Shown here: one piece after another, positions 1 to 64,000 of the stretch
Layout of the letters: every line of letters starts with the position of its first letter
Numbering within the stretch: the first letter of the stretch is position 1
Source: Candidatus Levyibacteriota bacterium
GTDB taxonomy: Bacteria > Patescibacteriota > Microgenomatia > Levybacterales > UBA12049
Direction: 5' to 3'
DNA length: 64,000 nt
Assembly: GCA_016214555.1 (NCBI GenBank)
Contig: JACROF010000012.1
Span: 203,485-267,484, forward strand
Made by a program: the position numbers and the translations under genes
The notes under the pieces: model-generated
Seen by the model: only the letters and a program-made list of their open reading frames with translations
Told to the model about the DNA's origin: nothing
The model's database searches: none

Positions 1-142
1 CTTTAAGATCAAAATTATTTAAATTTGAAGTATTGCCGAGCAGTGCCCCAAGAGCATTTGCTATTTCATAGCGGCAGATTCGAAGACGTATCTCTTCAAT
101 TAGACAGCTTAGAAATTTGCAGGAGTACCGCAATTTTCTAAG

Positions 143-213
143 CTGCCGAGCAGGGATTCGAACCCCAATAAACGGATCCAGAATCCGTTGTCCTACCATT
201 AGACGACTCGGCA
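143..213 (-). tRNA. tRNA-Gln (anticodon CUG)
   Basis: Hand-folded cloverleaf on minus strand: acceptor TGCCGAG/CTCGGCA with U1:A72 and G73 discriminator (typical of tRNA-Gln), D-arm GTC..GAC, anticodon stem ACGGA/TCCGT with loop TTCTGGA (U33, CUG, purine 37), T-arm with TTCGAAT loop. No encoded CCA. Confidence 0.8.
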
Positions 214-263
214 TTGTTTTTAAGAATAGTTTCCTCAACTGTATTTTAGTAGTTTATTGTTTT

Positions 264-323
264 TTCTACCATTAGACCCGCCTCGACTCGCTAGCTCGTC
301 AACGCGAGGCGGGCGACTCGGCA
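264..323 (-). pseudogene. Partial duplicate of tRNA-Gln 5' end (acceptor+D-arm, ~23 nt) interrupted by a 36-nt GC-rich hairpin (CCCGCCTCG...CGAGGCGGG)
   Basis: Read on the minus strand, 314-323 repeats the first 10 nt of the tRNA-Gln 5' end (plus cgactcggca = 204-213) and 266-277 repeats the following D-arm 12-mer (plus ctaccattagac), with a 36-nt perfect 9-bp-stem hairpin between them. The copy lies 5' of the intact tRNA on the same strand. Confidence 0.55.
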
Positions 324-364
324 ATATGAGTCAGACAATTTTACCAAAAATACGAAGTAAATTA

Positions 365-1498
365 CTAGCTTCGTTTCTTAAGCGAAGATTTTTCTTTTTG
401 AAAGAGTTTGTCTCTAAATGTATCGAGGGGGTTCTCGATAAAGAGCATGAGAAGTATGGATCCTATGATAGCGACAAGGATCGCTGCAAGAAATGATACG
501 GATGGCGAGATAAAAGAAATATTTTGAAAAAGTTTGATGAAAAAAATATGAGAGACAAAGAGAGGATAGGATATACCACCAATAAATGCGTCAATAGCAC
601 TTTTCTTACTGATGATAAAAATTGAGGGAATAGCTAGGGTCAGAAAAAGATAATAAGGAAAAGTTGTCATGTCGTAAATATGCGCAGGGGAGCTGTGGGG
701 AAGTATCGTGTAGAGAACAATGTAAACAATTGTTATTCCACTTATTATCTTATGATAGATTGGCGGTATTGAGAGCTTATGCATTTTTTTGTAAAGATAA
801 TAAGAGCCAATTCCTAAAAGGAAAAAAACAAAATATTCAAAAAATCGGTAAGTGAGCGTTGGCTGCTCCATGTGATGATAAAGATGAAAATAACCAAAAA
901 ATAATAAAAGATAAAGAATAGAAAGTATCACTAGAAATTTTTTCTTCATGTAAAAAAGAAATGGAACAATAAGATAAAAAAGCAATTCAATTTGTAGTGA
1001 CCATGCTTGTTGAATAATCAAAAATCCTGGACCTCTTGATCCTACAGAAAAATAATCAGTTGTAAGTAGTAGGGTAAGGTTTCGAAAAATAAAGTTAATT
1101 GTCTCTAGTCCTTCATGTGTCGTTTGTGGGAGAAAAAAAAGATAATGGGTAATTGCATTGTCAGGAGTGCCAATATGGAAAAAATATTTTATGATGCTTG
1201 ATCCAACGGTTAAAAAAAGAACAACAAAATACAGCGGATATATTCTTAGGAATCGATTGGTAATAAAAGTTTTATATCTCTTTTTAAGTGGGCGATATTT
1301 TGTGTCCAGAACAAGAGACATGTAAAAGCCAGAGATAATAAAAAATGAAACAACAGCAAGAGATTGGTGGAAGAAGCGAAAATTTGTCAGATTATCACTA
1401 TGAAAAGAAACAACGCTTAAAGCAAGAAGAAATCTCACAAATCCCATAAAACTGATTATATACTGTTTTGAGATAAAATTTATAGAAGAGATGAACAC
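365..1498 (-). CDS. Acyltransferase family 3 (OafA/YrhL-like) integral membrane O-acyltransferase
   Basis: 377 aa, ~10 TM segments. N-terminal FHSDNL...F.ISGF region and central QQAWSLQIELLFYLIVP resemble the AT3 family AWSLSVE motif. Confidence 0.65.
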   Translation of the reverse strand: MFISSINFISKQYIISFMGFVRFLLALSVVSFHSDNLTNFRFFHQSLAVVSFFIISGFYMSLVLDTKYRPLKKRYKTFITNRFLRIYPLYFVVLFLTVGSSIIKYFFHIGTPDNAITHYLFFLPQTTHEGLETINFIFRNLTLLLTTDYFSVGSRGPGFLIIQQAWSLQIELLFYLIVPFLFYMKKKFLVILSILYLLLFFGYFHLYHHMEQPTLTYRFFEYFVFFLLGIGSYYLYKKMHKLSIPPIYHKIISGITIVYIVLYTILPHSSPAHIYDMTTFPYYLFLTLAIPSIFIISKKSAIDAFIGGISYPLFVSHIFFIKLFQNISFISPSVSFLAAILVAIIGSILLMLFIENPLDTFRDKLFQKEKSSLKKRS

Positions 1499-1587
1499 TT
1501 TCTGTATTCATAATTAGCCTCGATTTGTCTATTTTGGCCCTCTATATTTGCATTTTTTACGTGTTTTTGATACAGTTGGAACTTCGA

Positions 1588-2460
1588 ATGCGACAAAGCG
1601 CACATAGTCTACGCTTGGCCGTGTCCCTTCTTCTTGGGGCAATGTTTGTCATTCCTGTGGCTTCGACAGCGTCTGCTGCAGGCTCAATTCAACTTTTAAC
1701 TGCATCTCCAATCCCATCTCAAGTAGAATCTGAACTATGCGTTAGAGAGATTCCAAATACTCTCCAAAATTTACCTTTAAGTCTTGTTCCAGAGCAGTTC
1801 CAGCGTGTTGAAACGACTATTGCCAACGCTGTTATCATATCGCAACCAAAAGATAGTCTTGTGAGATCATTTTCTCCTACTCAGACAATCATGACCAAAG
1901 TTGGTCCAGAAGATGTAGAAGAAATAGTTACTGTAACACCAGCTCCATTGCCTGTCGTATCACCAATTATTGCTGCTTCACAGACTGCTATTGATTCACA
2001 GGTTGGATCAGGTAGTAATCTTAGCGCAGAGGTTCTTTATAGTATTGTAAATAGCTATAGAGCACAGGTGGGACTCCCAGCTTTTCAGAAAGACGAGAGA
2101 ATTTGTTCTGTTGCAGCATCTCGTGCTCCAGAGCTTGATGGTGAGATCTGGGTAACACACACAATGCATGCAGGTTTCCATGCGCGAAGTCTTCCTTACT
2201 GGGCGACAGAGAATGTTATCAGTATGCGTACAGAGCAAGAGGCTTTGACTTGGTGGCTTAATTCCCCAGTGCATAGAGCAGCACTACTTGGCAATTGGAA
2301 ATATGCATGTATTGCTTGTAGTGGAAAAAGTTGTGGCATGATTTTTACGAACTTTGATCCAAAAATTGCAGTAGTTACCCCAGTTCCTACCACGCCTACT
2401 CCTCAATCAGCAGGTTCAGCTCCATCTGCAGCCCAGACAGTTACCTCAATAGTTAAATAA
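1588..2460 (+). CDS. Secreted CAP/SCP (PR-1/YkwD-like) domain protein with Pro/Thr-rich tail
   Basis: Signal-peptide-like N-terminus (MRQSAHSLRLAVSLLLGAMFVIPVASTASA) if started at the internal Met (ORF track starts at 1525). C-terminal half matches the CAP-domain pattern (YR...GLP.....L...A..RA......H......EN......W..S..H..ALLG..KYACIAC). Ends in PVPTTPTP linker. Confidence 0.6.
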   Translation: MRQSAHSLRLAVSLLLGAMFVIPVASTASAAGSIQLLTASPIPSQVESELCVREIPNTLQNLPLSLVPEQFQRVETTIANAVIISQPKDSLVRSFSPTQTIMTKVGPEDVEEIVTVTPAPLPVVSPIIAASQTAIDSQVGSGSNLSAEVLYSIVNSYRAQVGLPAFQKDERICSVAASRAPELDGEIWVTHTMHAGFHARSLPYWATENVISMRTEQEALTWWLNSPVHRAALLGNWKYACIACSGKSCGMIFTNFDPKIAVVTPVPTTPTPQSAGSAPSAAQTVTSIVK

Positions 2461-2494
2461 TTATCATTTCCCCACTTTGTGATAGAATCACAGC

Positions 2495-3730
2495 ATGAAT
2501 CTTGCTGCGCGAATGCGTCCTCAGACTCTCTCTGACTATGTAGGTCAGGAGGAATTAGTCGGTCAGGGAAAATTGATCCGTCGAATGATTGAGTCTGATA
2601 GCCTTTCAAGTATTATTCTTTGGGGACCTCCGGGAAGTGGTAAGACGACGCTTGCTTCTATCATCGCTCATGAGACAGATAGTGATTTTCATATGCCTTC
2701 AGCTGTATCAACAGGCAAAGAAGATCTCCAAAAAATTATCAAAATAGCTAAAGAACACACTCTTTTTAAAAAAAAGACAATTTTATTTCTTGATGAGATT
2801 CATAGATGGAATAAAGCTCAGCAAGATGTATTGCTTCCTTATGTCGAAACAGGCCTTGTTACTCTCATTGGGGCCACGACTGAAAATCCCTCATTTGAAG
2901 TAAATAGCGCTCTTCTGTCAAGATGTAAAGTTTTTGTACTCAAAGGATTATCTCAAGATGATTTGAGCAAAATTATTGATCGAAGTCTAAAAGACAAAGA
3001 AATAGGTATGGGAGAGCATAAAAAATCGATCAAAAAAGATGCGCAAGAACTTCTTATTCGTCTTTCAGGTGGTGATGCAAGAGTGGTGCTTAATGCCATC
3101 GAGATGGCAGTAATAAATTTTCCTTCGACAAGCTCAGGACAAGTAAAGAAAAAAGATAATGAGATTACCGTTGATATTATAAGGGAGATTTTTCAGACCA
3201 GGACTGCCGGTCTCTACGATAAAAAAGCAGATGAGCATTACAATATTATTTCAGCATTTATCAAATCAGTCAGAGGATCAGACCCTGATGCAGCGCTTTA
3301 TTATTTAATGAGGATGCTTGAGAACGGTGAGGACCCAAAATTTATTGCAAGGCGAATGATTATTTTGGCCTCTGAAGACATTGGTCTTGCAGATCGCGGC
3401 GCTTTGATTCAGGCAAATGCAGGATTTGAGGCTGTCAATAAAATAGGTATGCCAGAGGCGCAGCTTATTCTCTCCCATATCTGTCTTTACCTTGCTACTG
3501 CTAAAAAGTCACGAAGTGTACCAAATGCTATGACAAAAGCCAAAGAAGCTGTGTATCAGTATCCTAACGAGCCTGTTCCTCTACACCTGCGTAATGCACC
3601 GACTAAGCTTATGAAAGAGTTGGGATATGCCAAAGAGTATGAGTGGTCTGAGGAAAAAGTAGGACCTGCCTCAGAAGATCTCGGTTTTCTTCCAGAGAAG
3701 TTAAAGGGGAAGAAGTTTTATAGAGAGTAA
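2495..3730 (+). CDS. rarA: Replication-associated recombination protein A (RarA/MgsA, AAA+ ATPase)
   Basis: MRPQTLSDYVGQEELVG...ILWGPPGSGKTTLA Walker A, LFLDEIHR Walker B/sensor, C-terminal MgsA helical domain motifs (PVPLHLRNAPTKLMKELGY). Confidence 0.9.
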   Translation: MNLAARMRPQTLSDYVGQEELVGQGKLIRRMIESDSLSSIILWGPPGSGKTTLASIIAHETDSDFHMPSAVSTGKEDLQKIIKIAKEHTLFKKKTILFLDEIHRWNKAQQDVLLPYVETGLVTLIGATTENPSFEVNSALLSRCKVFVLKGLSQDDLSKIIDRSLKDKEIGMGEHKKSIKKDAQELLIRLSGGDARVVLNAIEMAVINFPSTSSGQVKKKDNEITVDIIREIFQTRTAGLYDKKADEHYNIISAFIKSVRGSDPDAALYYLMRMLENGEDPKFIARRMIILASEDIGLADRGALIQANAGFEAVNKIGMPEAQLILSHICLYLATAKKSRSVPNAMTKAKEAVYQYPNEPVPLHLRNAPTKLMKELGYAKEYEWSEEKVGPASEDLGFLPEKLKGKKFYRE

Positions 3731-3742
3731 TTTTATTTTCTT

Positions 3743-3793
3743 TAGGGGTGAAACCCCTAATTTTGGCTTGCTTCTAGGGGTTTCACCCCTAAA
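3743..3793. repeat. REP-like palindromic element copy 1: TAGGGGTGAAACCCCTAA-14nt-TAGGGGTTTCACCCCTAAA
   Basis: Two 18-nt arms that are exact reverse complements of each other. Each arm is itself a small hairpin (GGGGT-GAA-ACCCC). Lies between convergent genes rarA and the 3840 ORF, so it likely also acts as a bidirectional terminator. A second near-identical copy is at 5142-5192. Confidence 0.75.
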
Positions 3794-3839
3794 AAGAACA
3801 AAGCATATAAGTGTTGTTTTAAAATGGGTGGAATCGCTC

Positions 3840-4139
3840 TTAGGAGCGATTCCACTGTGCATCCAATTTTCTGTCAATTGCAGCTCGGTGCTCTTTTACA
3901 AAGAGCATGAGATCTGCGTAATATTCAAGACAGGCGATCTGCTCTTCTGTGAACCAGGGGAGCCTAATTCGGTCTTCAACGATGATTAGGTAAGCTCTCC
4001 GAAAGGATACTTCAGAATCAGGCATGTCAGGATGCCAGTCTTCAGGGAGTTTTGTTGAAAGAGACACTTCCTCGTAAGACATGGGATGTCCCATGCTGCG
4101 GGCTATTTCAACAAGTTCATGAAGAAGCAGTTGATCCAT
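3840..4139 (-). CDS. Hypothetical small cytoplasmic protein (99 aa)
   Basis: Complete ORF with canonical AGGAGG 7 nt upstream of the ATG at 4139. No recognisable family. Confidence 0.5.
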   Translation of the reverse strand: MDQLLLHELVEIARSMGHPMSYEEVSLSTKLPEDWHPDMPDSEVSFRRAYLIIVEDRIRLPWFTEEQIACLEYYADLMLFVKEHRAAIDRKLDAQWNRS

Positions 4140-4383
4140 CAGACTCCTCCTTTTGGTTCCTGTTGTATGACCAGGTTGCCCATGCTCGAAGAGAGATCAT
4201 GAGAATTAGTCCGCCAATGACTGCAAGATAGAAGTTCCATGGTTCGTTAAGTCCAATTAAGGAAAGGAATCCATAGAGAGCGATCGAAAACAAGATGACA
4301 CTAGCTATGGTTATGGTCTGAAATATCATGATAATGAATTGATCTTTCTGTTTATAAAGAAAGCTTTTTATTTTCGAGAACAT
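4117..4383 (-). CDS. Hypothetical small membrane protein (2 TM, ~88 aa)
   Basis: Internal Met (MFSKIKSF..) is preceded by AAAAGGAGG at optimal spacing, so the true start is 4383, not 4446. Two hydrophobic helices. Its 3' end overlaps the downstream ORF start by 23 nt. Confidence 0.5.
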   Translation of the reverse strand: MFSKIKSFLYKQKDQFIIMIFQTITIASVILFSIALYGFLSLIGLNEPWNFYLAVIGGLILMISLRAWATWSYNRNQKEESDGSTASS

Positions 4384-4497
4384 ACAATGCCTCCTTTTAC
4401 TTATATGCTTTGTCAAGGTGCAAGTCCGAAAACGAACTTTGTGCATATTATAGTCTGATATTCTAGGATTGCAATTAGATGCGAAGATAAAAGAGGA

Positions 4498-5130
4498 TTA
4501 TTGTTTGCCTCTATTTTGATTTATCGAGCGTACTTTTTTGGATACTATAGCGCCATTATTGTCGAGGTTGTATAGGTATACTTCGCCAGTTGCTATTTCA
4601 AATTTTGGAATATTTTCATCAGAGATATTATCAAGATACTTGATAAGTGCCCTAAGGGAATTTCCGTGAGCGCAGATTAGAATATTTTTTCCAGCAATAA
4701 GTTGAGGAAGAATTTCTTCTTTAAAATATGGTAGCACACGGTCATAAACGTCTTTTAGAGATTCTCCATGTGGAGGAGGGAAGTCCCAACTCCTTCGATA
4801 TTTCATAAATAGTCCCTCGCCAAGTTCTTTTTGCATCTCCCATTTGTTTTTACCAGTCAGATCTCCATAGTCCCTTTCTGATATAGCAGAAGAAATGATT
4901 TCTTGGAGTAAAGGATTACGCAGTGTCGATTTAATTATTTCTAGAGTCTTTTTTGCTCGAATAAGATTTGAGGTATAGGCAGTGTCAAATGAAAGATCAG
5001 CAATGGCTTCTCCAGCTTTTTTTGCTTCCTCTTCTCCTTGAGGGGTGAGAGGGACATCTGTTTTTCCTGCCCAAACCCCTTTTTCGTTGTAAGTTGATTG
5101 TCCGTGTCTGACTAGTGCGAGGTACGCCAT
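4498..5130 (-). CDS. gpmA: Histidine-phosphatase superfamily, 2,3-bisphosphoglycerate-dependent phosphoglycerate mutase-like
   Basis: N-terminal LVRHGQSTYN catalytic RHG motif, ...LT.QG..EA, C-terminal ICAHGNSLRAL (second catalytic His). 210 aa. Adjacent to eno, consistent with a glycolytic operon. Confidence 0.8.
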   Translation of the reverse strand: MAYLALVRHGQSTYNEKGVWAGKTDVPLTPQGEEEAKKAGEAIADLSFDTAYTSNLIRAKKTLEIIKSTLRNPLLQEIISSAISERDYGDLTGKNKWEMQKELGEGLFMKYRRSWDFPPPHGESLKDVYDRVLPYFKEEILPQLIAGKNILICAHGNSLRALIKYLDNISDENIPKFEIATGEVYLYNLDNNGAIVSKKVRSINQNRGKQ

Positions 5131-5141
5131 ATAGTTTTTTT

Positions 5142-5192
5142 TAGGGGTGAAACCCCTAAAATCAGTTTGTTTCTAGGGGTTTCACCCCTAAA
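5142..5192. repeat. REP-like palindromic element copy 2 (same 18-nt arms, 13-nt spacer)
   Basis: TAGGGGTGAAACCCCTAAA-13nt-TAGGGGTTTCACCCCTAAA in the eno-gpmA intercistronic spacer. Arms are identical to copy 1 at 3743-3793. Confidence 0.75.
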
Positions 5193-6471
5193 GCAGCGCA
5201 TTTCTGCCTGTAAAGACTGCATTATCACCAAGTTGTTCCTCAATTCGAAGCAGCTCGTTGTATTTAGCCATTCTTTCTGATCTCGAAAGAGAGCCTGTTT
5301 TGATTTGACCAGTATTTAATCCTACAGCCAGGTGAGAAATCGTCGTATCTTCTGTTTCCCCTGAGCGGTGAGAGATAATTGCCTTCCACCCAGCTTTTTG
5401 TGCTGTCTGAACAGCTTTGATGGTTTCAGTCAAAGTACCGATCTGGTTTAGTTTTATTAGTACTGCATTTGCTTCTTTTTCGGCTATGCCTTTCTCAATT
5501 CTTTTTGGATCAGTAACAAAAAGATCATCTCCAACAAGTTGTGTTCCATTGCCAGTAAGATGAGTGAGTTTTTTCCACCCCTCAAAATCATCTTCTGCTA
5601 ATCCATCCTCAATCGAGACCAAAGGATAATCTTTAGTCATTTCAAGAAGCCAACCAATAAAAGAATCAGTATCAAGGGATTTATTTTCGGTTTTTAATAC
5701 ATAATTGTTGTTTTCCACTAACTCTGATGCAGCGACATCGAGTCCAAGAACAATGTCTTTTCCCAGATCATAGCCTGATTTTTGGATTGCATGAGAGATA
5801 AGATCAAGCGCTTCTTTATTCCCTCCCTTAACATGGGGTGCATACCCTCCTTCGTCTCCGACTGTTGTAGCATAATTTTTTTCTAATAATATTTTTCCTA
5901 AAACATGAAAAACATTTGAACCCATCTCAAGAGCTTGTGAGAAATTTCCAGCTCCAATCGGAAGAATCATGAACTCCTGAATATCGGTGGATCCAGAGGC
6001 ATGTTTGCCACCGTTTATGATATTCATCATGGGGAGAGGAAGCGAAAATTTACTATTTCCGACCATGCTTCCAAAGTATTGGTAGAGAGGTATATGTTGT
6101 GATATGGCCTCGGCTTTGGCAGCAGCAAGTGAGACAGAGAGGATTGCATTTGCACCTAAATGTGATTTATTTTCCGTTCCGTCAAGCTCTGTCATTCTTT
6201 CATCGAGTTCTTTTTGATTGGCCAAATTCTTCCCTATGATCTCCTGAGCAATTGTCGTGTTTACATTATTAACAGCCTGGTGAACACTTTTACCCTGGTA
6301 TTGACCAGGATCATTGTCTCGAAGTTCTAAAGCTTCATGAGTGCCTGTGGAGGATCCAGATGGTACTGCAGCGCGGCCCTGGGACCCATCTTCAAGTGTG
6401 ACATCTGTCTCAACAGTGGGAAAGCCTCGAGAATCCAGGATTTGCCGAGCGTGGATGTGGGAGATTTTCAT
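5188..6471 (-). CDS. eno: Enolase (phosphopyruvate hydratase)
   Basis: MKISHIHARQILDSRGFPTVE..., SGSSTGTHEALELRD, and the canonical C-terminal IKLNQIGTLTET...SHRSGETEDTTI enolase signature. Confidence 0.95.
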   Translation of the reverse strand: MKISHIHARQILDSRGFPTVETDVTLEDGSQGRAAVPSGSSTGTHEALELRDNDPGQYQGKSVHQAVNNVNTTIAQEIIGKNLANQKELDERMTELDGTENKSHLGANAILSVSLAAAKAEAISQHIPLYQYFGSMVGNSKFSLPLPMMNIINGGKHASGSTDIQEFMILPIGAGNFSQALEMGSNVFHVLGKILLEKNYATTVGDEGGYAPHVKGGNKEALDLISHAIQKSGYDLGKDIVLGLDVAASELVENNNYVLKTENKSLDTDSFIGWLLEMTKDYPLVSIEDGLAEDDFEGWKKLTHLTGNGTQLVGDDLFVTDPKRIEKGIAEKEANAVLIKLNQIGTLTETIKAVQTAQKAGWKAIISHRSGETEDTTISHLAVGLNTGQIKTGSLSRSERMAKYNELLRIEEQLGDNAVFTGRNALL

Positions 6472-6783
6472 TATGAGATTATTATACTGTGATAAGGAGA
6501 AATAACAAGATGAGAGTTGTTTTATGAGGGAAAAGAAGGTATAATGGATAAATAATATAGGACTCTGCTGGGGTTTTAGGCAGAGTTTTTGTTTTTATAT
6601 GTTTGCTGCTGTTCTTTTCTTTCGAGAAAAGAACCAAAAGCTTACTGCTAATGAACGATCGCTAGATTCTTTCGCTCGCTAATCGGGTAATAACACCCCT
6701 TCCGGTCATTCGCCGGGTTTCCCCTGATAGCTCGCTCTAGAATCTTTTACGCGCTGCGTTCGACGCAGAGAACTACATTAATT

Positions 6784-8598
6784 ATGAACATACGAAATAT
6801 TGCTATTATTGCTCACGTTGATCACGGAAAGACAACGCTTGTGGACGCACTTCTCCGCCAGTCAAAGACTAAGCTTGATAAAGACATTGAAGGTTCTGAT
6901 CTTATCATGGATAGTAACGAGCTGGAGCGAGAGCGAGGTATTACTATTTTTAGTAAAAATGCGTCTGTTGTCTGGCAGGGAACTAAGATTAATATCATTG
7001 ATACACCAGGGCACGCTGATTTTGGTGGAGAAGTAGAGCGAGTGCTTACTATGGCAGATGGATGTTTGCTTCTTATCGATGCCAAAGAAGGTCCTATGCC
7101 TCAGACTCGTTTTGTGCTCAAGCAAGCTCTTGCAAAAAAACTTCGAATTATCGTTGTTGTGAATAAAATTGATCGACCTGATGCACGAATTCATCATGTT
7201 TTGGACAAAACTCTTGATTTATTTTTAGAACTTGGTGCAGATGATGCAACTGCTGATTTTCCCATCGTGTATGCCAGTGGTAAAGAGGGAAAAGCTGGAC
7301 TTGAACCCGATCTTTCAACGATGACTGACATTGCCCCTGTTTTTGATGCAATTTTAGAGCATATTCCAGCCCCCAGCGGAGATCCGACAAAGCCTCTTCA
7401 GATGCTTATGACAACAATGAGTAGTGATTCATTTAAGGGACGTATTGCTATTGGACGTATTTACAACGGTAGTATTAAAGCTGGCCAGGATGTCATGCAT
7501 ATCAATCGCCAGGGCGAGATGAAAAAATATAGACTCGTTTCTATGATGACCTTTGAAGGGCTCAATAGAGTTGATATCAAAGAAGCAGAGGCCGGGGATA
7601 TCGTAGCTATCTCAGGTATTCCTGATATCACCATTGGTGAAACGATCGCTGATGTTGCGAACCCAATCGCACTGCCACTTTTGAATATAGAAGAGCCAAC
7701 AGTCAAAATGACTTTTAGCGTCAATACTTCGCCATTTGCAGGTCAGGAGGGTGAATTTAAGACTTCCCGTCAGATAAGAGAGAGGCTTTATAAAGAATTG
7801 GAGACTGACATGGCACTTCGCATTGAAGATCTTCCAACTGGTGAGTGGAATGTGTCAGGGCGAGGCGAGCTGCACTTAGCGATCCTTATAGAGCGGCTGC
7901 GACGTGAGGGATATGAATTTCAGGTTGGTCGTCCACAAGTTATTGAAAAAACTGTTGATGGTGCAAAAATGACACCATATGAACAGCTTTTTCTAGAAGT
8001 CACCGATGAGTACTCAGGTGTTGTTATGCAGCAACTTGGTGGTCGGCGTGGAGAGCTTAAGAATATGTACTCTGACGACAACGGTATTACCTCGTTTGAA
8101 TTCCTCATCGCTACAAAGGATCTTTTTGGCTATCGATCAGAATTTATTACCGATACCAAAGGTCTTGGGATCATGAATGTTTCATTTGACAGCTATAAGC
8201 AAAGTGTTGGTGAGGTCAGGACAAGAGATAGAGGATCGCTTGTTGCATTTGAGAGCGGTGTAACAACGCTCTATGGCCTCACAGGTATTCAGGATAGGGG
8301 AGATCTTTTCATAGGTCCTGCAACACAAGTCTACAAAGGACAAATTGTTGGGCAGCATTCAAGGCCTGATGATCTGAGAGTAAACGTATGCAAAACAAAA
8401 CAGCTCTCCAACATGCGCTCAAAAGGTGATGGTACTATGGAGCATTTCAACGTCCCACATGTTATGGGTCTTGAGGAAGCGCTTGAGTATATAGGGGATG
8501 ATGAATTAGTAGAAGTAACACCCCAGAATGTCAGAATGAGAAAGAAAATCTTGGATGAAGTCGAAGAACGACGCAAAAAAGCTCAGGGCCTCTTATAA
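6784..8598 (+). CDS. typA: Translational GTPase TypA/BipA
   Basis: IRNIAIIAHVDHGKTTLVDALL G1 motif, DTPGHADFGGEVER G3 motif, NKIDR G4 motif; 604 aa with EF-G-like domain order. Confidence 0.95.
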   Translation: MNIRNIAIIAHVDHGKTTLVDALLRQSKTKLDKDIEGSDLIMDSNELERERGITIFSKNASVVWQGTKINIIDTPGHADFGGEVERVLTMADGCLLLIDAKEGPMPQTRFVLKQALAKKLRIIVVVNKIDRPDARIHHVLDKTLDLFLELGADDATADFPIVYASGKEGKAGLEPDLSTMTDIAPVFDAILEHIPAPSGDPTKPLQMLMTTMSSDSFKGRIAIGRIYNGSIKAGQDVMHINRQGEMKKYRLVSMMTFEGLNRVDIKEAEAGDIVAISGIPDITIGETIADVANPIALPLLNIEEPTVKMTFSVNTSPFAGQEGEFKTSRQIRERLYKELETDMALRIEDLPTGEWNVSGRGELHLAILIERLRREGYEFQVGRPQVIEKTVDGAKMTPYEQLFLEVTDEYSGVVMQQLGGRRGELKNMYSDDNGITSFEFLIATKDLFGYRSEFITDTKGLGIMNVSFDSYKQSVGEVRTRDRGSLVAFESGVTTLYGLTGIQDRGDLFIGPATQVYKGQIVGQHSRPDDLRVNVCKTKQLSNMRSKGDGTMEHFNVPHVMGLEEALEYIGDDELVEVTPQNVRMRKKILDEVEERRKKAQGLL

Positions 8599-8690
8599 TT
8601 AAGGTTATCTAAGTGATTTTTCTGTAATTTGTATACACTTCTATTTCACCTCTTGATTTACAAAATCTTCTTTGTGTATAGTTAGTACTT

Positions 8691-9164
8691 ATGGACGACC
8701 AAAACAAAGATCCCGAAGTAGTCGATGCAGAAGTAGTTGAGGAAACTCCACAAGAGCCCCAGGTTGTAGGTGATGCAGCAATACTTCTTAATCTTGAAGA
8801 GATGATCAAGAATTATATTCAGAGCCTTGATAAGCTTCGTGAGGAAAAGAAAAAAATGCAGGAAATGTTTGAAGATTCCTTTGCCAACAATCCCACCTAT
8901 AGAGAGAATTCAGACAAAGCCAAAGAGGCGCTTAAAGTCAAGGCGACGACTCGTCAACAGATTGCGAGTCAACCATCAGTTATTGCTCTTGCACAGAAAT
9001 TAAAAGGCCTTGGTTCAGACATTAAAGAGCGACAGGTGGCACTTTCTGATTATCTCCTCGAATATCAGCGGCTGTCTGGGGCAAATGAGATTGAAGACAA
9101 TGAGGGACAGATTAGAGAGATTATTAATTCAGCAAAACTTATTAAGCGTTCCTCAAAGAAATAA
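8691..9164 (+). CDS. Hypothetical acidic/coiled-coil protein (157 aa)
   Basis: Long ORF in an intergenic position with an acidic N-terminus (PEVVDAEVVEETPQEPQ) and heptad-like central region. No clear Shine-Dalgarno sequence; no family recognised. Confidence 0.4.
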   Translation: MDDQNKDPEVVDAEVVEETPQEPQVVGDAAILLNLEEMIKNYIQSLDKLREEKKKMQEMFEDSFANNPTYRENSDKAKEALKVKATTRQQIASQPSVIALAQKLKGLGSDIKERQVALSDYLLEYQRLSGANEIEDNEGQIREIINSAKLIKRSSKK

Positions 9165-9298
9165 ATTCCTTCGTAGTATCTTTAAAATAGGTAAGGTATG
9201 CAGAAAGATGGGATGTGGTCCCAAAACGACGCCCAAGTGACAGATGTTCTTGTGTCTCTTTCAGATACCATACCCATTTGTTGTTTTATTTGAAAGGC

Positions 9299-9580
9299 TT
9301 AAAGCCCTGATTGTTCGACGATACTTCTGATCGTTGTCGGCCGAGTAATTGTACGGAGAGTGAGTGCTGCTCTTACAAGGTCAAACATTTCCTCGCCGAA
9401 TTTGGCGATAGCCTCTGGCATCGCGCCGTTCACTGAGGTATATGCTTCAAGGGGTTGCCCATCGACCATGACTTCGAAGCCGGAAGCTCTGAAATCACGA
9501 ATCGCATTTATCTGTTCATCTGTAAGTTCAATTTCTTCCCCTGAGGGAACACTTCTGACCAGCTCGATTGAAATCTTCAT
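9299..9580 (-). CDS. Hypothetical protein (93 aa)
   Basis: AGGAGG 7 nt upstream of the ATG at 9580. No recognisable family. Confidence 0.45.
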   Translation of the reverse strand: MKISIELVRSVPSGEEIELTDEQINAIRDFRASGFEVMVDGQPLEAYTSVNGAMPEAIAKFGEEMFDLVRAALTLRTITRPTTIRSIVEQSGL

Positions 9581-9698
9581 AGACTCCTCCTTTAATTTAG
9601 GCCTCGAAACAATTTTCGAGAACCCCTTACTGCCTAATTAAAAATGAAACTAAGCAAAAAGGGATTCTCGAGATTTTCTGCATACCTTTTTAAAGAAC

Positions 9699-9722
9699 AA
9701 ACGTTCAAAAAGAACGTTTCAT
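9699..9722 (-). terminator. Putative Rho-independent terminator downstream of the 9776-10102 gene
   Basis: 8-bp perfect stem AAACGTTC-TTTTT-GAACGTTT followed by a T-rich tract on the minus strand. Confidence 0.3.
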
Positions 9723-9775
9723 GGAGAGAAATATAGCAGATATGAGGTTATTAGTCAAAAAATTATAAGATTGAA

Positions 9776-10102
9776 TTACTCCTTAATTACGTAGCCAAAT
9801 CCCCTGATGGTGTGAAGTAATTTTTTCTGATCATTTTTGTCAATTTTTCGTCTCAAATACCCCATATACACATCAACGACTCTTGTTTGAACATCGCTTG
9901 AGTACTGCCAAATGTGTCTTAGCATCATATCCCGTGTCAAAATTCTTCCTTTGTTTGTCATCAAATATGCCAAGAGCTTGAATTCATGTGGAGTTAGTTG
10001 AATTGACTGATTATTTCGAGTAACTTCAAATGTTTGATGATTCAAAGAAAGATCGGCTACTTTGAGGATATCTGGGTTTTCTGATGTCATGGTTGGCTTC
10101 AT
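9776..10102 (-). CDS. Stand-alone OmpR/PhoB-type winged-helix DNA-binding protein (trans_reg_C domain only, no receiver)
   Basis: LTPHEFKLLAYLMTNKGRILTRDMMLRHIW....RVVDVYMGYLRRKID....IRGFGY is a canonical OmpR-C effector domain. The ORF is only 108 aa and has no REC domain. Confidence 0.75.
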   Translation of the reverse strand: MKPTMTSENPDILKVADLSLNHQTFEVTRNNQSIQLTPHEFKLLAYLMTNKGRILTRDMMLRHIWQYSSDVQTRVVDVYMGYLRRKIDKNDQKKLLHTIRGFGYVIKE

Positions 10103-10211
10103 TATACGGTACGATAATAGGCAATAATGCGACCTTGGTAAGAAATCAAGGAGGAATGCCTGAATGGAGTTAGTATAGCAAAAGCAAACCTAAAATCAAT
10201 GGACAAGAGGA

Positions 10212-10769
10212 CTATTTTTGGTCACCATTATTAGCCTGACGATTTTTTTCAGCGGTCATAATTCTTTGTTGCATTTGCGTAACTGCAGTAATGAGATCAT
10301 TAAGACCTGCTTGAATTTTGTCGACATCTCGCCCAATCTCATCAACATCCTGACTAATTTCCTCAACGTCTTGTTCCAGCTCTTCCTGCTCCTTGTCTTC
10401 AATTTTTTGCTCTTGCTCGTCTTCTAATTCTCGATAGGTATCAACAAGCGCCTGTCTATTTTGTGCGATAAGAATAAAGGTAGAGAGAAAAATTGCCTCA
10501 AGCGATACAATCATTGTTAGGAGGCCATAAGGGAAAGGGTCAAAGGTTGGGATGAAGGGTTTGAGAAAGCCGTGGTTAGCACTAATCCAAAAACCAAACC
10601 ATAGTATATGAAAATAAACAAAAGACATACTACCTGCCCATCTGTTGATGATTTCAGCAAATTTTCCTTGTGCTGAATTGAGTTGTTGGACAAGTTGGTC
10701 AGGTTTTGTTCCCTTATGAAATAAAGAAATGTTAGCGCTGGTTGGTTTTTTTCGATTCATATAATTCAT
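10212..10769 (-). CDS. DUF1003-family membrane protein with acidic coiled-coil C-terminus
   Basis: FHILWFGFWI....FDPFPYGLLTMIVSLEAIFLSTFILIAQNRQ matches the DUF1003 core as I recall it; two TM helices; C-terminal EDEQEQKIEDKEQEELEQD acidic repeats. Confidence 0.6.
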   Translation of the reverse strand: MNYMNRKKPTSANISLFHKGTKPDQLVQQLNSAQGKFAEIINRWAGSMSFVYFHILWFGFWISANHGFLKPFIPTFDPFPYGLLTMIVSLEAIFLSTFILIAQNRQALVDTYRELEDEQEQKIEDKEQEELEQDVEEISQDVDEIGRDVDKIQAGLNDLITAVTQMQQRIMTAEKNRQANNGDQK

Positions 10770-10879
10770 TGTAGGTTCTGAGGCTAATTTGTCAACCCCT
10801 CAAAGCTATTTCATAAGAAAAAATATTTTGGTATTGACATCTAGCACTAATTCTGTTAGAGTGCTAATACTTCAAAAAT

Positions 10880-13258
10880 ATGCAAAGGACAGTACCAGTA
10901 ATTCCAATCCGCGACGGTATTATTTTTCCTAATACAGACTCAGTTCTCACATTTGGCAGGCCTAAAAGTCTTGCAGCATTAGAATCGTCCTATGAGCACG
11001 AAAGGGTAGTTTGTTTTGTTCTTCAAAAAAGTTCTCGTGTTAACGATCCTGAGCCATCTGACCTTTTTGAGATAGGCACCCTTTCTCGAATCGAAAGAAT
11101 GATAAGAGCGGATGGTGAAATCAATGCTCAAGTAAGAGGTCTCCATCGTGTAAAAATTTTGTCTTATGAAAAGCAAGACACTTTTTTTGTTGCTCAAGTT
11201 GAGGAAATCGAAGAGATTGAGGACACATCACCTGAAGTAGTAGCGCTTTGCAATCACCTCACCAATGAGTTTAGACGTGCAATGAATTTTGGCAAATCTG
11301 CAGATTTTTTGGTCTTTATGAATATTATGTCTGAAAATTCCCCTTCAGAGCTTTCAGATCTTGTCGCATCAGCTCTGGATCTCAAGCCAGTTGAGCGTCA
11401 AGAGCTTTTAGAAATGACAAATGTTACAGAGAGGCTTAAGAAATTGGTTGAGTTACTAGCAAAAGAGATACGAGTTCTTGAGCTTGAAAAAAGGATAGCT
11501 TCAAAGACCCAAGAACGATTTGAAAAAGGAGCTAGGGAGGCAATTTTGCGAGAACGTCTCAAGACCATTGAGAAAGAACTGGGAGAAGAAGAGGGTGGAA
11601 GTGAAATAAAAGAGCTGATGCAAAAGATCAAAGAGGCAAAAATGCCTGAGGATGTTGAGGAAAAGGCGAAAAAAGAGGTCAAGAAGCTTGGGCAAATGAA
11701 TCAGTTTAATCCTGAGGCAGGCTATATTAGAAATTATATTGATTGGTTGATTAGCCTCCCTTGGAGTGTTGAAACAAAAACCGAAATTGATATTTCAAAG
11801 GCAGAAGAAATTCTTAATGAAGACCACTACGGTCTTCCTAAAGTGAAAGAGAGAATTCTTGAGTATCTTGCAGTGCAGAAGCTGGCTGGAAAAATGAAAA
11901 GCCCTATTCTTTGTTTTGCAGGACCTCCTGGAGTTGGTAAAACATCTCTTGGTAAATCAATCGCTCGCTCGCTTGGGAGGAAATTTATCCGCGTTTCTTT
12001 AGGGGGAATTAGAGATGAAGCTGAGATCAGAGGACATCGTAGGACGTATGTTGGCGCACTTCCTGGAAGGATTATTCAAGGCATTAAAGATTCTGGTACC
12101 AAAAATCCTGTTTTTATGCTTGATGAGATTGATAAAGTCGGTGCTGATTTTAGAGGAGATCCATCCAGCGCACTTCTTGAGGCACTCGATCCTGAGCAGA
12201 ATACTGACTTTTCAGATCATTATTTAGAGGTTCCCTTTGATCTTTCCAATGTGATGTTTATTACGACAGCAAATCTTTTGGACACTATTCCACCAGCTCT
12301 CAGAGACAGGCTTGAAATTATTCAGTTTGCGGGTTATACCCATGATGAAAAATTTCATATTGTCAAACAATTTCTTCTCAAAAAACAGTTGGAGATGCAC
12401 GGGCTTAAAGACAAAAAGGTTGTTTTAACTGATGATGCAATTAATTTCATTATCAATCATTACACAAGAGAGGCGGGAGTCCGAAATCTTGAACGAAGGA
12501 TTGCCACTGTTTTTAGGAAAGTTGCTCGTAAGGTAGCGGAGGGGAAAAGGGCAAAAATTGTAATTGCAGCAAAAGATATCCAAAAATACTTAGGTCCAAT
12601 CAAGCATAGCGCTTCAGAGATAGAGAAAAAAGATCAGATTGGTCAATCAACAGGTCTTGCGTGGACTGAGGCAGGTGGAGAAATTCTTTTTATCGAGGTT
12701 GCGCTCATGCCAGGAAAGGGAAGTCTTACTTTGACAGGACAACTTGGAGATGTCATGAAAGAGTCTTGCCAGGCTGCTGTTTCCTACATCAGATCTCAAG
12801 CTGATCATTATGGAATTCCTGATAAAGTATTCCAAAAAACAGATATCCACGTCCATGTGCCTGAGGGCGCTGTGCCAAAAGATGGTCCATCAGCAGGTCT
12901 TGCTATCACAACAGCTCTTGTCTCAGCATTCACAAAAATTCCTGTCAAAAGAACGCTAGGTATGACTGGGGAAGTAACTCTTCGTGGGCGTGCACTTGAG
13001 ATAGGCGGAGTCAAAGAAAAAGTAATCGCAGCTCATAGAGCTGGGCTTAAGACCATTTTATTACCTAAAGAAAATAAAAAAGATATGGAAGAAGTACCAG
13101 AAGAAGTACTCAAAGACGTTGAATTTAATTTTGTTTCAAATGTTGATGAGGTATTAGATCTAGCTCTTACGAAAAAACTTCAATCTATACGAACGAAAAA
13201 ACAAGATATTGGCATCAGATCAGGAAAGATAGCTCTCCATCCTACAAAAGCAGATTGA
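10880..13258 (+). CDS. lon: ATP-dependent protease Lon
   Basis: N-terminal LON substrate-binding domain, GPPGVGKTS Walker A, LDEIDK Walker B, catalytic DGPSAGLAITTAL (Ser) and ...K dyad in the C-terminal protease domain. 792 aa. Confidence 0.95.
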   Translation: MQRTVPVIPIRDGIIFPNTDSVLTFGRPKSLAALESSYEHERVVCFVLQKSSRVNDPEPSDLFEIGTLSRIERMIRADGEINAQVRGLHRVKILSYEKQDTFFVAQVEEIEEIEDTSPEVVALCNHLTNEFRRAMNFGKSADFLVFMNIMSENSPSELSDLVASALDLKPVERQELLEMTNVTERLKKLVELLAKEIRVLELEKRIASKTQERFEKGAREAILRERLKTIEKELGEEEGGSEIKELMQKIKEAKMPEDVEEKAKKEVKKLGQMNQFNPEAGYIRNYIDWLISLPWSVETKTEIDISKAEEILNEDHYGLPKVKERILEYLAVQKLAGKMKSPILCFAGPPGVGKTSLGKSIARSLGRKFIRVSLGGIRDEAEIRGHRRTYVGALPGRIIQGIKDSGTKNPVFMLDEIDKVGADFRGDPSSALLEALDPEQNTDFSDHYLEVPFDLSNVMFITTANLLDTIPPALRDRLEIIQFAGYTHDEKFHIVKQFLLKKQLEMHGLKDKKVVLTDDAINFIINHYTREAGVRNLERRIATVFRKVARKVAEGKRAKIVIAAKDIQKYLGPIKHSASEIEKKDQIGQSTGLAWTEAGGEILFIEVALMPGKGSLTLTGQLGDVMKESCQAAVSYIRSQADHYGIPDKVFQKTDIHVHVPEGAVPKDGPSAGLAITTALVSAFTKIPVKRTLGMTGEVTLRGRALEIGGVKEKVIAAHRAGLKTILLPKENKKDMEEVPEEVLKDVEFNFVSNVDEVLDLALTKKLQSIRTKKQDIGIRSGKIALHPTKAD

Positions 13259-13343
13259 GTAATTTTTAGGCATAAAAAAGATGTGCTTTTGATCTTCCGA
13301 TCGGGCGATTTTTATTCAAAATCGTGCACATCATACCCTTTAG

Positions 13344-13649
13344 TTATTTTTTTCTCATCCCAAACGTGTTTGCTAGGTTTTCAGCAAGCGTTGCCCAGAA
13401 GTAGAAATACTTCATGGCTCGGTGGAGTTCACTATATGCTCCGGTAAGTTCATCACTTGCCCACATTTGTGGAGCACATGCGCGACAAGGCGAGTTTGCA
13501 GCCTGCTTTTTTGCTCGGTTGATGTCGTAGTCACTCATGCCTGCAGGCGGATAAACTGTATAAGCATGAGGGTATGGACATTTGAATCCGAGTTCGATAG
13601 GCTTTCCTACTAGCCTCATTATGCTTAGGATTTTCCACAATGTCTCCAT
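13344..13649 (-). CDS. Hypothetical Cys-containing protein (101 aa)
   Basis: AGGAGG ~6 nt upstream of the ATG at 13649. CPYPH...SPCRACAP cysteine cluster. No family recognised. Confidence 0.45.
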   Translation of the reverse strand: METLWKILSIMRLVGKPIELGFKCPYPHAYTVYPPAGMSDYDINRAKKQAANSPCRACAPQMWASDELTGAYSELHRAMKYFYFWATLAENLANTFGMRKK

Positions 13650-13798
13650 GAGTTACCTCCTTGAGAGCTTACTAAAAGTGCGAAGACGTCCTGAGACGTC
13701 AAGAGTGATATTTTACCTCAAAATTATCTTAAAATCAAGCTATAGGACTAGTTATTTATGGATTTCTTCACATTTTAACGATGTGATATAGTACATTC

Positions 13799-14137
13799 AT
13801 GGAAGATGAGATTAATGAGAAGAGTCCAAAATCTTCTCCACCTCCTGCGCAAGCAGATATGACGCTTCAGAAAGCTGTCGATTTTGGGGAATATCATCCT
13901 GATTTCTTGGCACAATTCCCACAGTGGCATACGCTTAGCCGTCATATCCAATTTGAGTACATCAGAAAGGCCATAGAAAATCGTAATAGGCAGCTTCTTA
14001 GGCAGTGGGCAGAGATCACCAATATCCTAGATTTCCGTCTCAAGCCACACCTTAATGATGCTTTGAGAAATATAGAAGAGCAGCTCGAAGTCCTCAAGCA
14101 AGATAAAGAAGATTTGTACGTCGAATACTCCTCCTGA
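13799..14137 (+). CDS. Hypothetical protein (112 aa)
   Basis: Complete ORF in intergenic context; no recognisable family. Confidence 0.35.
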   Translation: MEDEINEKSPKSSPPPAQADMTLQKAVDFGEYHPDFLAQFPQWHTLSRHIQFEYIRKAIENRNRQLLRQWAEITNILDFRLKPHLNDALRNIEEQLEVLKQDKEDLYVEYSS

Positions 14138-14240
14138 TGCATCAGCATCTTGAAATTATTTCATGGATCTCAAATTGGTAACTCTAGAATTGATAGTGGT
14201 CAGAATCGCGGTGGAAAAAATTGAGTTTTGAATGTCCGGC

Positions 14241-14268
14241 TCCCTGTAAGGGGGAGCCGGATCTTTGC
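14241..14268 (-). terminator. GC-rich hairpin (CCGGCTCCC-TGTAA-GGGGGAGCCGG) downstream of the LPXTG gene
   Basis: 11-bp GC stem immediately after the minus-strand stop at 14270. A T-tract follows on the minus strand only after ~15 nt, so termination is plausible but not canonical. Confidence 0.35.
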
Positions 14269-14269
14269 C

Positions 14270-14947
14270 TCAGGTCGTGCGATGGCTGTACCGGATGGTA
14301 CAACCAATGCAGCTGAGTGCAGTTGCAATCATGGCCACGAAGGCCAAAGCATTGTCGTGTTGAATGGTTCCGGACCCTGTGTTGGGCAAGATCATGACGT
14401 CCGTGGTCGACTCGCTTCCGTTGCCGGTGATGATGACTTCGGAGTCGCCAGTGTCTTCATCGCTGAAGACCTGGCAGATTTCGGTATCCAGACCCGAAGA
14501 ATCGGGCTTAATCAGAATTTCGCCCTCGGCGCAGTTCCCATACTCGTCCGGCAAGCGGTAGTACTCCTGCCACAGAGAGCATTCGTAGCCGTCCAACCAG
14601 CTAGGGCAATACCCACGTGGGCCTTCGCGCCAGGGCTGGTGACCACCCGTTGAGGGCTCATCATCGTAGACGCAAGCTTCGTACGTATAGTCGAAGCTGG
14701 TATTTGGCGGGCACTCGAAGAGGTAGCCATATTCAACCACCCCCTCAACTCCTGCTACAAAACAACCCGTATACCCATCGACGAACTCATCTGCGGGAAC
14801 CTCCCACAGGATGCCGTCAACAATATCGCAGGCCGATACCAATGGTGGGTAAAAAAGTCCTTCTTGGGCTTGCACCCACGAAATACCGGCCAGGCCGGTT
14901 GTCACGAGAAGTGCGACCAAAAAAACCACCAAGCGTAGACAACGCAT
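14270..14947 (-). CDS. Secreted Cys-rich cell-wall-anchored protein with C-terminal LPXTG (LPNTG) sortase sorting signal; compositionally GC-rich, probably horizontally acquired
   Basis: Start at the internal Met (MRCLRLVVFLVALLVTTGLAGISWVQAQ, a clear signal peptide) is preceded by GGGAGG. The C-terminus has LPNTGS, a hydrophobic stretch (ALAFVAMIATALSCIGC) and a basic tail (RYSHR): a classic sortase signal. The region is markedly GC-rich against an AT-rich background, so all six frames are open there. Confidence 0.65.
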   Translation of the reverse strand: MRCLRLVVFLVALLVTTGLAGISWVQAQEGLFYPPLVSACDIVDGILWEVPADEFVDGYTGCFVAGVEGVVEYGYLFECPPNTSFDYTYEACVYDDEPSTGGHQPWREGPRGYCPSWLDGYECSLWQEYYRLPDEYGNCAEGEILIKPDSSGLDTEICQVFSDEDTGDSEVIITGNGSESTTDVMILPNTGSGTIQHDNALAFVAMIATALSCIGCTIRYSHRTT

Positions 14948-15183
14948 GATATAACCTCCCGAACCGAGGATCAAAAACGGAACACCCGTCCATTCACCAC
15001 GGTTCTCTGAAGCTAAAACTACTTATCTTCAAAAAACCGTGGAGAAAGCCATCTTTTAAAAGATCACGTATATATTTGCAGAAAATGGCCACAAAATCAA
15101 CGCTATAGGCCAATATTTGGAAGAGTTCTGGAATAACTAAAAATTGTATTTTAGCTTCCTTTACGTTAAAATATGAGTCTTAA

Positions 15184-15252
15184 GGCCCCATCGTTCCCGA
15201 TGATCGATGTCATCGGGATCCCGACGGAGTATCGTCGGGGCTAGTGGTTTAG
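15184..15252 (+). pseudogene. Partial duplicate of tRNA-Glu 5' end (first ~23 nt) interrupted by a 46-nt insert carrying two GC-rich hairpins
   Basis: GGCCCCATCGT (15184-15194) and CTAGTGGTTTAG (15241-15252) match tRNA-Glu positions 1-11 and 12-23. Between them lie CCCGATGA-tcgatg-TCATCGGG and CCCGACGG-agtat-CGTCGGG hairpins. Sits immediately upstream of the GIY-YIG ORF. Confidence 0.55.
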
Positions 15253-15256
15253 TAAA

Positions 15257-15514
15257 ATGAGTTTTATGACTTACATTTTACAAAGTGATAAGGATGGAAG
15301 TTATTATATTGGCAGTACCGATAATCTTCAGAAAAGATTAACGGCACATAATAAAGGGTATTCAAAGTACACAAAAAATAAAATTCCTTGGAATATTGTA
15401 TATAAAGAGGAATATGAGACGCTCTCTGGAGCAAGAAAAAGAGAATATTATCTAAAGTCTCTTAAGAGTAAAATTGCAATTTTAAAATTGATCAAACAAG
15501 GCCCCATCGTCTAG
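15257..15514 (+). CDS. GIY-YIG nuclease-domain protein (small URI-domain, COG2827-like), stop codon embedded in tRNA-Glu
   Basis: TYILQSDKDGSYYIGSTDNLQKRLTAHNKG...WNIVYKEEYETLSGARKREYYLKSLK contains the GIY-x10-YIG motifs plus the conserved Arg, His, Glu and Asn/Lys positions. The last 5 codons plus the TAG stop lie inside the first 14 nt of tRNA-Glu. Confidence 0.8.
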   Translation: MSFMTYILQSDKDGSYYIGSTDNLQKRLTAHNKGYSKYTKNKIPWNIVYKEEYETLSGARKREYYLKSLKSKIAILKLIKQGPIV

Positions 15515-15571
15515 TGGTTAGGACACTGGATTCTCATTCCAGTAACCGGGATTCGACTTCCCGTGGGGTCA
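15500..15571 (+). tRNA. tRNA-Glu (anticodon CUC)
   Basis: Acceptor GGCCCCA/TGGGGTC, D-arm GTC-TAGTGGTTAG-GAC, anticodon stem CTGGA/TCCAG with loop TTCTCAT (U33, CUC, A37), T-arm CGGGA-TTCGACT-TCCCG, discriminator A. No encoded CCA. Confidence 0.8.
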
Positions 15572-15973
15572 CTGAGTAACAATTATTTTTTGAACTCTCT
15601 TCTTGATCATATCGCGTATAACGCGAAAATTTTCGATACTACCATCGAAGGGATCTTTTACATTCCAGTAAGTAACTTTTGTGCTTCGCATTACAAATTC
15701 TGGGATCTTTTCTTCAGGACACAGAACATAAATTTGATCTGCATCATCAACCATTTCTTTGGTAACTGTCTTTACTTTCTTATGTGAAACATCAATTCCT
15801 TCCTCCTTCATAACAGTAATGACTGCAGGAATAGGATGACCATATTTAGCTGGGGTGAAATCTAAAACTCCAGCACTTGTCGCATTTGATGCATGTGTAA
15901 AAAAATTATAGTATGCTTCTGCCATCTGACTTCTAGCTACATTTCCAGCACAAATAAATAATAACTTCTTCAT
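15569..15973 (-). CDS. Low-molecular-weight protein-tyrosine phosphatase / ArsC-like (LMW-PTP family)
   Basis: MKKLLFICAGNVARSQMAEA is the CX5R(S/T) P-loop of LMW-PTPs; a DP motif (VKDPFDG) lies near the C-terminus. The Met giving the canonical N-terminus was chosen; the ORF track extends to 16003. Confidence 0.75.
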   Translation of the reverse strand: MKKLLFICAGNVARSQMAEAYYNFFTHASNATSAGVLDFTPAKYGHPIPAVITVMKEEGIDVSHKKVKTVTKEMVDDADQIYVLCPEEKIPEFVMRSTKVTYWNVKDPFDGSIENFRVIRDMIKKRVQKIIVTQ

Positions 15974-16069
15974 AAGCCGATTATACACAATTTCGCATAT
16001 CAACCTGGATCACTCTTGGACAGATTCATTGGCCGAAAGCATTGCTGTAGCATACTTGGCATTTTCGCC

Positions 16070-16098
16070 TTGACATCAATTAAAAATATCCTATAATA
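16070..16098 (+). promoter_or_regulatory. Consensus sigma70-type promoter TTGACA-17-TATAAT followed by a ~115-nt leader upstream of the 16214 ORF
   Basis: Exact TTGACA (16070-16075) and TATAAT (16093-16098) hexamers with a 17-nt spacer. The leader contains imperfect hairpins and ends in AAGGAGAG before the ATG. Confidence 0.5.
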
Positions 16099-16213
16099 GA
16101 GTACTTGTCTAGTAATGTTGCACATTTTGGGAAAAAGGGTAGGTAGCAGAGTGAGCTTATCTGCTTAGTCTGTTGCCTACTCAGGGGAGTTGGCGAAGGA
16201 AAAGGAGAGTTAA

Positions 16214-16639
16214 ATGAGACGAGCTCTTTTCTTAGTTCCAACCTCGAAGAATGCTTGGAGCAGTGCTAGCGAGTGTGCTTCTGCAATCCTTGGCGAGTTG
16301 GGTAAAAACGATTCAATTCGTGTTATTACATCATCTGGCAATAAGGAAAAGGCGACAGCAGATAGGCTTATTGCCTTTCTCTGTGCGCTTTCGCCTAGAC
16401 ATGCAGGATTGCACGCTCAGTGTTTTAACATACTTGGTTCAGATAGGTGCGGAAGCTCTACCCCTGAGACTATCATGGGTCAGGTTGATGCATTTGGTGA
16501 GCAAATAGTTGTCATTGTGGCAACGGAGGAAACAATCGCCAAGCTGTATCAATATCTATGTGCAGGGTGTGGATTCGCACCAGAATCCATCGAGAACAAA
16601 AAGATTATCACTTTCAGTACAAGTGTACTGATTTCCTAA
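16214..16639 (+). CDS. Hypothetical protein (141 aa), moderately GC-rich
   Basis: Complete ORF with an SD sequence downstream of a consensus promoter. No family recognised; the overlapping +2-frame ORF is a composition artefact. Confidence 0.45.
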   Translation: MRRALFLVPTSKNAWSSASECASAILGELGKNDSIRVITSSGNKEKATADRLIAFLCALSPRHAGLHAQCFNILGSDRCGSSTPETIMGQVDAFGEQIVVIVATEETIAKLYQYLCAGCGFAPESIENKKIITFSTSVLIS

Positions 16640-16777
16640 GATACCCCACCCTCGGGAGCTAAACAACAATTGTTGTAGGCTGTCGAGGGTATTTTTTTAG
16701 TCAGACTGTTTATTCTTCCATGTAGTAATGTATGTATTAAGACGTACACAAAAATTTATAGTATTGATTGTGATGGA

Positions 16778-17242
16778 TTAGTGGTGGTACTTGTGAACTA
16801 CTGCGTGCCCTTTGCCTTTTTTAATCAAATACATATTCACAGGATACGCTGACCAGAATGCTACAAAAAGTGAAGTAGCGAGGCTTCCCCAGAAGAGGAG
16901 AGAGATGAGAGGTGCGTCCATTGCTCCAGGAATAATAAGCATAATAAGGTTGTCCATTATTTCCATAACTGTTATCGATACCGTATCAGCAGCAAAGGCA
17001 AGAGGAAGTGCTTTGGCGAAAGACAATCCATGTTTTATCAACGAAAAAAGACTAAAAGAGTATCCAAATATAAACGCTAACACAACAGAGAAAATAACTG
17101 CACCTAGGTTATGGATATTGAAATAGTTTCCAATAACCATTCCTAATATTTCTCCAACTGCACAACCAGTGAGGCAGTGCATCGTTGCGCTAAAAGCAAC
17201 CTTTTTAATGCTAGCGTGAGACTGATGATGATTAGTTGTCAT
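16778..17242 (-). CDS. DUF4396-family membrane protein (Cys-x-x-Gly-Cys, metal-homeostasis associated)
   Basis: MHCLTGCAVGE motif and ~4 TM helices. AAGGAG 7 nt upstream of the ATG. Last gene of the csoR operon, overlapping the DUF305 gene by 11 nt. Confidence 0.55.
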   Translation of the reverse strand: MTTNHHQSHASIKKVAFSATMHCLTGCAVGEILGMVIGNYFNIHNLGAVIFSVVLAFIFGYSFSLFSLIKHGLSFAKALPLAFAADTVSITVMEIMDNLIMLIIPGAMDAPLISLLFWGSLATSLFVAFWSAYPVNMYLIKKGKGHAVVHKYHH

Positions 17243-17681
17243 AACCCCACTCCTTTTGCCATTTTTTCATCATATCAATCTCATTTGTTTGAGCTGAGAT
17301 GATATCATCAGCCATTGACCTTATCTCATCATGCTTCGCACTTTTTTTTGCGAGATTAGCCATGTCAATTGCTCCTTGGTGATGCTCAATCATCTCGGAA
17401 ATAAATAGCTTGTCAAAGTCATCCCCTGTTTTTCTCTCAAGGTCTTCAACCATATCTTCCATTGTCATCCCGTGCATGTTGCTCATCATCGAACCATCAG
17501 ACATCATATGTTCATTATTTTTTTCGTTGCTACTTGTTTTTTGTATGATAGCAGTATTCATTCCCATCATCTTCATCATACTTGTATTATTAGAATTAAC
17601 AATATTTGTTGTAATCAGAGATGTAATTACAATTCCAATTATTAGTCCTATTGCTCCATATAGTAATTCTTTTTGCTGCAT
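17232..17681 (-). CDS. DUF305-family protein with Met-rich (MxxM) N-terminal region, predicted copper/metal-binding periplasmic protein
   Basis: FISEMIEHHQGAIDMANLA ... AQTNEIDMMKKW matches the DUF305 ferritin-like repeat. Met-rich segment MMKMMGM...HMMSDGSMMSNMHGMTMEDM. Start set at the Met preceded by AGGAGGAGG (ORF track 17690 would be GTG). Confidence 0.6.
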   Translation of the reverse strand: MQQKELLYGAIGLIIGIVITSLITTNIVNSNNTSMMKMMGMNTAIIQKTSSNEKNNEHMMSDGSMMSNMHGMTMEDMVEDLERKTGDDFDKLFISEMIEHHQGAIDMANLAKKSAKHDEIRSMADDIISAQTNEIDMMKKWQKEWGYDN

Positions 17682-17697
17682 ACGTATCACCTCCTCC

Positions 17698-17970
17698 TTA
17701 TTTTGTTTTTTTAAAAACAGTCATAATTTCAGCAATTGATTCATCTGCTTGCCCTTTTTTAATTGCGTCAGAAACGCATCCTCTGAGATGGTTTTCAAGT
17801 AAAAGATTTCCAGTCTGCTTAAGTCCAGATTCAACAGCCTGCATTTGGTGCATGATATCAATACAATAAGAGTCCGACTCAACCATCGAAATAATTTTTT
17901 CTAAGTGTCCGCGAGCAATCTTTAGTCTGTGAAGTATTCTTTCGTCTGTATTTTTTGGTCTGTACGACAT
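17698..17970 (-). CDS. csoR: CsoR/RcnR-family metal-sensing transcriptional repressor
   Basis: RLKIARGHLEKIISMVE....CIDIMHQMQAVESGL....LLENHLRGC carries the conserved Cys/His/Cys ligand positions of CsoR. Start taken at the Met just downstream of the promoter/operator (ORF track 18000). Confidence 0.75.
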   Translation of the reverse strand: MSYRPKNTDERILHRLKIARGHLEKIISMVESDSYCIDIMHQMQAVESGLKQTGNLLLENHLRGCVSDAIKKGQADESIAEIMTVFKKTK

Positions 17971-18016
17971 ATCCCCTCTAGAGGGATATAATATCGTCAA
18001 AAAGTAATCGTGTCAA
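17971..18016 (-). promoter_or_regulatory. csoR operon promoter (TTGACA-17-TATTAT) with adjacent palindromic candidate operator ATCCCCTCTAGAGGGAT
   Basis: Minus-strand TTGACA at 18011-18016 and TATTAT at 17988-17993 with a 17-nt spacer. The GC-rich inverted repeat CCCT-CTAG-AGGG (17972-17987) lies between the -10 and the ATG, resembling CsoR-type ATACCC/GGGTAT-like operators. Confidence 0.5.
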
Positions 18017-18107
18017 GAGATAAGATTTTTGAAAGTTATTGAAACATGACTATCTCTTAAGTGCATATATTTGTATGCATATCATATGTATTTGATATGA
18101 TAAGTTA

Positions 18108-21100
18108 ATGAGCGATGGAGTAAATAGTGAGATATCAGTGGGAGCACATGAATTAGTGATACCCACTCAGAGTCAAGAATTACCTATTCTTCAATACGCT
18201 GAGGAGATAAAAGAATTAGTAAGTGAGTCTGATACAACAATAATAGTTGGGGAGACAGGATCAGGGAAGACGACACAGCTTCCTCATTTGCTCAGAGAAA
18301 TACTTCCTCCTGATAGTAGAATAGCTATTACTCAGCCACGTCGCATTGCCGCTACTGAAGTTGCACGTTATGTTGCCTCACAAATTGACCAACCACTAGG
18401 TGAGGAAGTTGGATACAAAATTCGCTTTGACAACAATACCACAGAGGGCACAAAACTAAATTTTATGACTGATGGTATTTTGCTTCGCGAGATGCTGCAA
18501 GATCCTCTTCTAAAAAATTATGGCGCTGTAATGGTCGATGAAGTTCATGAAAGAAGTCTAAATATCGACTTTATTTTAGGTTTACTCAAAAGAACACAAA
18601 AAGAAAGGGGCTCTCAAGGGTTGTCGCCTCTTAAAATAGTTGTTGCCTCAGCAACTCTTGAAAAAGAAAAACTATCAGATTTTTTTGAAGGTGCAGCAAC
18701 GATTGAAGTTCCCGGTAGGCTTCATCCTGTTGAGACTGAGTATATGTCAGAGGATCAGTACAATTCTTATCGAACTATTGATAACTATGGCAATAGTGGT
18801 TTTGATTATGTCCGTGCAGCAGTTGATAAGACGCTTGATGTTCTCCCAGAGAGCGTAGATGGAAATATCCTTATTTTTATGCCGGGCACAAGAGAAATAA
18901 ACGATACTATTGAGGGGTTGAGGAAACAGGGCCAAGGAGACTATGAGGTGCTTCCCCTTCATGGGCAGCTTTCATCAGAAGAACAAGAGAGGATATTTAG
19001 GCCAAGTGATAAAAGAAAAGTTATTGTTTCAACCAATATAGCAGAAACTTCAGTTACTCCTCCGGGAGTGGTTGCTGTTATTGACTCAGGTAAAATACGC
19101 CAGAAAGAATTTAATCCCTCAACGGGTATCGAGGCTCTGGTTACCGAGGATCATGCAAAAAGTGGGTGTAAGCAGCGATCAGGAAGAGCAGGAAGGCTCA
19201 TGCCAGGAACATCGTATAGACTTTTTACTCAGGATAATTTTGAGAGGAGACGTGAATTTCAGTTACCAGAAATTAAAAGATCCAATCTTGCCCATGTAGT
19301 ACTCATGATGAAGAAAATGGGTATTGATGATATCTCCTCATTTGAGTTTATCGATCCACCTACACAAAGTGCTATCAATAAAGCATTCACTACCCTTGAG
19401 CACTTAGGTGCAATTGGAGAGGATGAGCAGTTGACAGAGGTTGGGCATAGGATGGCAGAACTGCCGCTTCGTCCGGAGTTGTCTCGAATGATTATTGAGG
19501 CACAGAAATATGGCTGTGTTGAAGATGTAGCCACTCTTGCTGGATTTTTTGGTAACAAATCTGTGTTTGTAAGGCCTCAAGGCAATGAAGAAGAAGCAAG
19601 TTATATTCACTATCAATTTTCAGATGTTGACTCTGATTTCATCACGCTTCTTAATGTGTGGAAAGAATATGAGCGTCGAAATTACGACAGAAGATGGGCA
19701 AGAGATAACTTTCTTAACATAGGTGTGCTCCGGGAGGTTGGAGAAGTAAAAGCGCAGCTTCGTGATATCTTGGAGGAGTCTGGAGTATCTTTTGAAGGGA
19801 ATGAGTCAGAGGATGGGATAGCAAAGGCGGTTACAGCTGGGTTTATTGAAAATCTTTTACAAAATTCAGGATTCTCATTTAGCTCAGGGTATCATCAAGT
19901 GATAAAATCAGACAATAATGCAGATATTCTTATTCACCCTTCATCTGCTCTAACAAGGCGCAGGCCAACATTTATTGTCGCAGCTGATATCGTTGAGACA
20001 TCAAGAAAATTTGCCCGTACGTGTCAAGTTGTGACGCCTGAGTTGATACACGAAGTTGCTCCGCAAATGGTGAATGCTGAAGACAGAGGATATTATTATT
20101 CGCCTTTAGAAGACAAGGTATATAAGACAGTTGATTATACATTTAAAGGTGGAGTTGTTCCCTTTGGAAGTGAGCGTCAACTAGTAACAGGTGTTGATGC
20201 AGTGCGCGGGTTTGCTGATGCCTTGATGTCTGGTGTCGTTCGCAACGAGACAGTATCGGAGAACGCAAGACAAGCTGCATTTTATGATGAGTTGGCTTGG
20301 AGGGCCGGAGGCATGAGGACATCAAGCGGGGGGAGTCTTGAAGATTTTTATATAGAAAAACTTGGAACAATTTGTTCAAAAAAGGAGCTTAATGAGGCTT
20401 TGGCAAGTGGCGAGTTAGATTTGAGTCTGCCAGAAGGATTTTTTATGAGCGAGGACGAAGTAAGAGAAATACAAAGAAATAATCCGTCAACACTGAGGGT
20501 TGGCGATGAAAATCTATCACTTCGTTATTCTGGTGATAGAGTGAGCCTCTCTCTGTCTCCATTTGATCTTGAGAGGATGACTGTCATGCCTCAGCTGCCA
20601 TCTGGGAGAGATGTTACGCTTGAAGTCTCACTTGATGGGAGATTCTTTGAAGGGACAAACTTGGCTTCCATCAAGCAGCAAGTGAGGGCATATCAAGCAA
20701 GGTTGGAAGGGAAAACGCGAGGTGCAGATGTTGCAGATCAAATTTCTGACCTTGTGACTTATCAAGAAAAAGAATCAGAAATGTTATTAGAAAAATTGCG
20801 AGACCTTACTGACAGAAGATCAAAATGGAATGAGGATGAAATATTAGAGCTTTCAATCGTACTTGCCTCTAGGTCTCCAAGTGAATTTGAGTCTCTGCAG
20901 CTCACAGAGGAGGATTATAGATCAATTATGAAAAACATGAAGTCTATGATTAATTTTGCTCGTGGAAGAGACGATACAGAACTTACTCGTGAGCAGTTAG
21001 AAGATATGCGTGCAACTGCGAGGGCTAATAAGGCTGCAGTCGAGGCAAGTCGTCAAGAAATTGTTAGAGAATATTTAGGAGACGATGATAATGATAGACA

Positions 21101-21209
21101 TGCATTCCAGGATCGTTTTGTAGAATTCTTTAAAGAAAGAGGTGGACAAGTTCCAGAAGGTGAAATGCCGTCATTTATTGAACAGGTGCTGGAGAAGATG
21201 ACTGAATAA
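18108..21209 (+). CDS. hrpA: DEAH-box ATP-dependent RNA helicase, HrpA-like
   Basis: GETGSGKTTQLP motif I, DEVHERS motif II, SATL motif III, TNIAETSVT and QRSGRAGR motifs V/VI, then HA2/OB-like region. Continues into a ~330-aa coiled-coil-rich C-terminal extension. Confidence 0.85.
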   Translation: MSDGVNSEISVGAHELVIPTQSQELPILQYAEEIKELVSESDTTIIVGETGSGKTTQLPHLLREILPPDSRIAITQPRRIAATEVARYVASQIDQPLGEEVGYKIRFDNNTTEGTKLNFMTDGILLREMLQDPLLKNYGAVMVDEVHERSLNIDFILGLLKRTQKERGSQGLSPLKIVVASATLEKEKLSDFFEGAATIEVPGRLHPVETEYMSEDQYNSYRTIDNYGNSGFDYVRAAVDKTLDVLPESVDGNILIFMPGTREINDTIEGLRKQGQGDYEVLPLHGQLSSEEQERIFRPSDKRKVIVSTNIAETSVTPPGVVAVIDSGKIRQKEFNPSTGIEALVTEDHAKSGCKQRSGRAGRLMPGTSYRLFTQDNFERRREFQLPEIKRSNLAHVVLMMKKMGIDDISSFEFIDPPTQSAINKAFTTLEHLGAIGEDEQLTEVGHRMAELPLRPELSRMIIEAQKYGCVEDVATLAGFFGNKSVFVRPQGNEEEASYIHYQFSDVDSDFITLLNVWKEYERRNYDRRWARDNFLNIGVLREVGEVKAQLRDILEESGVSFEGNESEDGIAKAVTAGFIENLLQNSGFSFSSGYHQVIKSDNNADILIHPSSALTRRRPTFIVAADIVETSRKFARTCQVVTPELIHEVAPQMVNAEDRGYYYSPLEDKVYKTVDYTFKGGVVPFGSERQLVTGVDAVRGFADALMSGVVRNETVSENARQAAFYDELAWRAGGMRTSSGGSLEDFYIEKLGTICSKKELNEALASGELDLSLPEGFFMSEDEVREIQRNNPSTLRVGDENLSLRYSGDRVSLSLSPFDLERMTVMPQLPSGRDVTLEVSLDGRFFEGTNLASIKQQVRAYQARLEGKTRGADVADQISDLVTYQEKESEMLLEKLRDLTDRRSKWNEDEILELSIVLASRSPSEFESLQLTEEDYRSIMKNMKSMINFARGRDDTELTREQLEDMRATARANKAAVEASRQEIVREYLGDDDNDRHAFQDRFVEFFKERGGQVPEGEMPSFIEQVLEKMTE

Positions 21210-21230
21210 GTTTATATCTTCAGTCTAGTA

Positions 21231-21551
21231 TTATTTGAGGAATTTAGATGCAAAATTCGCAAATTCATTTACTATTGGAAGAATAGCCTTTCCTTTTTCA
21301 GTTAACTCATAGACCACAGATAATTTGTCTACTGTTTCTTCTTTTCTCATCACGATGCCTTCATGCTCGAGCTTTTTTAATCGATCAGTGAGTGTTGTTG
21401 GATTAATACCTTCTATCGCTCTTTGAATCTCATTAAACCGCATGCTTCCATCGCTGAGAGTGCCGATAATACAGAGAATATGCTCATCTCCAACCATCTT
21501 GATAGCATTATTAACACTTTGTGATAATTTGTTCTTTTGATCTCTTGACAT
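21231..21551 (-). CDS. HxlR-family (HTH_34) transcriptional regulator
   Basis: ILCIIGTLSDGSMRFNEIQRAIEGINPTTLTDRLKKLEHEGIV.R......V.YELTEKG fits the HxlR/YodB winged-helix signature. 106 aa. Confidence 0.7.
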   Translation of the reverse strand: MSRDQKNKLSQSVNNAIKMVGDEHILCIIGTLSDGSMRFNEIQRAIEGINPTTLTDRLKKLEHEGIVMRKEETVDKLSVVYELTEKGKAILPIVNEFANFASKFLK

Positions 21552-21562
21552 ACTACAAATTT

Positions 21563-21591
21563 TATAGTACTATATTTTCTATAGCACTATA
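21563..21591. promoter_or_regulatory. Two direct 12-nt boxes TATAG(T/C)ACTATA 5 nt apart in the HxlR / LutC-like divergent intergenic region (candidate operator); the second overlaps a TATAAT -10
   Basis: 21563-21574 TATAGTACTATA (core ATAGTACTAT is a perfect 10-bp palindrome) and 21580-21591 TATAGCACTATA. TATAAT at 21588-21593 lies 25 nt upstream of the 21618 start. Confidence 0.35.
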
Positions 21592-21617
21592 ATTTATATA
21601 GTTATTATATCACAAAT

Positions 21618-22232
21618 ATGTACACAACTCTAGCAACAAGTCAGGCAATAGACAAAACGATAGGAACTCTTAAGGAAAATCATTTTATACCTATTCATGT
21701 ATCAAGTAGAAAAGATGCTCTTGAAAAAATAAAAGAGCTTATCCCAGAGGGTGTATCTGTGATGAATGGTTCTTCAGAGACGCTTCGCGAGATTGGATAT
21801 CTTGATATTCTAAAGAGTAGAGAGCATAAGTGGAACAATCTTCATGATGTAGTTTTGGCAGAGAGTGATCCAAAAAAGCAGGCTGAATTAAGAGAGCAAT
21901 CAGTGTTATCTGATTTTTATGTTGGAAGTGCCCATGCACTTTCAGAAACTGGAGAAATAGTCATCGCATCAAACACTGGAAGCCAGCTTCCTCATCTTGT
22001 TTTCACTTCGCCAAACATCATACTTGTTGTTGGTTCACAAAAAATAGTTCCTACATTAAGTGAGGCTTTTAAGCGTCTTGAGGAGCATGTTATTCCGCTT
22101 GAGAATGAGCGAATGAAGGGTGTCTATGGTGTGGGTACAACGCATGCTAAGACTCTTATCCTTCATAAGGAAAATCCAATGTTGGGGAGAAAGATCTATG
22201 TGGTTATTGTAGATGAGAAATTAGGTTTCTAG
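21618..22232 (+). CDS. LUD-domain (LutC/YkgG-like, DUF162) protein
   Basis: YVGSAHALSETGEIVIASNTGSQLP resembles the LutC motif G..AIAETG.IVL...G..R. ~200 aa, typical of the family. Divergent from the HxlR regulator. Confidence 0.55.
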   Translation: MYTTLATSQAIDKTIGTLKENHFIPIHVSSRKDALEKIKELIPEGVSVMNGSSETLREIGYLDILKSREHKWNNLHDVVLAESDPKKQAELREQSVLSDFYVGSAHALSETGEIVIASNTGSQLPHLVFTSPNIILVVGSQKIVPTLSEAFKRLEEHVIPLENERMKGVYGVGTTHAKTLILHKENPMLGRKIYVVIVDEKLGF

Positions 22233-22253
22233 CTCCCTTTTATTGCTAAAAGA

Positions 22254-22391
22254 TTATTTAGCGGCTTTTCGTTTTTTATTGAGATCTCTTTGAGATCCAT
22301 GCATCTTCCTTTTAAGAAGTTTTCGAGGCTTTTTCTTTGTTCCTCCGTGTTTTAATGACATAGGTATCTTCACCTTAACAGGTATGTCCAT
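22254..22391 (-). CDS. Possible unannotated small highly basic protein (45 aa, MDIPVKVKIPMSLKHGGTKKKPRKLLKRKMHGSQRDLNKKRKAAK)
   Basis: Only substantial ORF in a ~400-bp ORF-free gap. About 40% Lys/Arg, ribosomal-protein-like composition. No convincing SD sequence; below the ORF-track length cutoff. Confidence 0.25.
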   Translation of the reverse strand: MDIPVKVKIPMSLKHGGTKKKPRKLLKRKMHGSQRDLNKKRKAAK

Positions 22392-22665
22392 TATAGTCAA
22401 CGAGGAATAGACCTAGACATAGATTGCGGGATGGAGATCTCAAGGTATATTTCTTTTGAGAAATGTTCCTTCAACTATTGTGAGACTAGGATCAAGTTCT
22501 CCCATAAAGGGGCCAACAAGGCTACTCATGCTATTTGGAAAATCTCGTACGTACGCTTGGGAACATGCTTTGTCAAGAATTTTTCTAGCTAGCAATTTGA
22601 TTTCATGCTTACTATAAGCTATAATTAGTTGTTGGAATTTTGCACGTTATCAAAGGAGGAAGAAG

Positions 22666-23295
22666 ATGGAATTGGATGTCGAAATTGTTACTTCAGAGCG
22701 GCCAATTGCTGTTGCTGCTGAGGAAGCAGCCAAGTTCGGTTGTCCATATTGCGGTTATCGATCCGGATCATCATTTATATCCGGAGGAGGGACTACAGCT
22801 TGGCGTTGCGGTGATCAGAACTGTGGTCGTGTCAGCGCACTGTTAGCAGATGGTGTGACGGTCTCAGCAATTGGATTTGGGGACTATTATCCAACGCTTG
22901 TTGCTCATCCCCGTCTTGGTACCCCCAGTCATGGCAGTCCAGATGAGAGGCCAGAAAATGGGGGCGAATTCTTCTCTTCTCGAGGTATAGGCTTGGATGG
23001 CGTTCCTTGCTTTATTTGTGCTACGATCTTTCGCGATGAGGAAATGCATCGCTATCTTCATAACATTGCGGCATTTGTGCGAACAAAAGCTGCAGGCGAT
23101 CGGGTCGTTGCCATGTTCAAACAAGGCGCTGTAGTGGACTATCGTGAGTACGAACCAGACAGAGTCCAGGTGAAGATTGGAGCCTGTGATACGCATAAGC
23201 CCAATCTAGAACTTCTGGATCAACTTGTTCGTAAGAACGGTCATGTCATCACTGATGATATTGTCCAGAGAGCATCCGCAAAAATTCCTAATTAA
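22666..23295 (+). CDS. Hypothetical zinc-ribbon protein (CPYC...17 aa...CGDQNC), GC-rich
   Basis: Strong AAAGGAGGAAGAAG SD sequence. N-terminal C4 zinc ribbon. GC content clearly above neighbours. Followed by a canonical terminator. Confidence 0.55.
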   Translation: MELDVEIVTSERPIAVAAEEAAKFGCPYCGYRSGSSFISGGGTTAWRCGDQNCGRVSALLADGVTVSAIGFGDYYPTLVAHPRLGTPSHGSPDERPENGGEFFSSRGIGLDGVPCFICATIFRDEEMHRYLHNIAAFVRTKAAGDRVVAMFKQGAVVDYREYEPDRVQVKIGACDTHKPNLELLDQLVRKNGHVITDDIVQRASAKIPN

Positions 23296-23303
23296 CACAT
23301 TTA

Positions 23304-23334
23304 GAGGTCTCGCCAGGCGAGACCTCTTTTCTTT
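23304..23334 (+). terminator. Rho-independent terminator (GAGGTCTCGCC-a-GGCGAGACCTC + TTTTCTTT)
   Basis: 11-bp perfect GC-rich stem followed by a T-run directly after the 22666-23295 stop. Confidence 0.7.
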
Positions 23335-23354
23335 ATGTATTGATGTTTTTAGCC

Positions 23355-23384
23355 CAAGAAAAACCCCAAGGTTAGCCTTGGGGT
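23355..23384 (-). terminator. Rho-independent terminator for the 23405-23719 gene (CCCCAAGG-ctaac-CTTGGGG + T-run on minus strand)
   Basis: 8-bp stem at 23364-23384; the + strand AGAAAAA (23357-23363) becomes a T-tract after the hairpin on the minus strand. Confidence 0.6.
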
Positions 23385-23404
23385 TGGTAATATTGCTAGA
23401 AATG

Positions 23405-23719
23405 CTAGAGAGAGTTTTTTCTTTCCTCTCTTTTTTTCCTAGTCTCTTCTATTTGGCGGTCTATTTCTTCTCTAAGTAGTCTTAGGTGTTCGATCCCCGG
23501 ATCTACTCGTGGTGCGGGCTTTTTGTATGCTCGTGTCCGTAGTGCTAAAAGAACTAGCCAAAAAATTCCCGATGTAAGAGCTGCTTCATGGTTTGATATG
23601 ACATCAAAAACGTTCATGAAGAGCAGAGCAATGATGAGATATGCAATTGCCCATCCAAAAAAGAAGAGCGTAAGAAAACCTGCAATTGAAGAAAACGATA
23701 TATCTTGTCGTTTTTTCAT
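23405..23719 (-). CDS. Hypothetical small membrane protein (2 TM) with charged coiled C-terminus
   Basis: GGGAGG precedes the Met of MKKRQDISF..., so the ORF-track start at 23734 is probably too long. Two hydrophobic helices, then EEIDRQIEETRKKREERK. Confidence 0.45.
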   Translation of the reverse strand: MKKRQDISFSSIAGFLTLFFFGWAIAYLIIALLFMNVFDVISNHEAALTSGIFWLVLLALRTRAYKKPAPRVDPGIEHLRLLREEIDRQIEETRKKREERKNSL

Positions 23720-23882
23720 TGGTCCTCCCATCAAATTTCAAAGATCAATGTATCTGAGGGTAATTTTAACATTGAAAGCCTATATTGGCAATTAATATAT
23801 CCTATAATATTGATTTTTCTTATTCGAAAGAGTACAATATAATTCGTACGTTAACAAGTTGTTAGTGTAAAGGAGTAGGATA

Positions 23883-24704
23883 ATGACTCTTGCAATGCGC
23901 GATTCGGGCATCGTTGTTCTGGATCAGAAATGGCCTTCAGAGGTTATCGTCTTGAGGCATGGTCTTACAACCCACAATGTCCGATCTCAGGAGAAGAGAG
24001 AAGACTCTTTTTACAATTCATTCAAAGCGCAGTTTGAGAAATCGCCACATAGTCGAGTTACGCTTGCGATGTCGAGAAAGGTTGTAAGCCGTTGGCCGAC
24101 AAATGAGAGTGATCGCAGTACGCAGATAGTTCAGGAGGCAATCCAAAACGCTGTTGCAACAGGGGTTGGGCTTTCAAAAACTCACGAGCTCCCTGACGTC
24201 ATCTACATCTCAAATTACGCTCGAACAAGGCAGACCCTTGATGCTGTTATGTCAGGTTGGCCCGAGCTTCGAGGCGTAAAGGTGGTGGTTGATGACCGAA
24301 TCAGAGAGCAGGAGCATGGGTTGTGTCTTTTGGTAGGAGACTGGAGAGTCTTTTTTGCTCGGAACCCTGAGCAGTATGCTCTCAGAAAGTTGGAGGGTAG
24401 GTTTGACTATCGTTGGCCGCAAGGTGAGAGTGTTTATGACGTCAAAGAGCGCTTGAGAAGTTTTCAGGGCACTCTAAGTAGGGAGCATGCGGGGCAGCGA
24501 GTTCTTCTCGTAACCCACCATCTCACTATTTTGGCTCTGCGAATGAATCTCGAGCGATTTGATGAGGAGGAATTTCTTCGACTAGACGAAGAAGAGAAGC
24601 CTCTAAACTGTAGCGTCACTGTCTATGCTTCTGTCCCTGGCGGAGGAAAATCAGGGAAAGGAAAGCTTGAACTTCAAGACTATAACGTCTGTCATTACAA
24701 CTAA
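23883..24704 (+). CDS. Histidine-phosphatase superfamily (phosphoglycerate-mutase-like branch) protein
   Basis: VLRHGLTTHN RHG motif near the N-terminus and LLVTHHLTI second His motif. GC-richer than neighbours. A terminator follows. Confidence 0.6.
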   Translation: MTLAMRDSGIVVLDQKWPSEVIVLRHGLTTHNVRSQEKREDSFYNSFKAQFEKSPHSRVTLAMSRKVVSRWPTNESDRSTQIVQEAIQNAVATGVGLSKTHELPDVIYISNYARTRQTLDAVMSGWPELRGVKVVVDDRIREQEHGLCLLVGDWRVFFARNPEQYALRKLEGRFDYRWPQGESVYDVKERLRSFQGTLSREHAGQRVLLVTHHLTILALRMNLERFDEEEFLRLDEEEKPLNCSVTVYASVPGGGKSGKGKLELQDYNVCHYN

Positions 24705-24718
24705 CAACTAGCGACAAA

Positions 24719-24752
24719 GCGGTCCCGACACATCGGGACCGCACTCTTTTTT
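24719..24752 (+). terminator. Rho-independent terminator (GCGGTCCCGA-caca-TCGGGACCGC + TTTTTT)
   Basis: 10-bp perfect stem, then ACTCTTTTTTATTT. Sits between convergent genes. Confidence 0.7.
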
Positions 24753-24760
24753 ATTTCTTC

Positions 24761-25390
24761 TTACCCTCTTCCAATTGTATTAACACGATTAATAAGTTTC
24801 ATCGCCCTTTGAATATCCTGAGATCTGTTCGTATCAGAGAGAAGAGCTACAAAATTTTTAGGAGGAATAGTATCTGGTCGAGGGAGATGATCTACATAGT
24901 ATTCACCACCATCTAGTCCTACGATAAAGTTTTGTGGAATATCTTCCGAATAAAGTGGTATATCATATTGAGCACACGTATTACGAACCTCTCTGTAAGG
25001 ATAGATGACTTCAGAACCTCTTCGTATTCTTTGTCTTATTGTGCCAATTACATAATTAGCTTCATAGATATAGTCTAGGTTGTCATCAGGGTGAAAAAAT
25101 CCGGCGTAGACACGTGGGAAATTATGAGGGAATAAGAGAGTGAACAAATTTTGGTAGTAATATATTGCTTTATCTCGCCTTACATAGTCATCCCAATTAA
25201 CTGCAATAACCTTCTCAGGATCTCTTGGGTCAGCATAAACAAAGCGGTCGTCACCCTGTCCGATATATTCAACGCCATGGATTTTTGAAATTGACCTAAC
25301 TTTATTCTCATCCACTCGTCTTTTATGTGGAGGATTTTGCAGTGACAATATTTCTGCGGCAAAAGGGTGTCTTCTATTGATCTCAGGCAT
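24761..25390 (-). CDS. Hypothetical protein (209 aa)
   Basis: Complete ORF; possible nucleotide-binding Gly-rich segment (KIHGVEYIGQGDDRFVYA) but no confident family. Confidence 0.45.
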   Translation of the reverse strand: MPEINRRHPFAAEILSLQNPPHKRRVDENKVRSISKIHGVEYIGQGDDRFVYADPRDPEKVIAVNWDDYVRRDKAIYYYQNLFTLLFPHNFPRVYAGFFHPDDNLDYIYEANYVIGTIRQRIRRGSEVIYPYREVRNTCAQYDIPLYSEDIPQNFIVGLDGGEYYVDHLPRPDTIPPKNFVALLSDTNRSQDIQRAMKLINRVNTIGRG

Positions 25391-25459
25391 AAAGGGGATT
25401 ATAGCATTATTATTTTTTACTTGATCGGGATCTAAAATTGTCCTAGAATAGAGTGTACT

Positions 25460-26221
25460 GTGAAGAATATTTACCTCTCTGTTGTCATTCCGTGTTATAA
25501 CGAAATGGCAAATCTCCGAAAGGGTGTCCTCAATAAAGTTGATTCATATCTCTCAAAAAAGAAATATTCATTCGAAGTTATTATTGTTGACGATGGATCA
25601 ACTGATGGAAGCGTCGACTTTATAAAAGATTTTGTTAGCGATCACAAAGAGTTCAAGTTTATTGCAAGCCACCACATGGGAAAAGCTGGTGCAGTTACAA
25701 CAGGAATGCTTGAGGCTAAAGGATCGTATAGACTTTTTTCAGACATGGATCAGGCTACCCCTATTGAGGAGATTGATAGCCTACTGCCATATTTTGATAA
25801 GGGATATAACATCGTTATTGGTTCACGCAGTAACAGAAGAGAGGGATCCCCTTTAATTAGGCAATTTATTTCAAGAGCTCAGGTAATTTTGAGAAAAGGG
25901 ATCGTGGGATTGCATGGAATTTCAGATACGCAGTGTGGATTTAAAATGTTTGAAGGAGAAGTCGCTGAGAGACTTTTTTCCGCAATCAAAAGTATTCATC
26001 ATGGATTTAAGAAAATTAGCGGATCCAACGTAACATCAGGATTTGATATTGAGCTTTTATATATCGCTGAGAAAATGAACTATTCTATAATGGAGGTGCC
26101 TGTCCATTGGCTTTATGTCGAGACCAGAAGAGTTAACCCAATTAAAGACTCACTCCAAGGCGTTTCTGATCTGATCCAGATAAAGCAGAATGCACTTGCG
26201 GGGAAGTATTCAAAGGCATGA
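25460..26221 (+). CDS. GT2 polyprenol-phosphate sugar synthase (DPM1/GtrB/CsbB-like glycosyltransferase)
   Basis: LSVVIPCYNE, IIVDDGSTDGS, DMDQ (DxD) and IVIGSR....QCGFKMF motifs are typical of dolichol/undecaprenol-phosphate hexosyltransferases. First gene of the supercluster. Confidence 0.85.
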   Translation: MKNIYLSVVIPCYNEMANLRKGVLNKVDSYLSKKKYSFEVIIVDDGSTDGSVDFIKDFVSDHKEFKFIASHHMGKAGAVTTGMLEAKGSYRLFSDMDQATPIEEIDSLLPYFDKGYNIVIGSRSNRREGSPLIRQFISRAQVILRKGIVGLHGISDTQCGFKMFEGEVAERLFSAIKSIHHGFKKISGSNVTSGFDIELLYIAEKMNYSIMEVPVHWLYVETRRVNPIKDSLQGVSDLIQIKQNALAGKYSKA

Positions 26222-27432
26222 GCTCTCAACAAGAAATCATCAGGCCATCACACCCACAAAAATTTTTTGAAAGACTTTTGATTTTTTTGTCTTTACTTCT
26301 TTTTCTTTATTCTTTTACTCAGGTTGATCTTGGATTGACCCTTACAAGAGCATCAATTTTTGCAACAATACAGCACGCGTTTCAGTACATAGGGTTTTTT
26401 AACCGTCCTTTGTCAACTTTTCTTTTGACTATTCTTATCATTGGATTTACGACTACTTATTTTATGTATTTGCTTTTTATCAAAAGACAACCTGTTTCAA
26501 AGGCGCATCTTTGGAGAACCATTTTTATAGTTAGCGGTGTTCTTGCGCTATCCTACACCGCCTTTTCTTACGATATTTTTAATTATATTTTTGATGCAAA
26601 AATTATTACTTTTTACCATCAAAATCCTTATCTTCACAAAGCTCTTGATTTCCCTGGTGATCCAATGCTTTCATTTATGCACTGGACACACAGGACTTAT
26701 CCTTATGGTCCATTTTGGTTAGGTATTTCTTTGCCATTTTCTTATATAGGACTGCAATTTTTTCTTCCAACCTATTTTCTTTTTAAAGGACTTGCATTGA
26801 TGGGATACTTACTTACTGTCTATTCAATAAGTCGCATTCTTCAAATGGTATCACCAAAACATGAGACGTTAGGAATTGCCTTTTTCGCTTTAAATCCTCT
26901 AGTTCTTATTGAGTCACTTGTTTCAGGCCACAACGATATAGCCATGATGGGAGTGGGAATGTTTGGATTCCATCTTTTTTTGAAGAAAAAATACTTTCTA
27001 AGCTTCATTATTCTTATTTTTTCAGCTGGAATAAAATTTGCAACAGGATTTATTATTCCATTATTTGCGCTGCTTTATGTTTTCAGGCGGAAAAACACCC
27101 AATTTTCTTGGGAGAGCATATTTTTTAGCCTTCTAATAGCTATGATTGCTTCTTTTGGCGCAATGATGATCAGATCTGGCCAATTTCAACCGTGGTATTT
27201 GTTGGTAATACTTCCTTTTGCATCACTTCTTTCAAGACATCGATATGTTCTTATTCCATTTTTTATTATTAGTTTTGGGGCGCTTCTTAACTATTTACCG
27301 TATTTTTATAGTGGGAATTGGGATGATCCCATTCCATCTATCCTTTTGCAAATCAATAGTATTACTTTGCTTATGGCGTGTATTAGTGGGGTAGTGTTCT
27401 ACCTCAGAGATAAAAAAATTGATACTAGGTAG
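26218..27432 (+). CDS. Polytopic membrane protein, putative GT-C-type glycosyltransferase (unclassified)
   Basis: ~11 predicted TM helices; ATGA-type 4-nt overlap with the upstream GT2 synthase gene. No confident family assignment. Confidence 0.4.
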   Translation: MSSQQEIIRPSHPQKFFERLLIFLSLLLFLYSFTQVDLGLTLTRASIFATIQHAFQYIGFFNRPLSTFLLTILIIGFTTTYFMYLLFIKRQPVSKAHLWRTIFIVSGVLALSYTAFSYDIFNYIFDAKIITFYHQNPYLHKALDFPGDPMLSFMHWTHRTYPYGPFWLGISLPFSYIGLQFFLPTYFLFKGLALMGYLLTVYSISRILQMVSPKHETLGIAFFALNPLVLIESLVSGHNDIAMMGVGMFGFHLFLKKKYFLSFIILIFSAGIKFATGFIIPLFALLYVFRRKNTQFSWESIFFSLLIAMIASFGAMMIRSGQFQPWYLLVILPFASLLSRHRYVLIPFFIISFGALLNYLPYFYSGNWDDPIPSILLQINSITLLMACISGVVFYLRDKKIDTR

Positions 27433-27448
27433 TATATAATTATTTTAG

Positions 27449-28963
27449 ATGAAATTTATAAAAAAAAATAAAAAATATATCCTCCTTGTCGCAATTATTA
27501 TTGTTGTTTATTTTTTAACACGCCTTGTAGCAATTAACAGTCTACCAATATTTACTGATGAAGCAATTTATCTTAGGTGGTCACAGATTGCCCTTCATGA
27601 TGCAAATTGGAGATTTATTTCTCTAACAGACGGGAAGCAGCCTCTTTTCATCTGGTTTGTGATGTTAGCTATGAAATACATCGAAGACCCTCTTATTGCA
27701 GGGAGAGTGGTATCAGTAATTGCCGGTTTTTTTACCTTGATAGGATTGTATTTTTTAGGTTCAGAAGTGTTCTCAAACAAAAAAATAGGATTACTTTCAT
27801 CTTCCCTTTATCTTTTGTATCCTTTTGCTTTGGTTTATGACAGGATGGCACTCTATGATAGTCTTGTTGGAACATTTGCGGTGTGGGCTTTGTTTGGCGC
27901 TATAAAACTCGTACGAAACCAACGTTTTGATACGGCAATGCTATTGGGTTTTGTGACTGGGGGAGCCGTATTGAACAAAACAAGTGGGTTTCTTGCCTTG
28001 TATCTTCTTCCATTCCTTTTGGTTCTCATGCCTGTCAAGGAGATAAAGAATGTCAAAAGAGTTGCTAGATTTATCCTAATGTGTGCCGTTGTGGCAGTTA
28101 TTACTTATGGGTGTTATGCCATCTTAAGACTGTCTCCATTCTTTTATATTATTGAACAGAAAAACGCTCTTTTTGTATATCCTTTTCATGAGTGGATAAA
28201 ACATCCTTTTACTTTTTTTATTCCAAATATCCGAGCGCTTTTTGACTGGTATCTTCATTATGTTGGATTACCAATGTCGCTTCTTGTTTTAGGGTCATTT
28301 TTGGTTTCAAAGTCATATTTTCGAGAAAAGATACTGCTTTTTCTATGGTTTTTTCTCCCATTTTTGGCGTTGGCACTTACAGGTAAGACTCTTTATCCTA
28401 GGTACATATTTTTTATGACACTTTTTCTTTTACCACTCTGTGCATATACTCTCATATTTTTATATGAAAAATTATCTAGGAAGGCATACTACTCCGTTGG
28501 TTTTCTTGCTATCATTTATTGGGTAATTTCATCAGGGATGGTGATAACTCAGTTTCAAAACGCACCGATTCCTAAATCAGATATTCAGCAGTATCTGACC
28601 TCATGGACATCGGGGGAGGGAGTGAGTGAAGCAATTAAATTTTTTAGAGAGAGGTCAAAAGATAATAAAATATTTGTTGGGACACAAGGTACATTTGGGT
28701 TGATGCCTTATGCATTAGAGTTATACCTTGTTGATGATCCTCAGATAGAAATGAAGTCATATTGGCCAGTTGATAATGTTTTTTTGAGAGATATACAAAA
28801 GAAAACTTTAGAGAAAGAGTCCTATGTACTTTTCTATGAAGGTTGTCCAAGCTGTCCAAGCAATGGGATTGCGCCTACTGATTGGCCTCTTGAAAAAGTA
28901 TTCCAACTAAAAAAAATTGAGCCATATACATACCTGACAATTTATAAAGTTATTCCACAATGA
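27449..28963 (+). CDS. GT-C membrane glycosyltransferase, ArnT/PMT-like (GT39/GT83-type)
   Basis: N-terminal TM then a first-loop DE motif (PIFTDEAIYLRW) characteristic of ArnT/PMT-family GT-C enzymes. ~11 TM followed by a soluble C-terminal domain. Confidence 0.6.
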   Translation: MKFIKKNKKYILLVAIIIVVYFLTRLVAINSLPIFTDEAIYLRWSQIALHDANWRFISLTDGKQPLFIWFVMLAMKYIEDPLIAGRVVSVIAGFFTLIGLYFLGSEVFSNKKIGLLSSSLYLLYPFALVYDRMALYDSLVGTFAVWALFGAIKLVRNQRFDTAMLLGFVTGGAVLNKTSGFLALYLLPFLLVLMPVKEIKNVKRVARFILMCAVVAVITYGCYAILRLSPFFYIIEQKNALFVYPFHEWIKHPFTFFIPNIRALFDWYLHYVGLPMSLLVLGSFLVSKSYFREKILLFLWFFLPFLALALTGKTLYPRYIFFMTLFLLPLCAYTLIFLYEKLSRKAYYSVGFLAIIYWVISSGMVITQFQNAPIPKSDIQQYLTSWTSGEGVSEAIKFFRERSKDNKIFVGTQGTFGLMPYALELYLVDDPQIEMKSYWPVDNVFLRDIQKKTLEKESYVLFYEGCPSCPSNGIAPTDWPLEKVFQLKKIEPYTYLTIYKVIPQ

Positions 28964-30633
28964 GATTGAATAAAAAGTTTATTGCAGGTTTAATACTAGT
29001 GCTTTTATTTCTCTCTCTTCCTCTGATTGCGCCTTTTTTTCAAAAAGGATATTTTACAACGCACGATGGTGAATGGGCAGTTGTGCGACTTGCCGATATG
29101 TACCGTGAAGTAAGAGATGGTCAGATCCCCCCGCGCTTTAGCGGAAATCTTAATAGCGGTTATGGGTACCCTCTTTTTCAATATGCTTACCCAATGCCTT
29201 ATTATTTGGGTTTAGTGTTGTATCTTTTCCAAATAGGGTTGGTAGATAGCATCAAGATTCTTTTTGCATCAACTGTATTTCTGTCAGGGGTAGCAATGTT
29301 TTTTTTATCACGAAGTCTTTGGAAATCAAACATCGCTGGTATTGTAAGTGCAATATTGTATATGTATGCACCTTATCGCCTTGTAGATTTGTACGTGCGA
29401 GGATCGATTGGTGAGTCAATAGCCTCAGTATTTTTCCCATTAATATTACTTACCATGCTCTCCTTAAGAGAGAGAATAACGCCAGTAAGAGTTGTACTAC
29501 TTTCACTGCTTACTGCCTCACTTGTCCTAACACATAATATTATGGCAGTTCTCTTTCTTGTCATTATCTTGGGATTTTTCATCTATTTTTTAATAGAAAA
29601 GGATTTTTTAACAATAAAAGCAAGTCTTATCGGGATTGTTGGAGGATTTATGCTCTCTGCCTATTTCTGGATCCCAGCGTTACTTGAAAAAAAGTATATT
29701 TTGCTTTCCATAATTCCTATTGCTGATAGAAGCCTGCATTTTGTTTCGCTTAATCAGTTGATTCTGCCAACGTGGGGATATGGCACGCCAACTGATCCAG
29801 ACGCCTTTACATACCAGATTGGACTTGCGCATATTTTTGTAGTCTTCTTGATTGGTGTAACATTTTTTCTTAAAAAGAAAGACTTGATGAGAAATATTAC
29901 AACTTTGTTTTTTATTCTTATTTCAGTTTTTTTATTTTTAATGTTCCCCTTATCAAAAGTTATTTGGGAGAACACTCCACTGCTTCATGAAATTAATTAC
30001 CCATGGACCTGTTTGATGCCTATTATTTTTTTATCTAGTATTATTGCAGGGAAAACAGCTATCACCAATTTTTTTCCACTGCAGAAAATAATAGTTGGAA
30101 TAGCATGTGTTGCTGCAATTTTTTTTGGAATTACATATGCCCGTCCTAACAAAATTGTCGATAATGGAGATGGGTTTTATTTTACAAATGATGCAACAAC
30201 AACATCATCAAAAGAATTGATGCCATTATGGGTCAAGGATATACCACAGGTTAGACCTAAAAATAAAATTGAAATTATAAAAGGGATAGGTAATATTTCA
30301 CCACTTCATATCACATCGCATAAGGCACTTTTTGAAACTGATCTTAAAACAGATGCAATTATACGGTTTAATACTATTTATTTTCCACAATGGGAATGGA
30401 AGGTTGATGGAAAAAATACTCCATACTCATACAATAATAGAGTCGGAGTAATGGATGCACATTTTACAAAAGGGCATCACAACATCTCAATAGTGCTAAG
30501 AGATACACCCATACGAATCATTTCAAATAGCATTAGCTTTGTGACATTTGTTGTTTTTGTGTTTGTCATAGTAGTGAGATTTTTAGAACTTTTTTTAAAA
30601 AGACGAATATTGATTTTTCCATATAAGTTATGA
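28960..30633 (+). CDS. YfhO-like GT-C membrane glycosyltransferase, short paralog family A (1 of 4)
   Basis: Conserved N-terminal TTHDG..H..R and FSGNLNSGYGYPLFQYAYP motifs, YVRGSIGE motif, and C-terminal YFPQWEWKVDGK..-type motif (YxPGW..VDG) shared with the 749-aa YfhO-like protein at 46562. Family name is tentative. Confidence 0.5.
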   Translation: MRLNKKFIAGLILVLLFLSLPLIAPFFQKGYFTTHDGEWAVVRLADMYREVRDGQIPPRFSGNLNSGYGYPLFQYAYPMPYYLGLVLYLFQIGLVDSIKILFASTVFLSGVAMFFLSRSLWKSNIAGIVSAILYMYAPYRLVDLYVRGSIGESIASVFFPLILLTMLSLRERITPVRVVLLSLLTASLVLTHNIMAVLFLVIILGFFIYFLIEKDFLTIKASLIGIVGGFMLSAYFWIPALLEKKYILLSIIPIADRSLHFVSLNQLILPTWGYGTPTDPDAFTYQIGLAHIFVVFLIGVTFFLKKKDLMRNITTLFFILISVFLFLMFPLSKVIWENTPLLHEINYPWTCLMPIIFLSSIIAGKTAITNFFPLQKIIVGIACVAAIFFGITYARPNKIVDNGDGFYFTNDATTTSSKELMPLWVKDIPQVRPKNKIEIIKGIGNISPLHITSHKALFETDLKTDAIIRFNTIYFPQWEWKVDGKNTPYSYNNRVGVMDAHFTKGHHNISIVLRDTPIRIISNSISFVTFVVFVFVIVVRFLELFLKRRILIFPYKL

Positions 30634-32303
30634 AAAAAATACTTTGGCCGATTATCATTCTTTGTATAGGAGTAGTAACTATTTTTCCATTATTTCATAG
30701 TGAATATTTTCCAATGCATGATAATACGCAGGTCTCTAGAGTTTCTCAGATGGCGTTATCTTTGTCAGAAGGAGCTTTTCCCGTCAGGTGGGTGAATGAC
30801 CTTGGCTATGGATATGGTTATCCTATTTTTAATTTTTATGCACCTTTTGCTTATTATGTAGGAGCGTTTTTTGTATTGTTTGGTATTAATTCTCTTATGG
30901 CTACTAAAATAATGTTTGGCATTGGGATGATATCGGCTGGTCTTTCTATGTATTTTTTGTCAAAATCTTTTTTTGGTAAAAATGCAGCAATCTTGTCATC
31001 ACTGCTTTATCTGTTTTTTCCCTACCATGCTTCGTTGTTGTATGTGAGAGGTGCTATTGGAGAGTTATTTGCTTATGGTTTTTTGCCATTGCCATTTTTG
31101 GGATTATGGCAACTGTATAAAACAGGAAAATTTAGGTATGTAATTTTGTTTGCTTTAGGATATGGAGGAATTATTATCTCACACAATCTTTCAGCGCTCA
31201 TGATAACCCCATTTATTGTTCTTGCTTGCGTATTATTGTCAGCTATTTTGTATAAAAAGAAACAAATAAGAGTAATTCTTATGATTTTTTCGGGTTTGGT
31301 ACTTTCAATACTCTTGTCATCATGGTATGTGGTTCCTGCGATTTTTGAAATGAAATTTACAAATATCTCATCAATTCTTGGGGGTGGATCAAATCCTCTT
31401 GATCATTTTGTATGTCTTAAACAGTTTTGGTCAGGACCTTGGGGTTTCGCAGGATCAACAAAAGGATGTATGGACGGCATGTCATTTGTAATAGGTAAAG
31501 TTCACGTCCTTGTTTTGGTGATTGGATTATTAACATTTGCTTACTCGCATCGATTGAAGGATAAAGAGAAAAAAGGTCTTTTATTTTTCTCGTTTTTTCT
31601 CATTTTGCTTTCTGGATTTCTTATGACTGACATGTCTTCTTTTATATGGAAGGAAATTTCTTTTCTTCACTATATTCAGTTTCCTTGGAGGTATTTATCC
31701 TTTATAGCTTTGGGTGTTGCAGTGATTGGAGGATCAATAGTATTTTTCCTTGAAAGATATCACAAGAGAAGTGCTTTCTTTTTTATATTCTTGTTTGTTT
31801 TTCTTACTGTTTTTTACAATAAGCATTATTTTATGCCTCAATATTTTTGGAGTAACGATAAAGCAGTGAGTTATTTTTCTGATACAAAATGGACAGTATC
31901 AAAAATTTCTGATGAGTATTTGCCAAGAGATTTTATCAAGCCTAAAAATAGAGATGAAATACCAAAAGAGCTAGTTAAAAACCAGCAAATTCTGAAAAAT
32001 TTTGAAATAATAGCTAACTCTGTTTATAAAAAGGAATTTATCATAGATCTTGATAGACAAACGATTATTCAAATTAACACTGCGTATTTTCCAGGATGGC
32101 AATTGTCAATTGATGACAGGAGGGATGTAAAAGGTTTTCAAAAAAATGGTATCTTTGTACTACCTCTCTCTGAGGGAGTTCATCATATAGAATTAAATTT
32201 TAAACAAACTCCTCTTGAGAGATACTCAAATTATCTTTCTTTATTAGGTATAATCATAGTACTTGCTGGGATATTGCACTCAAGAAAGGAAAAATATTTA
32301 TAG
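30630..32303 (+). CDS. YfhO-like GT-C membrane glycosyltransferase, paralog family A (2 of 4)
   Basis: FPMHDN...VRWVNDLGYGYGYPIFNFYAP, YVRGAIGE, C-terminal YFPGWQLSIDD. Tandem with 28960 (4-nt overlap). Confidence 0.5.
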   Translation: MKKILWPIIILCIGVVTIFPLFHSEYFPMHDNTQVSRVSQMALSLSEGAFPVRWVNDLGYGYGYPIFNFYAPFAYYVGAFFVLFGINSLMATKIMFGIGMISAGLSMYFLSKSFFGKNAAILSSLLYLFFPYHASLLYVRGAIGELFAYGFLPLPFLGLWQLYKTGKFRYVILFALGYGGIIISHNLSALMITPFIVLACVLLSAILYKKKQIRVILMIFSGLVLSILLSSWYVVPAIFEMKFTNISSILGGGSNPLDHFVCLKQFWSGPWGFAGSTKGCMDGMSFVIGKVHVLVLVIGLLTFAYSHRLKDKEKKGLLFFSFFLILLSGFLMTDMSSFIWKEISFLHYIQFPWRYLSFIALGVAVIGGSIVFFLERYHKRSAFFFIFLFVFLTVFYNKHYFMPQYFWSNDKAVSYFSDTKWTVSKISDEYLPRDFIKPKNRDEIPKELVKNQQILKNFEIIANSVYKKEFIIDLDRQTIIQINTAYFPGWQLSIDDRRDVKGFQKNGIFVLPLSEGVHHIELNFKQTPLERYSNYLSLLGIIIVLAGILHSRKEKYL

Positions 32304-33019
32304 TGAAAAAATTACCTGAATTGACAATTTTTTTCCCGTTTTGGAATGAAGAGAAAAACATAGCTGAAATTGTTCATAACGCCGTTGATATTATTCCAAC
32401 TGTTGCTGAAAAATTTGAGATACTTATAGTCGATGACGGGTCACTTGATGGTACGCTTAGGATTGCAAATGAGTTGGCAGAAAAATATCCCTATATTAGA
32501 GTAATTAGCCACAACGTGAATAGGGGATATGGTGCAGCGTTAAAATCAGGCTTTGAAAATGCAAAATATGACTATATTATTTTTACTGATGGGGATTTGC
32601 AGTTCAACCTACATGAAATTACAAAATTCACCGAGAATATTCACAAAGCAGATATGGTGATTGGGTATCGAAGAAAGAGGAAGGACAATAAAATAATTAA
32701 AAGATTGCTACTTATGAATCTATTAAAAATTTGGGATTTTGTTTTGTTTGGGTTCCATTTTAAAGACATTGATTGTGGTTTTAAAATGTTTACAAGGCAT
32801 GCACTTGAGGCTATTGGACCTCTTAGGTCAGAGGGAGCAATGGTTACAACAGAAATATTGGCAAAAGCTAGGAAGAAAAAACTAAAGATAATACAAGTTG
32901 GCGTTGAGCATTTCCCACGTGTTTATGGAGAGCAGACTGGGGCAAATATCTTCGTTGTTGTAAGGGCAATTCTAGAGAGTATGACACTTTTTATGGATAT
33001 TAAAAGCAAGAGGTTTTAA
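32303..33019 (+). CDS. GT2 polyprenol-phosphate sugar synthase (DPM1/GtrB-like), second copy
   Basis: ILIVDDGSLDGT, FTDGD (DxD), IGYR....DCGFKMF motifs. Confidence 0.85.
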   Translation: MKKLPELTIFFPFWNEEKNIAEIVHNAVDIIPTVAEKFEILIVDDGSLDGTLRIANELAEKYPYIRVISHNVNRGYGAALKSGFENAKYDYIIFTDGDLQFNLHEITKFTENIHKADMVIGYRRKRKDNKIIKRLLLMNLLKIWDFVLFGFHFKDIDCGFKMFTRHALEAIGPLRSEGAMVTTEILAKARKKKLKIIQVGVEHFPRVYGEQTGANIFVVVRAILESMTLFMDIKSKRF

Positions 33020-34471
33020 ATGCAAGAAATTGATATTACAACTATCACAAAACGTTCAATTCATGGAGTTTTTGCTCTTGTATCAAGAACGTTTCTTATT
33101 CAGGTGGTCATGCAGCTGGTCAGTTTTTTTCTCACAATTTATTTATTGCCTGCAGAGTATGGAGTTTTTTATATAGTTTCTGCAGCAATTGCTTTTTTAG
33201 GATATTTTTCAGACATTGGATTGGCTGCAGCTCTCATTCAGAAAAAAGAACCTCTTACAAAGGACGATCTAAGGACAACATTTACTATCCAACAGGGGTT
33301 AGTCATTGTTGTTTCAATTATTGCACTACTTTTTTCAGACCAAATTGGAAGATTTTATAGTTTAGATGGTTCTGGAAAAATACTGTATCAGGCCCTCATC
33401 TTGGCTTTTTTCCTTTCATCTCTTAAGACAATTCCATCTATTTTGCTTGAAAGAGAGTTGAAATTTCAAAAGCTGGTGATACCGGAAATTGTAGAAGCAT
33501 TTGCTTTTAGCATAACAGTTCTTACCATGGTAATCATGGGGTTTGGGGTAACAAGCTTTACTGTGGCAGTTGTACTTAGGGGGTTTTTGGGTCTTATCAC
33601 TATGTATATTGTTGCACCATGGAAGCCAGAGATTGGTTTTTCAAAGCCTACGGCAAAAAGATTATTGTCATTTGGACTTCCTTTTCAAGCAAATAGCATA
33701 TTAGCACTATTAAAGGACCAACTTCTGGTGATTTATCTTGGAAAAGCTTTGCCTCTTACTCAGGTGGGATATATAGGCGTAGCGCAAAAATTAGCCTATA
33801 CGCCTCTAAGACTTTTTATGGACAATATTATTAGAATTACATTTCCTTCGTTTTCTCGTCTTACGGGCACTGATTATCTTGGGAAGGCGATAGAAAAAAC
33901 ACTTTTTGGAATCTGCGTTTTTATTTTTCCTGCAACTGCGGGAATGGTTTTAGTTATGCCAGATTTTATCAAAGTCTTCCCTAAATATGAAAAATGGGAA
34001 CCAGTTCTTGTCTCTCTTGGGTTTTTTGCTGCTAATGCAGCATTATCGAGCATATCAACTCCACTGACTAATGCGCTAAACGCAATAGGAAAAATAAAGG
34101 TGACTTTATATTTAATGATTTTTTGGACTCTTGCAACGTGGATTAGTATACCAATATGCATTTCGTTATTTGGATTTAATGGAGTTTCAATAGCCTCATT
34201 TATTATATCTCTGAGTCTTTTTGCGGTTATCTTTATTGCAAAAAGATATATCTCGTTTTCTGTGTTGCCAGTTATTACACCTCCTTTGATCGCTACTGTA
34301 GTTATGTCAGTCTTCATTTATTTTTTGGGTAGAGGATTGATAACTTCTCTTCCAATGCTAATTATTGTTATGATAGTAGGTGGAGGAGTTTATGGAGCTT
34401 GTCTTTTTATCATTGCGAAATCACAAATATTGTCTGATTTAGCTTTAATAAAAGAAAATCTTAGAAAATAA
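33020..34471 (+). CDS. Wzx-like oligosaccharide flippase (MOP superfamily polysaccharide biosynthesis protein)
   Basis: 483 aa, ~12-14 TM, N-terminal region typical of Wzx/RfbX (..GVFALVSRTFLIQVV.. then a charged loop). Confidence 0.7.
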   Translation: MQEIDITTITKRSIHGVFALVSRTFLIQVVMQLVSFFLTIYLLPAEYGVFYIVSAAIAFLGYFSDIGLAAALIQKKEPLTKDDLRTTFTIQQGLVIVVSIIALLFSDQIGRFYSLDGSGKILYQALILAFFLSSLKTIPSILLERELKFQKLVIPEIVEAFAFSITVLTMVIMGFGVTSFTVAVVLRGFLGLITMYIVAPWKPEIGFSKPTAKRLLSFGLPFQANSILALLKDQLLVIYLGKALPLTQVGYIGVAQKLAYTPLRLFMDNIIRITFPSFSRLTGTDYLGKAIEKTLFGICVFIFPATAGMVLVMPDFIKVFPKYEKWEPVLVSLGFFAANAALSSISTPLTNALNAIGKIKVTLYLMIFWTLATWISIPICISLFGFNGVSIASFIISLSLFAVIFIAKRYISFSVLPVITPPLIATVVMSVFIYFLGRGLITSLPMLIIVMIVGGGVYGACLFIIAKSQILSDLALIKENLRK

Positions 34472-34472
34472 T

Positions 34473-35399
34473 ATGGCGAAACTTTCAGTAGTGATTTCTG
34501 TACTAAATGGTGCTGCGGTTATAGAGGATTGTTTAAAGTCTGTTGAGTGGGCAGATGAGATTATTGTTGTGGATCATGAGTCAACAGATGGAACACTCAA
34601 GATTGTTAAAAAATATACAAATGATATTTTTTCTCAACCTAACGACATTACAAAAATTGATATTCAAAAAAACTTTGGATTTAAGAAAGCAAAACATGAA
34701 TGGATTTTAAGCATTGATGCTGATGAACGAATAGACGATGAATTACAAAAAGAAATAAAGGAAGTTATTGAACACATGTATCAAGATGCATATGCTATTC
34801 CTCGTAAAAATATTATTTTTGGGAAATGGATAAAGCACTCAATCTGGTGGCCTGATTATCAAATAAGACTTTTTCGAAAGGGTAGAGCAGAGTACGTTGA
34901 TGCAGTTGTTCACAAAGATATCCAGGTGAAAGGGACAGTAGGAAAGCTAACAAATCCTCTTACGCATGAAAATTATCAGACGGTCAGTCAGTACCTTCAA
35001 AAAATGGATGTATATACCGAAAGCGAGGCTCTTTCATTTATCAAAAACAACACCCATTTTTCGTGGATTGAGGCTGTGAGGATGCCTATAGGTGATTTTT
35101 TAAAAACATTTTTTTTCCAAAGGGGATATAAAGATGGGTTTCATGGCTTAGTACTAAGTGTGCTTCAGGGTTTTTATATGTTTTTGGTAGTTATAAAAGT
35201 ATGGGAGAAGCAAGGATTTAGAGAGGAAAACGATAAGCATTTCTTAAAAAATCTTTTGCGTGAATGGGAAAGGTATCAAAAGGAAGTTTCTTATTGGTTT
35301 ATGGTTTCATTTATTCAATCATCAGGAAATTTTATTGAAAAAATTCCCTACAGGCTAAAAAGAAAGTATCTTGATCAAAAATTAAAAAAAGAGTTTTAA
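34473..35399 (+). CDS. GT2 family glycosyltransferase (Glyco_tranf_2 'DADE' type), paralog 1 of 3
   Basis: LSVVISVLNG, IIVVDHESTDGT, ILSIDADE motifs. Paralogous to 44430 and 58492. Confidence 0.8.
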   Translation: MAKLSVVISVLNGAAVIEDCLKSVEWADEIIVVDHESTDGTLKIVKKYTNDIFSQPNDITKIDIQKNFGFKKAKHEWILSIDADERIDDELQKEIKEVIEHMYQDAYAIPRKNIIFGKWIKHSIWWPDYQIRLFRKGRAEYVDAVVHKDIQVKGTVGKLTNPLTHENYQTVSQYLQKMDVYTESEALSFIKNNTHFSWIEAVRMPIGDFLKTFFFQRGYKDGFHGLVLSVLQGFYMFLVVIKVWEKQGFREENDKHFLKNLLREWERYQKEVSYWFMVSFIQSSGNFIEKIPYRLKRKYLDQKLKKEF

Positions 35400-35983
35400 T
35401 TAAGTTTAATTCTAGTTAGATTGAGCCACTTTTTACCTTCAAGCATAGATTTATCTTTTCCATCATAGTCAAGATAGCCATTTACTTTCCTTAGATCACT
35501 AATTGATTTTATAAATGCTATTGTTACGTTATCCCCGCTTTGATAGACAAGTTCATTTTTATCATATTTGATCGTGTTTTTTGGTATGGACATAACTTGA
35601 TCTATGGTTTTTGCGTCTGTGATAATATCAACGCTGGCAATTTTGTTAGATTCAAAATAAAGTACCGGATTATTATTTGCATTTTTAGCATCTGGAATTA
35701 AAAACTCTTCTGGAATCGATGTAATATTTTTATTAGCAATACCAGCTTTATTATAAAGAATACTTCCATATGAGTAGAATTCTCTAAATTTCCAAAATAC
35801 CTGAGGATTGATAGGGTCGTCTATAAGGGTATGCATAAACATTTCCCATTCTTTTTCACGATCCATTTTCAAAAAGGATGATGTCTTAGGGTTTAATAAG
35901 AAAAAGGATGCTAGAATTATGCCAAAAATAAGAAAAAACATTAGGTTGTCATGTGATGTTTTTATTTTTTGTGTTTTGTCCAT
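35396..35983 (-). CDS. Hypothetical N-terminally membrane-anchored extracytoplasmic protein
   Basis: Single N-terminal TM then a 160-aa hydrophilic domain. Lies on the opposite strand inside the glycosylation cluster. Confidence 0.4.
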   Translation of the reverse strand: MDKTQKIKTSHDNLMFFLIFGIILASFFLLNPKTSSFLKMDREKEWEMFMHTLIDDPINPQVFWKFREFYSYGSILYNKAGIANKNITSIPEEFLIPDAKNANNNPVLYFESNKIASVDIITDAKTIDQVMSIPKNTIKYDKNELVYQSGDNVTIAFIKSISDLRKVNGYLDYDGKDKSMLEGKKWLNLTRIKLN

Positions 35984-36006
35984 AGTTCTTATATAATTTT
36001 TGTATA

Positions 36007-37698
36007 ATGAAAATACTCAGAAGTGATCTGGCTGCTCTTTTATGTATTTTATTGTTTTCTGCACTTTTCGTATCAGATCTTTTTATCTCAAAAGGGCTTC
36101 CAACAACTTTTGATAATCCCTTTCATACAACAAATATCACTCAATTTTTTTTGGCAATAAAAGATGGCGATTTCCCTGTTAGATGGTCTGATGGATTTGG
36201 GAATTATGGACTCCCAATTCCTATTGTAGCACACCAATTAACGAGTTATTTAGGAGCATTACAGCTTTTTTTAGGAATGACTCCTGAGATATCGTTAAAA
36301 ATACTTTACTTCCTCGGTGTATTTTTTTCAGCTCTATTTTTTTATATCTTTATGAGGCTTTATGTTCAAAGAGTATATGCTTTGGTAAGTACATTCATGT
36401 TGACATTCTCCTCATACAGAATATTTGATGTTTATGTAAGAGGGGCGCTTCCAGAAGTTTTTTCTGGGATATTTCTTCCAACTATTTTGATTGGTAGCTT
36501 TCTTTATATAAAGAAACAAAAAATAGCAGGTTTTTACCTTGTAATGATCTCTGTTTTTCTTCTTGCATTAAACCATCCAATGATGCTTTTTCTCTACTCA
36601 TTTATTTTTGTACCTTACATAATTTGGCTCTTGTTAGCAGATGAAAAAATTACTATTTCTACACTATTGAAAACATTTACAAGTAGAAAGGCAGTTATAT
36701 TGGTATTTTCCGGATGTGTAGGAGTTATGATGGCTTCATTTTACTTAATTCCACTAACGAAGGAAATAAAATATTTTTATTTTGGGCATCTAGATAATCC
36801 ATTTAATAAAAATAGCTTTTTATCACTGGCAAACATATTTAGCAACACATGGCCGTATTTTACAGATAAAGAAATTTCACCACGAGGACATGTAGTACTA
36901 CTTGGTTTAGTTGAATCATTTTTGGTGCTATTTGGTGCAATTATTCTTATTATAGAAAAATTTAAAAAAAAGGGAAAAATCGGCACATCTTTACTTTTTT
37001 TTGCAATACTTGAGTGTTTTTTTCTCCTATTTATTATGTCTCCATTTGCATCCACTTTATTTACATCAAATAAATTTCTAGGAAATATTCAGTTCCAATG
37101 GAGAATTTTATCAGTATTTATTTTTATCCCTCCGATCATTTTGGGTTATAGCTTATCAAAATTTCATAAGAACAGCTTTGTTATTGTAGCTATCGTCGTA
37201 ATTTCATTCATCAGTTTTCCTCAAATTTATGGTAAAAATTATCAAGTGATTAATGAAGGCGTATACTATTTTACGCCATATAATGTTCATTCAATTATGA
37301 TGAACACCATATGGACTGGCAAAACAGAAGAGTACCCAGTTCGAGGAAATAAAAGTGATATTATTGATGGAAAGGGAAAAATCGATCAACTATTTGTTTT
37401 AAATTCAAAAAGAGCCTATCAAATAGATGCAAAAACTCCACTTAGGCTAGTTGATTACACTTTTTATTTTCCAGGATGGCAGGTCAGCGTAGATGGTTCT
37501 CCAAGCGATATTGAATTTCAGGACCCTCAATTTCGAGGTGTAATTACGTATCATGTGCCGCAAGGGAAACATAAGGTATTAATAGAATTTAAAGAAACAA
37601 AACTTCGCTTGTTTGCTGATATAATAAGTATGGTTGGGTTGATGTTATTTATCATGTTGTTATTTTTAAAAAATAAGATCAATAGATTCATTTCATGA
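36007..37698 (+). CDS. YfhO-like GT-C membrane glycosyltransferase, paralog family A (3 of 4)
   Basis: FPVRWSDGFGNYGLPIPIV, YVRGALPE, C-terminal YFPGWQVSVDGS. Confidence 0.5.
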   Translation: MKILRSDLAALLCILLFSALFVSDLFISKGLPTTFDNPFHTTNITQFFLAIKDGDFPVRWSDGFGNYGLPIPIVAHQLTSYLGALQLFLGMTPEISLKILYFLGVFFSALFFYIFMRLYVQRVYALVSTFMLTFSSYRIFDVYVRGALPEVFSGIFLPTILIGSFLYIKKQKIAGFYLVMISVFLLALNHPMMLFLYSFIFVPYIIWLLLADEKITISTLLKTFTSRKAVILVFSGCVGVMMASFYLIPLTKEIKYFYFGHLDNPFNKNSFLSLANIFSNTWPYFTDKEISPRGHVVLLGLVESFLVLFGAIILIIEKFKKKGKIGTSLLFFAILECFFLLFIMSPFASTLFTSNKFLGNIQFQWRILSVFIFIPPIILGYSLSKFHKNSFVIVAIVVISFISFPQIYGKNYQVINEGVYYFTPYNVHSIMMNTIWTGKTEEYPVRGNKSDIIDGKGKIDQLFVLNSKRAYQIDAKTPLRLVDYTFYFPGWQVSVDGSPSDIEFQDPQFRGVITYHVPQGKHKVLIEFKETKLRLFADIISMVGLMLFIMLLFLKNKINRFIS

Positions 37699-39419
37699 AG
37701 ATCATCAATACATATAAATTTCTTCTTGTCATTATTTTTTTTAGTTTTGTTTTCAGGGGGTTATACCTAAATTATGTTCCAACGGCGACAAACAATGATC
37801 AACTCCATTATCTCCTTGATGGTAAGTCAATGTATGTAACAGGCAAAAACCTTGCAGGAGATAGATCACTTTTTGATATCTTAATGTTTCATTACCCAAA
37901 AAATGAAACAGTTCAAGCTGAGCTTCCTTATATTTTTTCGATAATTACTGTTGGCCCTTTTTCATTTTCCCTTGCTCATGCAGCTATGCTTAGTGTCTTT
38001 TTAGGAGTAGGTGTCGTGATTTTGCTGTATTTCATAGGTAAATTTCTTATTAATGAAAAATTTGGAGTTATTCTTGCTCTCCTTGCTTCATCCAATCCAT
38101 GGTTTATCTCAATGAGTAGGAGCTCGTATGAAATGATCTCAGCGACATTTTTTTACCTACTTACTTTTTTTATATTTCAGATAGCTAAAGGAAAATATTT
38201 ATATCTTGCAATCCCAGCGATGCTTTTAAGCTTTTATTCTTATATTGGAACAAAATTAATATTTTTACCCTTTGTTGCAATCTGTATTGTATATTCGTAT
38301 CTAGTTCTTCAAAAGAAAAAGTATAAAAAGGAATTTATTATCATTTTTTCTTTTTCAGTTCTGTTGATGGCTTTTTTCTTTTTTCAACTTTCTAGACAGC
38401 CAGAACTTTCAAGGGTTAATGAACTTTTTTTACCATGGAATTCACATGTCACCAAAAACGTTGATCATCTAAGGCATGTGTCTTTAGTGTCTCCTCTGTC
38501 GTCGATTGTTGATAATAAGTACACAGTATATGTGAGGACTGTTATCGCCAATATAGCTAATGTATTTTCTCCTGGTTATCTTTTTGAATATGGTGATTAT
38601 TTTTATTCATTAGAGAGGTACGGAATCTTTCATATCATTGATGCAGCTTTTTTGATTATTGGATGCATTTTTTTCTTTACAAAAATGAAAAAGAAATCAG
38701 TCGTCTTCCTATTTTTAATCGGTATTAGTATTCTTCCTCAAATATTTCATGATCCAGAAGGCACAGGAAATTTTACACCTCACATTACCCTTTTGATCCC
38801 ATTTTTACTTATTGTTATTGCATATGGGATTTATTTTCTTATTGAACTTGATGAAGTTAAGAAATATAGAAAAGTAATTTGTTTATTTATCATAGGAGCG
38901 TACCTAGCATCTCTTTTGCATTTTTCACAAGTTTATTTTTTTCATCATCCTCTTGTTGGGAATATTGTTTCATTTCCAAACAGAGCAGTTGCTTCATATA
39001 TTAGTAGAGCTTCTCAGAGTAAGAAGATTGTTGCACATGTCAGTAACCCTCAGCTGTCAGTTAGAGATTATCTTTTTTATGCAAATGCGATGAATAATAA
39101 AAATGTATCAGAGGTTAGTAGTAAATTGAGGAACAAGAATTACGTATTTAAGAACGTTTTGTTTGTTCAATGTACTGATGAAGTTGATGAGAGAGGCGCA
39201 ACTGTTGTTTATGAATCGATGTGTAATCATAAAACAAAGGAAAATGGTCTTGAACTGGCTCAGCTTCGCGATAGCGCAGCAGCGTACGAAATTAATAATG
39301 ACAATTTGTGTAGTAGGTTTGGGCAAAAAAACTTCATATCCTCTGTTCCTTTCAGAAATTTACATATTGAGGCAATAAGCGATAAAGAGTTTTGTGAGAC
39401 TTATGTTATAAATTTATAA
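37695..39419 (+). CDS. Polytopic GT-C-type membrane glycosyltransferase (PMT_2/ArnT-like, divergent)
   Basis: ~12 TM with a first-loop acidic motif (NNDQLHYLLDG) and a large C-terminal soluble domain. Similar overall architecture to the WDE-family paralogs, but divergent. Confidence 0.4.
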   Translation: MKIINTYKFLLVIIFFSFVFRGLYLNYVPTATNNDQLHYLLDGKSMYVTGKNLAGDRSLFDILMFHYPKNETVQAELPYIFSIITVGPFSFSLAHAAMLSVFLGVGVVILLYFIGKFLINEKFGVILALLASSNPWFISMSRSSYEMISATFFYLLTFFIFQIAKGKYLYLAIPAMLLSFYSYIGTKLIFLPFVAICIVYSYLVLQKKKYKKEFIIIFSFSVLLMAFFFFQLSRQPELSRVNELFLPWNSHVTKNVDHLRHVSLVSPLSSIVDNKYTVYVRTVIANIANVFSPGYLFEYGDYFYSLERYGIFHIIDAAFLIIGCIFFFTKMKKKSVVFLFLIGISILPQIFHDPEGTGNFTPHITLLIPFLLIVIAYGIYFLIELDEVKKYRKVICLFIIGAYLASLLHFSQVYFFHHPLVGNIVSFPNRAVASYISRASQSKKIVAHVSNPQLSVRDYLFYANAMNNKNVSEVSSKLRNKNYVFKNVLFVQCTDEVDERGATVVYESMCNHKTKENGLELAQLRDSAAAYEINNDNLCSRFGQKNFISSVPFRNLHIEAISDKEFCETYVINL

Positions 39420-41012
39420 GTTTTTACTTCTTTTTACACCAATAATAAGAAGAAGAACGATCACTGAGCCTATCGATAGCATATTTGAAAACATTCTTAT
39501 TTTTGTATCTTCAAAGATAATTTCAATAAAATGGTTGCCTTTGTTAATTGTGAAAGTTATCAGTCCTTGATGATGTGGGTCCTGAAATTGAACAGGCACT
39601 TTTTTTCCATCAACATATACATTCCATCCTGGGAAATAGAGTGTATTATCTAATATTGTTAGTTCATCATGGGAGTAGGAATTGAAAGTATGCTTTATTG
39701 ATTTTTTGGATACATTTTTTATTTCACCGCTTCCGCCTATAATCTCAATATTTTTTTTTATTTCTCTTTCTGGATCACCAGGAGACCATATGGGAGTTGC
39801 CTCTGCTCGAAATGTGCTACTCCCACGATAATGCTGATAAAAAGAGTCTTTGTGAGTTTGAGATGGAATTATTTTTATAAAAGGTATCGCATAGAGTATA
39901 GAACAAAAAGCAAGAAGTACTAAAAATTTTATCGATATTTTTTTGTATAGGGATGAAAATAAGACAGCAGTTGAGAGCGATGATAGCATCATAAATCTCC
40001 ATGGAAATTGAAACTTTTTTAAAAAATCACTTTTCTCCCATAGAAAAATAGAAAAATTTGTGCTTAGAAATAATCCAATTAAAAAAACGATGATCCAGAA
40101 TGCTAGTATGGATTCATTAGCTCTTTTTTTAATAAAATAGTACAAACCTAGCACAGCTACTATTAATGCTGGTATTCCCACTTGGGGAGATAAGCCACCG
40201 ATTTTATTTACATCATCATCAAAACCCCACGGTGAATAGAACAAGCTTGTTAGTTGTAAAAAATGATCTTTGTACATATCTTTATGGAAAATAAGAAAGC
40301 TCATGTATTTTGACTCAATAAGTGAGGGTATCCAAAAATAAGATGAAATGCCAAGTCCAAATAGGAGAATAGGAAGCCACGTACGTAATTTGTGTCTTCT
40401 TATAAGGCAATAGAAGACAAATATTGGAGTAATCATTAGACTAACGCCATTATGGGAAAGAAGTATTAGGGTATACGCAAGTATTCCAAGAAGTAGCTTT
40501 TTGTTTTTCGCATCTACAGAGTAAAAGATTAATGGTATCAGGCTATATGCTAATATTTCTCCGATAGAACCTCTCACTAGTGTTGTTAGGAATCGATACG
40601 GCATGACTGTATAAAAAATACTTGATACAAACGCAAAATTTTTATTCGTAAGTTCTTTTGTCCATAGAAACCAAAAAACAGGTCCAAGAATAAACGAAAA
40701 GATAAGTAAGAGCGTATACGAGTTTTCAAGAGATAATCCCAGCAGATGGAAGAGTGCTGTTATGTATCCTGCGAAAGGATAAAATACGAGAAAAATTGGA
40801 GAACCATACCCAAAATTAAGTAGCGGTGCCCATCTGGGAGGAAATTGCATTTCAATTAGTGCATTCGCATAAGCATTTTCTCTAACAATGTGAACAAGCC
40901 CATCGTGGGTTATGAAGAAAGGGTGAAAAAAAATTGGTAAAAGTAATACAAGTGAAAATACGATAAGTATACTTACTATCCATAATGATGGTAGGTGAAG
41001 CAGTCTTTGCAT
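39414..41012 (-). CDS. YfhO-like GT-C membrane glycosyltransferase, paralog family A (4 of 4), inverted orientation
   Basis: FITHDGLVH...FPPRWAPLLNFGYGSPIFLVFYP, LVRGSIGE, C-terminal YFPGWNVYVDGK. The only family member on the minus strand. Confidence 0.5.
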   Translation of the reverse strand: MQRLLHLPSLWIVSILIVFSLVLLLPIFFHPFFITHDGLVHIVRENAYANALIEMQFPPRWAPLLNFGYGSPIFLVFYPFAGYITALFHLLGLSLENSYTLLLIFSFILGPVFWFLWTKELTNKNFAFVSSIFYTVMPYRFLTTLVRGSIGEILAYSLIPLIFYSVDAKNKKLLLGILAYTLILLSHNGVSLMITPIFVFYCLIRRHKLRTWLPILLFGLGISSYFWIPSLIESKYMSFLIFHKDMYKDHFLQLTSLFYSPWGFDDDVNKIGGLSPQVGIPALIVAVLGLYYFIKKRANESILAFWIIVFLIGLFLSTNFSIFLWEKSDFLKKFQFPWRFMMLSSLSTAVLFSSLYKKISIKFLVLLAFCSILYAIPFIKIIPSQTHKDSFYQHYRGSSTFRAEATPIWSPGDPEREIKKNIEIIGGSGEIKNVSKKSIKHTFNSYSHDELTILDNTLYFPGWNVYVDGKKVPVQFQDPHHQGLITFTINKGNHFIEIIFEDTKIRMFSNMLSIGSVIVLLLIIGVKRSKNL

Positions 41013-41082
41013 ATAATGATATTCTATATGACTTTATTTATTTCTGTACAGAGATTTTTAGATTATAACTAGTGGAGATCAT

Positions 41083-41829
41083 TTGTGTTTCATGTATAAT
41101 AATATAATTGTGAAATTATCGATTATTATTCCTGTTTATAATGAAGAGAAGACAATATCTGAAGTTGTTCGTGAAGTTAACGATGTAGTAATACCTGAGG
41201 TAAAGAAAGAAATAATCATCGTTAATGATTGCTCTACTGATAATACAGAAAGTGTCCTAAATAAGATAAAACAAGCAAGTAAGGATTTGATTATCATTAA
41301 TCATGAAAAAAATAAAGGGAAAGGCGCTGCTGTCAGAACAGGGTTTTCACATGCAACTGGTGATTATGTGATTATCCAAGATGCCGATTTAGAATATAAC
41401 CCTCAAGATTTTAAAAAATTGATTAAGCCGATCGTAAAAGGTGAAGCGCAGGTAGTCTATGGGACACGTTTGAAAAAAATGCCAGACTTGAGCGGGCATG
41501 GAACGATGTCTAAGACAAGATTTCTTCTCCATTTTTTTGGAAACAGGTTTTTGAGTTTGATTACAAGCATCCTTTATCTTCAATGGATAACTGATATGGA
41601 GACTTGTTATAAAATTTTTCCAAGAAAATTTCTTAAAAAAGTAACATTGAACGGTGAAGGTTTTAACTTTGAACCAGAAATAACCGCTAAGCTGGTGAAG
41701 TCAGGATATAAAATTGTTGAACTTCCCATTACGACTAAGCCTCGTGGATATAATGAGGGTAAAAAACTGCAAACATTCCCTGAGGGATTTAGTGCTTTGT
41801 GGACGTTGCTAAAATATAGATTTGTCTAG
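41083..41829 (+). CDS. GT2 polyprenol-phosphate sugar synthase (DPM1/GtrB-like), third copy
   Basis: LSIIIPVYNEE, IIIVNDCSTDNT, IQDAD (DxD) motifs; C-terminal region typical of the family. Confidence 0.85.
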   Translation: MCFMYNNIIVKLSIIIPVYNEEKTISEVVREVNDVVIPEVKKEIIIVNDCSTDNTESVLNKIKQASKDLIIINHEKNKGKGAAVRTGFSHATGDYVIIQDADLEYNPQDFKKLIKPIVKGEAQVVYGTRLKKMPDLSGHGTMSKTRFLLHFFGNRFLSLITSILYLQWITDMETCYKIFPRKFLKKVTLNGEGFNFEPEITAKLVKSGYKIVELPITTKPRGYNEGKKLQTFPEGFSALWTLLKYRFV

Positions 41830-43519
41830 TATGTCAAAAGCTCTCGTTTTTATCAATAAATGGTCAATTGGCATTTTGATTGCAATAACTCTTCTTGCCG
41901 CGATTTTAAGAATATATCATCTTGATCAAGTTCCAATTGGTTTTCATGCAGATGAAGCATATTTTGGATATAATGCTTATTCCATTTCGAAGTCATTACA
42001 AGATGCAACAGGAAATGTTTTGCCACTACATTTAGAATCATTCCTCTATAGTCCTGCTGGATATTCGTACATAGCAATACCATCGATCGTATTTTTCGGA
42101 CTTACTTCTTTTGCAATACGGTTACCAGGAGCACTATTTGGGATTGCGACAATTTTTTTTGTTTTTTTCCTCATAAAAGAGCTGTATAAAGATCAAAAAC
42201 ATAATAATATTCTTGGAATTGTTGTCAGTAGTCTTTTAGCAATTAGTCCGTGGCATATTAATCTCTCTCGAGCTTCAGCAGAGATTGTTGTCGTGGTTTT
42301 TTTAATTATGCTTGGCACATTTTTTTATAGTAAGTGGGTGGATCAGGGGAAAAAACTATTTATCTCTCTTTCTTTTATTTTCTTTACTGTTTCTTATGTT
42401 TTTTATCAAGCGCCTAGAGCTTTTCTTCCATTATTTATTCCTATCCTTTTTCTATTATATCGACCAAAGATTTCCGCCAAAAAGTTAGCTATTTTGATAG
42501 GTGCATATACGATCTGTATCGTTCTTCCAGTTGTAATGGTGCTTACATCAGATGTTCTTTCGTATAGGCTTAAGATGCTTTCTATTTTTAATTCACCACG
42601 GACAAACGCTTTGCTTTTTGAATCAATCACAGAAGATGGCCACCGTCAAAGGCCAGTTGCAGAGGTAAGATTATTTCATAACAAGGTAGCAGGATATGCT
42701 TCAGAAGTATTTACGGGTTACATGAAGCATCTATCATATGATTTTCTCTTCACTGACCAAGGATTTCCAGATAGATATCGTATCCCTAAGATGGGATTAT
42801 TATATATATTTGAATTACCACTTTTGCTGATTGGGATTTATTCGATAATCAGAAATAGGCATAAAATAGGATTCTTGTCGATTGCCTGGATTTTGATAGG
42901 ATTTGTTGGAGCATCTCTTACTTATGATGACATTCCAAATCTTCAGAGGACCCTCATTATATTTCCTGCACTTCATATAATTATTGGATTTGGATTATTC
43001 TATCTTTTTACAAACATCCCTAAGAGGTATCTAGCAAGGGTAAGTATTGCATGTATTTGTGTAGTATTTTATTTTTTCTTTTATTATCTTCATCAATATT
43101 ACTCTCATCAATTTATTCATAAGCCAATTTATAGACAACAAGGTTATGAGGGATTGGTCAATGCTATCCAGCAGGAATTACCAAGTTATAAAAGTATTCA
43201 TATAACATCGAACGAATCTTCCCCTCTCATATTATTTCTTTTTTATCTTTCATACGATCCTCGAGTTTTTCATGCTTATATATCTAGTAGAGAGCATAAT
43301 TATCTCAATGAGGATTTTGGGAAAATTAGTCTTGATAAATACATTTTTATACCAGAGGATTGCCCAAGTGAAAAAAATACTGACCCACTTATTTTATCTG
43401 TTGATTTAGGAAAGTGTGGTGTGTCTGATAAAAAAAATGTAGTTAAGGAAATTATGAGAAGCGATGGTAGTGTAATATTTAGACTTGTTAAGACTGGTCA
43501 AACGCAGGAGTCATTATGA
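41822..43519 (+). CDS. PMT_2/ArnT-like GT-C glycosyltransferase (GT39/83-type), WDE-family paralog 1 of 4
   Basis: First-loop motif FHADEAYFGYNAYSI; ~11 TM plus a C-terminal periplasmic domain. Clear paralog of 49740, 51435 and 53054. Confidence 0.65.
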   Translation: MSSMSKALVFINKWSIGILIAITLLAAILRIYHLDQVPIGFHADEAYFGYNAYSISKSLQDATGNVLPLHLESFLYSPAGYSYIAIPSIVFFGLTSFAIRLPGALFGIATIFFVFFLIKELYKDQKHNNILGIVVSSLLAISPWHINLSRASAEIVVVVFLIMLGTFFYSKWVDQGKKLFISLSFIFFTVSYVFYQAPRAFLPLFIPILFLLYRPKISAKKLAILIGAYTICIVLPVVMVLTSDVLSYRLKMLSIFNSPRTNALLFESITEDGHRQRPVAEVRLFHNKVAGYASEVFTGYMKHLSYDFLFTDQGFPDRYRIPKMGLLYIFELPLLLIGIYSIIRNRHKIGFLSIAWILIGFVGASLTYDDIPNLQRTLIIFPALHIIIGFGLFYLFTNIPKRYLARVSIACICVVFYFFFYYLHQYYSHQFIHKPIYRQQGYEGLVNAIQQELPSYKSIHITSNESSPLILFLFYLSYDPRVFHAYISSREHNYLNEDFGKISLDKYIFIPEDCPSEKNTDPLILSVDLGKCGVSDKKNVVKEIMRSDGSVIFRLVKTGQTQESL

Positions 43520-44433
43520 AAAAAGTTATTGTTTCTATCTTAGATTATAATGGACAGGATAAAACTCTTGCCTGTTTAAGATCGCTTGAAAATCTTGTTC
43601 TTCCTGATATCTTTCTTGAAGTTCTTGTAATAGATAATTACCCTCAAGGAAAATTTACTGTAGATAAAAAGCTCTTTCCATCACTTGAAATAACAATAAT
43701 TAAAACTAAAGAAAACAAAGGGTTTGCGGGGGGGCATAATGTGGGGTTTGAATACGCAATTAAAAAACAAATAGATTTTATTGTCATCTTGAATAATGAT
43801 ACTTATGTTGATAAAAATCTTATTAAGGAGTTAGTGAGATCAGCTGAGGAAAATCCTCAACGCGCAGCTGTAGTTCCAAAAATATATTTTGCAAAAGGCT
43901 TTGAGTATCATAAGGATCGTTATAAAAAGGATGAGCTGGGAAAGGTTTTTTGGTACGCAGGGGGCAGTATTGATTGGGACAATATTAATGGTGTTCACAG
44001 GGGAGTGGATGAGGTAGATAAAAAGCAGTATGATGATGAGCAAGAAACAGAGCTTTTAACAGGCTGCTGCGTATTGTTTAGAACTGATATTCTTCAAAAA
44101 ACAGGAGGGTTTGATGACCGATATTTTCTTTATTACGAAGATGCAGATCTTAATGAGAGAATCCATAGGCTTGGTTTTGTGATTTGGTACAACCCAAATG
44201 CAGTTCTCTGGCATATTAATGCAGGTTCAACTGGGGGGTCTGGATCAAATCTTCAGGATTATTTTATAAGTAGAAACCGCTTATTGTTTGGATTTCGATT
44301 CGCTCGTTTTAGAACAAAAGCCGCACTTTTGAGAGAAAGCGTAAGGATACTTTTCACAGGTCGGAAATGGCAAAGAAAAGGAGTAATAGATTTTTTTCGA
44401 CATAGGTATGGGAAGGGTAGTTTTGCTTTATGA
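43516..44433 (+). CDS. GT2 family glycosyltransferase (rhamnosyltransferase/WbbL-like)
   Basis: ENKGFAGGHNVG, ILNNDT, YYEDADL motifs. Confidence 0.8.
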   Translation: MKKVIVSILDYNGQDKTLACLRSLENLVLPDIFLEVLVIDNYPQGKFTVDKKLFPSLEITIIKTKENKGFAGGHNVGFEYAIKKQIDFIVILNNDTYVDKNLIKELVRSAEENPQRAAVVPKIYFAKGFEYHKDRYKKDELGKVFWYAGGSIDWDNINGVHRGVDEVDKKQYDDEQETELLTGCCVLFRTDILQKTGGFDDRYFLYYEDADLNERIHRLGFVIWYNPNAVLWHINAGSTGGSGSNLQDYFISRNRLLFGFRFARFRTKAALLRESVRILFTGRKWQRKGVIDFFRHRYGKGSFAL

Positions 44434-45191
44434 AAAAAAATACTTTAACAGGTGTGGTTATAGCCAGAAATGAAGAGGAAATGATAGGCGAATGTCTTGA
44501 ATCCCTTAGTTTTTGTGACTCTATTTTAGTTGTTGATAATAATTCATCAGATAACACTTCAAAAATAGCAAAAAAGAAGGGAGCTAAAGTTGTTTTTGCA
44601 GATTCTCATGATTTTTCAAGACTACGAAATTTTGCTTTGGATAAGATGTCATCTGATTATGTTCTCTATTTAGATGCTGATGAGCGAGTCAGCAAAGACC
44701 TTGCCAGCGAGATACTCAGTGTTCTTGCTGATAAAATTGATGTAGGAGCATTTTTTATACCTCGCCAAAATTATTATTTTGGGAATCATCTATGGCCAAA
44801 GAATGAGCGACTCGAGAGGCTTTTTAAGAAAAGTGCGTTAAAAGAGTGGAGAGGGATTCTTCATGAGTCACCAGTTGTTGTTGGTCCAATTGGCGAATTA
44901 CATAACCCAATTTTTCATTATACCCATAGAAATCTGTCATCAATGGTAGCAAAAACAAATGAATGGTCACTTAAAGAGGCAGAATTAAGACTCCAGGCAA
45001 ATCATCCTCCAGTATCATGGTGGAGATTTCCAAGAATTATGTTAAGCGCATTCCTTCAGTCATATATCAAGCAACAAGGCTATAAAGCAGGATATATTGG
45101 GATAATAGAAAGTATTTATCAGGCTTTTAGCATGTTTATTACTTACGCAAAATTATGGGAGCTTCAGCAGCAGAAGGTAGTAAAGGAATAA
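44430..45191 (+). CDS. GT2 family glycosyltransferase ('DADE' type), paralog 2 of 3
   Basis: GVVIARNEE, ILVVDNNSSDNT, YLDADE motifs; aligns along its length with 34473 and 58492. Confidence 0.8.
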   Translation: MKKNTLTGVVIARNEEEMIGECLESLSFCDSILVVDNNSSDNTSKIAKKKGAKVVFADSHDFSRLRNFALDKMSSDYVLYLDADERVSKDLASEILSVLADKIDVGAFFIPRQNYYFGNHLWPKNERLERLFKKSALKEWRGILHESPVVVGPIGELHNPIFHYTHRNLSSMVAKTNEWSLKEAELRLQANHPPVSWWRFPRIMLSAFLQSYIKQQGYKAGYIGIIESIYQAFSMFITYAKLWELQQQKVVKE

Positions 45192-45194
45192 ATA

Positions 45195-45431
45195 CTAGTT
45201 TGATTTTTTGAGGAATTTTTTCCAGGACTTTATTTCTTCGATCGTCAATTTCTTTTTTGCAAATTTAAAAAGATATATAATCTCAACGATTCCTACCGTA
45301 TTAATTACCAAAATAGCCACAAACCATAATTTTTGATCATTCTTGCTTGATCTCCACAATGCGATACCTTTCCAAACAAGTGACCAAAGTCCGACAACAT
45401 ATAACCATAATGGATAATTTGCAGTTGGCAT
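45195..45431 (-). CDS. Small 2-TM membrane protein (78 aa), hypothetical
   Basis: Two hydrophobic helices flanking a Trp/Lys-rich loop. Opposite strand within the cluster. Confidence 0.4.
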   Translation of the reverse strand: MPTANYPLWLYVVGLWSLVWKGIALWRSSKNDQKLWFVAILVINTVGIVEIIYLFKFAKKKLTIEEIKSWKKFLKKSN

Positions 45432-45485
45432 ATTACTATCCTATCATAGGTACTCAACAATTGCAAAACTTGTTACAATAGTAAT

Positions 45486-46565
45486 ATGAAAGTGGCAATT
45501 TTTGATCCTTACCTCGATACGATGTCTGGCGGAGAGAGATATATGCTTTCAATTGCTCTATGCTTACAGAACGATCATCAGGTCTCTATTTTATGGGACA
45601 AGACACCCGAAGATGAGATCATCTCTCTTGCAAAAAAAAGATTTTCGTATGATCTTAGTCAATGTAATTTTGTTCCATCATTTTTTTCTCCTCAAATTGG
45701 GACTTTTGCAAGATACAAGAAAAGCAAGGAATTTGATTTAATTATTTATCTTAGCGATGGGAGTATTCCTGTCGTAGGGTGTAATCTTTTTATACATTTT
45801 CAGTCTCCTATGCCATGGGTAAAAGGGAGGTCTTTGAAAAACATAATAAAATTGAGTCGTGCAAAAAAAATAATCTGTAACTCACAATTTACAAAAAAGT
45901 ACATAGATGAATTGTATGGTGTTAGAAGTATTGTGCTGTATCCGCCAGTATCAATTATGGAGAATTCTGAGTTCAAAAAAGAGAATGTCGTTCTTAATGT
46001 TGGAAGATTTGGAGTTAATCATGCTGGTTCAAGTTATAAAAAGCAGGATATTATGGCAGAGGTTTTCAAGAAAATGTCAGATAAAAATAGTATCAAGCAA
46101 TGGAAGCTGGTATTAGTTATGAGCGTACACGATCAAGATATGGAAAGAGTGGAAGAATTCAAAAAAAAGTATGCAGGTTTACCAATAGATTTTGTTATCA
46201 ATCCAGACAATGATACGCTTTGGGAATATTACAGTAGAGCAAAGATTTATTGGCATGCAGCAGGATTTGGTGAAGATATAATTAACCATCCAGATAGAGC
46301 AGAACATTTTGGAATTTCCACTGTTGAAGCAATGGGAGCTGGAGTAGTTCCAGTTGTTTTTGAGGCTGGAGGACAGAAAGAAATCGTTAAAAACAATGAA
46401 AACGGTATTCTATGGAAAACAAATGAAGAACTTGAGAACGCTACGATTCAGCTAATGAATGATGCCAACCTGTTGAGTAAGCTTTCAAAGCGTGCAGCAT
46501 CAGACGCGAAATTTTTTTCAATTGATACATTTTGCCAAAATGTTCAGACAGTAGTACAAAAATGA
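45486..46565 (+). CDS. GT4 family (GT-B, Glycos_transf_1) glycosyltransferase
   Basis: C-terminal EHFGISTVEAMGAGVVPVV....G..EIV matches the retaining GT4 E-x7-E signature. Confidence 0.8.
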   Translation: MKVAIFDPYLDTMSGGERYMLSIALCLQNDHQVSILWDKTPEDEIISLAKKRFSYDLSQCNFVPSFFSPQIGTFARYKKSKEFDLIIYLSDGSIPVVGCNLFIHFQSPMPWVKGRSLKNIIKLSRAKKIICNSQFTKKYIDELYGVRSIVLYPPVSIMENSEFKKENVVLNVGRFGVNHAGSSYKKQDIMAEVFKKMSDKNSIKQWKLVLVMSVHDQDMERVEEFKKKYAGLPIDFVINPDNDTLWEYYSRAKIYWHAAGFGEDIINHPDRAEHFGISTVEAMGAGVVPVVFEAGGQKEIVKNNENGILWKTNEELENATIQLMNDANLLSKLSKRAASDAKFFSIDTFCQNVQTVVQK

Positions 46566-48781
46566 AAAAAGACATTATTTGGATCGTATTATTATTCATT
46601 GTTATCTTATTTTTTTTCAAACCAATTTTTCTTAATCAAGTTCCAATACCAGCAGATACGCTAGTCAATCTTTTTCATCCGTTTAGAGACCTGTATGAAT
46701 CTGATTTTCCACGAGGGGTACCTTATAAAAATCCTTTAGTTGGGGATCCTGTTTTGCAGCAGATACCATGGAGAGAGTTATCGATAGATATTCTCAAAAA
46801 GGGAGAACTCCCTCTTTGGAATCCTTACCAGATGGCTGGTTATCCACTATCGCAAAATATTCAAAGTGCATCATTCTACCCACTCAATATTATTTTTTTC
46901 CTTCTACCATTCATAGATGCTTGGTCGATATACATTATTTTGCAAGTTATTTTAGGAGGGGTATATATGTATTTGTATCTGAGAAATCAAAGAATATCTA
47001 CTCAAGGAGCATTTTTTGGGAGTATTGCATTTTCTTTTTCAGGATTTAGTGTTTCGTGGCTTGAATGGGGGGTTGTTGGCCACACGGCGCTGTGGGCACC
47101 TCTCCTGTTGCTTTCAGTTGATAAATTTTTTGAGCAGCAGAAATATCGATGGCTTTTTATATTATTAGTTGGTCTTACATGTTCAGCTCTCGGTGGTCAC
47201 CTCCAGACATACATTTATGTAATAGCACTTTTTTGTGCGTATGTTTTATATAGAACTTCATTTTTAAGAAAATATGTACGTGAGTTTTTTTATGTGGTTC
47301 TAGTATTTATCTTATCAGCATTGCTTCTTTCTCCCGTGCTGTTTGGCCAAATGCAATTTATTCTTATATCTGCAAGAAATATCGATCAGTCCTGGAGTGA
47401 ATTAGGATGGTTTATACCACTACAAAATTTGATTCAATTTGTTGCGCCAAATTTTTTTGGAAATCCTGCAACAGGTAATTATTGGGGTATCTGGAATTAT
47501 GGAGAATTTATTGGATATATTGGAGTGATCCCTTTCTTTTTTGTTATTTTTGCATTATTTCATAAAGTAAAAGATTATCTTTTTTGGCTGACCATACTCA
47601 TTTTTGTATTTATTTTTGCATTTGATACTCAAATAGCTCGTATTCCTTACCAGCTGTCTATTCCATTTTTGTCTTCAGCACAGCCGACAAGACTAATTTT
47701 TCTTGCAGATGTTGCTTTGTGTATTTTGGCTGCAAAAGGGTTTGAAATGTTAATAATGCAAAAGAGAAATGTACTAGCTCCAATACTCTTTTTTAGTGGA
47801 ACTTTTCTTCTTGTTTTTCTTTATAGTTTTTTTGGACAAAAGTTAGGAGTAATTTCAGAAGAAAACATGAAGATAGCACTAAAAAACTTCATTATACCGT
47901 TGATACTTTTATTTTCGATAATTATACTTTTTGTAGCTAATTTTTACATCAAATATATTTCAAAACATATTGTTATTTTTGTTATATTGCTCATTACAGT
48001 AGTAGATCTATTATTTTTTGCACAAAAATACACACCATTTACAACAAAAGAATATTTTTATCCATATTCCAAAACAATTACTTACTTAACTTCGCAAAAA
48101 GAATTGTTTAGAATAATGACTACTGACAGAAGTATTCTTCACCCAAATATAGCAACATTTTACCGTATTCAGTCTATTGATGGATATGACCCTTTGTATA
48201 TACAGAGGCTTGGTGAATTTATGATCGCTATTGATAGAAATGAACCAAATATTACCCCTCCCTTTGGATATAATAGAATTGTTCATAAAGGGTATAGACA
48301 ATCCCCGTTTTATGACCTATTAGGAGTAAAGTACATTTTAAGTCTTACTGATCTAAAAGAAAAAACTTTGAAGAAGGTTTATCAAGAAGGAGAGACAAGA
48401 GTGTACGAGAATCGTAATGCTTTTCCAAGAGCATTTTTTGTAGGTGCGGTTGCACATGCATTAACAAAAGATGATGCAATTCAAATGATTTTTGACAAAA
48501 AAAATCTGCTTAAAGATGTAGGGGTTGTCGAAGGAAAGAATATTTCAGGAAAGTATTCAGTCGGTAAAGTTTTGATTGATTCATACACAGAAAATAAAAT
48601 TGTAATAACTACGAACAATGAAGGTGAGGGTTTTTTGGTTCTTACAGACACACACTATCCTTCCTGGTCAGTGTTGATAGATGGTGAAAAGTCATCGATA
48701 ATCTTAACAGATTTTGCTTTTAGGGGAGTAGTTGTTCCAAAGGGGGTACATAAGATAGAATTCATTAATAAGCTACTATGA
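46562..48781 (+). CDS. YfhO-family GT-C membrane glycosyltransferase (long form)
   Basis: N-terminal PLVGDPVLQQIPWREL....GELPLWNPYQMAGYPL resembles the YfhO signature region as I recall it. ~13 TM. C-terminal HYPSWSVLIDGEKS motif shared with family A. Start set to the Met overlapping the upstream stop (ATGA); the ORF track starts at 46532. Confidence 0.55.
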   Translation: MKKDIIWIVLLFIVILFFFKPIFLNQVPIPADTLVNLFHPFRDLYESDFPRGVPYKNPLVGDPVLQQIPWRELSIDILKKGELPLWNPYQMAGYPLSQNIQSASFYPLNIIFFLLPFIDAWSIYIILQVILGGVYMYLYLRNQRISTQGAFFGSIAFSFSGFSVSWLEWGVVGHTALWAPLLLLSVDKFFEQQKYRWLFILLVGLTCSALGGHLQTYIYVIALFCAYVLYRTSFLRKYVREFFYVVLVFILSALLLSPVLFGQMQFILISARNIDQSWSELGWFIPLQNLIQFVAPNFFGNPATGNYWGIWNYGEFIGYIGVIPFFFVIFALFHKVKDYLFWLTILIFVFIFAFDTQIARIPYQLSIPFLSSAQPTRLIFLADVALCILAAKGFEMLIMQKRNVLAPILFFSGTFLLVFLYSFFGQKLGVISEENMKIALKNFIIPLILLFSIIILFVANFYIKYISKHIVIFVILLITVVDLLFFAQKYTPFTTKEYFYPYSKTITYLTSQKELFRIMTTDRSILHPNIATFYRIQSIDGYDPLYIQRLGEFMIAIDRNEPNITPPFGYNRIVHKGYRQSPFYDLLGVKYILSLTDLKEKTLKKVYQEGETRVYENRNAFPRAFFVGAVAHALTKDDAIQMIFDKKNLLKDVGVVEGKNISGKYSVGKVLIDSYTENKIVITTNNEGEGFLVLTDTHYPSWSVLIDGEKSSIILTDFAFRGVVVPKGVHKIEFINKLL

Positions 48782-49728
48782 AAATTAGTATTGTTGTTCC
48801 AAATTACAATGGCGTAAAGTTAATTAAAGAAAATCTTCCTTTAGTCGTAAGCTCTTTGGTTTATTTTCGAAATAAGACCAACCATAATGTTGAATTAGTT
48901 GTCGTTGATGATGCATCCTCTGATGAGAGTGTGGAGTTTCTCAACTATTTTCAAAATAGAACAAAAGCCATAGATGTAATTATTGAAGTTAATAAAATTA
49001 ATAAAGGCTTTTCTCCAACAGTGAATATTGGTGTTAAAAAGTCTACTGGAGATATCGTGGTTTTGTTGAATTCAGATGTGATTCCAAGTGAGGATTTTCT
49101 TATTCCGCTTGTTAAACACTTTAGTAACGAAAATATTTTTGCAGCTGCATGTATGGATAAAAGTATTGAGGATGGGAAAACAGTTCTAAGAGGAAGAGGA
49201 GTAGGTCATTGGAAAAATGGTTTTTTGGCTCATAAAATGGGGGATCTAGAAAAGAAGAATACGTTATGGGCAAGCGGTGGAAGTAGTGCTTTTAGTAAAA
49301 AAATATGGAACAAGATTGGAGGATTATGTGAATTGTATGCCCCTTATTATTGGGAAGATATTGATTTATCATATCGAGCCTTAAAGTGTGGTTTTGAAGT
49401 TGTGTTTGAAAAGGAGAGTATTGTTATTCATAAACATGAAGAAGGGTCAATTAAAAAAAGCCAGTCTAAGCAAAAAGTTAATAAAATAGTTAATAGAAAT
49501 CAGCATATTTTTACATTGTTGAATGCGACAGATAAGAAAATTTTAGTTGAATATATTATTAATTTTCCATTATTTTTCCTTCGTGGAATTAAGAACAAAG
49601 ATACCTCGTATCTTTCTGGAACATTTATGATGATTGCTATACTTCCTCAAATATTATCGGCAAGAAAAACATTTCAGCATATGATGAGGAAATCTGATGC
49701 AGAAATTATTTCATCATTTGATAATTAA
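48778..49728 (+). CDS. GT2 family glycosyltransferase
   Basis: ISIVVPNYNG, VVVDDASSDES, NSD motifs; 316 aa. Confidence 0.8.
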   Translation: MKISIVVPNYNGVKLIKENLPLVVSSLVYFRNKTNHNVELVVVDDASSDESVEFLNYFQNRTKAIDVIIEVNKINKGFSPTVNIGVKKSTGDIVVLLNSDVIPSEDFLIPLVKHFSNENIFAAACMDKSIEDGKTVLRGRGVGHWKNGFLAHKMGDLEKKNTLWASGGSSAFSKKIWNKIGGLCELYAPYYWEDIDLSYRALKCGFEVVFEKESIVIHKHEEGSIKKSQSKQKVNKIVNRNQHIFTLLNATDKKILVEYIINFPLFFLRGIKNKDTSYLSGTFMMIAILPQILSARKTFQHMMRKSDAEIISSFDN

Positions 49729-49739
49729 TTATTTATAAC

Positions 49740-51413
49740 GTGGAAACAAAACTTTTTTCTGTTTTTCATAATAAATTTCTTCTTGTCTGCATCATCGTTC
49801 TTTCACTCATTGTTCATTTTTATCAGATTAATAAAATTCCTGCGTCGTTGTATTGGGATGAAGTTGCTGTTGGTTATAATGCATACTCTATTCTCCATAC
49901 TGGGAGAGATGAGTATGGAAATAAGTTCCCAATTCTTTTTGAATCTTATCATGATCTAAAGATGCCTGTTTTTGTATATCTATCTACTGTTAGCATTGCT
50001 GTTCTTGGGTTAAACGAACTTGCAATCAGATTCCCTTCCGCATTTTTTGGAGTCATTGGAGTTATTTTTTTGTATTTTCTTATTAAGAATTTAGATTTTA
50101 GAGATCAAAATGAAAAAACATACCTTGCATTGCTTTCAGCTTTTTTTCTAGCAATATCCCCTTGGCATATCATTTTTTCAAGAACTGGGTACGAGGCAAA
50201 TATTGCTTTAACCCTATTGATTATAGGATTTTATTTTTTCTATAAAGGATTAAGGCAATCATGGTATTTTTTAATATCAGCAATTTTTTATGTCGTAGCA
50301 TGTTATTGCTATAGAAGTTCATTGATTTTTGTCCCATTTTTTGTGACCTTTTTAACTGTTCATTTTTTTTCTGATTTAAAAAAAATAGAACTCAAGCAAT
50401 TATTGTTTTCAATTGTTTTTTTTATTTTTTTACTTTTGCCGCTCGTATCAGTACTCGCAAAGGGAGGCGACACTCGATTTTCACAGGTTAGTATTTTCTC
50501 AAATGTTAGTGATAAATCTATTGCCAATAATCAAAAAATGATTGAAAGTGGAAATGCCCTGTTTGCTAAGTTGATTTTTAATAGACGAATGGTGTATGTC
50601 AATGAGGCTTTAACTGGTTATTTTTCGCATTTCAGGCCAGATTTTCTATTTGTGTCAGGAGATGGGAACTTAAGACATACAGTTAGAGGAGCAGGACTTC
50701 TATATTTGTGGCAATTACCACTATTGATATTAGGAATACCATTTCTTCTTAAAAAAAACAGAAAATTTACAATAAGCATGATTGTGTGGTTATTAATCTC
50801 TCCTGTGAGCGCTAGCCTTGCTTTGCCAGTACCTCATGCTCTTCGTGTTATGCCGATGGTTGTTCCTCTTGTTGTTTTTAGCGCTGCAGGACTGCTGTCA
50901 ATTTTTTCTCTTTTAAAAAATACAAAGATCGTATATCTATTTAAGCTGGCTTCATTTTTTGTAATTTTTTTATCTTTTATAACTTTTTTAAAATTGTACT
51001 ATGTTCATAACACACAGATTTCCAATAGTGAATGGGGAGATGGCTACAAACAATTGGTGCAAAGAATAGGTGCGATAAGCAATAAATATGATAAAGTGAT
51101 AATTTCAGGTCATTATTGGCAACCATACATGTATGCACTGTTTTATTTAAGATTTGATCCTGCTTTATATCAGGAACACGGGACATCTGTTGCCTTTGAT
51201 AAATATATTTTCGGGGGAACAGACTGGGATAAAAGAGTGGGGAGGAGTGAGCTTGGCAATGTGGACTTAAGGAATTATGCGGGAAGAGCGAAAAATATTC
51301 TAGTTGCACTATCTCCTCAGGAGTATATAGCTCAACAAGACAAGGTGAAAAAAATTGACGAAGTAAAAGATTCAAATGGAAAAGTTGTATTTATACTCGC
51401 ATATTTAAATTAA
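49740..51413 (+). CDS. PMT_2/ArnT-like GT-C glycosyltransferase, WDE-family paralog 2 of 4
   Basis: LYWDEVAVGYNAYSILHTGRDEYGNKFP first-loop motif; GTG start per the ORF track. Tandem with 51435 and 53054. Confidence 0.65.
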   Translation: METKLFSVFHNKFLLVCIIVLSLIVHFYQINKIPASLYWDEVAVGYNAYSILHTGRDEYGNKFPILFESYHDLKMPVFVYLSTVSIAVLGLNELAIRFPSAFFGVIGVIFLYFLIKNLDFRDQNEKTYLALLSAFFLAISPWHIIFSRTGYEANIALTLLIIGFYFFYKGLRQSWYFLISAIFYVVACYCYRSSLIFVPFFVTFLTVHFFSDLKKIELKQLLFSIVFFIFLLLPLVSVLAKGGDTRFSQVSIFSNVSDKSIANNQKMIESGNALFAKLIFNRRMVYVNEALTGYFSHFRPDFLFVSGDGNLRHTVRGAGLLYLWQLPLLILGIPFLLKKNRKFTISMIVWLLISPVSASLALPVPHALRVMPMVVPLVVFSAAGLLSIFSLLKNTKIVYLFKLASFFVIFLSFITFLKLYYVHNTQISNSEWGDGYKQLVQRIGAISNKYDKVIISGHYWQPYMYALFYLRFDPALYQEHGTSVAFDKYIFGGTDWDKRVGRSELGNVDLRNYAGRAKNILVALSPQEYIAQQDKVKKIDEVKDSNGKVVFILAYLN

Positions 51414-51434
51414 TCTGTTTGTTATACTAAGAAT

Positions 51435-53057
51435 GTGAGAAAAAATGTTGTATTTTTATTGTTAATTGTTTTTTTGGGTGGATTATTGCGTTTTTGGGGC
51501 TTAACTAATGTTCCACCGAGTCTTTATTGGGACGAAGTGTCTCAAGGTTATAATGCCTATTCTATTCTAAAGACTGGAAAAGACGAACATCAAGAAAGTT
51601 TTCCAATCACGCGGTTCCAAGCATTTGGTGACAATAAAGCTCCAGTAAACATTTATCTCACAGTTATTTCACTTGGAATGTTTGGGAAAAATGATTTTTC
51701 AGTAAGATTTCCATCAGCATTTTTGGGAACAATGACAATAGTAATGACGTTTTTTTTGGTAAAATTTCTTTTTTACTACGAAAAAGAGAAAGATTTGCTT
51801 GCACTCGTTTCCTCACTTTTCCTTGCTATATCTCCTTGGCATATTCAATTATCCCGTGCTGCGTATGAAGGAAACATTGCGACGTTTTTTACGGTAGCAG
51901 CATTAGCATTGTTTTTTGTGTCACTTGTAAAAAACAAATGGTATTTTTTAGGAAGTGTAATTTGCTTTGTTTTAGCATTTTATTCATTTAATGCGCATCG
52001 GGTATTTATCCCCATTATAGTTTTATTTATTGGGTTGCTGTATTGGAAAAATATCCTAAAGAAAAAGAAAGTCTTTTTTATTAGCATAACTACAGGTATT
52101 TTGTTGCTGCTGCCATTCCTTTTCTATTTACAAACCCCAGAAAGCAGATTGAGATTTAATGAAGTTAATATTTTTTCAGATATTGGAGTAATCGAACAGT
52201 CTAATAAATTACTTGCGAATGATACTGTGTCAATCTTGAAAGTATTTGATAATAGAAGAGTATTATTTTTAGAATCATATTTTAAACATTATTTTGATTT
52301 TTATAACCCTGTATATTTATTTATCAAAGGAGATGTTAATCCCAGATTCTCAGATCAGTTTAATGGAGAGTTGTATTTGTGGATTTTACCTTTATTGTTA
52401 ATAGGTTTTTATGGTCTCTATCTTAGGAAATCTCGAGTTGCATTATTTATAGTTGGATGGTTTTTGATTGCTCCACTTGCAGCAGCAACTGCAAGAGAGA
52501 CGCCTCATGCGCTTCGGAGTGAGACCTTTATTCCTGTTTTTGAGATCATTTCTGGTGTGGGTGTGCTCTCATTTTTTTCATCTATCAAGACGCACAGAAG
52601 TGTTTATAGAACTTCAGTATTATTTGGGTGTTTTATCATCGTTTTTTCTTTATACGCATTTTTTCATAACTATTTTTCTCATAATTCCAAACTTAATTCT
52701 TATGATTGGCAGTACGGATATAGACAGGCAATTGAGTATGTTGAGAGCGTAAAGAAAGATTACAACAAGATTTATTTTACCAATACGTATGGTAGGCCCT
52801 CAATATATGTTGCATGGTACTCAAACATTTCTCCTCAAGAGTATTGGAGGGGGATACGTACCGTTAAGGATTCGGTTGGATTTTATAACACCCCTCAGCT
52901 CAATAATTATTTTTTTGTAAATGAATTTCCACAAAACATTGATAATAAAACTATTATTGTAACTGAGCAATCAAAAAAATTAAAAGACGTAAGTATTCTT
53001 AAAACAGTAAATTTTTTAAATGGTGATCCAGCTTTTGTTATTGCAAAGGGGAAATGA
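51435..53057 (+). CDS. PMT_2/ArnT-like GT-C glycosyltransferase, WDE-family paralog 3 of 4
   Basis: LYWDEVSQGYNAYSILKTGKDEHQESFP; GTG start; same architecture and C-terminal W..GY motif as its neighbours. Confidence 0.65.
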   Translation: MRKNVVFLLLIVFLGGLLRFWGLTNVPPSLYWDEVSQGYNAYSILKTGKDEHQESFPITRFQAFGDNKAPVNIYLTVISLGMFGKNDFSVRFPSAFLGTMTIVMTFFLVKFLFYYEKEKDLLALVSSLFLAISPWHIQLSRAAYEGNIATFFTVAALALFFVSLVKNKWYFLGSVICFVLAFYSFNAHRVFIPIIVLFIGLLYWKNILKKKKVFFISITTGILLLLPFLFYLQTPESRLRFNEVNIFSDIGVIEQSNKLLANDTVSILKVFDNRRVLFLESYFKHYFDFYNPVYLFIKGDVNPRFSDQFNGELYLWILPLLLIGFYGLYLRKSRVALFIVGWFLIAPLAAATARETPHALRSETFIPVFEIISGVGVLSFFSSIKTHRSVYRTSVLFGCFIIVFSLYAFFHNYFSHNSKLNSYDWQYGYRQAIEYVESVKKDYNKIYFTNTYGRPSIYVAWYSNISPQEYWRGIRTVKDSVGFYNTPQLNNYFFVNEFPQNIDNKTIIVTEQSKKLKDVSILKTVNFLNGDPAFVIAKGK

Positions 53058-54661
53058 TGAAAAAAAACTTAATCTTACTTACTATTATTGTTTTCTTGGG
53101 AGTTTTTATAAGATTTTATCAATTAGGTAGTGTGCCTCTTTCGTTAAATTGGGATGAGGTGTCAATAGGATACAACGCTTACTCAATTCTCCATTCAGGA
53201 AAAGACGAATACGGCACAACTTATCCTCTCACATTTCGTTCATTTGGAGATTATAAACAGCCAGTTTATATATATCTTAGTACTATTCCTATTAAATTTC
53301 TTGGTTTAAACGAAGTATCTGTAAGATTTCTTTCTTCGTTTATGGGATCAATAAGCGTTATTTTTGTGTACCTCTTAGTAAGAGAGTTATTTTATAAATC
53401 AAAAAACAAAGAAACATTTGCAATTTTTTCTACAGGATTATATGCAATTTCTCCTTGGTCAGTACAGTTTAGTCGATTTGCATCAGAGGCTAATGTTGGT
53501 ATGTGTCTTGTTATCGGTGGAGCATTTTTATTTTTATATGCAATAAGAAAAAATAATCTTTTTTACCTATTACTCTCAGCAATCATTTTTACTTTTAGTA
53601 TGTATACATACCATAGTCAAAAAGTATTTACCCCTTTTCTTGTTTGCATTCTATTTGTTATTCATTTCCGATATTTATTAAAAAATAGAGTAAAAACGTT
53701 GTTGTTTATTGTTCTTTTCATTCTTTTAAATTTATTTTGGATTGTTGATCCCTCATCCACAGCAAGAGGGAAAAGTGTATTGATAACATCAGGACAGACG
53801 CAACTTCTCGAAAATCCAATTAAATATGGATATCAAGACAAACAAAGTGGAGACGTTATTGGTGCAATTCTTCACAATAGGAGAGCGGTCTATCTGCAAG
53901 TCTTCCTAAAAAATTACCTTTCACACTTTGACCCATCATTCCTCTTTTTGGAGGGAGATAACGCGAGACACCATGCTCCTTATATGGGAGTTGAATATTT
54001 AATAACTCTTCCATTTATCGTTATTGGGTTGTTGCATTTATGGAGAAATTACCGCTTTCAAGCGAAATTTTTATCTGCATGGTTAATTGTCGCGCCAATT
54101 ACGTCATCATTAGCAATTGATTCTCCAAATGCAATAAGAAGTATGATGTTTCTTCCAATACTTCAAATATTTGGTGCTTTTGGCATATGGAGCATGTATC
54201 AACAGTTGAAGTATCGTATGAAAAAAATAATTATTTTATTAATTATTGTTGGATATTTAGTGAATTTTTCCTACTATCTCCATCATTACTTTAATCACAC
54301 AAATCTTCTCTATGCGAGATATTGGCAGTTTGGTTATAAAGAAGCTGTTTTGAAAGCTACATCGATTAAAGACATCCCTGTTGTTTTTGCTCCCGATATT
54401 GAACAAGGCTACGTATTTTATCTTTTTTATTCACAGCAAAATCCATCTAAATACCTAGAGAAAAATGGATCAGACATGGCAAGTGATAAGTGTTTTGGCA
54501 TAGAGAATAAATACTTTGGCAACTGCCTTGATCAGTTTGATAAAGGATATTATGTTTCTTCAAAGCCACTTCCACAAACGTTGAATAGTGAAAGTAATGA
54601 GATGATTAGCTATCCTGATAAAACAACAGCAGTTACTTTGTATCGATTTACTAAAAAATAA
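53054..54661 (+). CDS. PMT_2/ArnT-like GT-C glycosyltransferase, WDE-family paralog 4 of 4
   Basis: LNWDEVSIGYNAYSILHSGKDEYGTTYP; 4-nt overlap with the upstream paralog. Confidence 0.65.
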   Translation: MMKKNLILLTIIVFLGVFIRFYQLGSVPLSLNWDEVSIGYNAYSILHSGKDEYGTTYPLTFRSFGDYKQPVYIYLSTIPIKFLGLNEVSVRFLSSFMGSISVIFVYLLVRELFYKSKNKETFAIFSTGLYAISPWSVQFSRFASEANVGMCLVIGGAFLFLYAIRKNNLFYLLLSAIIFTFSMYTYHSQKVFTPFLVCILFVIHFRYLLKNRVKTLLFIVLFILLNLFWIVDPSSTARGKSVLITSGQTQLLENPIKYGYQDKQSGDVIGAILHNRRAVYLQVFLKNYLSHFDPSFLFLEGDNARHHAPYMGVEYLITLPFIVIGLLHLWRNYRFQAKFLSAWLIVAPITSSLAIDSPNAIRSMMFLPILQIFGAFGIWSMYQQLKYRMKKIIILLIIVGYLVNFSYYLHHYFNHTNLLYARYWQFGYKEAVLKATSIKDIPVVFAPDIEQGYVFYLFYSQQNPSKYLEKNGSDMASDKCFGIENKYFGNCLDQFDKGYYVSSKPLPQTLNSESNEMISYPDKTTAVTLYRFTKK

Positions 54662-54700
54662 ACTGTTGCGAAGGGTGTATAAGTTATATACTATTTTTAT

Positions 54701-56443
54701 ATGCTAAATGTTAAGCGAATAAGGATTTTATCGAAAGCATATCAATGGCTTAAGAAAAATGATCACGCTGTTGTTTCGCTTTTTTTCTCCCTCGTCTTAG
54801 CCGTTCTTCTTGTGAATGCATTTCATGAAATGTACCCTGATGAGTTCGATAACATTTTGGGGGGATGGTATATAACTCATGGAGTTCCTATTTATACTGG
54901 TTTCTTTACTCACCATGGTCCAGTTGCCTATTTCATTTCGGCAGTTATTACACTAGTAACCCAGAATTCTTTTGTTGCATTTCGAATAGCTTTTGCTATT
55001 TTAGTTTTTTCTCACCTTGTCTGGTCCTATGTTTATTTGAGAAGAAAAGTTGGTAAAGATAGAAGCGTTTTCTATCTTGTATTTGTTGGAATAATAGCAC
55101 TTGCTGGGAATTATTACTGGTTACACATGATCCTTGCTGATACACTTGCAGCATATTTTTTAGCACCTGTTATTGCACTTTTATTAATCTCAAGCTACTT
55201 CAAACTAGCCTTAACAAGGAAAGATATGATCGTTATTTCGTTATTAACGTCAATGACAGTCTTGAGCTCACTTACTTTCCTTTTTTTGTCAATACTTATA
55301 TATCTATATAGTTGTTACTTTTATTTACGTTCAAATAGCATAAAGATTTTTTCTCGAAGAACAGGAGAGCTAGCTTTGATTTTTCTTGCTCCCTATTTTG
55401 TTTTTTTCGTATACCTCGTTGCAACAGCTAGTTTAAAAGAATATATATACCAAGGGTGGGTATTTAATCAAAAATATTATGTTTATAACTATCCACGTCC
55501 CGATGGGGTAACAAGAATTAACCCGATTCGTTATGCAGTTGTAATCGCTAATACATTTTATAACAGCTATTTCACACTTCTTGAACAAGTGAAGACTCTC
55601 AATATTGGTTTTCCTTTGAATATAACCCTTGCGTCAGGAACCTTTGGTACTGCATTATATTTTTTTATTAAAAAAAGATACCTGTTTGCAACAACTTTTC
55701 TTGGATTTTTGATATATGCAAATTCTCGAAGTGATCCATTAAATTCAAAAGAGACTGATTATCAATCTGCAGTTTATATCATGATAGCATTTATTGTTAT
55801 TCCTTTTATCCTCATTGAGATTTTTCGGAAGGTTGATGACAACAAAAGGCTTGGAGAGCGAATCGTTTCAATAGTACTGTTCTTAACTATTGGATTTTAT
55901 GCACTGTTTTCTTCTCTATTTTTATTTCAAAAATTTTTCAATAGAACATATGAGAAATATATGGGTTATGCTTCCCTTATTTATGATAGACCAGAAATTG
56001 CGCCAGTAATAAATAAAATTGTTGATGTGAATGAGCCTGTTTGGATTGGCCCCTTTGAGTTTAGAGAGCTATTGTATGTACATGGAAAACCTGCATCACA
56101 GTACCAAATTTTTATTCCAGGGATGGGTTATTCGCCTGAGATAAGAGGTAAATTTATTCAAGATTTTGAAAAAAGTAAACCTTCAATAATTTATTTTCAA
56201 AAAACATACTTTATCTTAGGAAGAAGTCCTGAGACGTATGGTCAATTTTTTCTTGACTATCTTAATTCACATTATATAACCCTTTTTGATTATAGAGATA
56301 ATGGAATTAGATATAGATCAACAGTGGCAAAATCAGATACCCTCGATTTAGAAGGAAGATTGTATATAAGGAAAGAGAAAGCAAGAGATGTTATTAGGAG
56401 AATGCTAGATCAGAAACTTGTTTATCCATCATCTGAGGAATAG
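54701..56443 (+). CDS. Polytopic membrane protein (580 aa), possible GT-C-type glycosyltransferase, unclassified
   Basis: ~12 TM. Early acidic loop motif (YPDEFDN) reminiscent of GT-C DE/DD motifs; C-terminal soluble domain. Confidence 0.35.
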   Translation: MLNVKRIRILSKAYQWLKKNDHAVVSLFFSLVLAVLLVNAFHEMYPDEFDNILGGWYITHGVPIYTGFFTHHGPVAYFISAVITLVTQNSFVAFRIAFAILVFSHLVWSYVYLRRKVGKDRSVFYLVFVGIIALAGNYYWLHMILADTLAAYFLAPVIALLLISSYFKLALTRKDMIVISLLTSMTVLSSLTFLFLSILIYLYSCYFYLRSNSIKIFSRRTGELALIFLAPYFVFFVYLVATASLKEYIYQGWVFNQKYYVYNYPRPDGVTRINPIRYAVVIANTFYNSYFTLLEQVKTLNIGFPLNITLASGTFGTALYFFIKKRYLFATTFLGFLIYANSRSDPLNSKETDYQSAVYIMIAFIVIPFILIEIFRKVDDNKRLGERIVSIVLFLTIGFYALFSSLFLFQKFFNRTYEKYMGYASLIYDRPEIAPVINKIVDVNEPVWIGPFEFRELLYVHGKPASQYQIFIPGMGYSPEIRGKFIQDFEKSKPSIIYFQKTYFILGRSPETYGQFFLDYLNSHYITLFDYRDNGIRYRSTVAKSDTLDLEGRLYIRKEKARDVIRRMLDQKLVYPSSEE

Positions 56444-56445
56444 AT

Positions 56446-58446
56446 ATGGCCCATTTTTCTTTCTTAAGTTTTTATTTCCCTCTGTATTTAACCTTGTTTT
56501 TTGTTGCAGCATATGTTTCATTTTATTTACCAGGAGCCTTAGTTTTATCAAATAAAAAATATAGTACTGGATTAAAGATTCTTTTGCCGCTAGTTATTGG
56601 TATCGTCCTTTGGGGGTTCCAAGGGTATATTTTTGGCTATCTCCATTTACGTTTTCTCACATATTTATATTTGTTTTTTGTTCTCATTTTTTCTTTAAAA
56701 AAGAAAATAATCACCACTGAAATTATTAAGGAGAGTTTTACTTGGATTAAAAGAAACATTTTTCCAGTAGTTGCAATTATTATTTTGGTCATACTTCAGC
56801 TAACTCCAATTTTTACATCTGGTATGCTTTATTTTGATGGTGTAAGGTTTATAGGGGTAAACTCAACTGATGGGGTTATGCACTTAGCATTTATCCAAAG
56901 TATAGCTCATTATTTTCCTCCAATAGAACCCGGTTCATACGCAAATCCACTGACAAATTATCATTACTGGTCTGATCTTATTATGGCAGAGATTGTGCGT
57001 ATTTGGAAAATACCTGTTGCAAATGTATTTTTTCAATTTTTTCCGATGGTGTTATCTGTACTAACAGCTATTTCTGCATATCAATTGGTTCGACAACTTG
57101 GATTTTCATCAAAAGCAGGGTATTGTGCAATTTTTTTACTATTTTTTGGTGGTGATGCAACATACGTTTTGATGATGTTTTTTAGACATGAATTAACATT
57201 TTCCACCCCGGTTATTGATAATGGCATGACGCAATTTCTTAATATGCCAAACGCATTTGCACGACCAATTTTTATTACTGGAATTTTAACTTTTTATCTA
57301 TGGTTGAAAGAAGCAAAGATATTTTGGGGAATTATTACTGTGTTAATTTTCGCAAGTCTTTTTGGTATAAAGATATACTATGGTATTTTCGTTCTAATAG
57401 GTTTTAGCTTTGTTTTGTTATACAAATGTATTGAAGGTCTAATTAATAAGCAGTGGAATATTATCAAAGTTGCGAAAGACATCCTTCGTAGTTATTTACC
57501 TTTTTATTTAGTTTTTATTTTTGTATCTTTTGCAATTTATTTTCCACCAAATAAAATGTCGGGAGGTCTTGGGTGGTACCCATTAGAGTGGCCTAAAATT
57601 TTTCTTGGCTCAGAAGTGCTCAATTGGGGAGATTGGTGGCTTCGTCACCAGGTTTATGAACAGGCCAACAATATAAAAGGCATCCTTTTTTTAGATACTG
57701 TAGCCATAGTAATAGCATTGATATCAATTCATGGGACACGACTTCTAGGTTTTTTTTCTCTATTAGAAGTGCGTAAAATAAGTCCAGCCATGCTCTTTTT
57801 CTTAGGTCCTGCAATAATTATTTTTCATGTTTTTGGGTTATTTACTCTCCAATCTTCAGGTGGATTAAATGTATTTAATTTTTTTGTAGTAACTACAGTA
57901 ATACTAAGTATCATGCTTGCAATGGGAATCGACCTATTTTTTGTTAATAGGAAAAAAATACAAATCGCTTTTGTAATTATAATCACCTTGTTAACAGTGC
58001 CAAGAGCGCTGACAGAGATAGTTGGATATTCAGACTCATCATACAATCCAAAAAAATATCATCTGATTTCAAATGATGAAGTTGAAGCATTTGAGTATAT
58101 TAGAAAAAATACAAAACAAGATTCAATTATTCAATCTCATCCTGTAAATCCAGTTGATGCTGAGACGCCATATGTTTCGTATTTTTCAGATAGATTTTCC
58201 TATTTATCAGGAGTTAGATTGCAAATAACTCATAACCAACCTGTTGGAAAAAGAAGTAAAGAGATGCATACCCTTTTTTCATCTACTGATTCTCCAACCT
58301 TTTTCGCAAAAGCAAAAGAATATAACTTAGATCTAATATATATACAAAAAAATGTAGAACAGAAATTAAAATTCTTTCCTGATAAAAATTTAATAAAACC
58401 AATTTTTGAGAATAATTCTGTCATTGTATATAAAATTTCTGAATAA
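56446..58446 (+). CDS. Polytopic membrane protein (666 aa), unclassified (GT-C/polymerase-like)
   Basis: ~14 TM with a large extracytoplasmic C-terminal domain. No confident family. Confidence 0.35.
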   Translation: MAHFSFLSFYFPLYLTLFFVAAYVSFYLPGALVLSNKKYSTGLKILLPLVIGIVLWGFQGYIFGYLHLRFLTYLYLFFVLIFSLKKKIITTEIIKESFTWIKRNIFPVVAIIILVILQLTPIFTSGMLYFDGVRFIGVNSTDGVMHLAFIQSIAHYFPPIEPGSYANPLTNYHYWSDLIMAEIVRIWKIPVANVFFQFFPMVLSVLTAISAYQLVRQLGFSSKAGYCAIFLLFFGGDATYVLMMFFRHELTFSTPVIDNGMTQFLNMPNAFARPIFITGILTFYLWLKEAKIFWGIITVLIFASLFGIKIYYGIFVLIGFSFVLLYKCIEGLINKQWNIIKVAKDILRSYLPFYLVFIFVSFAIYFPPNKMSGGLGWYPLEWPKIFLGSEVLNWGDWWLRHQVYEQANNIKGILFLDTVAIVIALISIHGTRLLGFFSLLEVRKISPAMLFFLGPAIIIFHVFGLFTLQSSGGLNVFNFFVVTTVILSIMLAMGIDLFFVNRKKIQIAFVIIITLLTVPRALTEIVGYSDSSYNPKKYHLISNDEVEAFEYIRKNTKQDSIIQSHPVNPVDAETPYVSYFSDRFSYLSGVRLQITHNQPVGKRSKEMHTLFSSTDSPTFFAKAKEYNLDLIYIQKNVEQKLKFFPDKNLIKPIFENNSVIVYKISE

Positions 58447-58491
58447 TACTGAGTTCTGGAAATAATGTAGTTATTTCTCTACAATGGTACT

Positions 58492-59262
58492 ATGCAATCA
58501 TTATCAGTCGTCTTGGCTACATTTAATGAAGAGGAGAATATCGGAAAGTGCTTAAATTCCATAAGAGATATAGCTCAAGAAATAGTTGTAGTTGATGGAA
58601 CGTCTTCTGATAGAACAGTAGAGATTGCAAAAAGATATGGGGCAAAGGTTTATATCACTGAAAATAAGCAAAATTTCCATATTAACAAACAAATGGCAAT
58701 TGACAATGCAACCAAAAGTTGGATACTGCAACTTGATGCCGACGAAGTTGTGTCTAAAAGTCTACAAAGTGAAATTGAACAAAAAATTCAAATTAAAAAT
58801 AACGAAATACATGGATACTGGATGCCGAGAAAAAATTGGTTTTTAGGCAAATTCTTGACAAAAGGTGGTCAGTACCCTGACTATACACTGCGACTTTATC
58901 GAAAAGGCAGCGGAAGACTTCCACAAAAAGATGTTCATGAACAAGCAGTGGTTGAAGGAGAAACAGAGTACTTAACTCATCCGCTTCTACACTATCCCTA
59001 TAAAGATTTTAAACATTATTTTCAAAAATGGATAAGATATGTCGATCTCACATCATCGCAGATCAGGGTACAAAAAGATTTTTTTACAATAAAAAAATTT
59101 ATTTCCTATCTTTTCGTATTGCCAATGTATTGGTTTTTTCTTATTTACCTAAGACATAAGGGATTTGTAGATTTATGGCCTGGATTTCTTTTTGCATTTT
59201 TTTCTGCTCTTCGTTATCCGACTTCGTATCTACGCGCACTTTTTCTCAATGAAAAAAAATAA
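58492..59262 (+). CDS. GT2 family glycosyltransferase ('DADE' type), paralog 3 of 3
   Basis: LSVVLATFNEE, IVVVDGTSSDRT, ILQLDADE motifs. Confidence 0.8.
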   Translation: MQSLSVVLATFNEEENIGKCLNSIRDIAQEIVVVDGTSSDRTVEIAKRYGAKVYITENKQNFHINKQMAIDNATKSWILQLDADEVVSKSLQSEIEQKIQIKNNEIHGYWMPRKNWFLGKFLTKGGQYPDYTLRLYRKGSGRLPQKDVHEQAVVEGETEYLTHPLLHYPYKDFKHYFQKWIRYVDLTSSQIRVQKDFFTIKKFISYLFVLPMYWFFLIYLRHKGFVDLWPGFLFAFFSALRYPTSYLRALFLNEKK

Positions 59263-60715
59263 AAAAAGATTTTTTACTTGGATCAAAGATCCACTACGTG
59301 TTGTTTTATTAGTGATTTTTATAGGTGGAGTTTTTTTTCGATTTGCAAATACTCCTGACAAGTTTGGATTTGATAAAGACCCAACAAGAGACGCTCTTAT
59401 TGCAATACATATATCTGATAATTTTGCTTTTCCTCTCGTAGGGCCACATTCAGGAATTGGATCTTTTAGTTTTGGACCGTGGTATTACTATGATTTGGGC
59501 CTATTTAGAATTTTGACTGCGAAATTAGTTCCGCCATTTTATTTTATCCCACTTTATTCAATATTTTTTATTCTTGGGATGTATTTTCTGGGTAAAGAGT
59601 TAAAAGATGAAAAGTTAGGGGTTATTCTTGCAGGTCTTGCTGCTTTTACTCCGGCCCAAACGGGTCCAATTACAGGATTAAGCAATCCAAATCTTATTCC
59701 TGTTCATGCAGTGTTAAGTGTTCTATATTTCGTTTTTTTACTTAAAAACAAGCTAACAGCAAAAAAATCATTACTCTGGGGACTGGTAATGGGGGTAGGC
59801 ATAAATCATCATTATCAAATGCTTCCTTTAATGATTCTCCCTCTCATAGGATTTTTTGTTAAAAGAGAAAAAAAAGTAATTTTTTTGTTTTTTCTTACTT
59901 TTTTTATTTCATTTATCCCTTTTATAATTTTTAATATATTAACGAACTGGTCATCATTTTTTGGGTTAATTAAATATCTTGGTGAGGGAGGTGTATATAT
60001 TCCTAATAGTTGGGTAATTTACTTACGAGATTTTTGGCCTTTATATTTGGAGAATGTAGTCGGGTTAAATTCCAAGATAAGCCTACTTTTGTATTTAATT
60101 GTGATATTATTTCACTTTGTTCTTCTGATAAAAAAAAGGTTATCTAGAGAATATTTACTTCTGCTACTTGTTGGATTTATTTTATTCGTTCACCTTCGTT
60201 ACTTTAAAGGAACAAGGGAATATTATTACATGTTTTATTTTCTTCCTTTCATTCTTTTATATCTTGGAATGTTTTTGAGGAGTTTGTTAGATTTTAAAAA
60301 AGGATTTTCTGTTTTCATTTTTATTTGTGTCATTCTCTTTGCTAACTCTATTCCGGTTAATATTTCAAAATTATCAAGTAGAATAGATCAAAAAGAATCT
60401 TATGAAAACGCTAAATTATTGAGTAACTACTCATTTGGAAAAAAAATTTCACTTTATTCATGTAAAGAGCACTCAATAAATATTGCTGAGGGCACAGTAT
60501 ATTTTTTGTATACAATGAAAAAACTTGGTGATCAAACTAGAGTTATATATACAGGTAAAATGAATGAGTGCCAAATCCCAAAAAAAAGTAAAAGTGTTAC
60601 AGAGAACTTTTATGACGTCTCAAGCTTTAATGATCGTGAAATTAAGGAATTAGGTTGGAGAAGCATATCCCCCGAAGCAATTTATCATGAAACAACAGAG
60701 TGGTGGAAGTATTAG
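59249..60715 (+). CDS. Polytopic membrane protein (~489 aa), possible GT-C-type glycosyltransferase
   Basis: Start placed at MKKNKKRFF (14-nt overlap with the upstream stop). The ORF-track start at 59192 would overlap the GT2 gene by 70 nt and encodes a non-hydrophilic leader. ~11 TM. Confidence 0.4.
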   Translation: MKKNKKRFFTWIKDPLRVVLLVIFIGGVFFRFANTPDKFGFDKDPTRDALIAIHISDNFAFPLVGPHSGIGSFSFGPWYYYDLGLFRILTAKLVPPFYFIPLYSIFFILGMYFLGKELKDEKLGVILAGLAAFTPAQTGPITGLSNPNLIPVHAVLSVLYFVFLLKNKLTAKKSLLWGLVMGVGINHHYQMLPLMILPLIGFFVKREKKVIFLFFLTFFISFIPFIIFNILTNWSSFFGLIKYLGEGGVYIPNSWVIYLRDFWPLYLENVVGLNSKISLLLYLIVILFHFVLLIKKRLSREYLLLLLVGFILFVHLRYFKGTREYYYMFYFLPFILLYLGMFLRSLLDFKKGFSVFIFICVILFANSIPVNISKLSSRIDQKESYENAKLLSNYSFGKKISLYSCKEHSINIAEGTVYFLYTMKKLGDQTRVIYTGKMNECQIPKKSKSVTENFYDVSSFNDREIKELGWRSISPEAIYHETTEWWKY

Positions 60716-60768
60716 TTGACAAGAAACATTCTGTTTGCGATCTCTTATTTTTTTGATACAATTATCAA

Positions 60769-61743
60769 ATGGCCGTATTGGTTACAGGTGGTGCAGGATA
60801 TATTGGAAATTTTATGACAAGACGTCTCCTTGATGATGGAGAAGAGGTAGTCGTAATAGATTCACTTGAACGGGGACATATCGAGTCATTGGACAAAAGA
60901 ATAACTTTTCTAAAAGGCACTTTACTTGATAGATCCTTTTTGAAAGAAGCATTTATCCAGCATTCAATATCTGCTGTCATTCACTTCGCAGGGTATATCT
61001 CAGTCGCAGAGTCTGTTAAAAAACCAAGCGCGTATATTACCAATAATGTAATAGCAACGCTTAACTTGCTTGACGAGATGATAAATGCGCAGGTGAACAA
61101 GATTGTATTCGCCTCTACAGCTGCAGTATACGGTAATCCAACAAAAATACCTATTCCTGAAGATCATCCAAAGAATCCAGAAAGCCCTTATGGAGATAGT
61201 AAATTGATGGTTGAGAAGATTTTCCATTGGTATGAGAAGGCGAATGGACTAAGGCATGTTACTCTTAGATTTTTTAATGCATCGGGAGCAGCTCTAGACG
61301 GAAGCATGGGAGAAGATCATCAACCAGAAACGCATATTATTCCCAATGCAATTCTTGCTGCAATTAATAAAACACCTTTTACTCTCTATGGAAAAGACTA
61401 TGATACGCCAGATGGGACGTGTATTAGAGATTATATCCACGTGTTGGATCTCGCTCAGGCTCATATTCTTGCATTGAAAAAGATTTCAGAATTTCCTGGT
61501 GGATATCAATATAATGTAGGAACAGGAAAAGGCTACTCAAATAAAGAGGTTGTCGAGATGGTAGAGAAGGTATCCGGTGAGAAAATGAATATAGTATTTC
61601 ATGAAAGAAGGCCTGGAGACTCAGATAAATTGATTGCCGATCCTTCAAGAATATTTAGTGAATTATCATTTAAGCCTCAATATTCTGATCTTGAGACTAT
61701 TGTTTCTTCTGCTTGGAAATGGCATACAAGAGATAGGAGATGA
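60769..61743 (+). CDS. galE: UDP-glucose 4-epimerase (NAD-dependent epimerase/dehydratase, GalE-like)
   Basis: VLVTGGAGYIGNF Rossmann motif; catalytic YGDSK (YxxxK); S/T upstream; 324 aa. Confidence 0.8.
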   Translation: MAVLVTGGAGYIGNFMTRRLLDDGEEVVVIDSLERGHIESLDKRITFLKGTLLDRSFLKEAFIQHSISAVIHFAGYISVAESVKKPSAYITNNVIATLNLLDEMINAQVNKIVFASTAAVYGNPTKIPIPEDHPKNPESPYGDSKLMVEKIFHWYEKANGLRHVTLRFFNASGAALDGSMGEDHQPETHIIPNAILAAINKTPFTLYGKDYDTPDGTCIRDYIHVLDLAQAHILALKKISEFPGGYQYNVGTGKGYSNKEVVEMVEKVSGEKMNIVFHERRPGDSDKLIADPSRIFSELSFKPQYSDLETIVSSAWKWHTRDRR

Positions 61744-61816
61744 CCTCAATCCGCAAATTAAAATATTCCCTTAAAACCTCTTCAAATTTATACTCTTATC
61801 AACGTATAATACGTAT

Positions 61817-62869
61817 ATGAGGATAGCTATCGATGTTTCACCTTTAGAATCTGGTCACAAGATAAGAGGGGTAGGTTTTTACCTTAAGAATTTAAAAGAT
61901 TCTCTTGAGACATATTTTCCAACGAATACTTACACATACTTTACTGGTAAATTGCCTGGTGGAGTATTTGACGTAATACATTATCCATATTTTGATCCAT
62001 TTTTTGTATCATTGCCTTTTTTCCATTCGTATCCAGTTGTGGTTACTGTTCATGACCTGACACCAATTATTTTTCCAAGTGAATTTCCTGCAGGAGTAAG
62101 AGGAAGCCTTAAATGGAGGATGAACAAATTTTTACTTTCAAAAGCAGACATTATTATTACAGATTCTGATTCTTCAACGAAAGATGTTTCTAAATTTGTT
62201 CGTATAGCATCTTCAAAAGTGAAGACAGTGACCTTAGCAGCAGGTAAAGAATTTCATCCTTTAAAAAAGGTATCACCACTTTTTAAGAATCTGCAAAAAA
62301 AATATGATTTGCCTGAAAAATTTGTAATGTATGTTGGAGATGTTACATGGAATAAAAACCTTCCAAGACTTTGTAAGGCAGTAATCGACTCGAATGTTCC
62401 TCTTGTTATGGTTGGAAAAGCGATAACAGACAAAGATTTTGATGAAGCAAATCCTTGGAATAAAGATAGGGTGTTAATGCATAATCTTATAAAAAATAAT
62501 TCATTATTTTTCCCAGTTGGATTTATTTCAACAGAGGATTTAAATATACTTTATAACAAGGCATCTGCACTGGTTATGCCGTCTCTCTATGAAGGTTTTG
62601 GGCTTCCTGTAGCTGAGGCAATGCAATCTGGGTGCCCTGTGATAACAAGTCGAGAAGGTTCTTTGTCTGAGGTTGGTGGTGAAGCGGTATTGTATGTTGA
62701 TGCATATTCTCAGGACAGTATTTCAGCTGGGATTAAAAAGGTGTTTAACTTAGAATCTTTGCAACACGATCTTTCTAAAAAAGGTATTGTCCAGTCCAAA
62801 AAATTTTCATGGAAAATAACAGCAGAGAAAACATTAAAAGCATACGAGTTAGCTCTGAAGGAAGCATGA
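61817..62869 (+). CDS. GT4 family (GT-B) glycosyltransferase
   Basis: C-terminal PSLYEGFGLPVAEAMQSGCPVITS.....EVGG E-x7-E signature. Confidence 0.8.
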   Translation: MRIAIDVSPLESGHKIRGVGFYLKNLKDSLETYFPTNTYTYFTGKLPGGVFDVIHYPYFDPFFVSLPFFHSYPVVVTVHDLTPIIFPSEFPAGVRGSLKWRMNKFLLSKADIIITDSDSSTKDVSKFVRIASSKVKTVTLAAGKEFHPLKKVSPLFKNLQKKYDLPEKFVMYVGDVTWNKNLPRLCKAVIDSNVPLVMVGKAITDKDFDEANPWNKDRVLMHNLIKNNSLFFPVGFISTEDLNILYNKASALVMPSLYEGFGLPVAEAMQSGCPVITSREGSLSEVGGEAVLYVDAYSQDSISAGIKKVFNLESLQHDLSKKGIVQSKKFSWKITAEKTLKAYELALKEA

Positions 62870-64000
62870 AAGATAAAGTTATTAGCCTTGCAAAACATCC
62901 TCTGATAACCGGGAGTAGTATTGTGTTTCTCGGCACTTTTGGATCAAATATTGTTAATTATATCTTTAATCTTTTAATGGGAAGAATGCTATCTGTCTCT
63001 GACTATGGCCTCCTAACATCGCTTAATTCACTTTTTATTTTAGTAGGAATTTTTAGTGTGTCATTTGTTAGCGTTATTACAAAATTTTCTGCAAAATATT
63101 TTAGTTCAAATGATAACAATGGAGCTGTAATACTCCTCAGACATGCGGGAAAATTTATCGTTATCTTTTCAAGCTTACTGTTTTTGACTTTATTATTATT
63201 GACTCCACAAATTGGATCATTTCTCCATATCTCAAACCATCTATATATTGTCCTTGTTTTAATATCGATATTTTTTTCCTTAATGTTCTCTCTACCATTG
63301 GGTTTTATTCAGGGACGATTGCAATTTTCTCTTTACTCAGCCATTGCACTTGCTCAACCTCTTATTAGATTAATAGCTGCCATACTATTTATTTCGATAG
63401 GATTTTCTGTTTTGGGTCCGATTATCGGTATTGCTCTTTCGACGGCTCTCCCTGCAATCGCTTGCTTTATTTATCTAGGAAAAAAATATCGTCAGGTTGA
63501 TAAGGAAAAATTTGATACTAAAAATTTCAAAAAAGAGTTCATTCATTATACATACACTTATTTTTTGGCTGGAATTGGGCTCTCGCTTCTATCTAACACC
63601 GATATTATTCTTGTCAGACATTTTTTTGATTCTACTATTGCAGGACAATATGCGGCATTATCATTGATGGGTAAAGCCATTTTTTATTTTACTAGTCCAA
63701 TAAGTATTGTTTTTTTTCCTATAATTGCGTATAAAAAAGAGAGAAAAGAACGACTCCTTCAAACCGTTCTCTTGGCTGTTGGATCGGTAGTGATCTCATC
63801 TGGGGTTCTTACCTTTATTTATTTTGCATTTCCTGATCTTGTTCTAAGAGTGTTTTTTCCCAAGCCAAATTATGCAATTCTCAGTGAGTATTTAGGATAT
63901 TATTCACTTTATATTCTAATTTTTTCTGTTGGCGCACTCATGAATAGCTACTTCCTGTCGATCGGAAAAACAAAAGTGTATCTTATAACACTTATTGGAG
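62866..64000 (+). CDS. Wzx-like flippase / polysaccharide biosynthesis membrane protein (3' partial, runs off window)
   Basis: ATG at 62866 overlaps the upstream stop (ATGA). Open reading frame continues to the window end with >10 TM helices. Not in the ORF track because no stop is reached. Confidence 0.6.
   Translation, partial: MKDKVISLAKHPLITGSSIVFLGTFGSNIVNYIFNLLMGRMLSVSDYGLLTSLNSLFILVGIFSVSFVSVITKFSAKYFSSNDNNGAVILLRHAGKFIVIFSSLLFLTLLLLTPQIGSFLHISNHLYIVLVLISIFFSLMFSLPLGFIQGRLQFSLYSAIALAQPLIRLIAAILFISIGFSVLGPIIGIALSTALPAIACFIYLGKKYRQVDKEKFDTKNFKKEFIHYTYTYFLAGIGLSLLSNTDIILVRHFFDSTIAGQYAALSLMGKAIFYFTSPISIVFFPIIAYKKERKERLLQTVLLAVGSVVISSGVLTFIYFAFPDLVLRVFFPKPNYAILSEYLGYYSLYILIFSVGALMNSYFLSIGKTKVYLITLIG

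Follow-up and report, generated by a model that had tools for sequence, protein, structure and literature searches.

A GT-C-rich locus of candidate envelope glycosylation genes in a Candidatus Levybacteria genome

Layout of the locus

The window analysed here is a stretch of 64,000 nucleotides from a member of Candidatus Levybacteria (CPR/Patescibacteria), a groundwater bacterium with a tiny genome. Between positions 25460 and 64000 the ORF listing, the Pfam scans and the gene table give 30 genes, 27 on the plus strand and three on the minus strand; the sequence-only reading is borne out and was, if anything, slightly too low in its counts. The genes are tightly packed, with a coding density of 98.9% and ten junctions where stop and start codons share a true ATGA (at 26218, 28960, 30630, 37695, 43516, 44430, 46562, 48778, 53054, and 62866), a feature that this reading had already noticed between many neighbours. 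It had also described one operon-like array, but the minus-strand genes (35396-35983, 39414-41012, and 45195-45431) interrupt the array. It therefore comprises four or more transcription units and is not a single operon. The sole strong terminator-like site lies immediately upstream of the locus, at 24719-24742.

The locus continues past position 64000, since a contig identical to this one over 17.5 kb, with 0 mismatches, carries it on to at least the window-equivalent position 72869. Its length is thus at least 47 kb, including at least 8.9 kb beyond the window edge, where the classical Wzx-pathway portion carries on with Wzx, further GT2 and GT4 enzymes, AsnB, methyltransferases, and DegT. 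In all, the locus encodes 15 GT-C proteins and three candidate synthases of lipid-sugar donors, along with two flippases and some ten conventional glycosyltransferases. The genes described below are on the plus strand unless stated otherwise.

The GT-C proteins

Large polytopic proteins number 15 and occupy 25.2 kb, or 65% of the interval 25460-64000. All of them are GT-C glycosyltransferases and not transporters, one more than the minimum of 14 proposed earlier. The assignments are based on Pfam matches above threshold (nine proteins), paralogy (three), a profile-profile match (one), and predicted fold (two), and at least six sequence families are represented. A D/E motif directly follows the first transmembrane (TM) helix in 14 of the 15, and in the protein encoded at 56446 it follows an N-terminal extension. 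The GT-C paralogs are 22-37% identical in BLASTP and, by this divergence, are old.

The first of these genes (26218..27432, 404 aa) encodes a GT87 or MptA-MptB-like protein, with 25.5 bits to Pfam GT87 (cut-off 25). Its scores against the NCBIfam MptA-type model TIGR03459 (53 bits) and MptB (37.8 bits, cut-off 40) are below the cut-offs, and the orthologous position in the related locus L092 matches PF26314 (MptA_B_family). Four proteins form group A of PF10131 (PTPS_related), a member of the Pfam clan GT-C CL0111 (PMC7801869). They are encoded at 28960..30633 (557 aa, 32.3 bits against a cut-off of 26.4, and paralogy), 30630..32303 (557 aa, 39.3 bits), 36007..37698 (563 aa, with a TTFDN motif, assigned by paralogy and BLASTP), and, on the minus strand, 39414..41012 (532 aa, 37.9 bits). 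In BLASTP the 30630 protein matches those of 28960 and 39414 at 1e-57 to 1e-59, and the 28960 protein is matched by those of 36007 (4e-49, full length) and 39414 (5e-63). Group A has a C-terminal region in common with the YfhO-family protein (46562..48781, 739 aa, 59.3 bits, cut-off 28.5), whose gene, judging by gene calls and sequence, likely starts at ATG 46562 and not at 46532. The external domain of YfhO is thought to bind polymer acceptors (PMC8035078).

Seven or eight of the 15 lie in or near PMT_2. The protein encoded at 27449..28963 (504 aa, FTDEA after TM1) scores 39.3 bits against a PMT_2 cut-off of 26.1, and that at 51435..53057 (540 aa) matches both PMT_2 (43.9 bits) and PMT (PF02366; 31.9 bits, cut-off 22.7). 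Group B consists of the proteins of 49740..51413 (557 aa, YWDEV motif, 31.3 bits), 53054..54661 (535 aa, 47.4 bits), and 41822..43519 (565 aa); the last has a PMT_2 score below cut-off (21.3 bits) and is assigned by its full-length BLASTP match to 49740 (3e-53). A distant member (37695..39419, 574 aa) has no Pfam match and aligns with 51435 across 428 aa (BLASTP 1e-16). The weakest of the 15 assignments is the distant PMT_2-like protein of 59249..60715 (488 aa, likely start 59249 and not 59192), a probable GT-C with about ten predicted TM helices, for which our scans gave no Pfam match and a weak precomputed PMT_2 match is on record. Over 167 columns, hhalign matched a profile of six orthologs to group B with 90% probability and an E value of 1.5e-6, and placed D44 opposite the DE motif.

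Two further families have no Pfam model and were recognised by predicted fold. The protein of 54701..56443 has an invariant H-E-x-Y-P-D-E-F-D-N following TM1, and that of 56446..58446 has about four additional N-terminal helices before a conserved D-G-x-M-H, together with a C-terminal alpha/beta domain. The nearest Foldseek neighbours of the latter model are DPY19 and STT3/AglB/PglB, all protein-modifying GT-Cs. Certain GT-Cs of the locus could be inactive or act on unrelated acceptors.

Synthase-like GT2s, flippases and related loci

Three small GT2 proteins, encoded at 25460..26221 (253 aa, DMD motif, 88.9 bits to Pfam Glycos_transf_2), 32303..33019 (238 aa, DGDLQ, 102.5 bits), and 41083..41829 (248 aa, DADLE, 133.5 bits), resemble polyprenyl-phosphate-sugar synthases above any other solved GT2 or NCBIfam model. 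Their best solved relatives are ArnC, PfDPMS, and GtrB, and their top NCBIfam matches include PgfS, ArnC, AglJ, and PpgS (polyprenyl-phospho-GalNAc synthase), which is not so for the other five GT2s. For 25460, PfDPMS, GtrB, and ArnC lead the PDB matches, and PgfS and ArnC the NCBIfam matches, both of the latter under cut-off. The 32303 protein matches ArnC (3e-15, residues 6-212) and PfDPMS (3.4e-14, residues 7-225) and scores 78.7, 70.5, and 68.7 bits against PgfS, ArnC, and AglJ, none reaching cut-off. The AglJ/DPMS-like 41083 protein, which resembles polyprenyl-phosphate-hexose synthases, has 123.7 bits to AglJ, below cut-off, and aligns over residues 10-245 with residues 23-249 of the PfDPMS chain. 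Equivalog-level NCBIfam scores of the GT2, GT4, and GT-C proteins are all far under the cut-offs.

These GT2s had been called DPM1/GtrB/CsbB-like. The likeness to lipid-sugar synthases stands, but none of the three has a predicted TM helix, and as they lack the C-terminal membrane domain of GtrB, CsbB, and ArnC they fall outside the CsbB/GtrB architecture. Absence of the polyprenol-phosphate-type C-terminal domain had been named as something that would refute the glycosylation reading; it does not do so, since a variant is described for streptococcal GacI/J/K/L in which the GT-A is cytoplasmic and is joined by a small, distinct membrane protein, a flippase of Wzx type, and a GT-C (review PMC8035078). 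The NCBIfam model of PpgS has just 226 positions. No GacJ-like membrane partner was identified for the small GT2s; the DUF5652 protein (45195..45431, minus strand, 78 aa, 83.2 bits), which occupies a like position and orientation in the related loci L085, L092, and L094, is only a guess for this role. All three small GT2 genes abut a GT-C gene (25460/26218 with an ATGA overlap, 30630/32303 with a 1-nt overlap, and 41083/41822 with an 8-nt overlap), and 30630 opens a GT-C/GT2/Wzx trio in which 32303 and 33020 meet with a 0-nt gap.

The two Wzx-like flippases reported earlier are both recognised by Pfam as MOP/Wzx proteins, one at 33020..34471 (483 aa, Polysacc_synt_3 149.7 bits; 108 bits to an NCBIfam MOP flippase model, under the cut-off) and the other at 62866..64000 (Polysacc_synt 48.8 bits), cut by the window edge and 421 aa at full length according to L086. 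GalE (60769..61743) was likewise borne out, scoring 400.5 bits against the NCBIfam equivalog model TIGR01179, whose cut-off is 262.3. Other GT2 and GT4 enzymes are present as described, and number seven instead of about six. The GT2s are encoded at 34473..35399 (308 aa, one predicted TM helix, Pfam 57.9 bits), 43516..44433 (305 aa, at best rhamnosyltransferase-like by Pfam and NCBIfam), 44430..45191 (253 aa, Pfam and NCBIfam), 48778..49728 (316 aa, Pfam), and 58492..59262 (256 aa, Pfam), those of 34473, 44430, and 58492 being paralogs, and the GT4s at 45486..46565 (359 aa, Glycos_transf_1 73.3 bits) and 61817..62869 (350 aa, Pfam). The remaining gene (35396..35983, minus strand) encodes a 195-aa protein of no known family with one N-terminal TM helix, for which Pfam is empty even at E<5, and which was not found in related loci.

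In related Microgenomates genomes the locus is more compact, with about seven genes for GT-Cs. At the same locus the GT-C copies number 15 here, about seven in L092, and four in the visible part of L094, the left end of which is cut by the fetched window. The PTPS-GT2-Wzx order of 30630-34471 is kept in both, and the arrangement of genes persists even where the proteins are only about 41% identical. Like the gene content, the family and fold assignments and the tight packing, this synteny and the copy-number variation are direct observations. Neither the window nor the next 8.9 kb yielded a GtrA-type flippase, an initiating phosphoglycosyltransferase, Wzy/WaaL, or LCP. The earlier statements that Wzy/WaaL and a peptidoglycan link are missing hold within the window, but the locus exceeds it, the syntenic L094 locus encodes a 1019-aa Wzy_C protein, and in L093 an LCP (LytR_cpsA_psr) ligase gene adjoins the same GT-C and GT2 families.

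Proposed function and alternatives

As proposed before, the natural reading of the locus, which has GT-Cs, synthase-like GT2s, MOP/Wzx proteins, and GalE, is that an envelope glycoconjugate is glycosylated outside the cytoplasm. Specifically, we favour, with a probability of about 0.6, a Wzx-dependent lipid-linked envelope glycan that is extended outside the membrane by many GT-Cs using a few shared lipid-sugar donors. From family membership we infer each step of this scheme, including donor identity, the role of each flippase, the sequence in which the enzymes act, and the acceptor. In the cytoplasm, GT2 and GT4 enzymes would assemble an oligosaccharide on a polyprenyl carrier, with sugar-nucleotide tailoring by GalE and by DegT, AsnB, and methyltransferases just outside the window, and a Wzx-type MOP flippase would move it to the external side of the membrane. 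In parallel, the anchor-less DPM1/GtrB/ArnC-like proteins of 25460, 32303, and 41083 would load single sugars onto polyprenyl phosphate, and the Wzx-type protein adjoining 32303 would most likely flip these donors, as proposed for GacK. The 15 GT-Cs, with an acidic motif in the first external loop, would use them outside for stepwise glycan extension and branching. The final acceptor would most likely be a polysaccharide or lipoglycan attached to the wall or membrane; some PMT_2 members may additionally glycosylate surface proteins.

It is rather unlikely that the locus serves mainly protein O-glycosylation, with PMT_2/PMT-type GT-Cs moving sugars from polyprenyl-phosphate donors to Ser/Thr-rich regions of secreted, pilus, S-layer, or sortase-anchored proteins, as in actinobacterial Pmt or streptococcal Pgf (PgfS, PgfM1, PgfE, PgfM2). 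The seven or eight GT-Cs in or near PMT_2, the PMT match of 51435, PgfS as best NCBIfam match of 25460 and 32303, the fold neighbours of 56446, and the S/T/P-rich secreted protein (1525-2460) and LPNTG protein encoded in the window would all fit, as would GalE, which has its counterpart in PgfE of the Pgf system. However, a PMT_2 match does not imply a protein acceptor, because characterised bacterial members include the polymer-modifying GtlB and GttB (PMC8035078, Table 2). Furthermore, the Pfam scans of the locus gave no MIR or PMT_4TMC domain, the C-terminal region common to the four PF10131 proteins and YfhO is of a type linked to polymer binding, and a full Wzx-type polysaccharide module is also in the locus. 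To our knowledge, protein O-mannosylation systems have one or two GT-Cs each, never fifteen.

We consider it quite improbable that the locus is a diversity island of alternative, independent decoration modules, varying the same surface polymer between strains under, for example, phage or host-recognition pressure, like serotype-converting gtr operons or CsdAB/CD/EF of L. lactis, where several GT-A/GT-C pairs have one common flippase (PMC8035078). Both GC and GC3 of the locus fall below those of the housekeeping genes on its flanks, soluble enzymes included (GC3 0.28 and 0.25 against 0.32), copy number differs strongly between relatives, and three genes contain short homopolymer tracts, but these are no longer than expected for 33% GC DNA, and neither tandem repeats nor, in the Pfam scans, transposase, integrase, or other mobile-element families were found in the locus. 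The paralogs are old and gene order is kept, and with three synthases for 15 GT-Cs most GT-Cs are not self-contained modules. Very improbable is teichoic acid glycosylation (CsbB-GtcA-YfhO) or modification of lipid A or another lipid (ArnC-ArnT), to which the YfhO match, ArnC among the solved relatives of the small GT2s, and a weak ArnT match of 51435 (E = 0.0016) might point. YfhO-like GT-Cs are one in 15, the ArnT match reaches 17 bits where the cut-off is 567, and the window showed no GtrA/GtcA flippase and no gene of the TagF or LtaS type. CPR bacteria have no LPS, being monoderm, and the sortase-type LPNTG protein indicates a wall-bearing, monoderm-like host.

Comparison with known systems

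The tightly packed genes 30630-32303-33020 (GT-C, GT2, Wzx) correspond to the parts list of streptococcal GacL/GacI/GacK, and the small GT2s, having no membrane anchor, resemble the GacI-type variant; a comparable system is served by a MATE-family flippase (PMC11127046). The GT2-flippase-GT-C triad is not repeated many times over, contrary to what had been suggested: three donor synthases and two flippases against 15 GT-Cs imply that a few lipid-sugar donors are common to many GT-Cs, which comes nearer to the assembly of mycobacterial LM/LAM/AG, or to the lumenal ALG steps, than to a stack of gtr-type modules. In size the locus is unusual, but it follows a known scheme for building and decorating surface glycans and is not a new kind of system.

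Layout, borders and relatives of the locus

Of the 30 genes that make up the array at 25460-64000, 27 are on the + strand; the coding density is 98.9%, and true ATGA start/stop overlaps occur at 10 junctions (genes are named here by their start coordinate). Pfam and NCBIfam scans, together with the gene table, bear out with small corrections the inventory proposed by the sequence-only reading: three small GT2s (25460, 32303, and 41083), five additional GT2s and two GT4s, two MOP/Wzx proteins, one of which is truncated by the window edge, a GalE above its NCBIfam equivalog cut-off, and large polytopic proteins filling 65% of the stretch, which number 15, one above the minimum of 14 claimed. The same reading took the whole for one near-continuous operon-like array, which does not hold, since three genes on the - strand (35396-35983, 39414-41012, and a DUF5652 gene at 45195-45431) imply four or more transcription units. 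Phase variation or regulation from within the array was considered and dropped, as promoter-like and terminator-like matches inside the locus occur at chance level only and a search of the locus for tandem repeats returned none. Homopolymers lie at 27460-27468 (A9, codons 4-7 of the GT-C gene 27449), 39751-39759 (T9, inside 39414, minus strand), and 43728-43734 (G7, inside the GT2 gene 43516); slipped-strand switching at these tracts is conceivable, but their lengths are not above expectation for DNA of 33% GC.

Upstream of the locus are genes for enolase, TypA/BipA, Lon, MgsA, and a DEAH helicase and two tRNAs, a bacterial setting. The BipA sequence shares 78% identity with its counterpart in a Patescibacteria MAG and 76% with that in a Levyibacteriota MAG. 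The host genome is probably smaller than 1 Mb. Among the Patescibacteria matches of BipA are many TPA 'binchicken' MAGs (including L002, L004, and L005; 70-76% identical) titled 'uncultured Gammaproteobacteria bacterium', record titles that look taxonomically wrong. A low-molecular-weight phosphotyrosine phosphatase at 15569-16003 (-) and adjacent DUF4396 and DUF305 genes at 16778-17690 (-) are unrelated to the locus. The GC content falls from about 0.40 upstream to 0.32-0.35 from about 26000 on, and GC3 does so in soluble enzymes too (0.32 upstream versus 0.28 and 0.25 within the locus). Together with a strong terminator-like hairpin at 24719-24742, which closes the preceding gene, this drop indicates that the left border at 25460 is well placed. 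Lowered GC is typical of surface-glycan loci, and the difference between 26000-64000 and the flanking housekeeping genes is compatible with a separate evolutionary history.

A 'Candidatus Levybacteria bacterium' MAG encodes, on a contig of 299,555 nt, a protein (HZC02_04450) with 100% identity to the product of 54701-56443, and the Logan contig SRR12113407_171173 has zero mismatches to the window across the 17.5 kb compared. As this identical contig reaches window-equivalent 72869, the locus extends at least that far and has a total length of at least 47 kb; past 64000 it continues with Wzx (421 aa), GT2, GT4, GT2, GT2, an AsnB-type amidotransferase, a methyltransferase, GT2, a DegT aminotransferase, and a methyltransferase.

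Two loci from related genomes, L081 and L083 (51-75% protein identity), share with it YfhO, three PMT_2 genes, 54701-like and 56446-like genes, GT2, a 59249-like gene, GalE, GT4, Wzx, GT2, and GT4, and only L081 has an extra GT2 following YfhO. L092, at about 41% identity, is a compact locus that preserves the gene order with about seven GT-Cs and also has DUF5652 on the minus strand. In the syntenic locus L094, a 1019-aa Wzy_C protein (19361-22013) is encoded at the downstream end. In L093, from a more distant genome, an LCP (LytR_cpsA_psr) gene at 15170-16246 is next to PMT_2, GT2, MptA_B, and PF10131 genes, and the 56446 ortholog is located apart from this cluster. The Wzy_C protein and the LCP gene may be read as a hint of a polymerised, wall-attached product. 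Nine consecutive GT-C genes are found in L095 (558-15530, Patescibacteria MAG GCA_964429365.1), namely PMT_2, three without Pfam match (including the relative of 54701, the query), PMT_2, YfhO, PMT, PMT_2, and PF10131, so that GT-C arrays are not unique to the Levybacteria genome studied. L096, with 76% identity, is a contig of low coverage and many frameshifts and added little, and a query with 39414 against metagenome contigs returned only relatives of 23-26% identity in unrelated contexts, with no synteny of the upstream half. By gene order and content, the window locus is an enlarged version of a locus conserved in Microgenomates, a lineage where GT-C arrays recur.

Fifteen polytopic GT-C proteins

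Membership of a family within Pfam clan CL0111 (PMT, PMT_2, GT87, YfhO, PTPS_related, and others) was taken as the sequence criterion for GT-C. Nine of the 15 polytopic proteins score above the Pfam gathering threshold of such a family: 26218 (GT87), 27449, 49740, 51435, and 53054 (PMT_2), 28960, 30630, and 39414 (PF10131, PTPS_related), and 46562 (YfhO). PF10131 is a member of the clan with unknown function (PMC7801869). All-against-all BLASTP resolved two paralog groups, group A with 28960, 30630, 36007, and 39414 (PF10131; full-length identity 26-31%), and group B with 41822, 49740, 51435, and 53054 (PMT_2; 26-37%) and 37695 as a distant member (1e-16). The proteins 36007, 37695, and 41822 are thereby tied to GT-C families, at 1e-16 to 4e-49. 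With identities of 22-37% these paralogs are old, which excludes recent tandem amplification.

The protein at 59249-60715 has no match in Pfam scans, and its six-ortholog profile aligns with group B at an hhalign probability of 90% over 167 columns that include the acidic loop; it is a probable GT-C and the weakest assignment among the 15. For 54701 and 56446, which have no sequence match, the predicted structure has the GT-C fold. These two represent GT-C families lacking a Pfam model, one of them with about 1,900 representatives at 50% identity. An acidic motif immediately past TM1, such as WDE, THDG, or YPDEFDN, is present in 14 of the 15 proteins, and in 56446 a conserved D-G-x-M-H (D142) follows about four extra N-terminal helices. 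These motifs (DxD-like, DE, or D) are invariant across the family alignments and are predicted to be located in the first extracytoplasmic loop. The polytopic proteins are thus GT-C enzymes, 59249 being the weaker case, as the sequence-only reading had proposed: Pfam, paralogy, hhalign, and fold agree, and no protein is assigned to a transporter family. Transporters were rejected, since every fold or sequence match is to GT-C and Foldseek transporter probabilities are below 0.1.

The Pfam GT87 score of 26218 is barely above the cut-off, its positional ortholog in L092 matches PF26314, and in NCBIfam it obtains 37.8 bits with MptB (cut-off 40) and 53 bits with the MptA-type model (cut-off 439). 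Sequence profile searches of the PDB with alignments of 56446, 54701, group A, and 59249 gave nothing meaningful, and the group B alignment gave only a weak local match to STT3. By hhalign, the 56446 alignment is unrelated to groups A and B (about 1% probability). The closest structural neighbours of the 56446 model are STT3/AglB/PglB, DPY19, and AftA, and its C-terminal domain is AglB-like; an oligosaccharyltransferase of the STT3/PglB/AglB type was rejected, as neither an STT3 match nor the WWDYG motif was found. Each related locus seen has a single copy of this family.

Putative donor synthases, flippases and the proposed assembly

The best PDB matches of all three small GT2s are ArnC, PfDPMS, and GtrB, their DxD/DADLQ-like motifs are DADLE, DGDLQ, and DMDQ, and each of the genes adjoins a GT-C gene. 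Their NCBIfam top matches, which differ from the best matches of the other five GT2s of the locus, include PgfS, ArnC, AglJ, and PpgS, all below the equivalog cut-offs. The description of these proteins as GtrB/CsbB-like synthases stands as to the nearest solved relatives and fails as to architecture: no hydrophobic segment or C-terminal TM helix is predicted in any of the three (238-253 aa), and residues 10-245 of 41083 align to PfDPMS up to chain residue 249, before its TM domain. The sequence-only reading had listed the lack of this domain among its refuting outcomes; it excludes the GtrB/CsbB architecture, not the function of a polyprenyl-phosphate-sugar synthase, which stays compatible with such anchor-less proteins because the PpgS model has only 226 positions and because in the known GacI/J/K/L variant a cytoplasmic GT-A works alongside a distinct small membrane protein, with a GT-C and a flippase of the Wzx type (PMC8035078). 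The small GT2s fit this cytoplasmic GT-A variant and are putative polyprenyl-phosphate sugar synthases. A DUF5652 protein of 78-87 aa is encoded between GT2 and GT4, in opposite orientation, in every related locus covering that point (window 45195-45431 (-), L092 8555-8812, L094 7643-7906); that it is a GacJ-like membrane partner of the anchor-less GT2s is pure speculation.

Pfam scans detected no GtrA-family protein anywhere in the window. The Wzx-type protein 33020 directly abuts 32303 (0-nt gap), which overlaps the GT-C gene 30630 by 1 nt, and the order PF10131, GT2 of about 242 aa, Wzx is found again in L092 and L094. This makes 30630-32303-33020 the best-supported triad in the locus, with 33020 as the putative lipid-sugar flippase; a MATE-family flippase serves a comparable system, the one that founded family GT136 (PMC11127046). 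The second Wzx, 62866, has GT4 and GT2 genes as neighbours and resembles a classical flippase for oligosaccharides. Of the Wzx pathway, the flippase, cytoplasmic GTs, and sugar-nucleotide tailoring enzymes are present, and no initiating phosphoglycosyltransferase or Wzy_C protein (Glycos_transf_4, Bac_transf, Wzy_C) was matched in 25460-64000 or the 8.9 kb extension. The claim that Wzy/WaaL are lacking is therefore correct as far as these sequences go, but does not carry over to the complete locus, whose end was not reached and whose syntenic relative L094 has the Wzy_C protein.

From family membership and gene order we infer, with a probability of about 0.6, a two-tier assembly of an envelope glycan with 15 GT-Cs acting outside the membrane. 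In the first tier, cytoplasmic Leloir GTs and tailoring enzymes would build a lipid-linked oligosaccharide that is flipped by Wzx; in the second, the small GT2s would make three polyprenyl-phosphate sugars, which are then flipped. On the outer face, the 15 GT-Cs would attach sugars to the glycan, and with three donors for 15 transferases the donors would be common to several linkage-specific GT-Cs. A polymer acceptor is favoured, given the C-terminal region common to group A and YfhO, the Wzx module, and the LCP and Wzy_C proteins in relatives.

If the acceptors were proteins, the locus would be an O-glycosylation system of the Pgf or Pmt type, which we consider unlikely. 51435 is the sole protein above the PF02366 (PMT) cut-off, and in Pfam scans no locus protein matches the MIR and PMT_4TMC domains of the eukaryotic PMT/GT39 architecture. 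Some PMT_2 members may have a protein acceptor. That the locus is an island whose alternative modules vary the surface decoration is quite improbable in our view, given the old paralogs and the gene order conserved among relatives. These two explanations overlap with two-tier assembly and are not fully exclusive of it. Modification of a teichoic acid or a lipid seems highly improbable.

Elsewhere in the window, a 234-aa Cys-rich secreted protein (14270-14974 (-)) ends in LPNTG, a hydrophobic stretch, and a basic tail, a sortase sorting signal that implies covalent anchoring of proteins to a Gram-positive-like wall; the protein may itself be glycosylated. The gene for a membrane acyltransferase of the Acyl_transf_3 family (84 bits; 365-1498 (-)), 24 kb away from the locus, adjoins that of a secreted protein of 311 aa (1525-2460 (+)) whose linkers are rich in Pro/Thr/Ser and which has no Pfam match, a pair that could be a glycan O-acetyltransferase and a candidate O-glycoprotein.

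Significance and comparison with known systems

CPR/Patescibacteria, whose genomes are tiny, presumably live attached to host cells, so that their surface chemistry is likely to govern recognition by the host, sensitivity to phages, and survival. At 47 kb or more, the locus would take up about 6% of a genome as large as one complete Levyibacteriota chromosome (762,565 bp), and if two-tier assembly is true, extracellularly assembled complex surface glycans are a major investment of the lineage. A bolder and rather doubtful extension is that Microgenomates-type CPR possess an ER- or mycobacteria-like extracytoplasmic assembly line of up to 15 GT-Cs for a large branched surface glycan central to episymbiosis, in which the Pfam-less families would be new activities and the 56446 family would be a hitherto unrecognised transferase that moves the finished glycan or its priming sugar onto protein or wall. 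For heterologous reconstitution, the locus supplies a parts list of 15 GT-Cs, three putative donor synthases, and two flippases, and the families of 54701 and 56446 are candidates for new CAZy GT-C families, which are still being founded, as in the case of GT136 (PMC11127046).

Every component type in the locus is already known. Unusual are the 15 GT-Cs in 38.5 kb of a small genome, the pairing, outside streptococci, of putative anchor-less synthases and Wzx-type flippases, and the presence of two sizeable GT-C families that Pfam does not model. In the literature searched, GT-C arrays of CPR bacteria are nowhere described; a GT87 and three Dol-P-Man-synthase-like genes had already been noted in a Saccharibacteria genome (PMC6031116).

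In its parts, the locus resembles GacI/GacJ/GacK/GacL of the Lancefield group A carbohydrate side chain (PMC8035078), in which an anchor-less GT-A produces the polyprenyl-phosphate sugar that a Wzx-type flippase moves and a GT-C adds to an external polymer. PMT_2 and YfhO, both present here, are the GT-C families that Gram-positive transmembrane glycosylation systems of this kind employ. As far as genes tell, 30630-32303-33020 carries exactly this parts list, tightly packed. In contrast to Gac, the locus has 15 GT-Cs per three synthases and two flippases, four of the GT-Cs belong to PF10131 and two to Pfam-less families, no GacJ-like partner was identified, rhamnan/teichoic-acid backbone genes are not seen, and the host is a CPR bacterium. 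Pentofuranose side-chain systems, composed of a polyprenyl-phosphoribose synthase, a MATE flippase, and a GT136 GT-C (PMC11127046), likewise glycosylate extracytoplasmically after polymerisation, with a MOP-superfamily flippase instead of GtrA and an auxiliary epimerase in the locus, but their donor synthase is PRPP-dependent, whereas GT2s are found here.

The proposed sharing of donors among linkage-specific GT-Cs recalls the mycobacterial and corynebacterial LM/LAM/arabinogalactan pathways (Ppm1, PimE, MptA/B/C, AftA-D, EmbA-C). PimA/PimB', Emb, and DPA-pathway genes were not identified in the locus, however, and the MptA/MptB scores are below their cut-offs. Mycobacteria, with a genome several-fold larger, have their LM/LAM/AG GT-C genes scattered over several loci, whereas all 15 GT-Cs here lie within 38.5 kb. 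With the ALG pathway (cytoplasmic ALG GTs, a MOP-like flippase, DPM1/ALG5, the lumenal ALG3/9/12/6/8/10, and STT3/AglB) the locus would share the common-donor logic of the lumenal steps, which is an analogy and not membership: similarity to ALG/AglB is at fold level only (7-15% identity), and an STT3 Pfam match, WWDYG, and evidence of N-glycosylation are absent. Finally, unlike stacked gtr modules, the locus would have few donors common to many GT-Cs.

Follow-up and report, generated by a model that had tools for sequence, protein, structure and literature searches.

An ancient set of diverged GT-C glycosyltransferase paralogs in a glycosylation island of a Candidatus Levyibacteriota bacterium

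The island and its GT-C genes

The whole stretch of DNA analysed here (64,000 nucleotides of a Candidatus Levyibacteriota genome, referred to as the window) carries a glycosylation island of approximately 38 kb, which encodes 13 to 15 GT-C-like membrane proteins, a flippase and GT2 enzymes of the DPMS/GtrB-like type (Table 1). Four of the GT-C genes, designated A to D, are found at the positions assigned to them in the first-pass annotation, with B, C and D arranged head to tail and A as a fourth, separate copy. Gene packing is operon-like between positions 41083 and 61743, gaps ranging from -4 to +53 nt with the exception of a 294-nt gap before 45486. The two copies for which GTG starts had been noted are B and C, and independent gene calls agree on both (557 and 540 aa), B being called identically in the independent assembly described below. 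The TTG start of A is doubtful, and an in-frame ATG at 41831, one base past the end of the preceding GT2 reading frame, is more likely to be used, giving a protein of 562 aa. The start ATG of D overlaps the TGA stop codon of C by 4 nt and is preceded by a Shine-Dalgarno-like AAGGGG within the 3' end of C.

Table 1. Genes of the glycosylation island, in order of window position
Feature	Position	Strand	Description
Short GT2, then J	25460..27432	+	PgfS/ArnC-like GT2, then GT87-like membrane glycosyltransferase; left edge of island
E	27449..28963	+	Remote PMT_2-family GT-C, 504 aa; TDE motif (FTDEAIY)
K and L	28960..32303	+	Two members, in tandem, of another GT-C-like paralog family (PTPS_related, YfhO-related); 4-nt overlap
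Short GT2 and flippase	32303..34471	+	PgfS/ArnC/AglJ-like GT2 and Wzx-type polysaccharide flippase-like protein
M	36007..37698	+	Third member of the K/L family
F	37695..39419	+	Diverged fifth member of the A-D family, 574 aa; NDQ instead of WDE
N	39414..41012	-	Fourth member of the K/L family
Short GT2	41083..41829	+	Resembles DPMS/ArnC/GtrB/AglJ-like polyprenyl-phosphate sugar synthases; abuts A
A	41822..43519	+	PMT_2-like GT-C glycosyltransferase; 565 aa from TTG 41822
O	46532..48781	+	YfhO-family GT-C; Pfam YfhO 59.3 bits; called as 739 aa from 46562
GT2 glycosyltransferase	48778..49728	+	11 nt upstream of B; Pfam Glycos_transf_2 81.3 bits
B	49740..51413	+	First of tandem triplet; GTG start; 557 aa
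C	51435..53057	+	Middle of triplet; GTG start; 540 aa
D	53054..54661	+	Last of triplet; 535 aa
G	54701..56443	+	GT-C-fold membrane protein, directly 3' of D
H	56446..58446	+	Polytopic membrane protein, ~13 predicted membrane helices
I	59192..60715	+	Remote PMT_2-like membrane protein; 488 aa from gene callers' start at 59249

The proposal that the four genes are paralogs of the PMT_2/ArnT-like GT-C type is borne out by highly significant protein similarity, with blastp E-values from 1e-43 to 1e-90 overall. Identity is 36% between B and C (E 4e-85), 37% between B and D (E 5e-90), 34% between C and D (E 1e-87) and 26-31% between A and the other three (E 1e-43 to 2e-54), and every pair among A to D reaches a probability of 100 in hhalign profile-profile comparisons. 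Pfam PMT_2 (PF13231, gathering cut-off 26.1 bits) matches B, C, D and E above its gathering score (31.3, 43.9, 47.4 and 39.3 bits respectively) and A below it (21.3 bits); C also scores above the cut-off of Pfam PMT (PF02366; 31.9 bits versus 22.7). None of the NCBIfam equivalog models is matched at its cut-off by A to D, the top one being Agl23 (42 bits versus 126). The family has the GT-C fold (GT-C_A class), the model of C resembling Pmt2 and Pmt4, and is a large Patescibacteria group at a similar structural distance from ArnT, PMT and STT3. NCBI labels C as a GT39-family protein, and GT39 is already the routine family annotation of these genes.

The first-loop motif attributed to all four copies is present as WDEV(S/A)xGYNAYSI in B, C and D and as ADEAYFGYNAYSI in A, the ADE motif of A being residues 43-45. 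A C-terminal W..GY motif, also ascribed to the four, occurs in B, C and D (WGDGY, WQYGY and WQFGY) and is missing from A, which has RQQGY. Among 272 family sequences, D33 is conserved in 100% of the A, B, C, D and F clades; E34 is at 100% in the A to D clades and 87% in the F clade, R361 and R91 are at 100% in the A to D clades, and R141 (95-100%), P134 (96-100%) and W135 (93-100%) are nearly as constant there, a pattern of conservation that suggests catalytic competence of A to D. Clade-specific residues are found at C positions 37, 243, 302, 355, 453 and 454. With a short, basic N-terminus and the first membrane helix ahead of the DE motif, the positive-inside rule predicts that the DE loop faces outward.

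The more distant relatives suggested by the first-pass annotation, 37695 (F) and 27449 (E), are confirmed as such by blastp, hhalign and Pfam. F shares 23-27% identity with A to D in blastp (E down to 7e-21; hhalign probability 99.8-100, E 1e-30 to 1e-43), and E reaches hhalign probabilities of 97-98.6 against them. I gives hhalign probabilities of 96-98 against A to F, along with a weak precomputed PMT_2 match. G belongs to a family without a Pfam model, in which an invariant HExYPDEFDN motif follows the first membrane helix. H, which comes after G in close relatives, has no match in a Pfam scan and is possibly GT-C-like (hhalign probability 85-94 against A, B and K). In the second paralog family, K and L are 29% identical (E 3e-57) and match Pfam PF10131, with hhalign probabilities to the YfhO-like O of 99.0 for K and 86.3 for L; N, also with PF10131, is 31% identical to K (E 3e-63), and M shows 26-27% blastp identity and an hhalign probability of 100 with K, L and N. 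As for the short GT2 genes, that at 41083 (Pfam Glycos_transf_2, 133.5 bits) matches over its full length the P. furiosus Dol-P-Man synthase 5mlz, as well as ArnC and sll0501, which we take to be GtrB-like, its best NCBIfam model being AglJ (123.7 bits, below cut-off). The GT2 of the left edge and J both have Pfam matches, PgfS being the top NCBIfam model of this GT2 (below cut-off), and the pair at 32303..34471 matches Glycos_transf_2 (102.5 bits) and Polysacc_synt_3 (149.7 bits). A Pfam scan of ORFs of at least 100 aa identified no small GtrA-type flippase in the island.

Age of the copies and conservation of gene order

The tandem arrangement had been interpreted as a recent amplification of a lipid-linked-sugar transferase under selection for surface variability, for example in phage or host interaction. 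The head-to-tail order of three copies, the frequent variability of loci of this kind and the lineage-dependent identity of the GT-C paralog in the slot 5' of the C ortholog would all fit such an event, but the divergence of the copies does not: B, C and D have 34-37% protein identity, and their DNA is barely alignable, similarity being limited to patches of 62-268 nt with 65-77% identity, where a recent duplication would call for values above about 90-95%. C orthologs from other Patescibacteria are 50-64% identical to C, and thus far closer to it than its neighbours in the same genome. In a neighbour-joining tree (corrected p-distances, not maximum likelihood), the C orthologs of 82 related loci from Microgenomates-group/Patescibacteria MAGs group in a single clade (bootstrap 0.78), with A, B, D and F all outside it and one sequence per locus, C being the best-conserved of the copies. 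The D clade as defined in this analysis has low bootstrap support, and the deepest splits among A, B, C, D and F receive support near 0.

Gene order is also shared with relatives. The order B-C-D-G-H is conserved in two related loci, L001 and L003, with proteins 45-75% identical, and L003, the closest relative, is collinear over 19 kb at 69.5% nucleotide identity. A search for relatives in viral contigs found none. Given the low identity of the copies, the closer orthologs elsewhere and the gene order shared by relatives, the duplications behind A to D are ancient, and the changes in the slot upstream of C are turnover across long evolutionary distances; recent amplification is extremely improbable. 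A part of the locus in surface variability as such is possible. An expanded or mis-joined repeat, a general risk of MAG assembly, is virtually excluded, since over 18,491 bases (window positions 44567-63057) the sequence has 100% identity to an independent Logan assembly of SRR12113407, which carries B, C and D too, the arrangement is present in other organisms, and the copies fall well short of the >95% nucleotide identity that had been proposed as the mark of an artefact and are too diverged to confuse an assembler.

A proposed role in envelope glycosylation

It seems probable that A to D are ancient, evolutionarily kept and non-redundant GT-C paralogs, acting as steps or branches of a single envelope-glycosylation pathway encoded by the island. 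Their most likely function would be to take sugars off polyprenyl-phosphate carriers and attach them, on the outer side of the membrane, to acceptors at the cell surface. The cytoplasmic short GT2 enzymes (41083, 32303 and 25460; DPMS/ArnC/GtrB/PgfS-like) would use a nucleotide sugar to place a single sugar on polyprenyl phosphate, and the lipid-linked sugar would then be flipped across the membrane. There, the Asp-Glu pair in the first outside-facing loop of the GT-C paralogs would serve its transfer to an acceptor beyond the membrane; candidates are proteins at the surface or secreted (on Ser/Thr) and glycopolymers of the wall. A clue to donor supply is the Dol-P-Man-synthase-like GT2 at 41083 adjoining A, a probable source of lipid-linked sugar donor. 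As each paralog has its own orthologs and clade-specific residues, the paralogs probably differ from one another in the donor, acceptor or linkage for which they are specific.

A refinement of this explanation, not a replacement for it, would have C and D forming an obligate heteromeric GT-C enzyme comparable to Pmt1-Pmt2 or EmbA-EmbB, with A and B as separate enzymes or alternative partners. Members of the PMT1/PMT2 subfamily work as heterodimers. In 66/82 loci the C ortholog is directly followed by a co-oriented D-like gene, with a modal gap of -4 (an ATGA overlap) like that at the C-D junction of the window with its Shine-Dalgarno-like sequence; catalytic residues are kept in both clades, as they are in both Pmt1-Pmt2 partners, and the resemblance of the C model to Pmt2 and Pmt4 points the same way. 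Against this, 16 of the 82 loci have no D-like gene after C, and close packing with overlaps is the rule across the whole island, so that C-D adjacency is equally expected for consecutive steps of a pathway. We therefore regard an obligate C-D heteromer as a possible but doubtful arrangement.

Two other functions have to be weighed against the transfer of single sugars to proteins or wall polymers. It is improbable that A to D are ArnT-type enzymes whose acceptor is a membrane glycolipid (lipid A-like or lipoglycan): the NCBIfam ArnT equivalog model (NF009784, cut-off 567 bits) gives C 17.1 bits and has no match in A, B or D, C matches Pfam PMT, and CPR bacteria of this group are not known to possess lipopolysaccharide pathways. 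Oligosaccharyltransferases, moving a whole glycan from polyprenyl diphosphate to proteins in the manner of PglB, AglB and STT3, are a very improbable identity for A to D. The WWD of the WWDxG motif of these enzymes is absent from 15/15 membrane proteins of the island, A to D included (B, C and D have W..GY instead), the sole PDB sequence match to STT3 is weak (E 0.006 over 98 residues), the C-terminal domain of A-D-type proteins (~115 residues) is far below oligosaccharyltransferase size, and the Pfam assignment is PMT/PMT_2.

In this bacterium of a small-genome lineage, ~38 kb are given over to the 13-15 GT-C-like membrane glycosyltransferases, which suggests that its envelope carries an elaborate and conserved system of glycans or glycoproteins. 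The surfaces of such organisms are thought to mediate host attachment. The core of the arrangement, a C-D pair often accompanied by more paralogs and G, is common to MAGs of the Microgenomates group and other Patescibacteria; the literature searched here yielded no description of such a system. The question is raised whether C-D is a bacterial heterodimeric PMT-like enzyme. More speculatively, an obligate heterodimer of the translationally coupled C and D, along with B, G, H and 8-10 further GT-C-like proteins of the island, could make up an assembly line on the extracellular side for a Microgenomates-specific envelope glycan, built from polyprenyl-phosphate monosaccharides only. If this rather doubtful scheme were true, it would be a route suited to cells with very limited cytoplasmic biosynthesis, and G would represent an undescribed GT-C family.

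Comparison with known systems

With the actinobacterial Pmt (CAZy GT39), A to D share the GT-C fold and a DE pair in the first, putatively outside-facing loop; they are likewise ~500-560 aa long, match Pfam PMT/PMT_2 and have no MIR domain. The pairing of Pmt with the polyprenol-phosphate-mannose synthase Ppm1 also has its counterpart here in the DPMS-like GT2 41083 adjoining A. Actinobacteria, however, are not known to have more than a single Pmt gene, whereas five to seven paralogs are present at this locus, and the sequence identity of the A-D family to solved PMT structures is just 12-16%. Neither the loop-5 MIR domain nor the C-terminal PMT_4TMC module of eukaryotic-type enzymes has a Pfam match in A to D at E <= 0.01, so they are not PMTs of that type; compared with the eukaryotic Pmt1-Pmt2 heterodimer and Pmt4 homodimer (6p25/6p2r, 9e61), they are ~200 residues shorter (535-565 aa versus 690-731 aa in solved PMT chains). 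ArnT (GT83; 5ezm, 5f15) has 10-12% identity to the family, and this lineage is unlikely to offer lipid A as an acceptor.

The mycobacterial embCAB genes (7bvf, 7bvh) are likewise three diverged GT-C paralogs in tandem. These arabinosyltransferases, encoded in one operon, build envelope glycans outside the membrane from polyprenyl-phosphate sugars, EmbA-EmbB acting as a heterodimer and EmbC as a homodimer.

The two-step logic proposed here is also like that of the Firmicutes GtrB/CsbB/PgfS enzymes and their YfhO-type GT-C partners (PgtC2, PgfM1, YfhO). In those systems, Und-P-sugar is synthesised by a GT-A enzyme, and a GT-C enzyme passes the sugar on outside the cell; in streptococci the targets are Ser/Thr-rich stretches of extracytoplasmic proteins, and in Bacillus and Listeria they are teichoic acids (bioRxiv 10.1101/2024.05.05.592596). 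The island also has one YfhO homolog and four PTPS_related/YfhO-like paralogs, and PgfS is the best NCBIfam match of its short GT2 enzymes, below cut-off. A to D themselves fall instead in the PMT_2 branch, their hhalign probability to O being 1-54%.

Arrangement and relatedness of the paralogs

The four genes A to D, whose products belong to the GT-C class of membrane glycosyltransferases, lie within a ~38-kb glycosylation gene cluster (the island), in which genes are tightly packed from ~25.4 kb to the right-hand end of the window and 4-nt overlaps are the rule. The ORF positions bear out the head-to-tail arrangement of B, C and D: B and C are 21 nt apart, while the TGA of C overlaps the ATG of D by 4 nt, with a Shine-Dalgarno-like AAGGGG just upstream. 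The two GTG starts reported in the first-pass annotation belong to B and C and were returned identically by independent gene calls. The TTG of A at 41822 is no more than the first possible start; an in-frame ATG at 41831, one base past the stop codon (TAG) of the GT2 gene before it, is more likely to be used. The mechanical ORF starts at 41822-41833, 59192-59249 and 46532-46562 are probably all too early, with independent calls starting I at 59249 (488 aa) and the YfhO homolog O at 46562 (739 aa). Two minus-strand genes, a 195-aa ORF without family match and N, break the otherwise uniform gene direction of the island, leaving three or more transcription units, and occupy the larger gaps at ~35.4-36.0 kb and ~39.4-41.1 kb, respectively.

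Features of the island and of the remainder of the window
Feature	Position	Strand	Description
A	41822-43519		PMT_2 group; ORF matches first-pass annotation
B	49740-51413		PMT_2 group; ORF matches first-pass annotation
C	51435-53057		PMT_2 group; ORF matches first-pass annotation
D	53054-54661		PMT_2 group; ORF matches first-pass annotation
E	27449		PMT_2 group, remote
F	37695		PMT_2 group
I	59192		PMT_2 group, remote
K, L	28960-32303	+	Second paralog family
M	36007-37698	+	Second paralog family
N	39414-41012	-	Second paralog family
O	46532		YfhO homolog
J			GT87-like protein
G	54701		Membrane protein, no Pfam match
H	56446		Membrane protein, no Pfam match
Short GT2s	25460; 32303; 41083		Similar to polyprenyl-phosphate sugar synthases
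Soluble partners			Eight GT2, two GT4, GalE-like epimerase, Wzx-type flippase-like protein
195-aa ORF	35396-35983	-	No family match
234-aa ORF	14270-14974	-	Cysteine-rich, with signal peptide
Acyltransferase	365-1498	-	Membrane protein (Pfam Acyl_transf_3)

That A to D are paralogs is borne out by blastp (B/C 36% identity, E 4e-85; B/D 37%, E 5e-90; C/D 34%, E 1e-87; A against B, C and D 26-31%, E 1e-43 to 2e-54) and by profile-profile comparison, which gave a probability of 100 for every pair. Of the two motifs ascribed to all four copies, the one in the first loop is indeed present throughout (WDEV.xGYNAYSI in B, C and D; ADEAYFGYNAYSI in A), whereas the C-terminal W..GY motif is confined to B, C and D. 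The more distant relatives proposed at 37695 and 27449 were recovered by hhalign: F is a clear fifth member (E 1e-30 to 1e-43) in which NDQ replaces WDE, and E, together with I, is a remote PMT_2-type relative (probability 96-99).

Family, fold and conserved residues

Pfam scores, the motif and the fold all show the assignment to a PMT_2/ArnT-like GT-C family to be right. B, C, D and E score above the Pfam PMT_2 threshold, with A just under it, and C also exceeds that of Pfam PMT. With 2,551 clusters at 50% identity (E <= 1e-30), the family is a large one. None of the GT-C or GT2 proteins encoded in the island reached an NCBIfam equivalog cut-off (ArnT model: 17 bits, cut-off 567). When the five paralogs were combined into a profile and searched against PDB sequences, a weak and uninformative STT3 match was all that appeared (E 0.006). 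The oligosaccharyltransferase WWD motif was found in none of the island's membrane proteins, nor was a Pfam MIR domain found in A to D. These proteins qualify as PMT_2/GT39-like GT-C proteins and do not pass the tests specific to ArnT, oligosaccharyltransferase or eukaryotic-type PMT.

In an AlphaFold2 model (pLDDT 90.3, pTM 0.90) based on an alignment of 35 sequences, C has ~11-13 membrane helices and, at its C-terminus, a ~115-residue alpha/beta domain. Fold comparison of this model scored 23.9 for STT3B, 23.2 for ArnT, 22.1 for Pmt4, 21.1 for ALG12, 20.7 for Pmt2 and 20.0 for AglB, in agreement with Foldseek. The predicted fold of C is that of GT-C enzymes, a fold that by itself does not single out a subfamily.

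Among 272 family sequences, D33, E34, R91 and R361 are invariant (100%) throughout the A, B, C and D clades, and conservation is also high at S133-P134-W135, R141 and E145, so that all four proteins look catalytically competent. Positions 37, 243, 302, 355, 453 and 454 are constant within clades and differ between them, which argues for separate specificities of the paralogs.

Age of the duplications

The first-pass annotation saw in the triplet a recent amplification, and this is wrong: identity between the copies is low in both DNA and protein, closer orthologs exist elsewhere, and gene order is shared with other genomes. Nucleotide alignment between copies is limited to patches of 62-268 nt at 65-77% identity, and an independent Logan assembly of SRR12113407, 100% identical to the window over 44567-63057, holds the same three genes. 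The B-C-D duplication is thus neither recent nor an assembly artefact. C itself has a 100% identical counterpart at NCBI, a Candidatus Levybacteria MAG protein that bears the name 'glycosyltransferase family 39 protein'. Other Patescibacteria hold >100 homologs that share 48-64% identity with C, a far closer resemblance than its in-genome neighbours show.

In one related locus (L001; C protein 57% identical) the order GT2, A, GT2, GT2, GT4, YfhO, B, C, D, G, H, GT2, I, epimerase matches that of the window, save for one extra I-like gene between G and H; another (L003; 69.5% nucleotide identity) is collinear with the window over 19 kb. Many records titled 'uncultured Gammaproteobacteria bacterium' (L003, L004, L006, L012 and others) carry loci collinear with the island, and their titles appear to be placeholder or wrong labels for Patescibacteria MAGs.

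We surveyed 82 loci (80 from species-representative genomes, plus L001 and L002), calling ORFs in each and classing them against the window proteins; the loci that carry a name come from Levy-, Gottesman-, Curtiss- and Chisholmbacteria and from unclassified Patescibacteria. Between two and five family members occur per ~21-kb locus in 77 of the 82 (range one to seven). In bootstrapped neighbour-joining the C orthologs form one clade (0.78) with exactly one sequence per locus and without A, B, D or F; apart from this and shallow clades, the deep branching of A, B, C, D and F has support near 0. In 66/82 loci the C ortholog is directly followed, on its own strand, by a D-like gene (modal gap -4), while the slot upstream is variable (B-like 10, D-like 10, A-like 8, others 30, none 24). 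The single-copy C clade and the conserved order indicate that the paralog splits, at least the one setting C apart, are older than the divergence of the sampled lineages.

This conservation of an overlapping C-D pair would fit a heteromer of the Pmt1-Pmt2 or EmbA-EmbB type, but since such overlaps are the rule throughout the island, we regard a C-D heteromer as less likely than not.

The island and its probable mode of action

The island encodes 15 large polytopic membrane proteins. Outside the scope of the first-pass annotation is a second GT-C-like family, K, L, M and N (26-31% identity; Pfam PTPS_related), of which K and L overlap in tandem by 4 nt; against O, hhalign probability is 97-99 for K, M and N and 86 for L. 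The short GT2 at 41083, abutting A, gives a full-length match to P. furiosus Dol-P-Man synthase (5mlz) and also matches ArnC and a structure that we take to be GtrB-like.

Most likely, the short GT2s would attach single sugars to polyprenyl phosphate in the cytoplasm, the lipid-linked sugar would be flipped across the membrane, and each GT-C paralog would pass it to an acceptor outside the membrane via the Asp-Glu pair of its first loop. Ppm1/Pmt, ArnC/ArnT and GtrB/GtrC are established examples of such a two-step scheme. The streptococcal pairs GtrB/PgtC2 and PgfS/PgfM1 are established to follow it too, and add O-linked glycans to extracytoplasmic proteins in regions rich in Ser/Thr (bioRxiv 10.1101/2024.05.05.592596).

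The lower G+C of the island might suggest that it was acquired horizontally, a reading that can mostly be rejected, as the drop at its left edge (~25400-26000; ~0.41 to ~0.33) falls chiefly on first codon positions (0.55 to 0.41; GC3 just ~0.31 to ~0.25) and mirrors the amino-acid composition of membrane proteins. The viral contigs scanned held no relatives, and thus no sign of phage-borne copies. Elsewhere in the window, the 234-aa ORF (G+C 0.55, GC3 0.63, amid ~0.40 G+C) ends in a sortase-type sorting signal (LPNTG, hydrophobic segment, basic tail), and its product may be a foreign surface protein. The acyltransferase, ~24 kb from the island, is of a type that often serves O-acetylation of surface glycans; L002 has an Acyl_transf_3 gene inside its locus (6699-7736).

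The original observation is therefore confirmed and its interpretation only partly supported. Being already annotated as GT39-family proteins, A to D are of a known kind. The literature searched, on GT39, GT83, GT-C and mannosyltransferase enzymes in CPR/Patescibacteria, Microgenomates and Levybacteria, held no description of their family or of a GT-C-rich island. Three points keep their value: the conservation of the C-D pair, the concentration of GT-C genes in a small genome, and the GT-C family of G, which has no annotation. Among known systems, the nearest are bacterial Pmt/Ppm1 (GT39), ArnT (GT83), the GT-C paralogs that stand in tandem in embCAB, and Firmicutes systems of the YfhO type.
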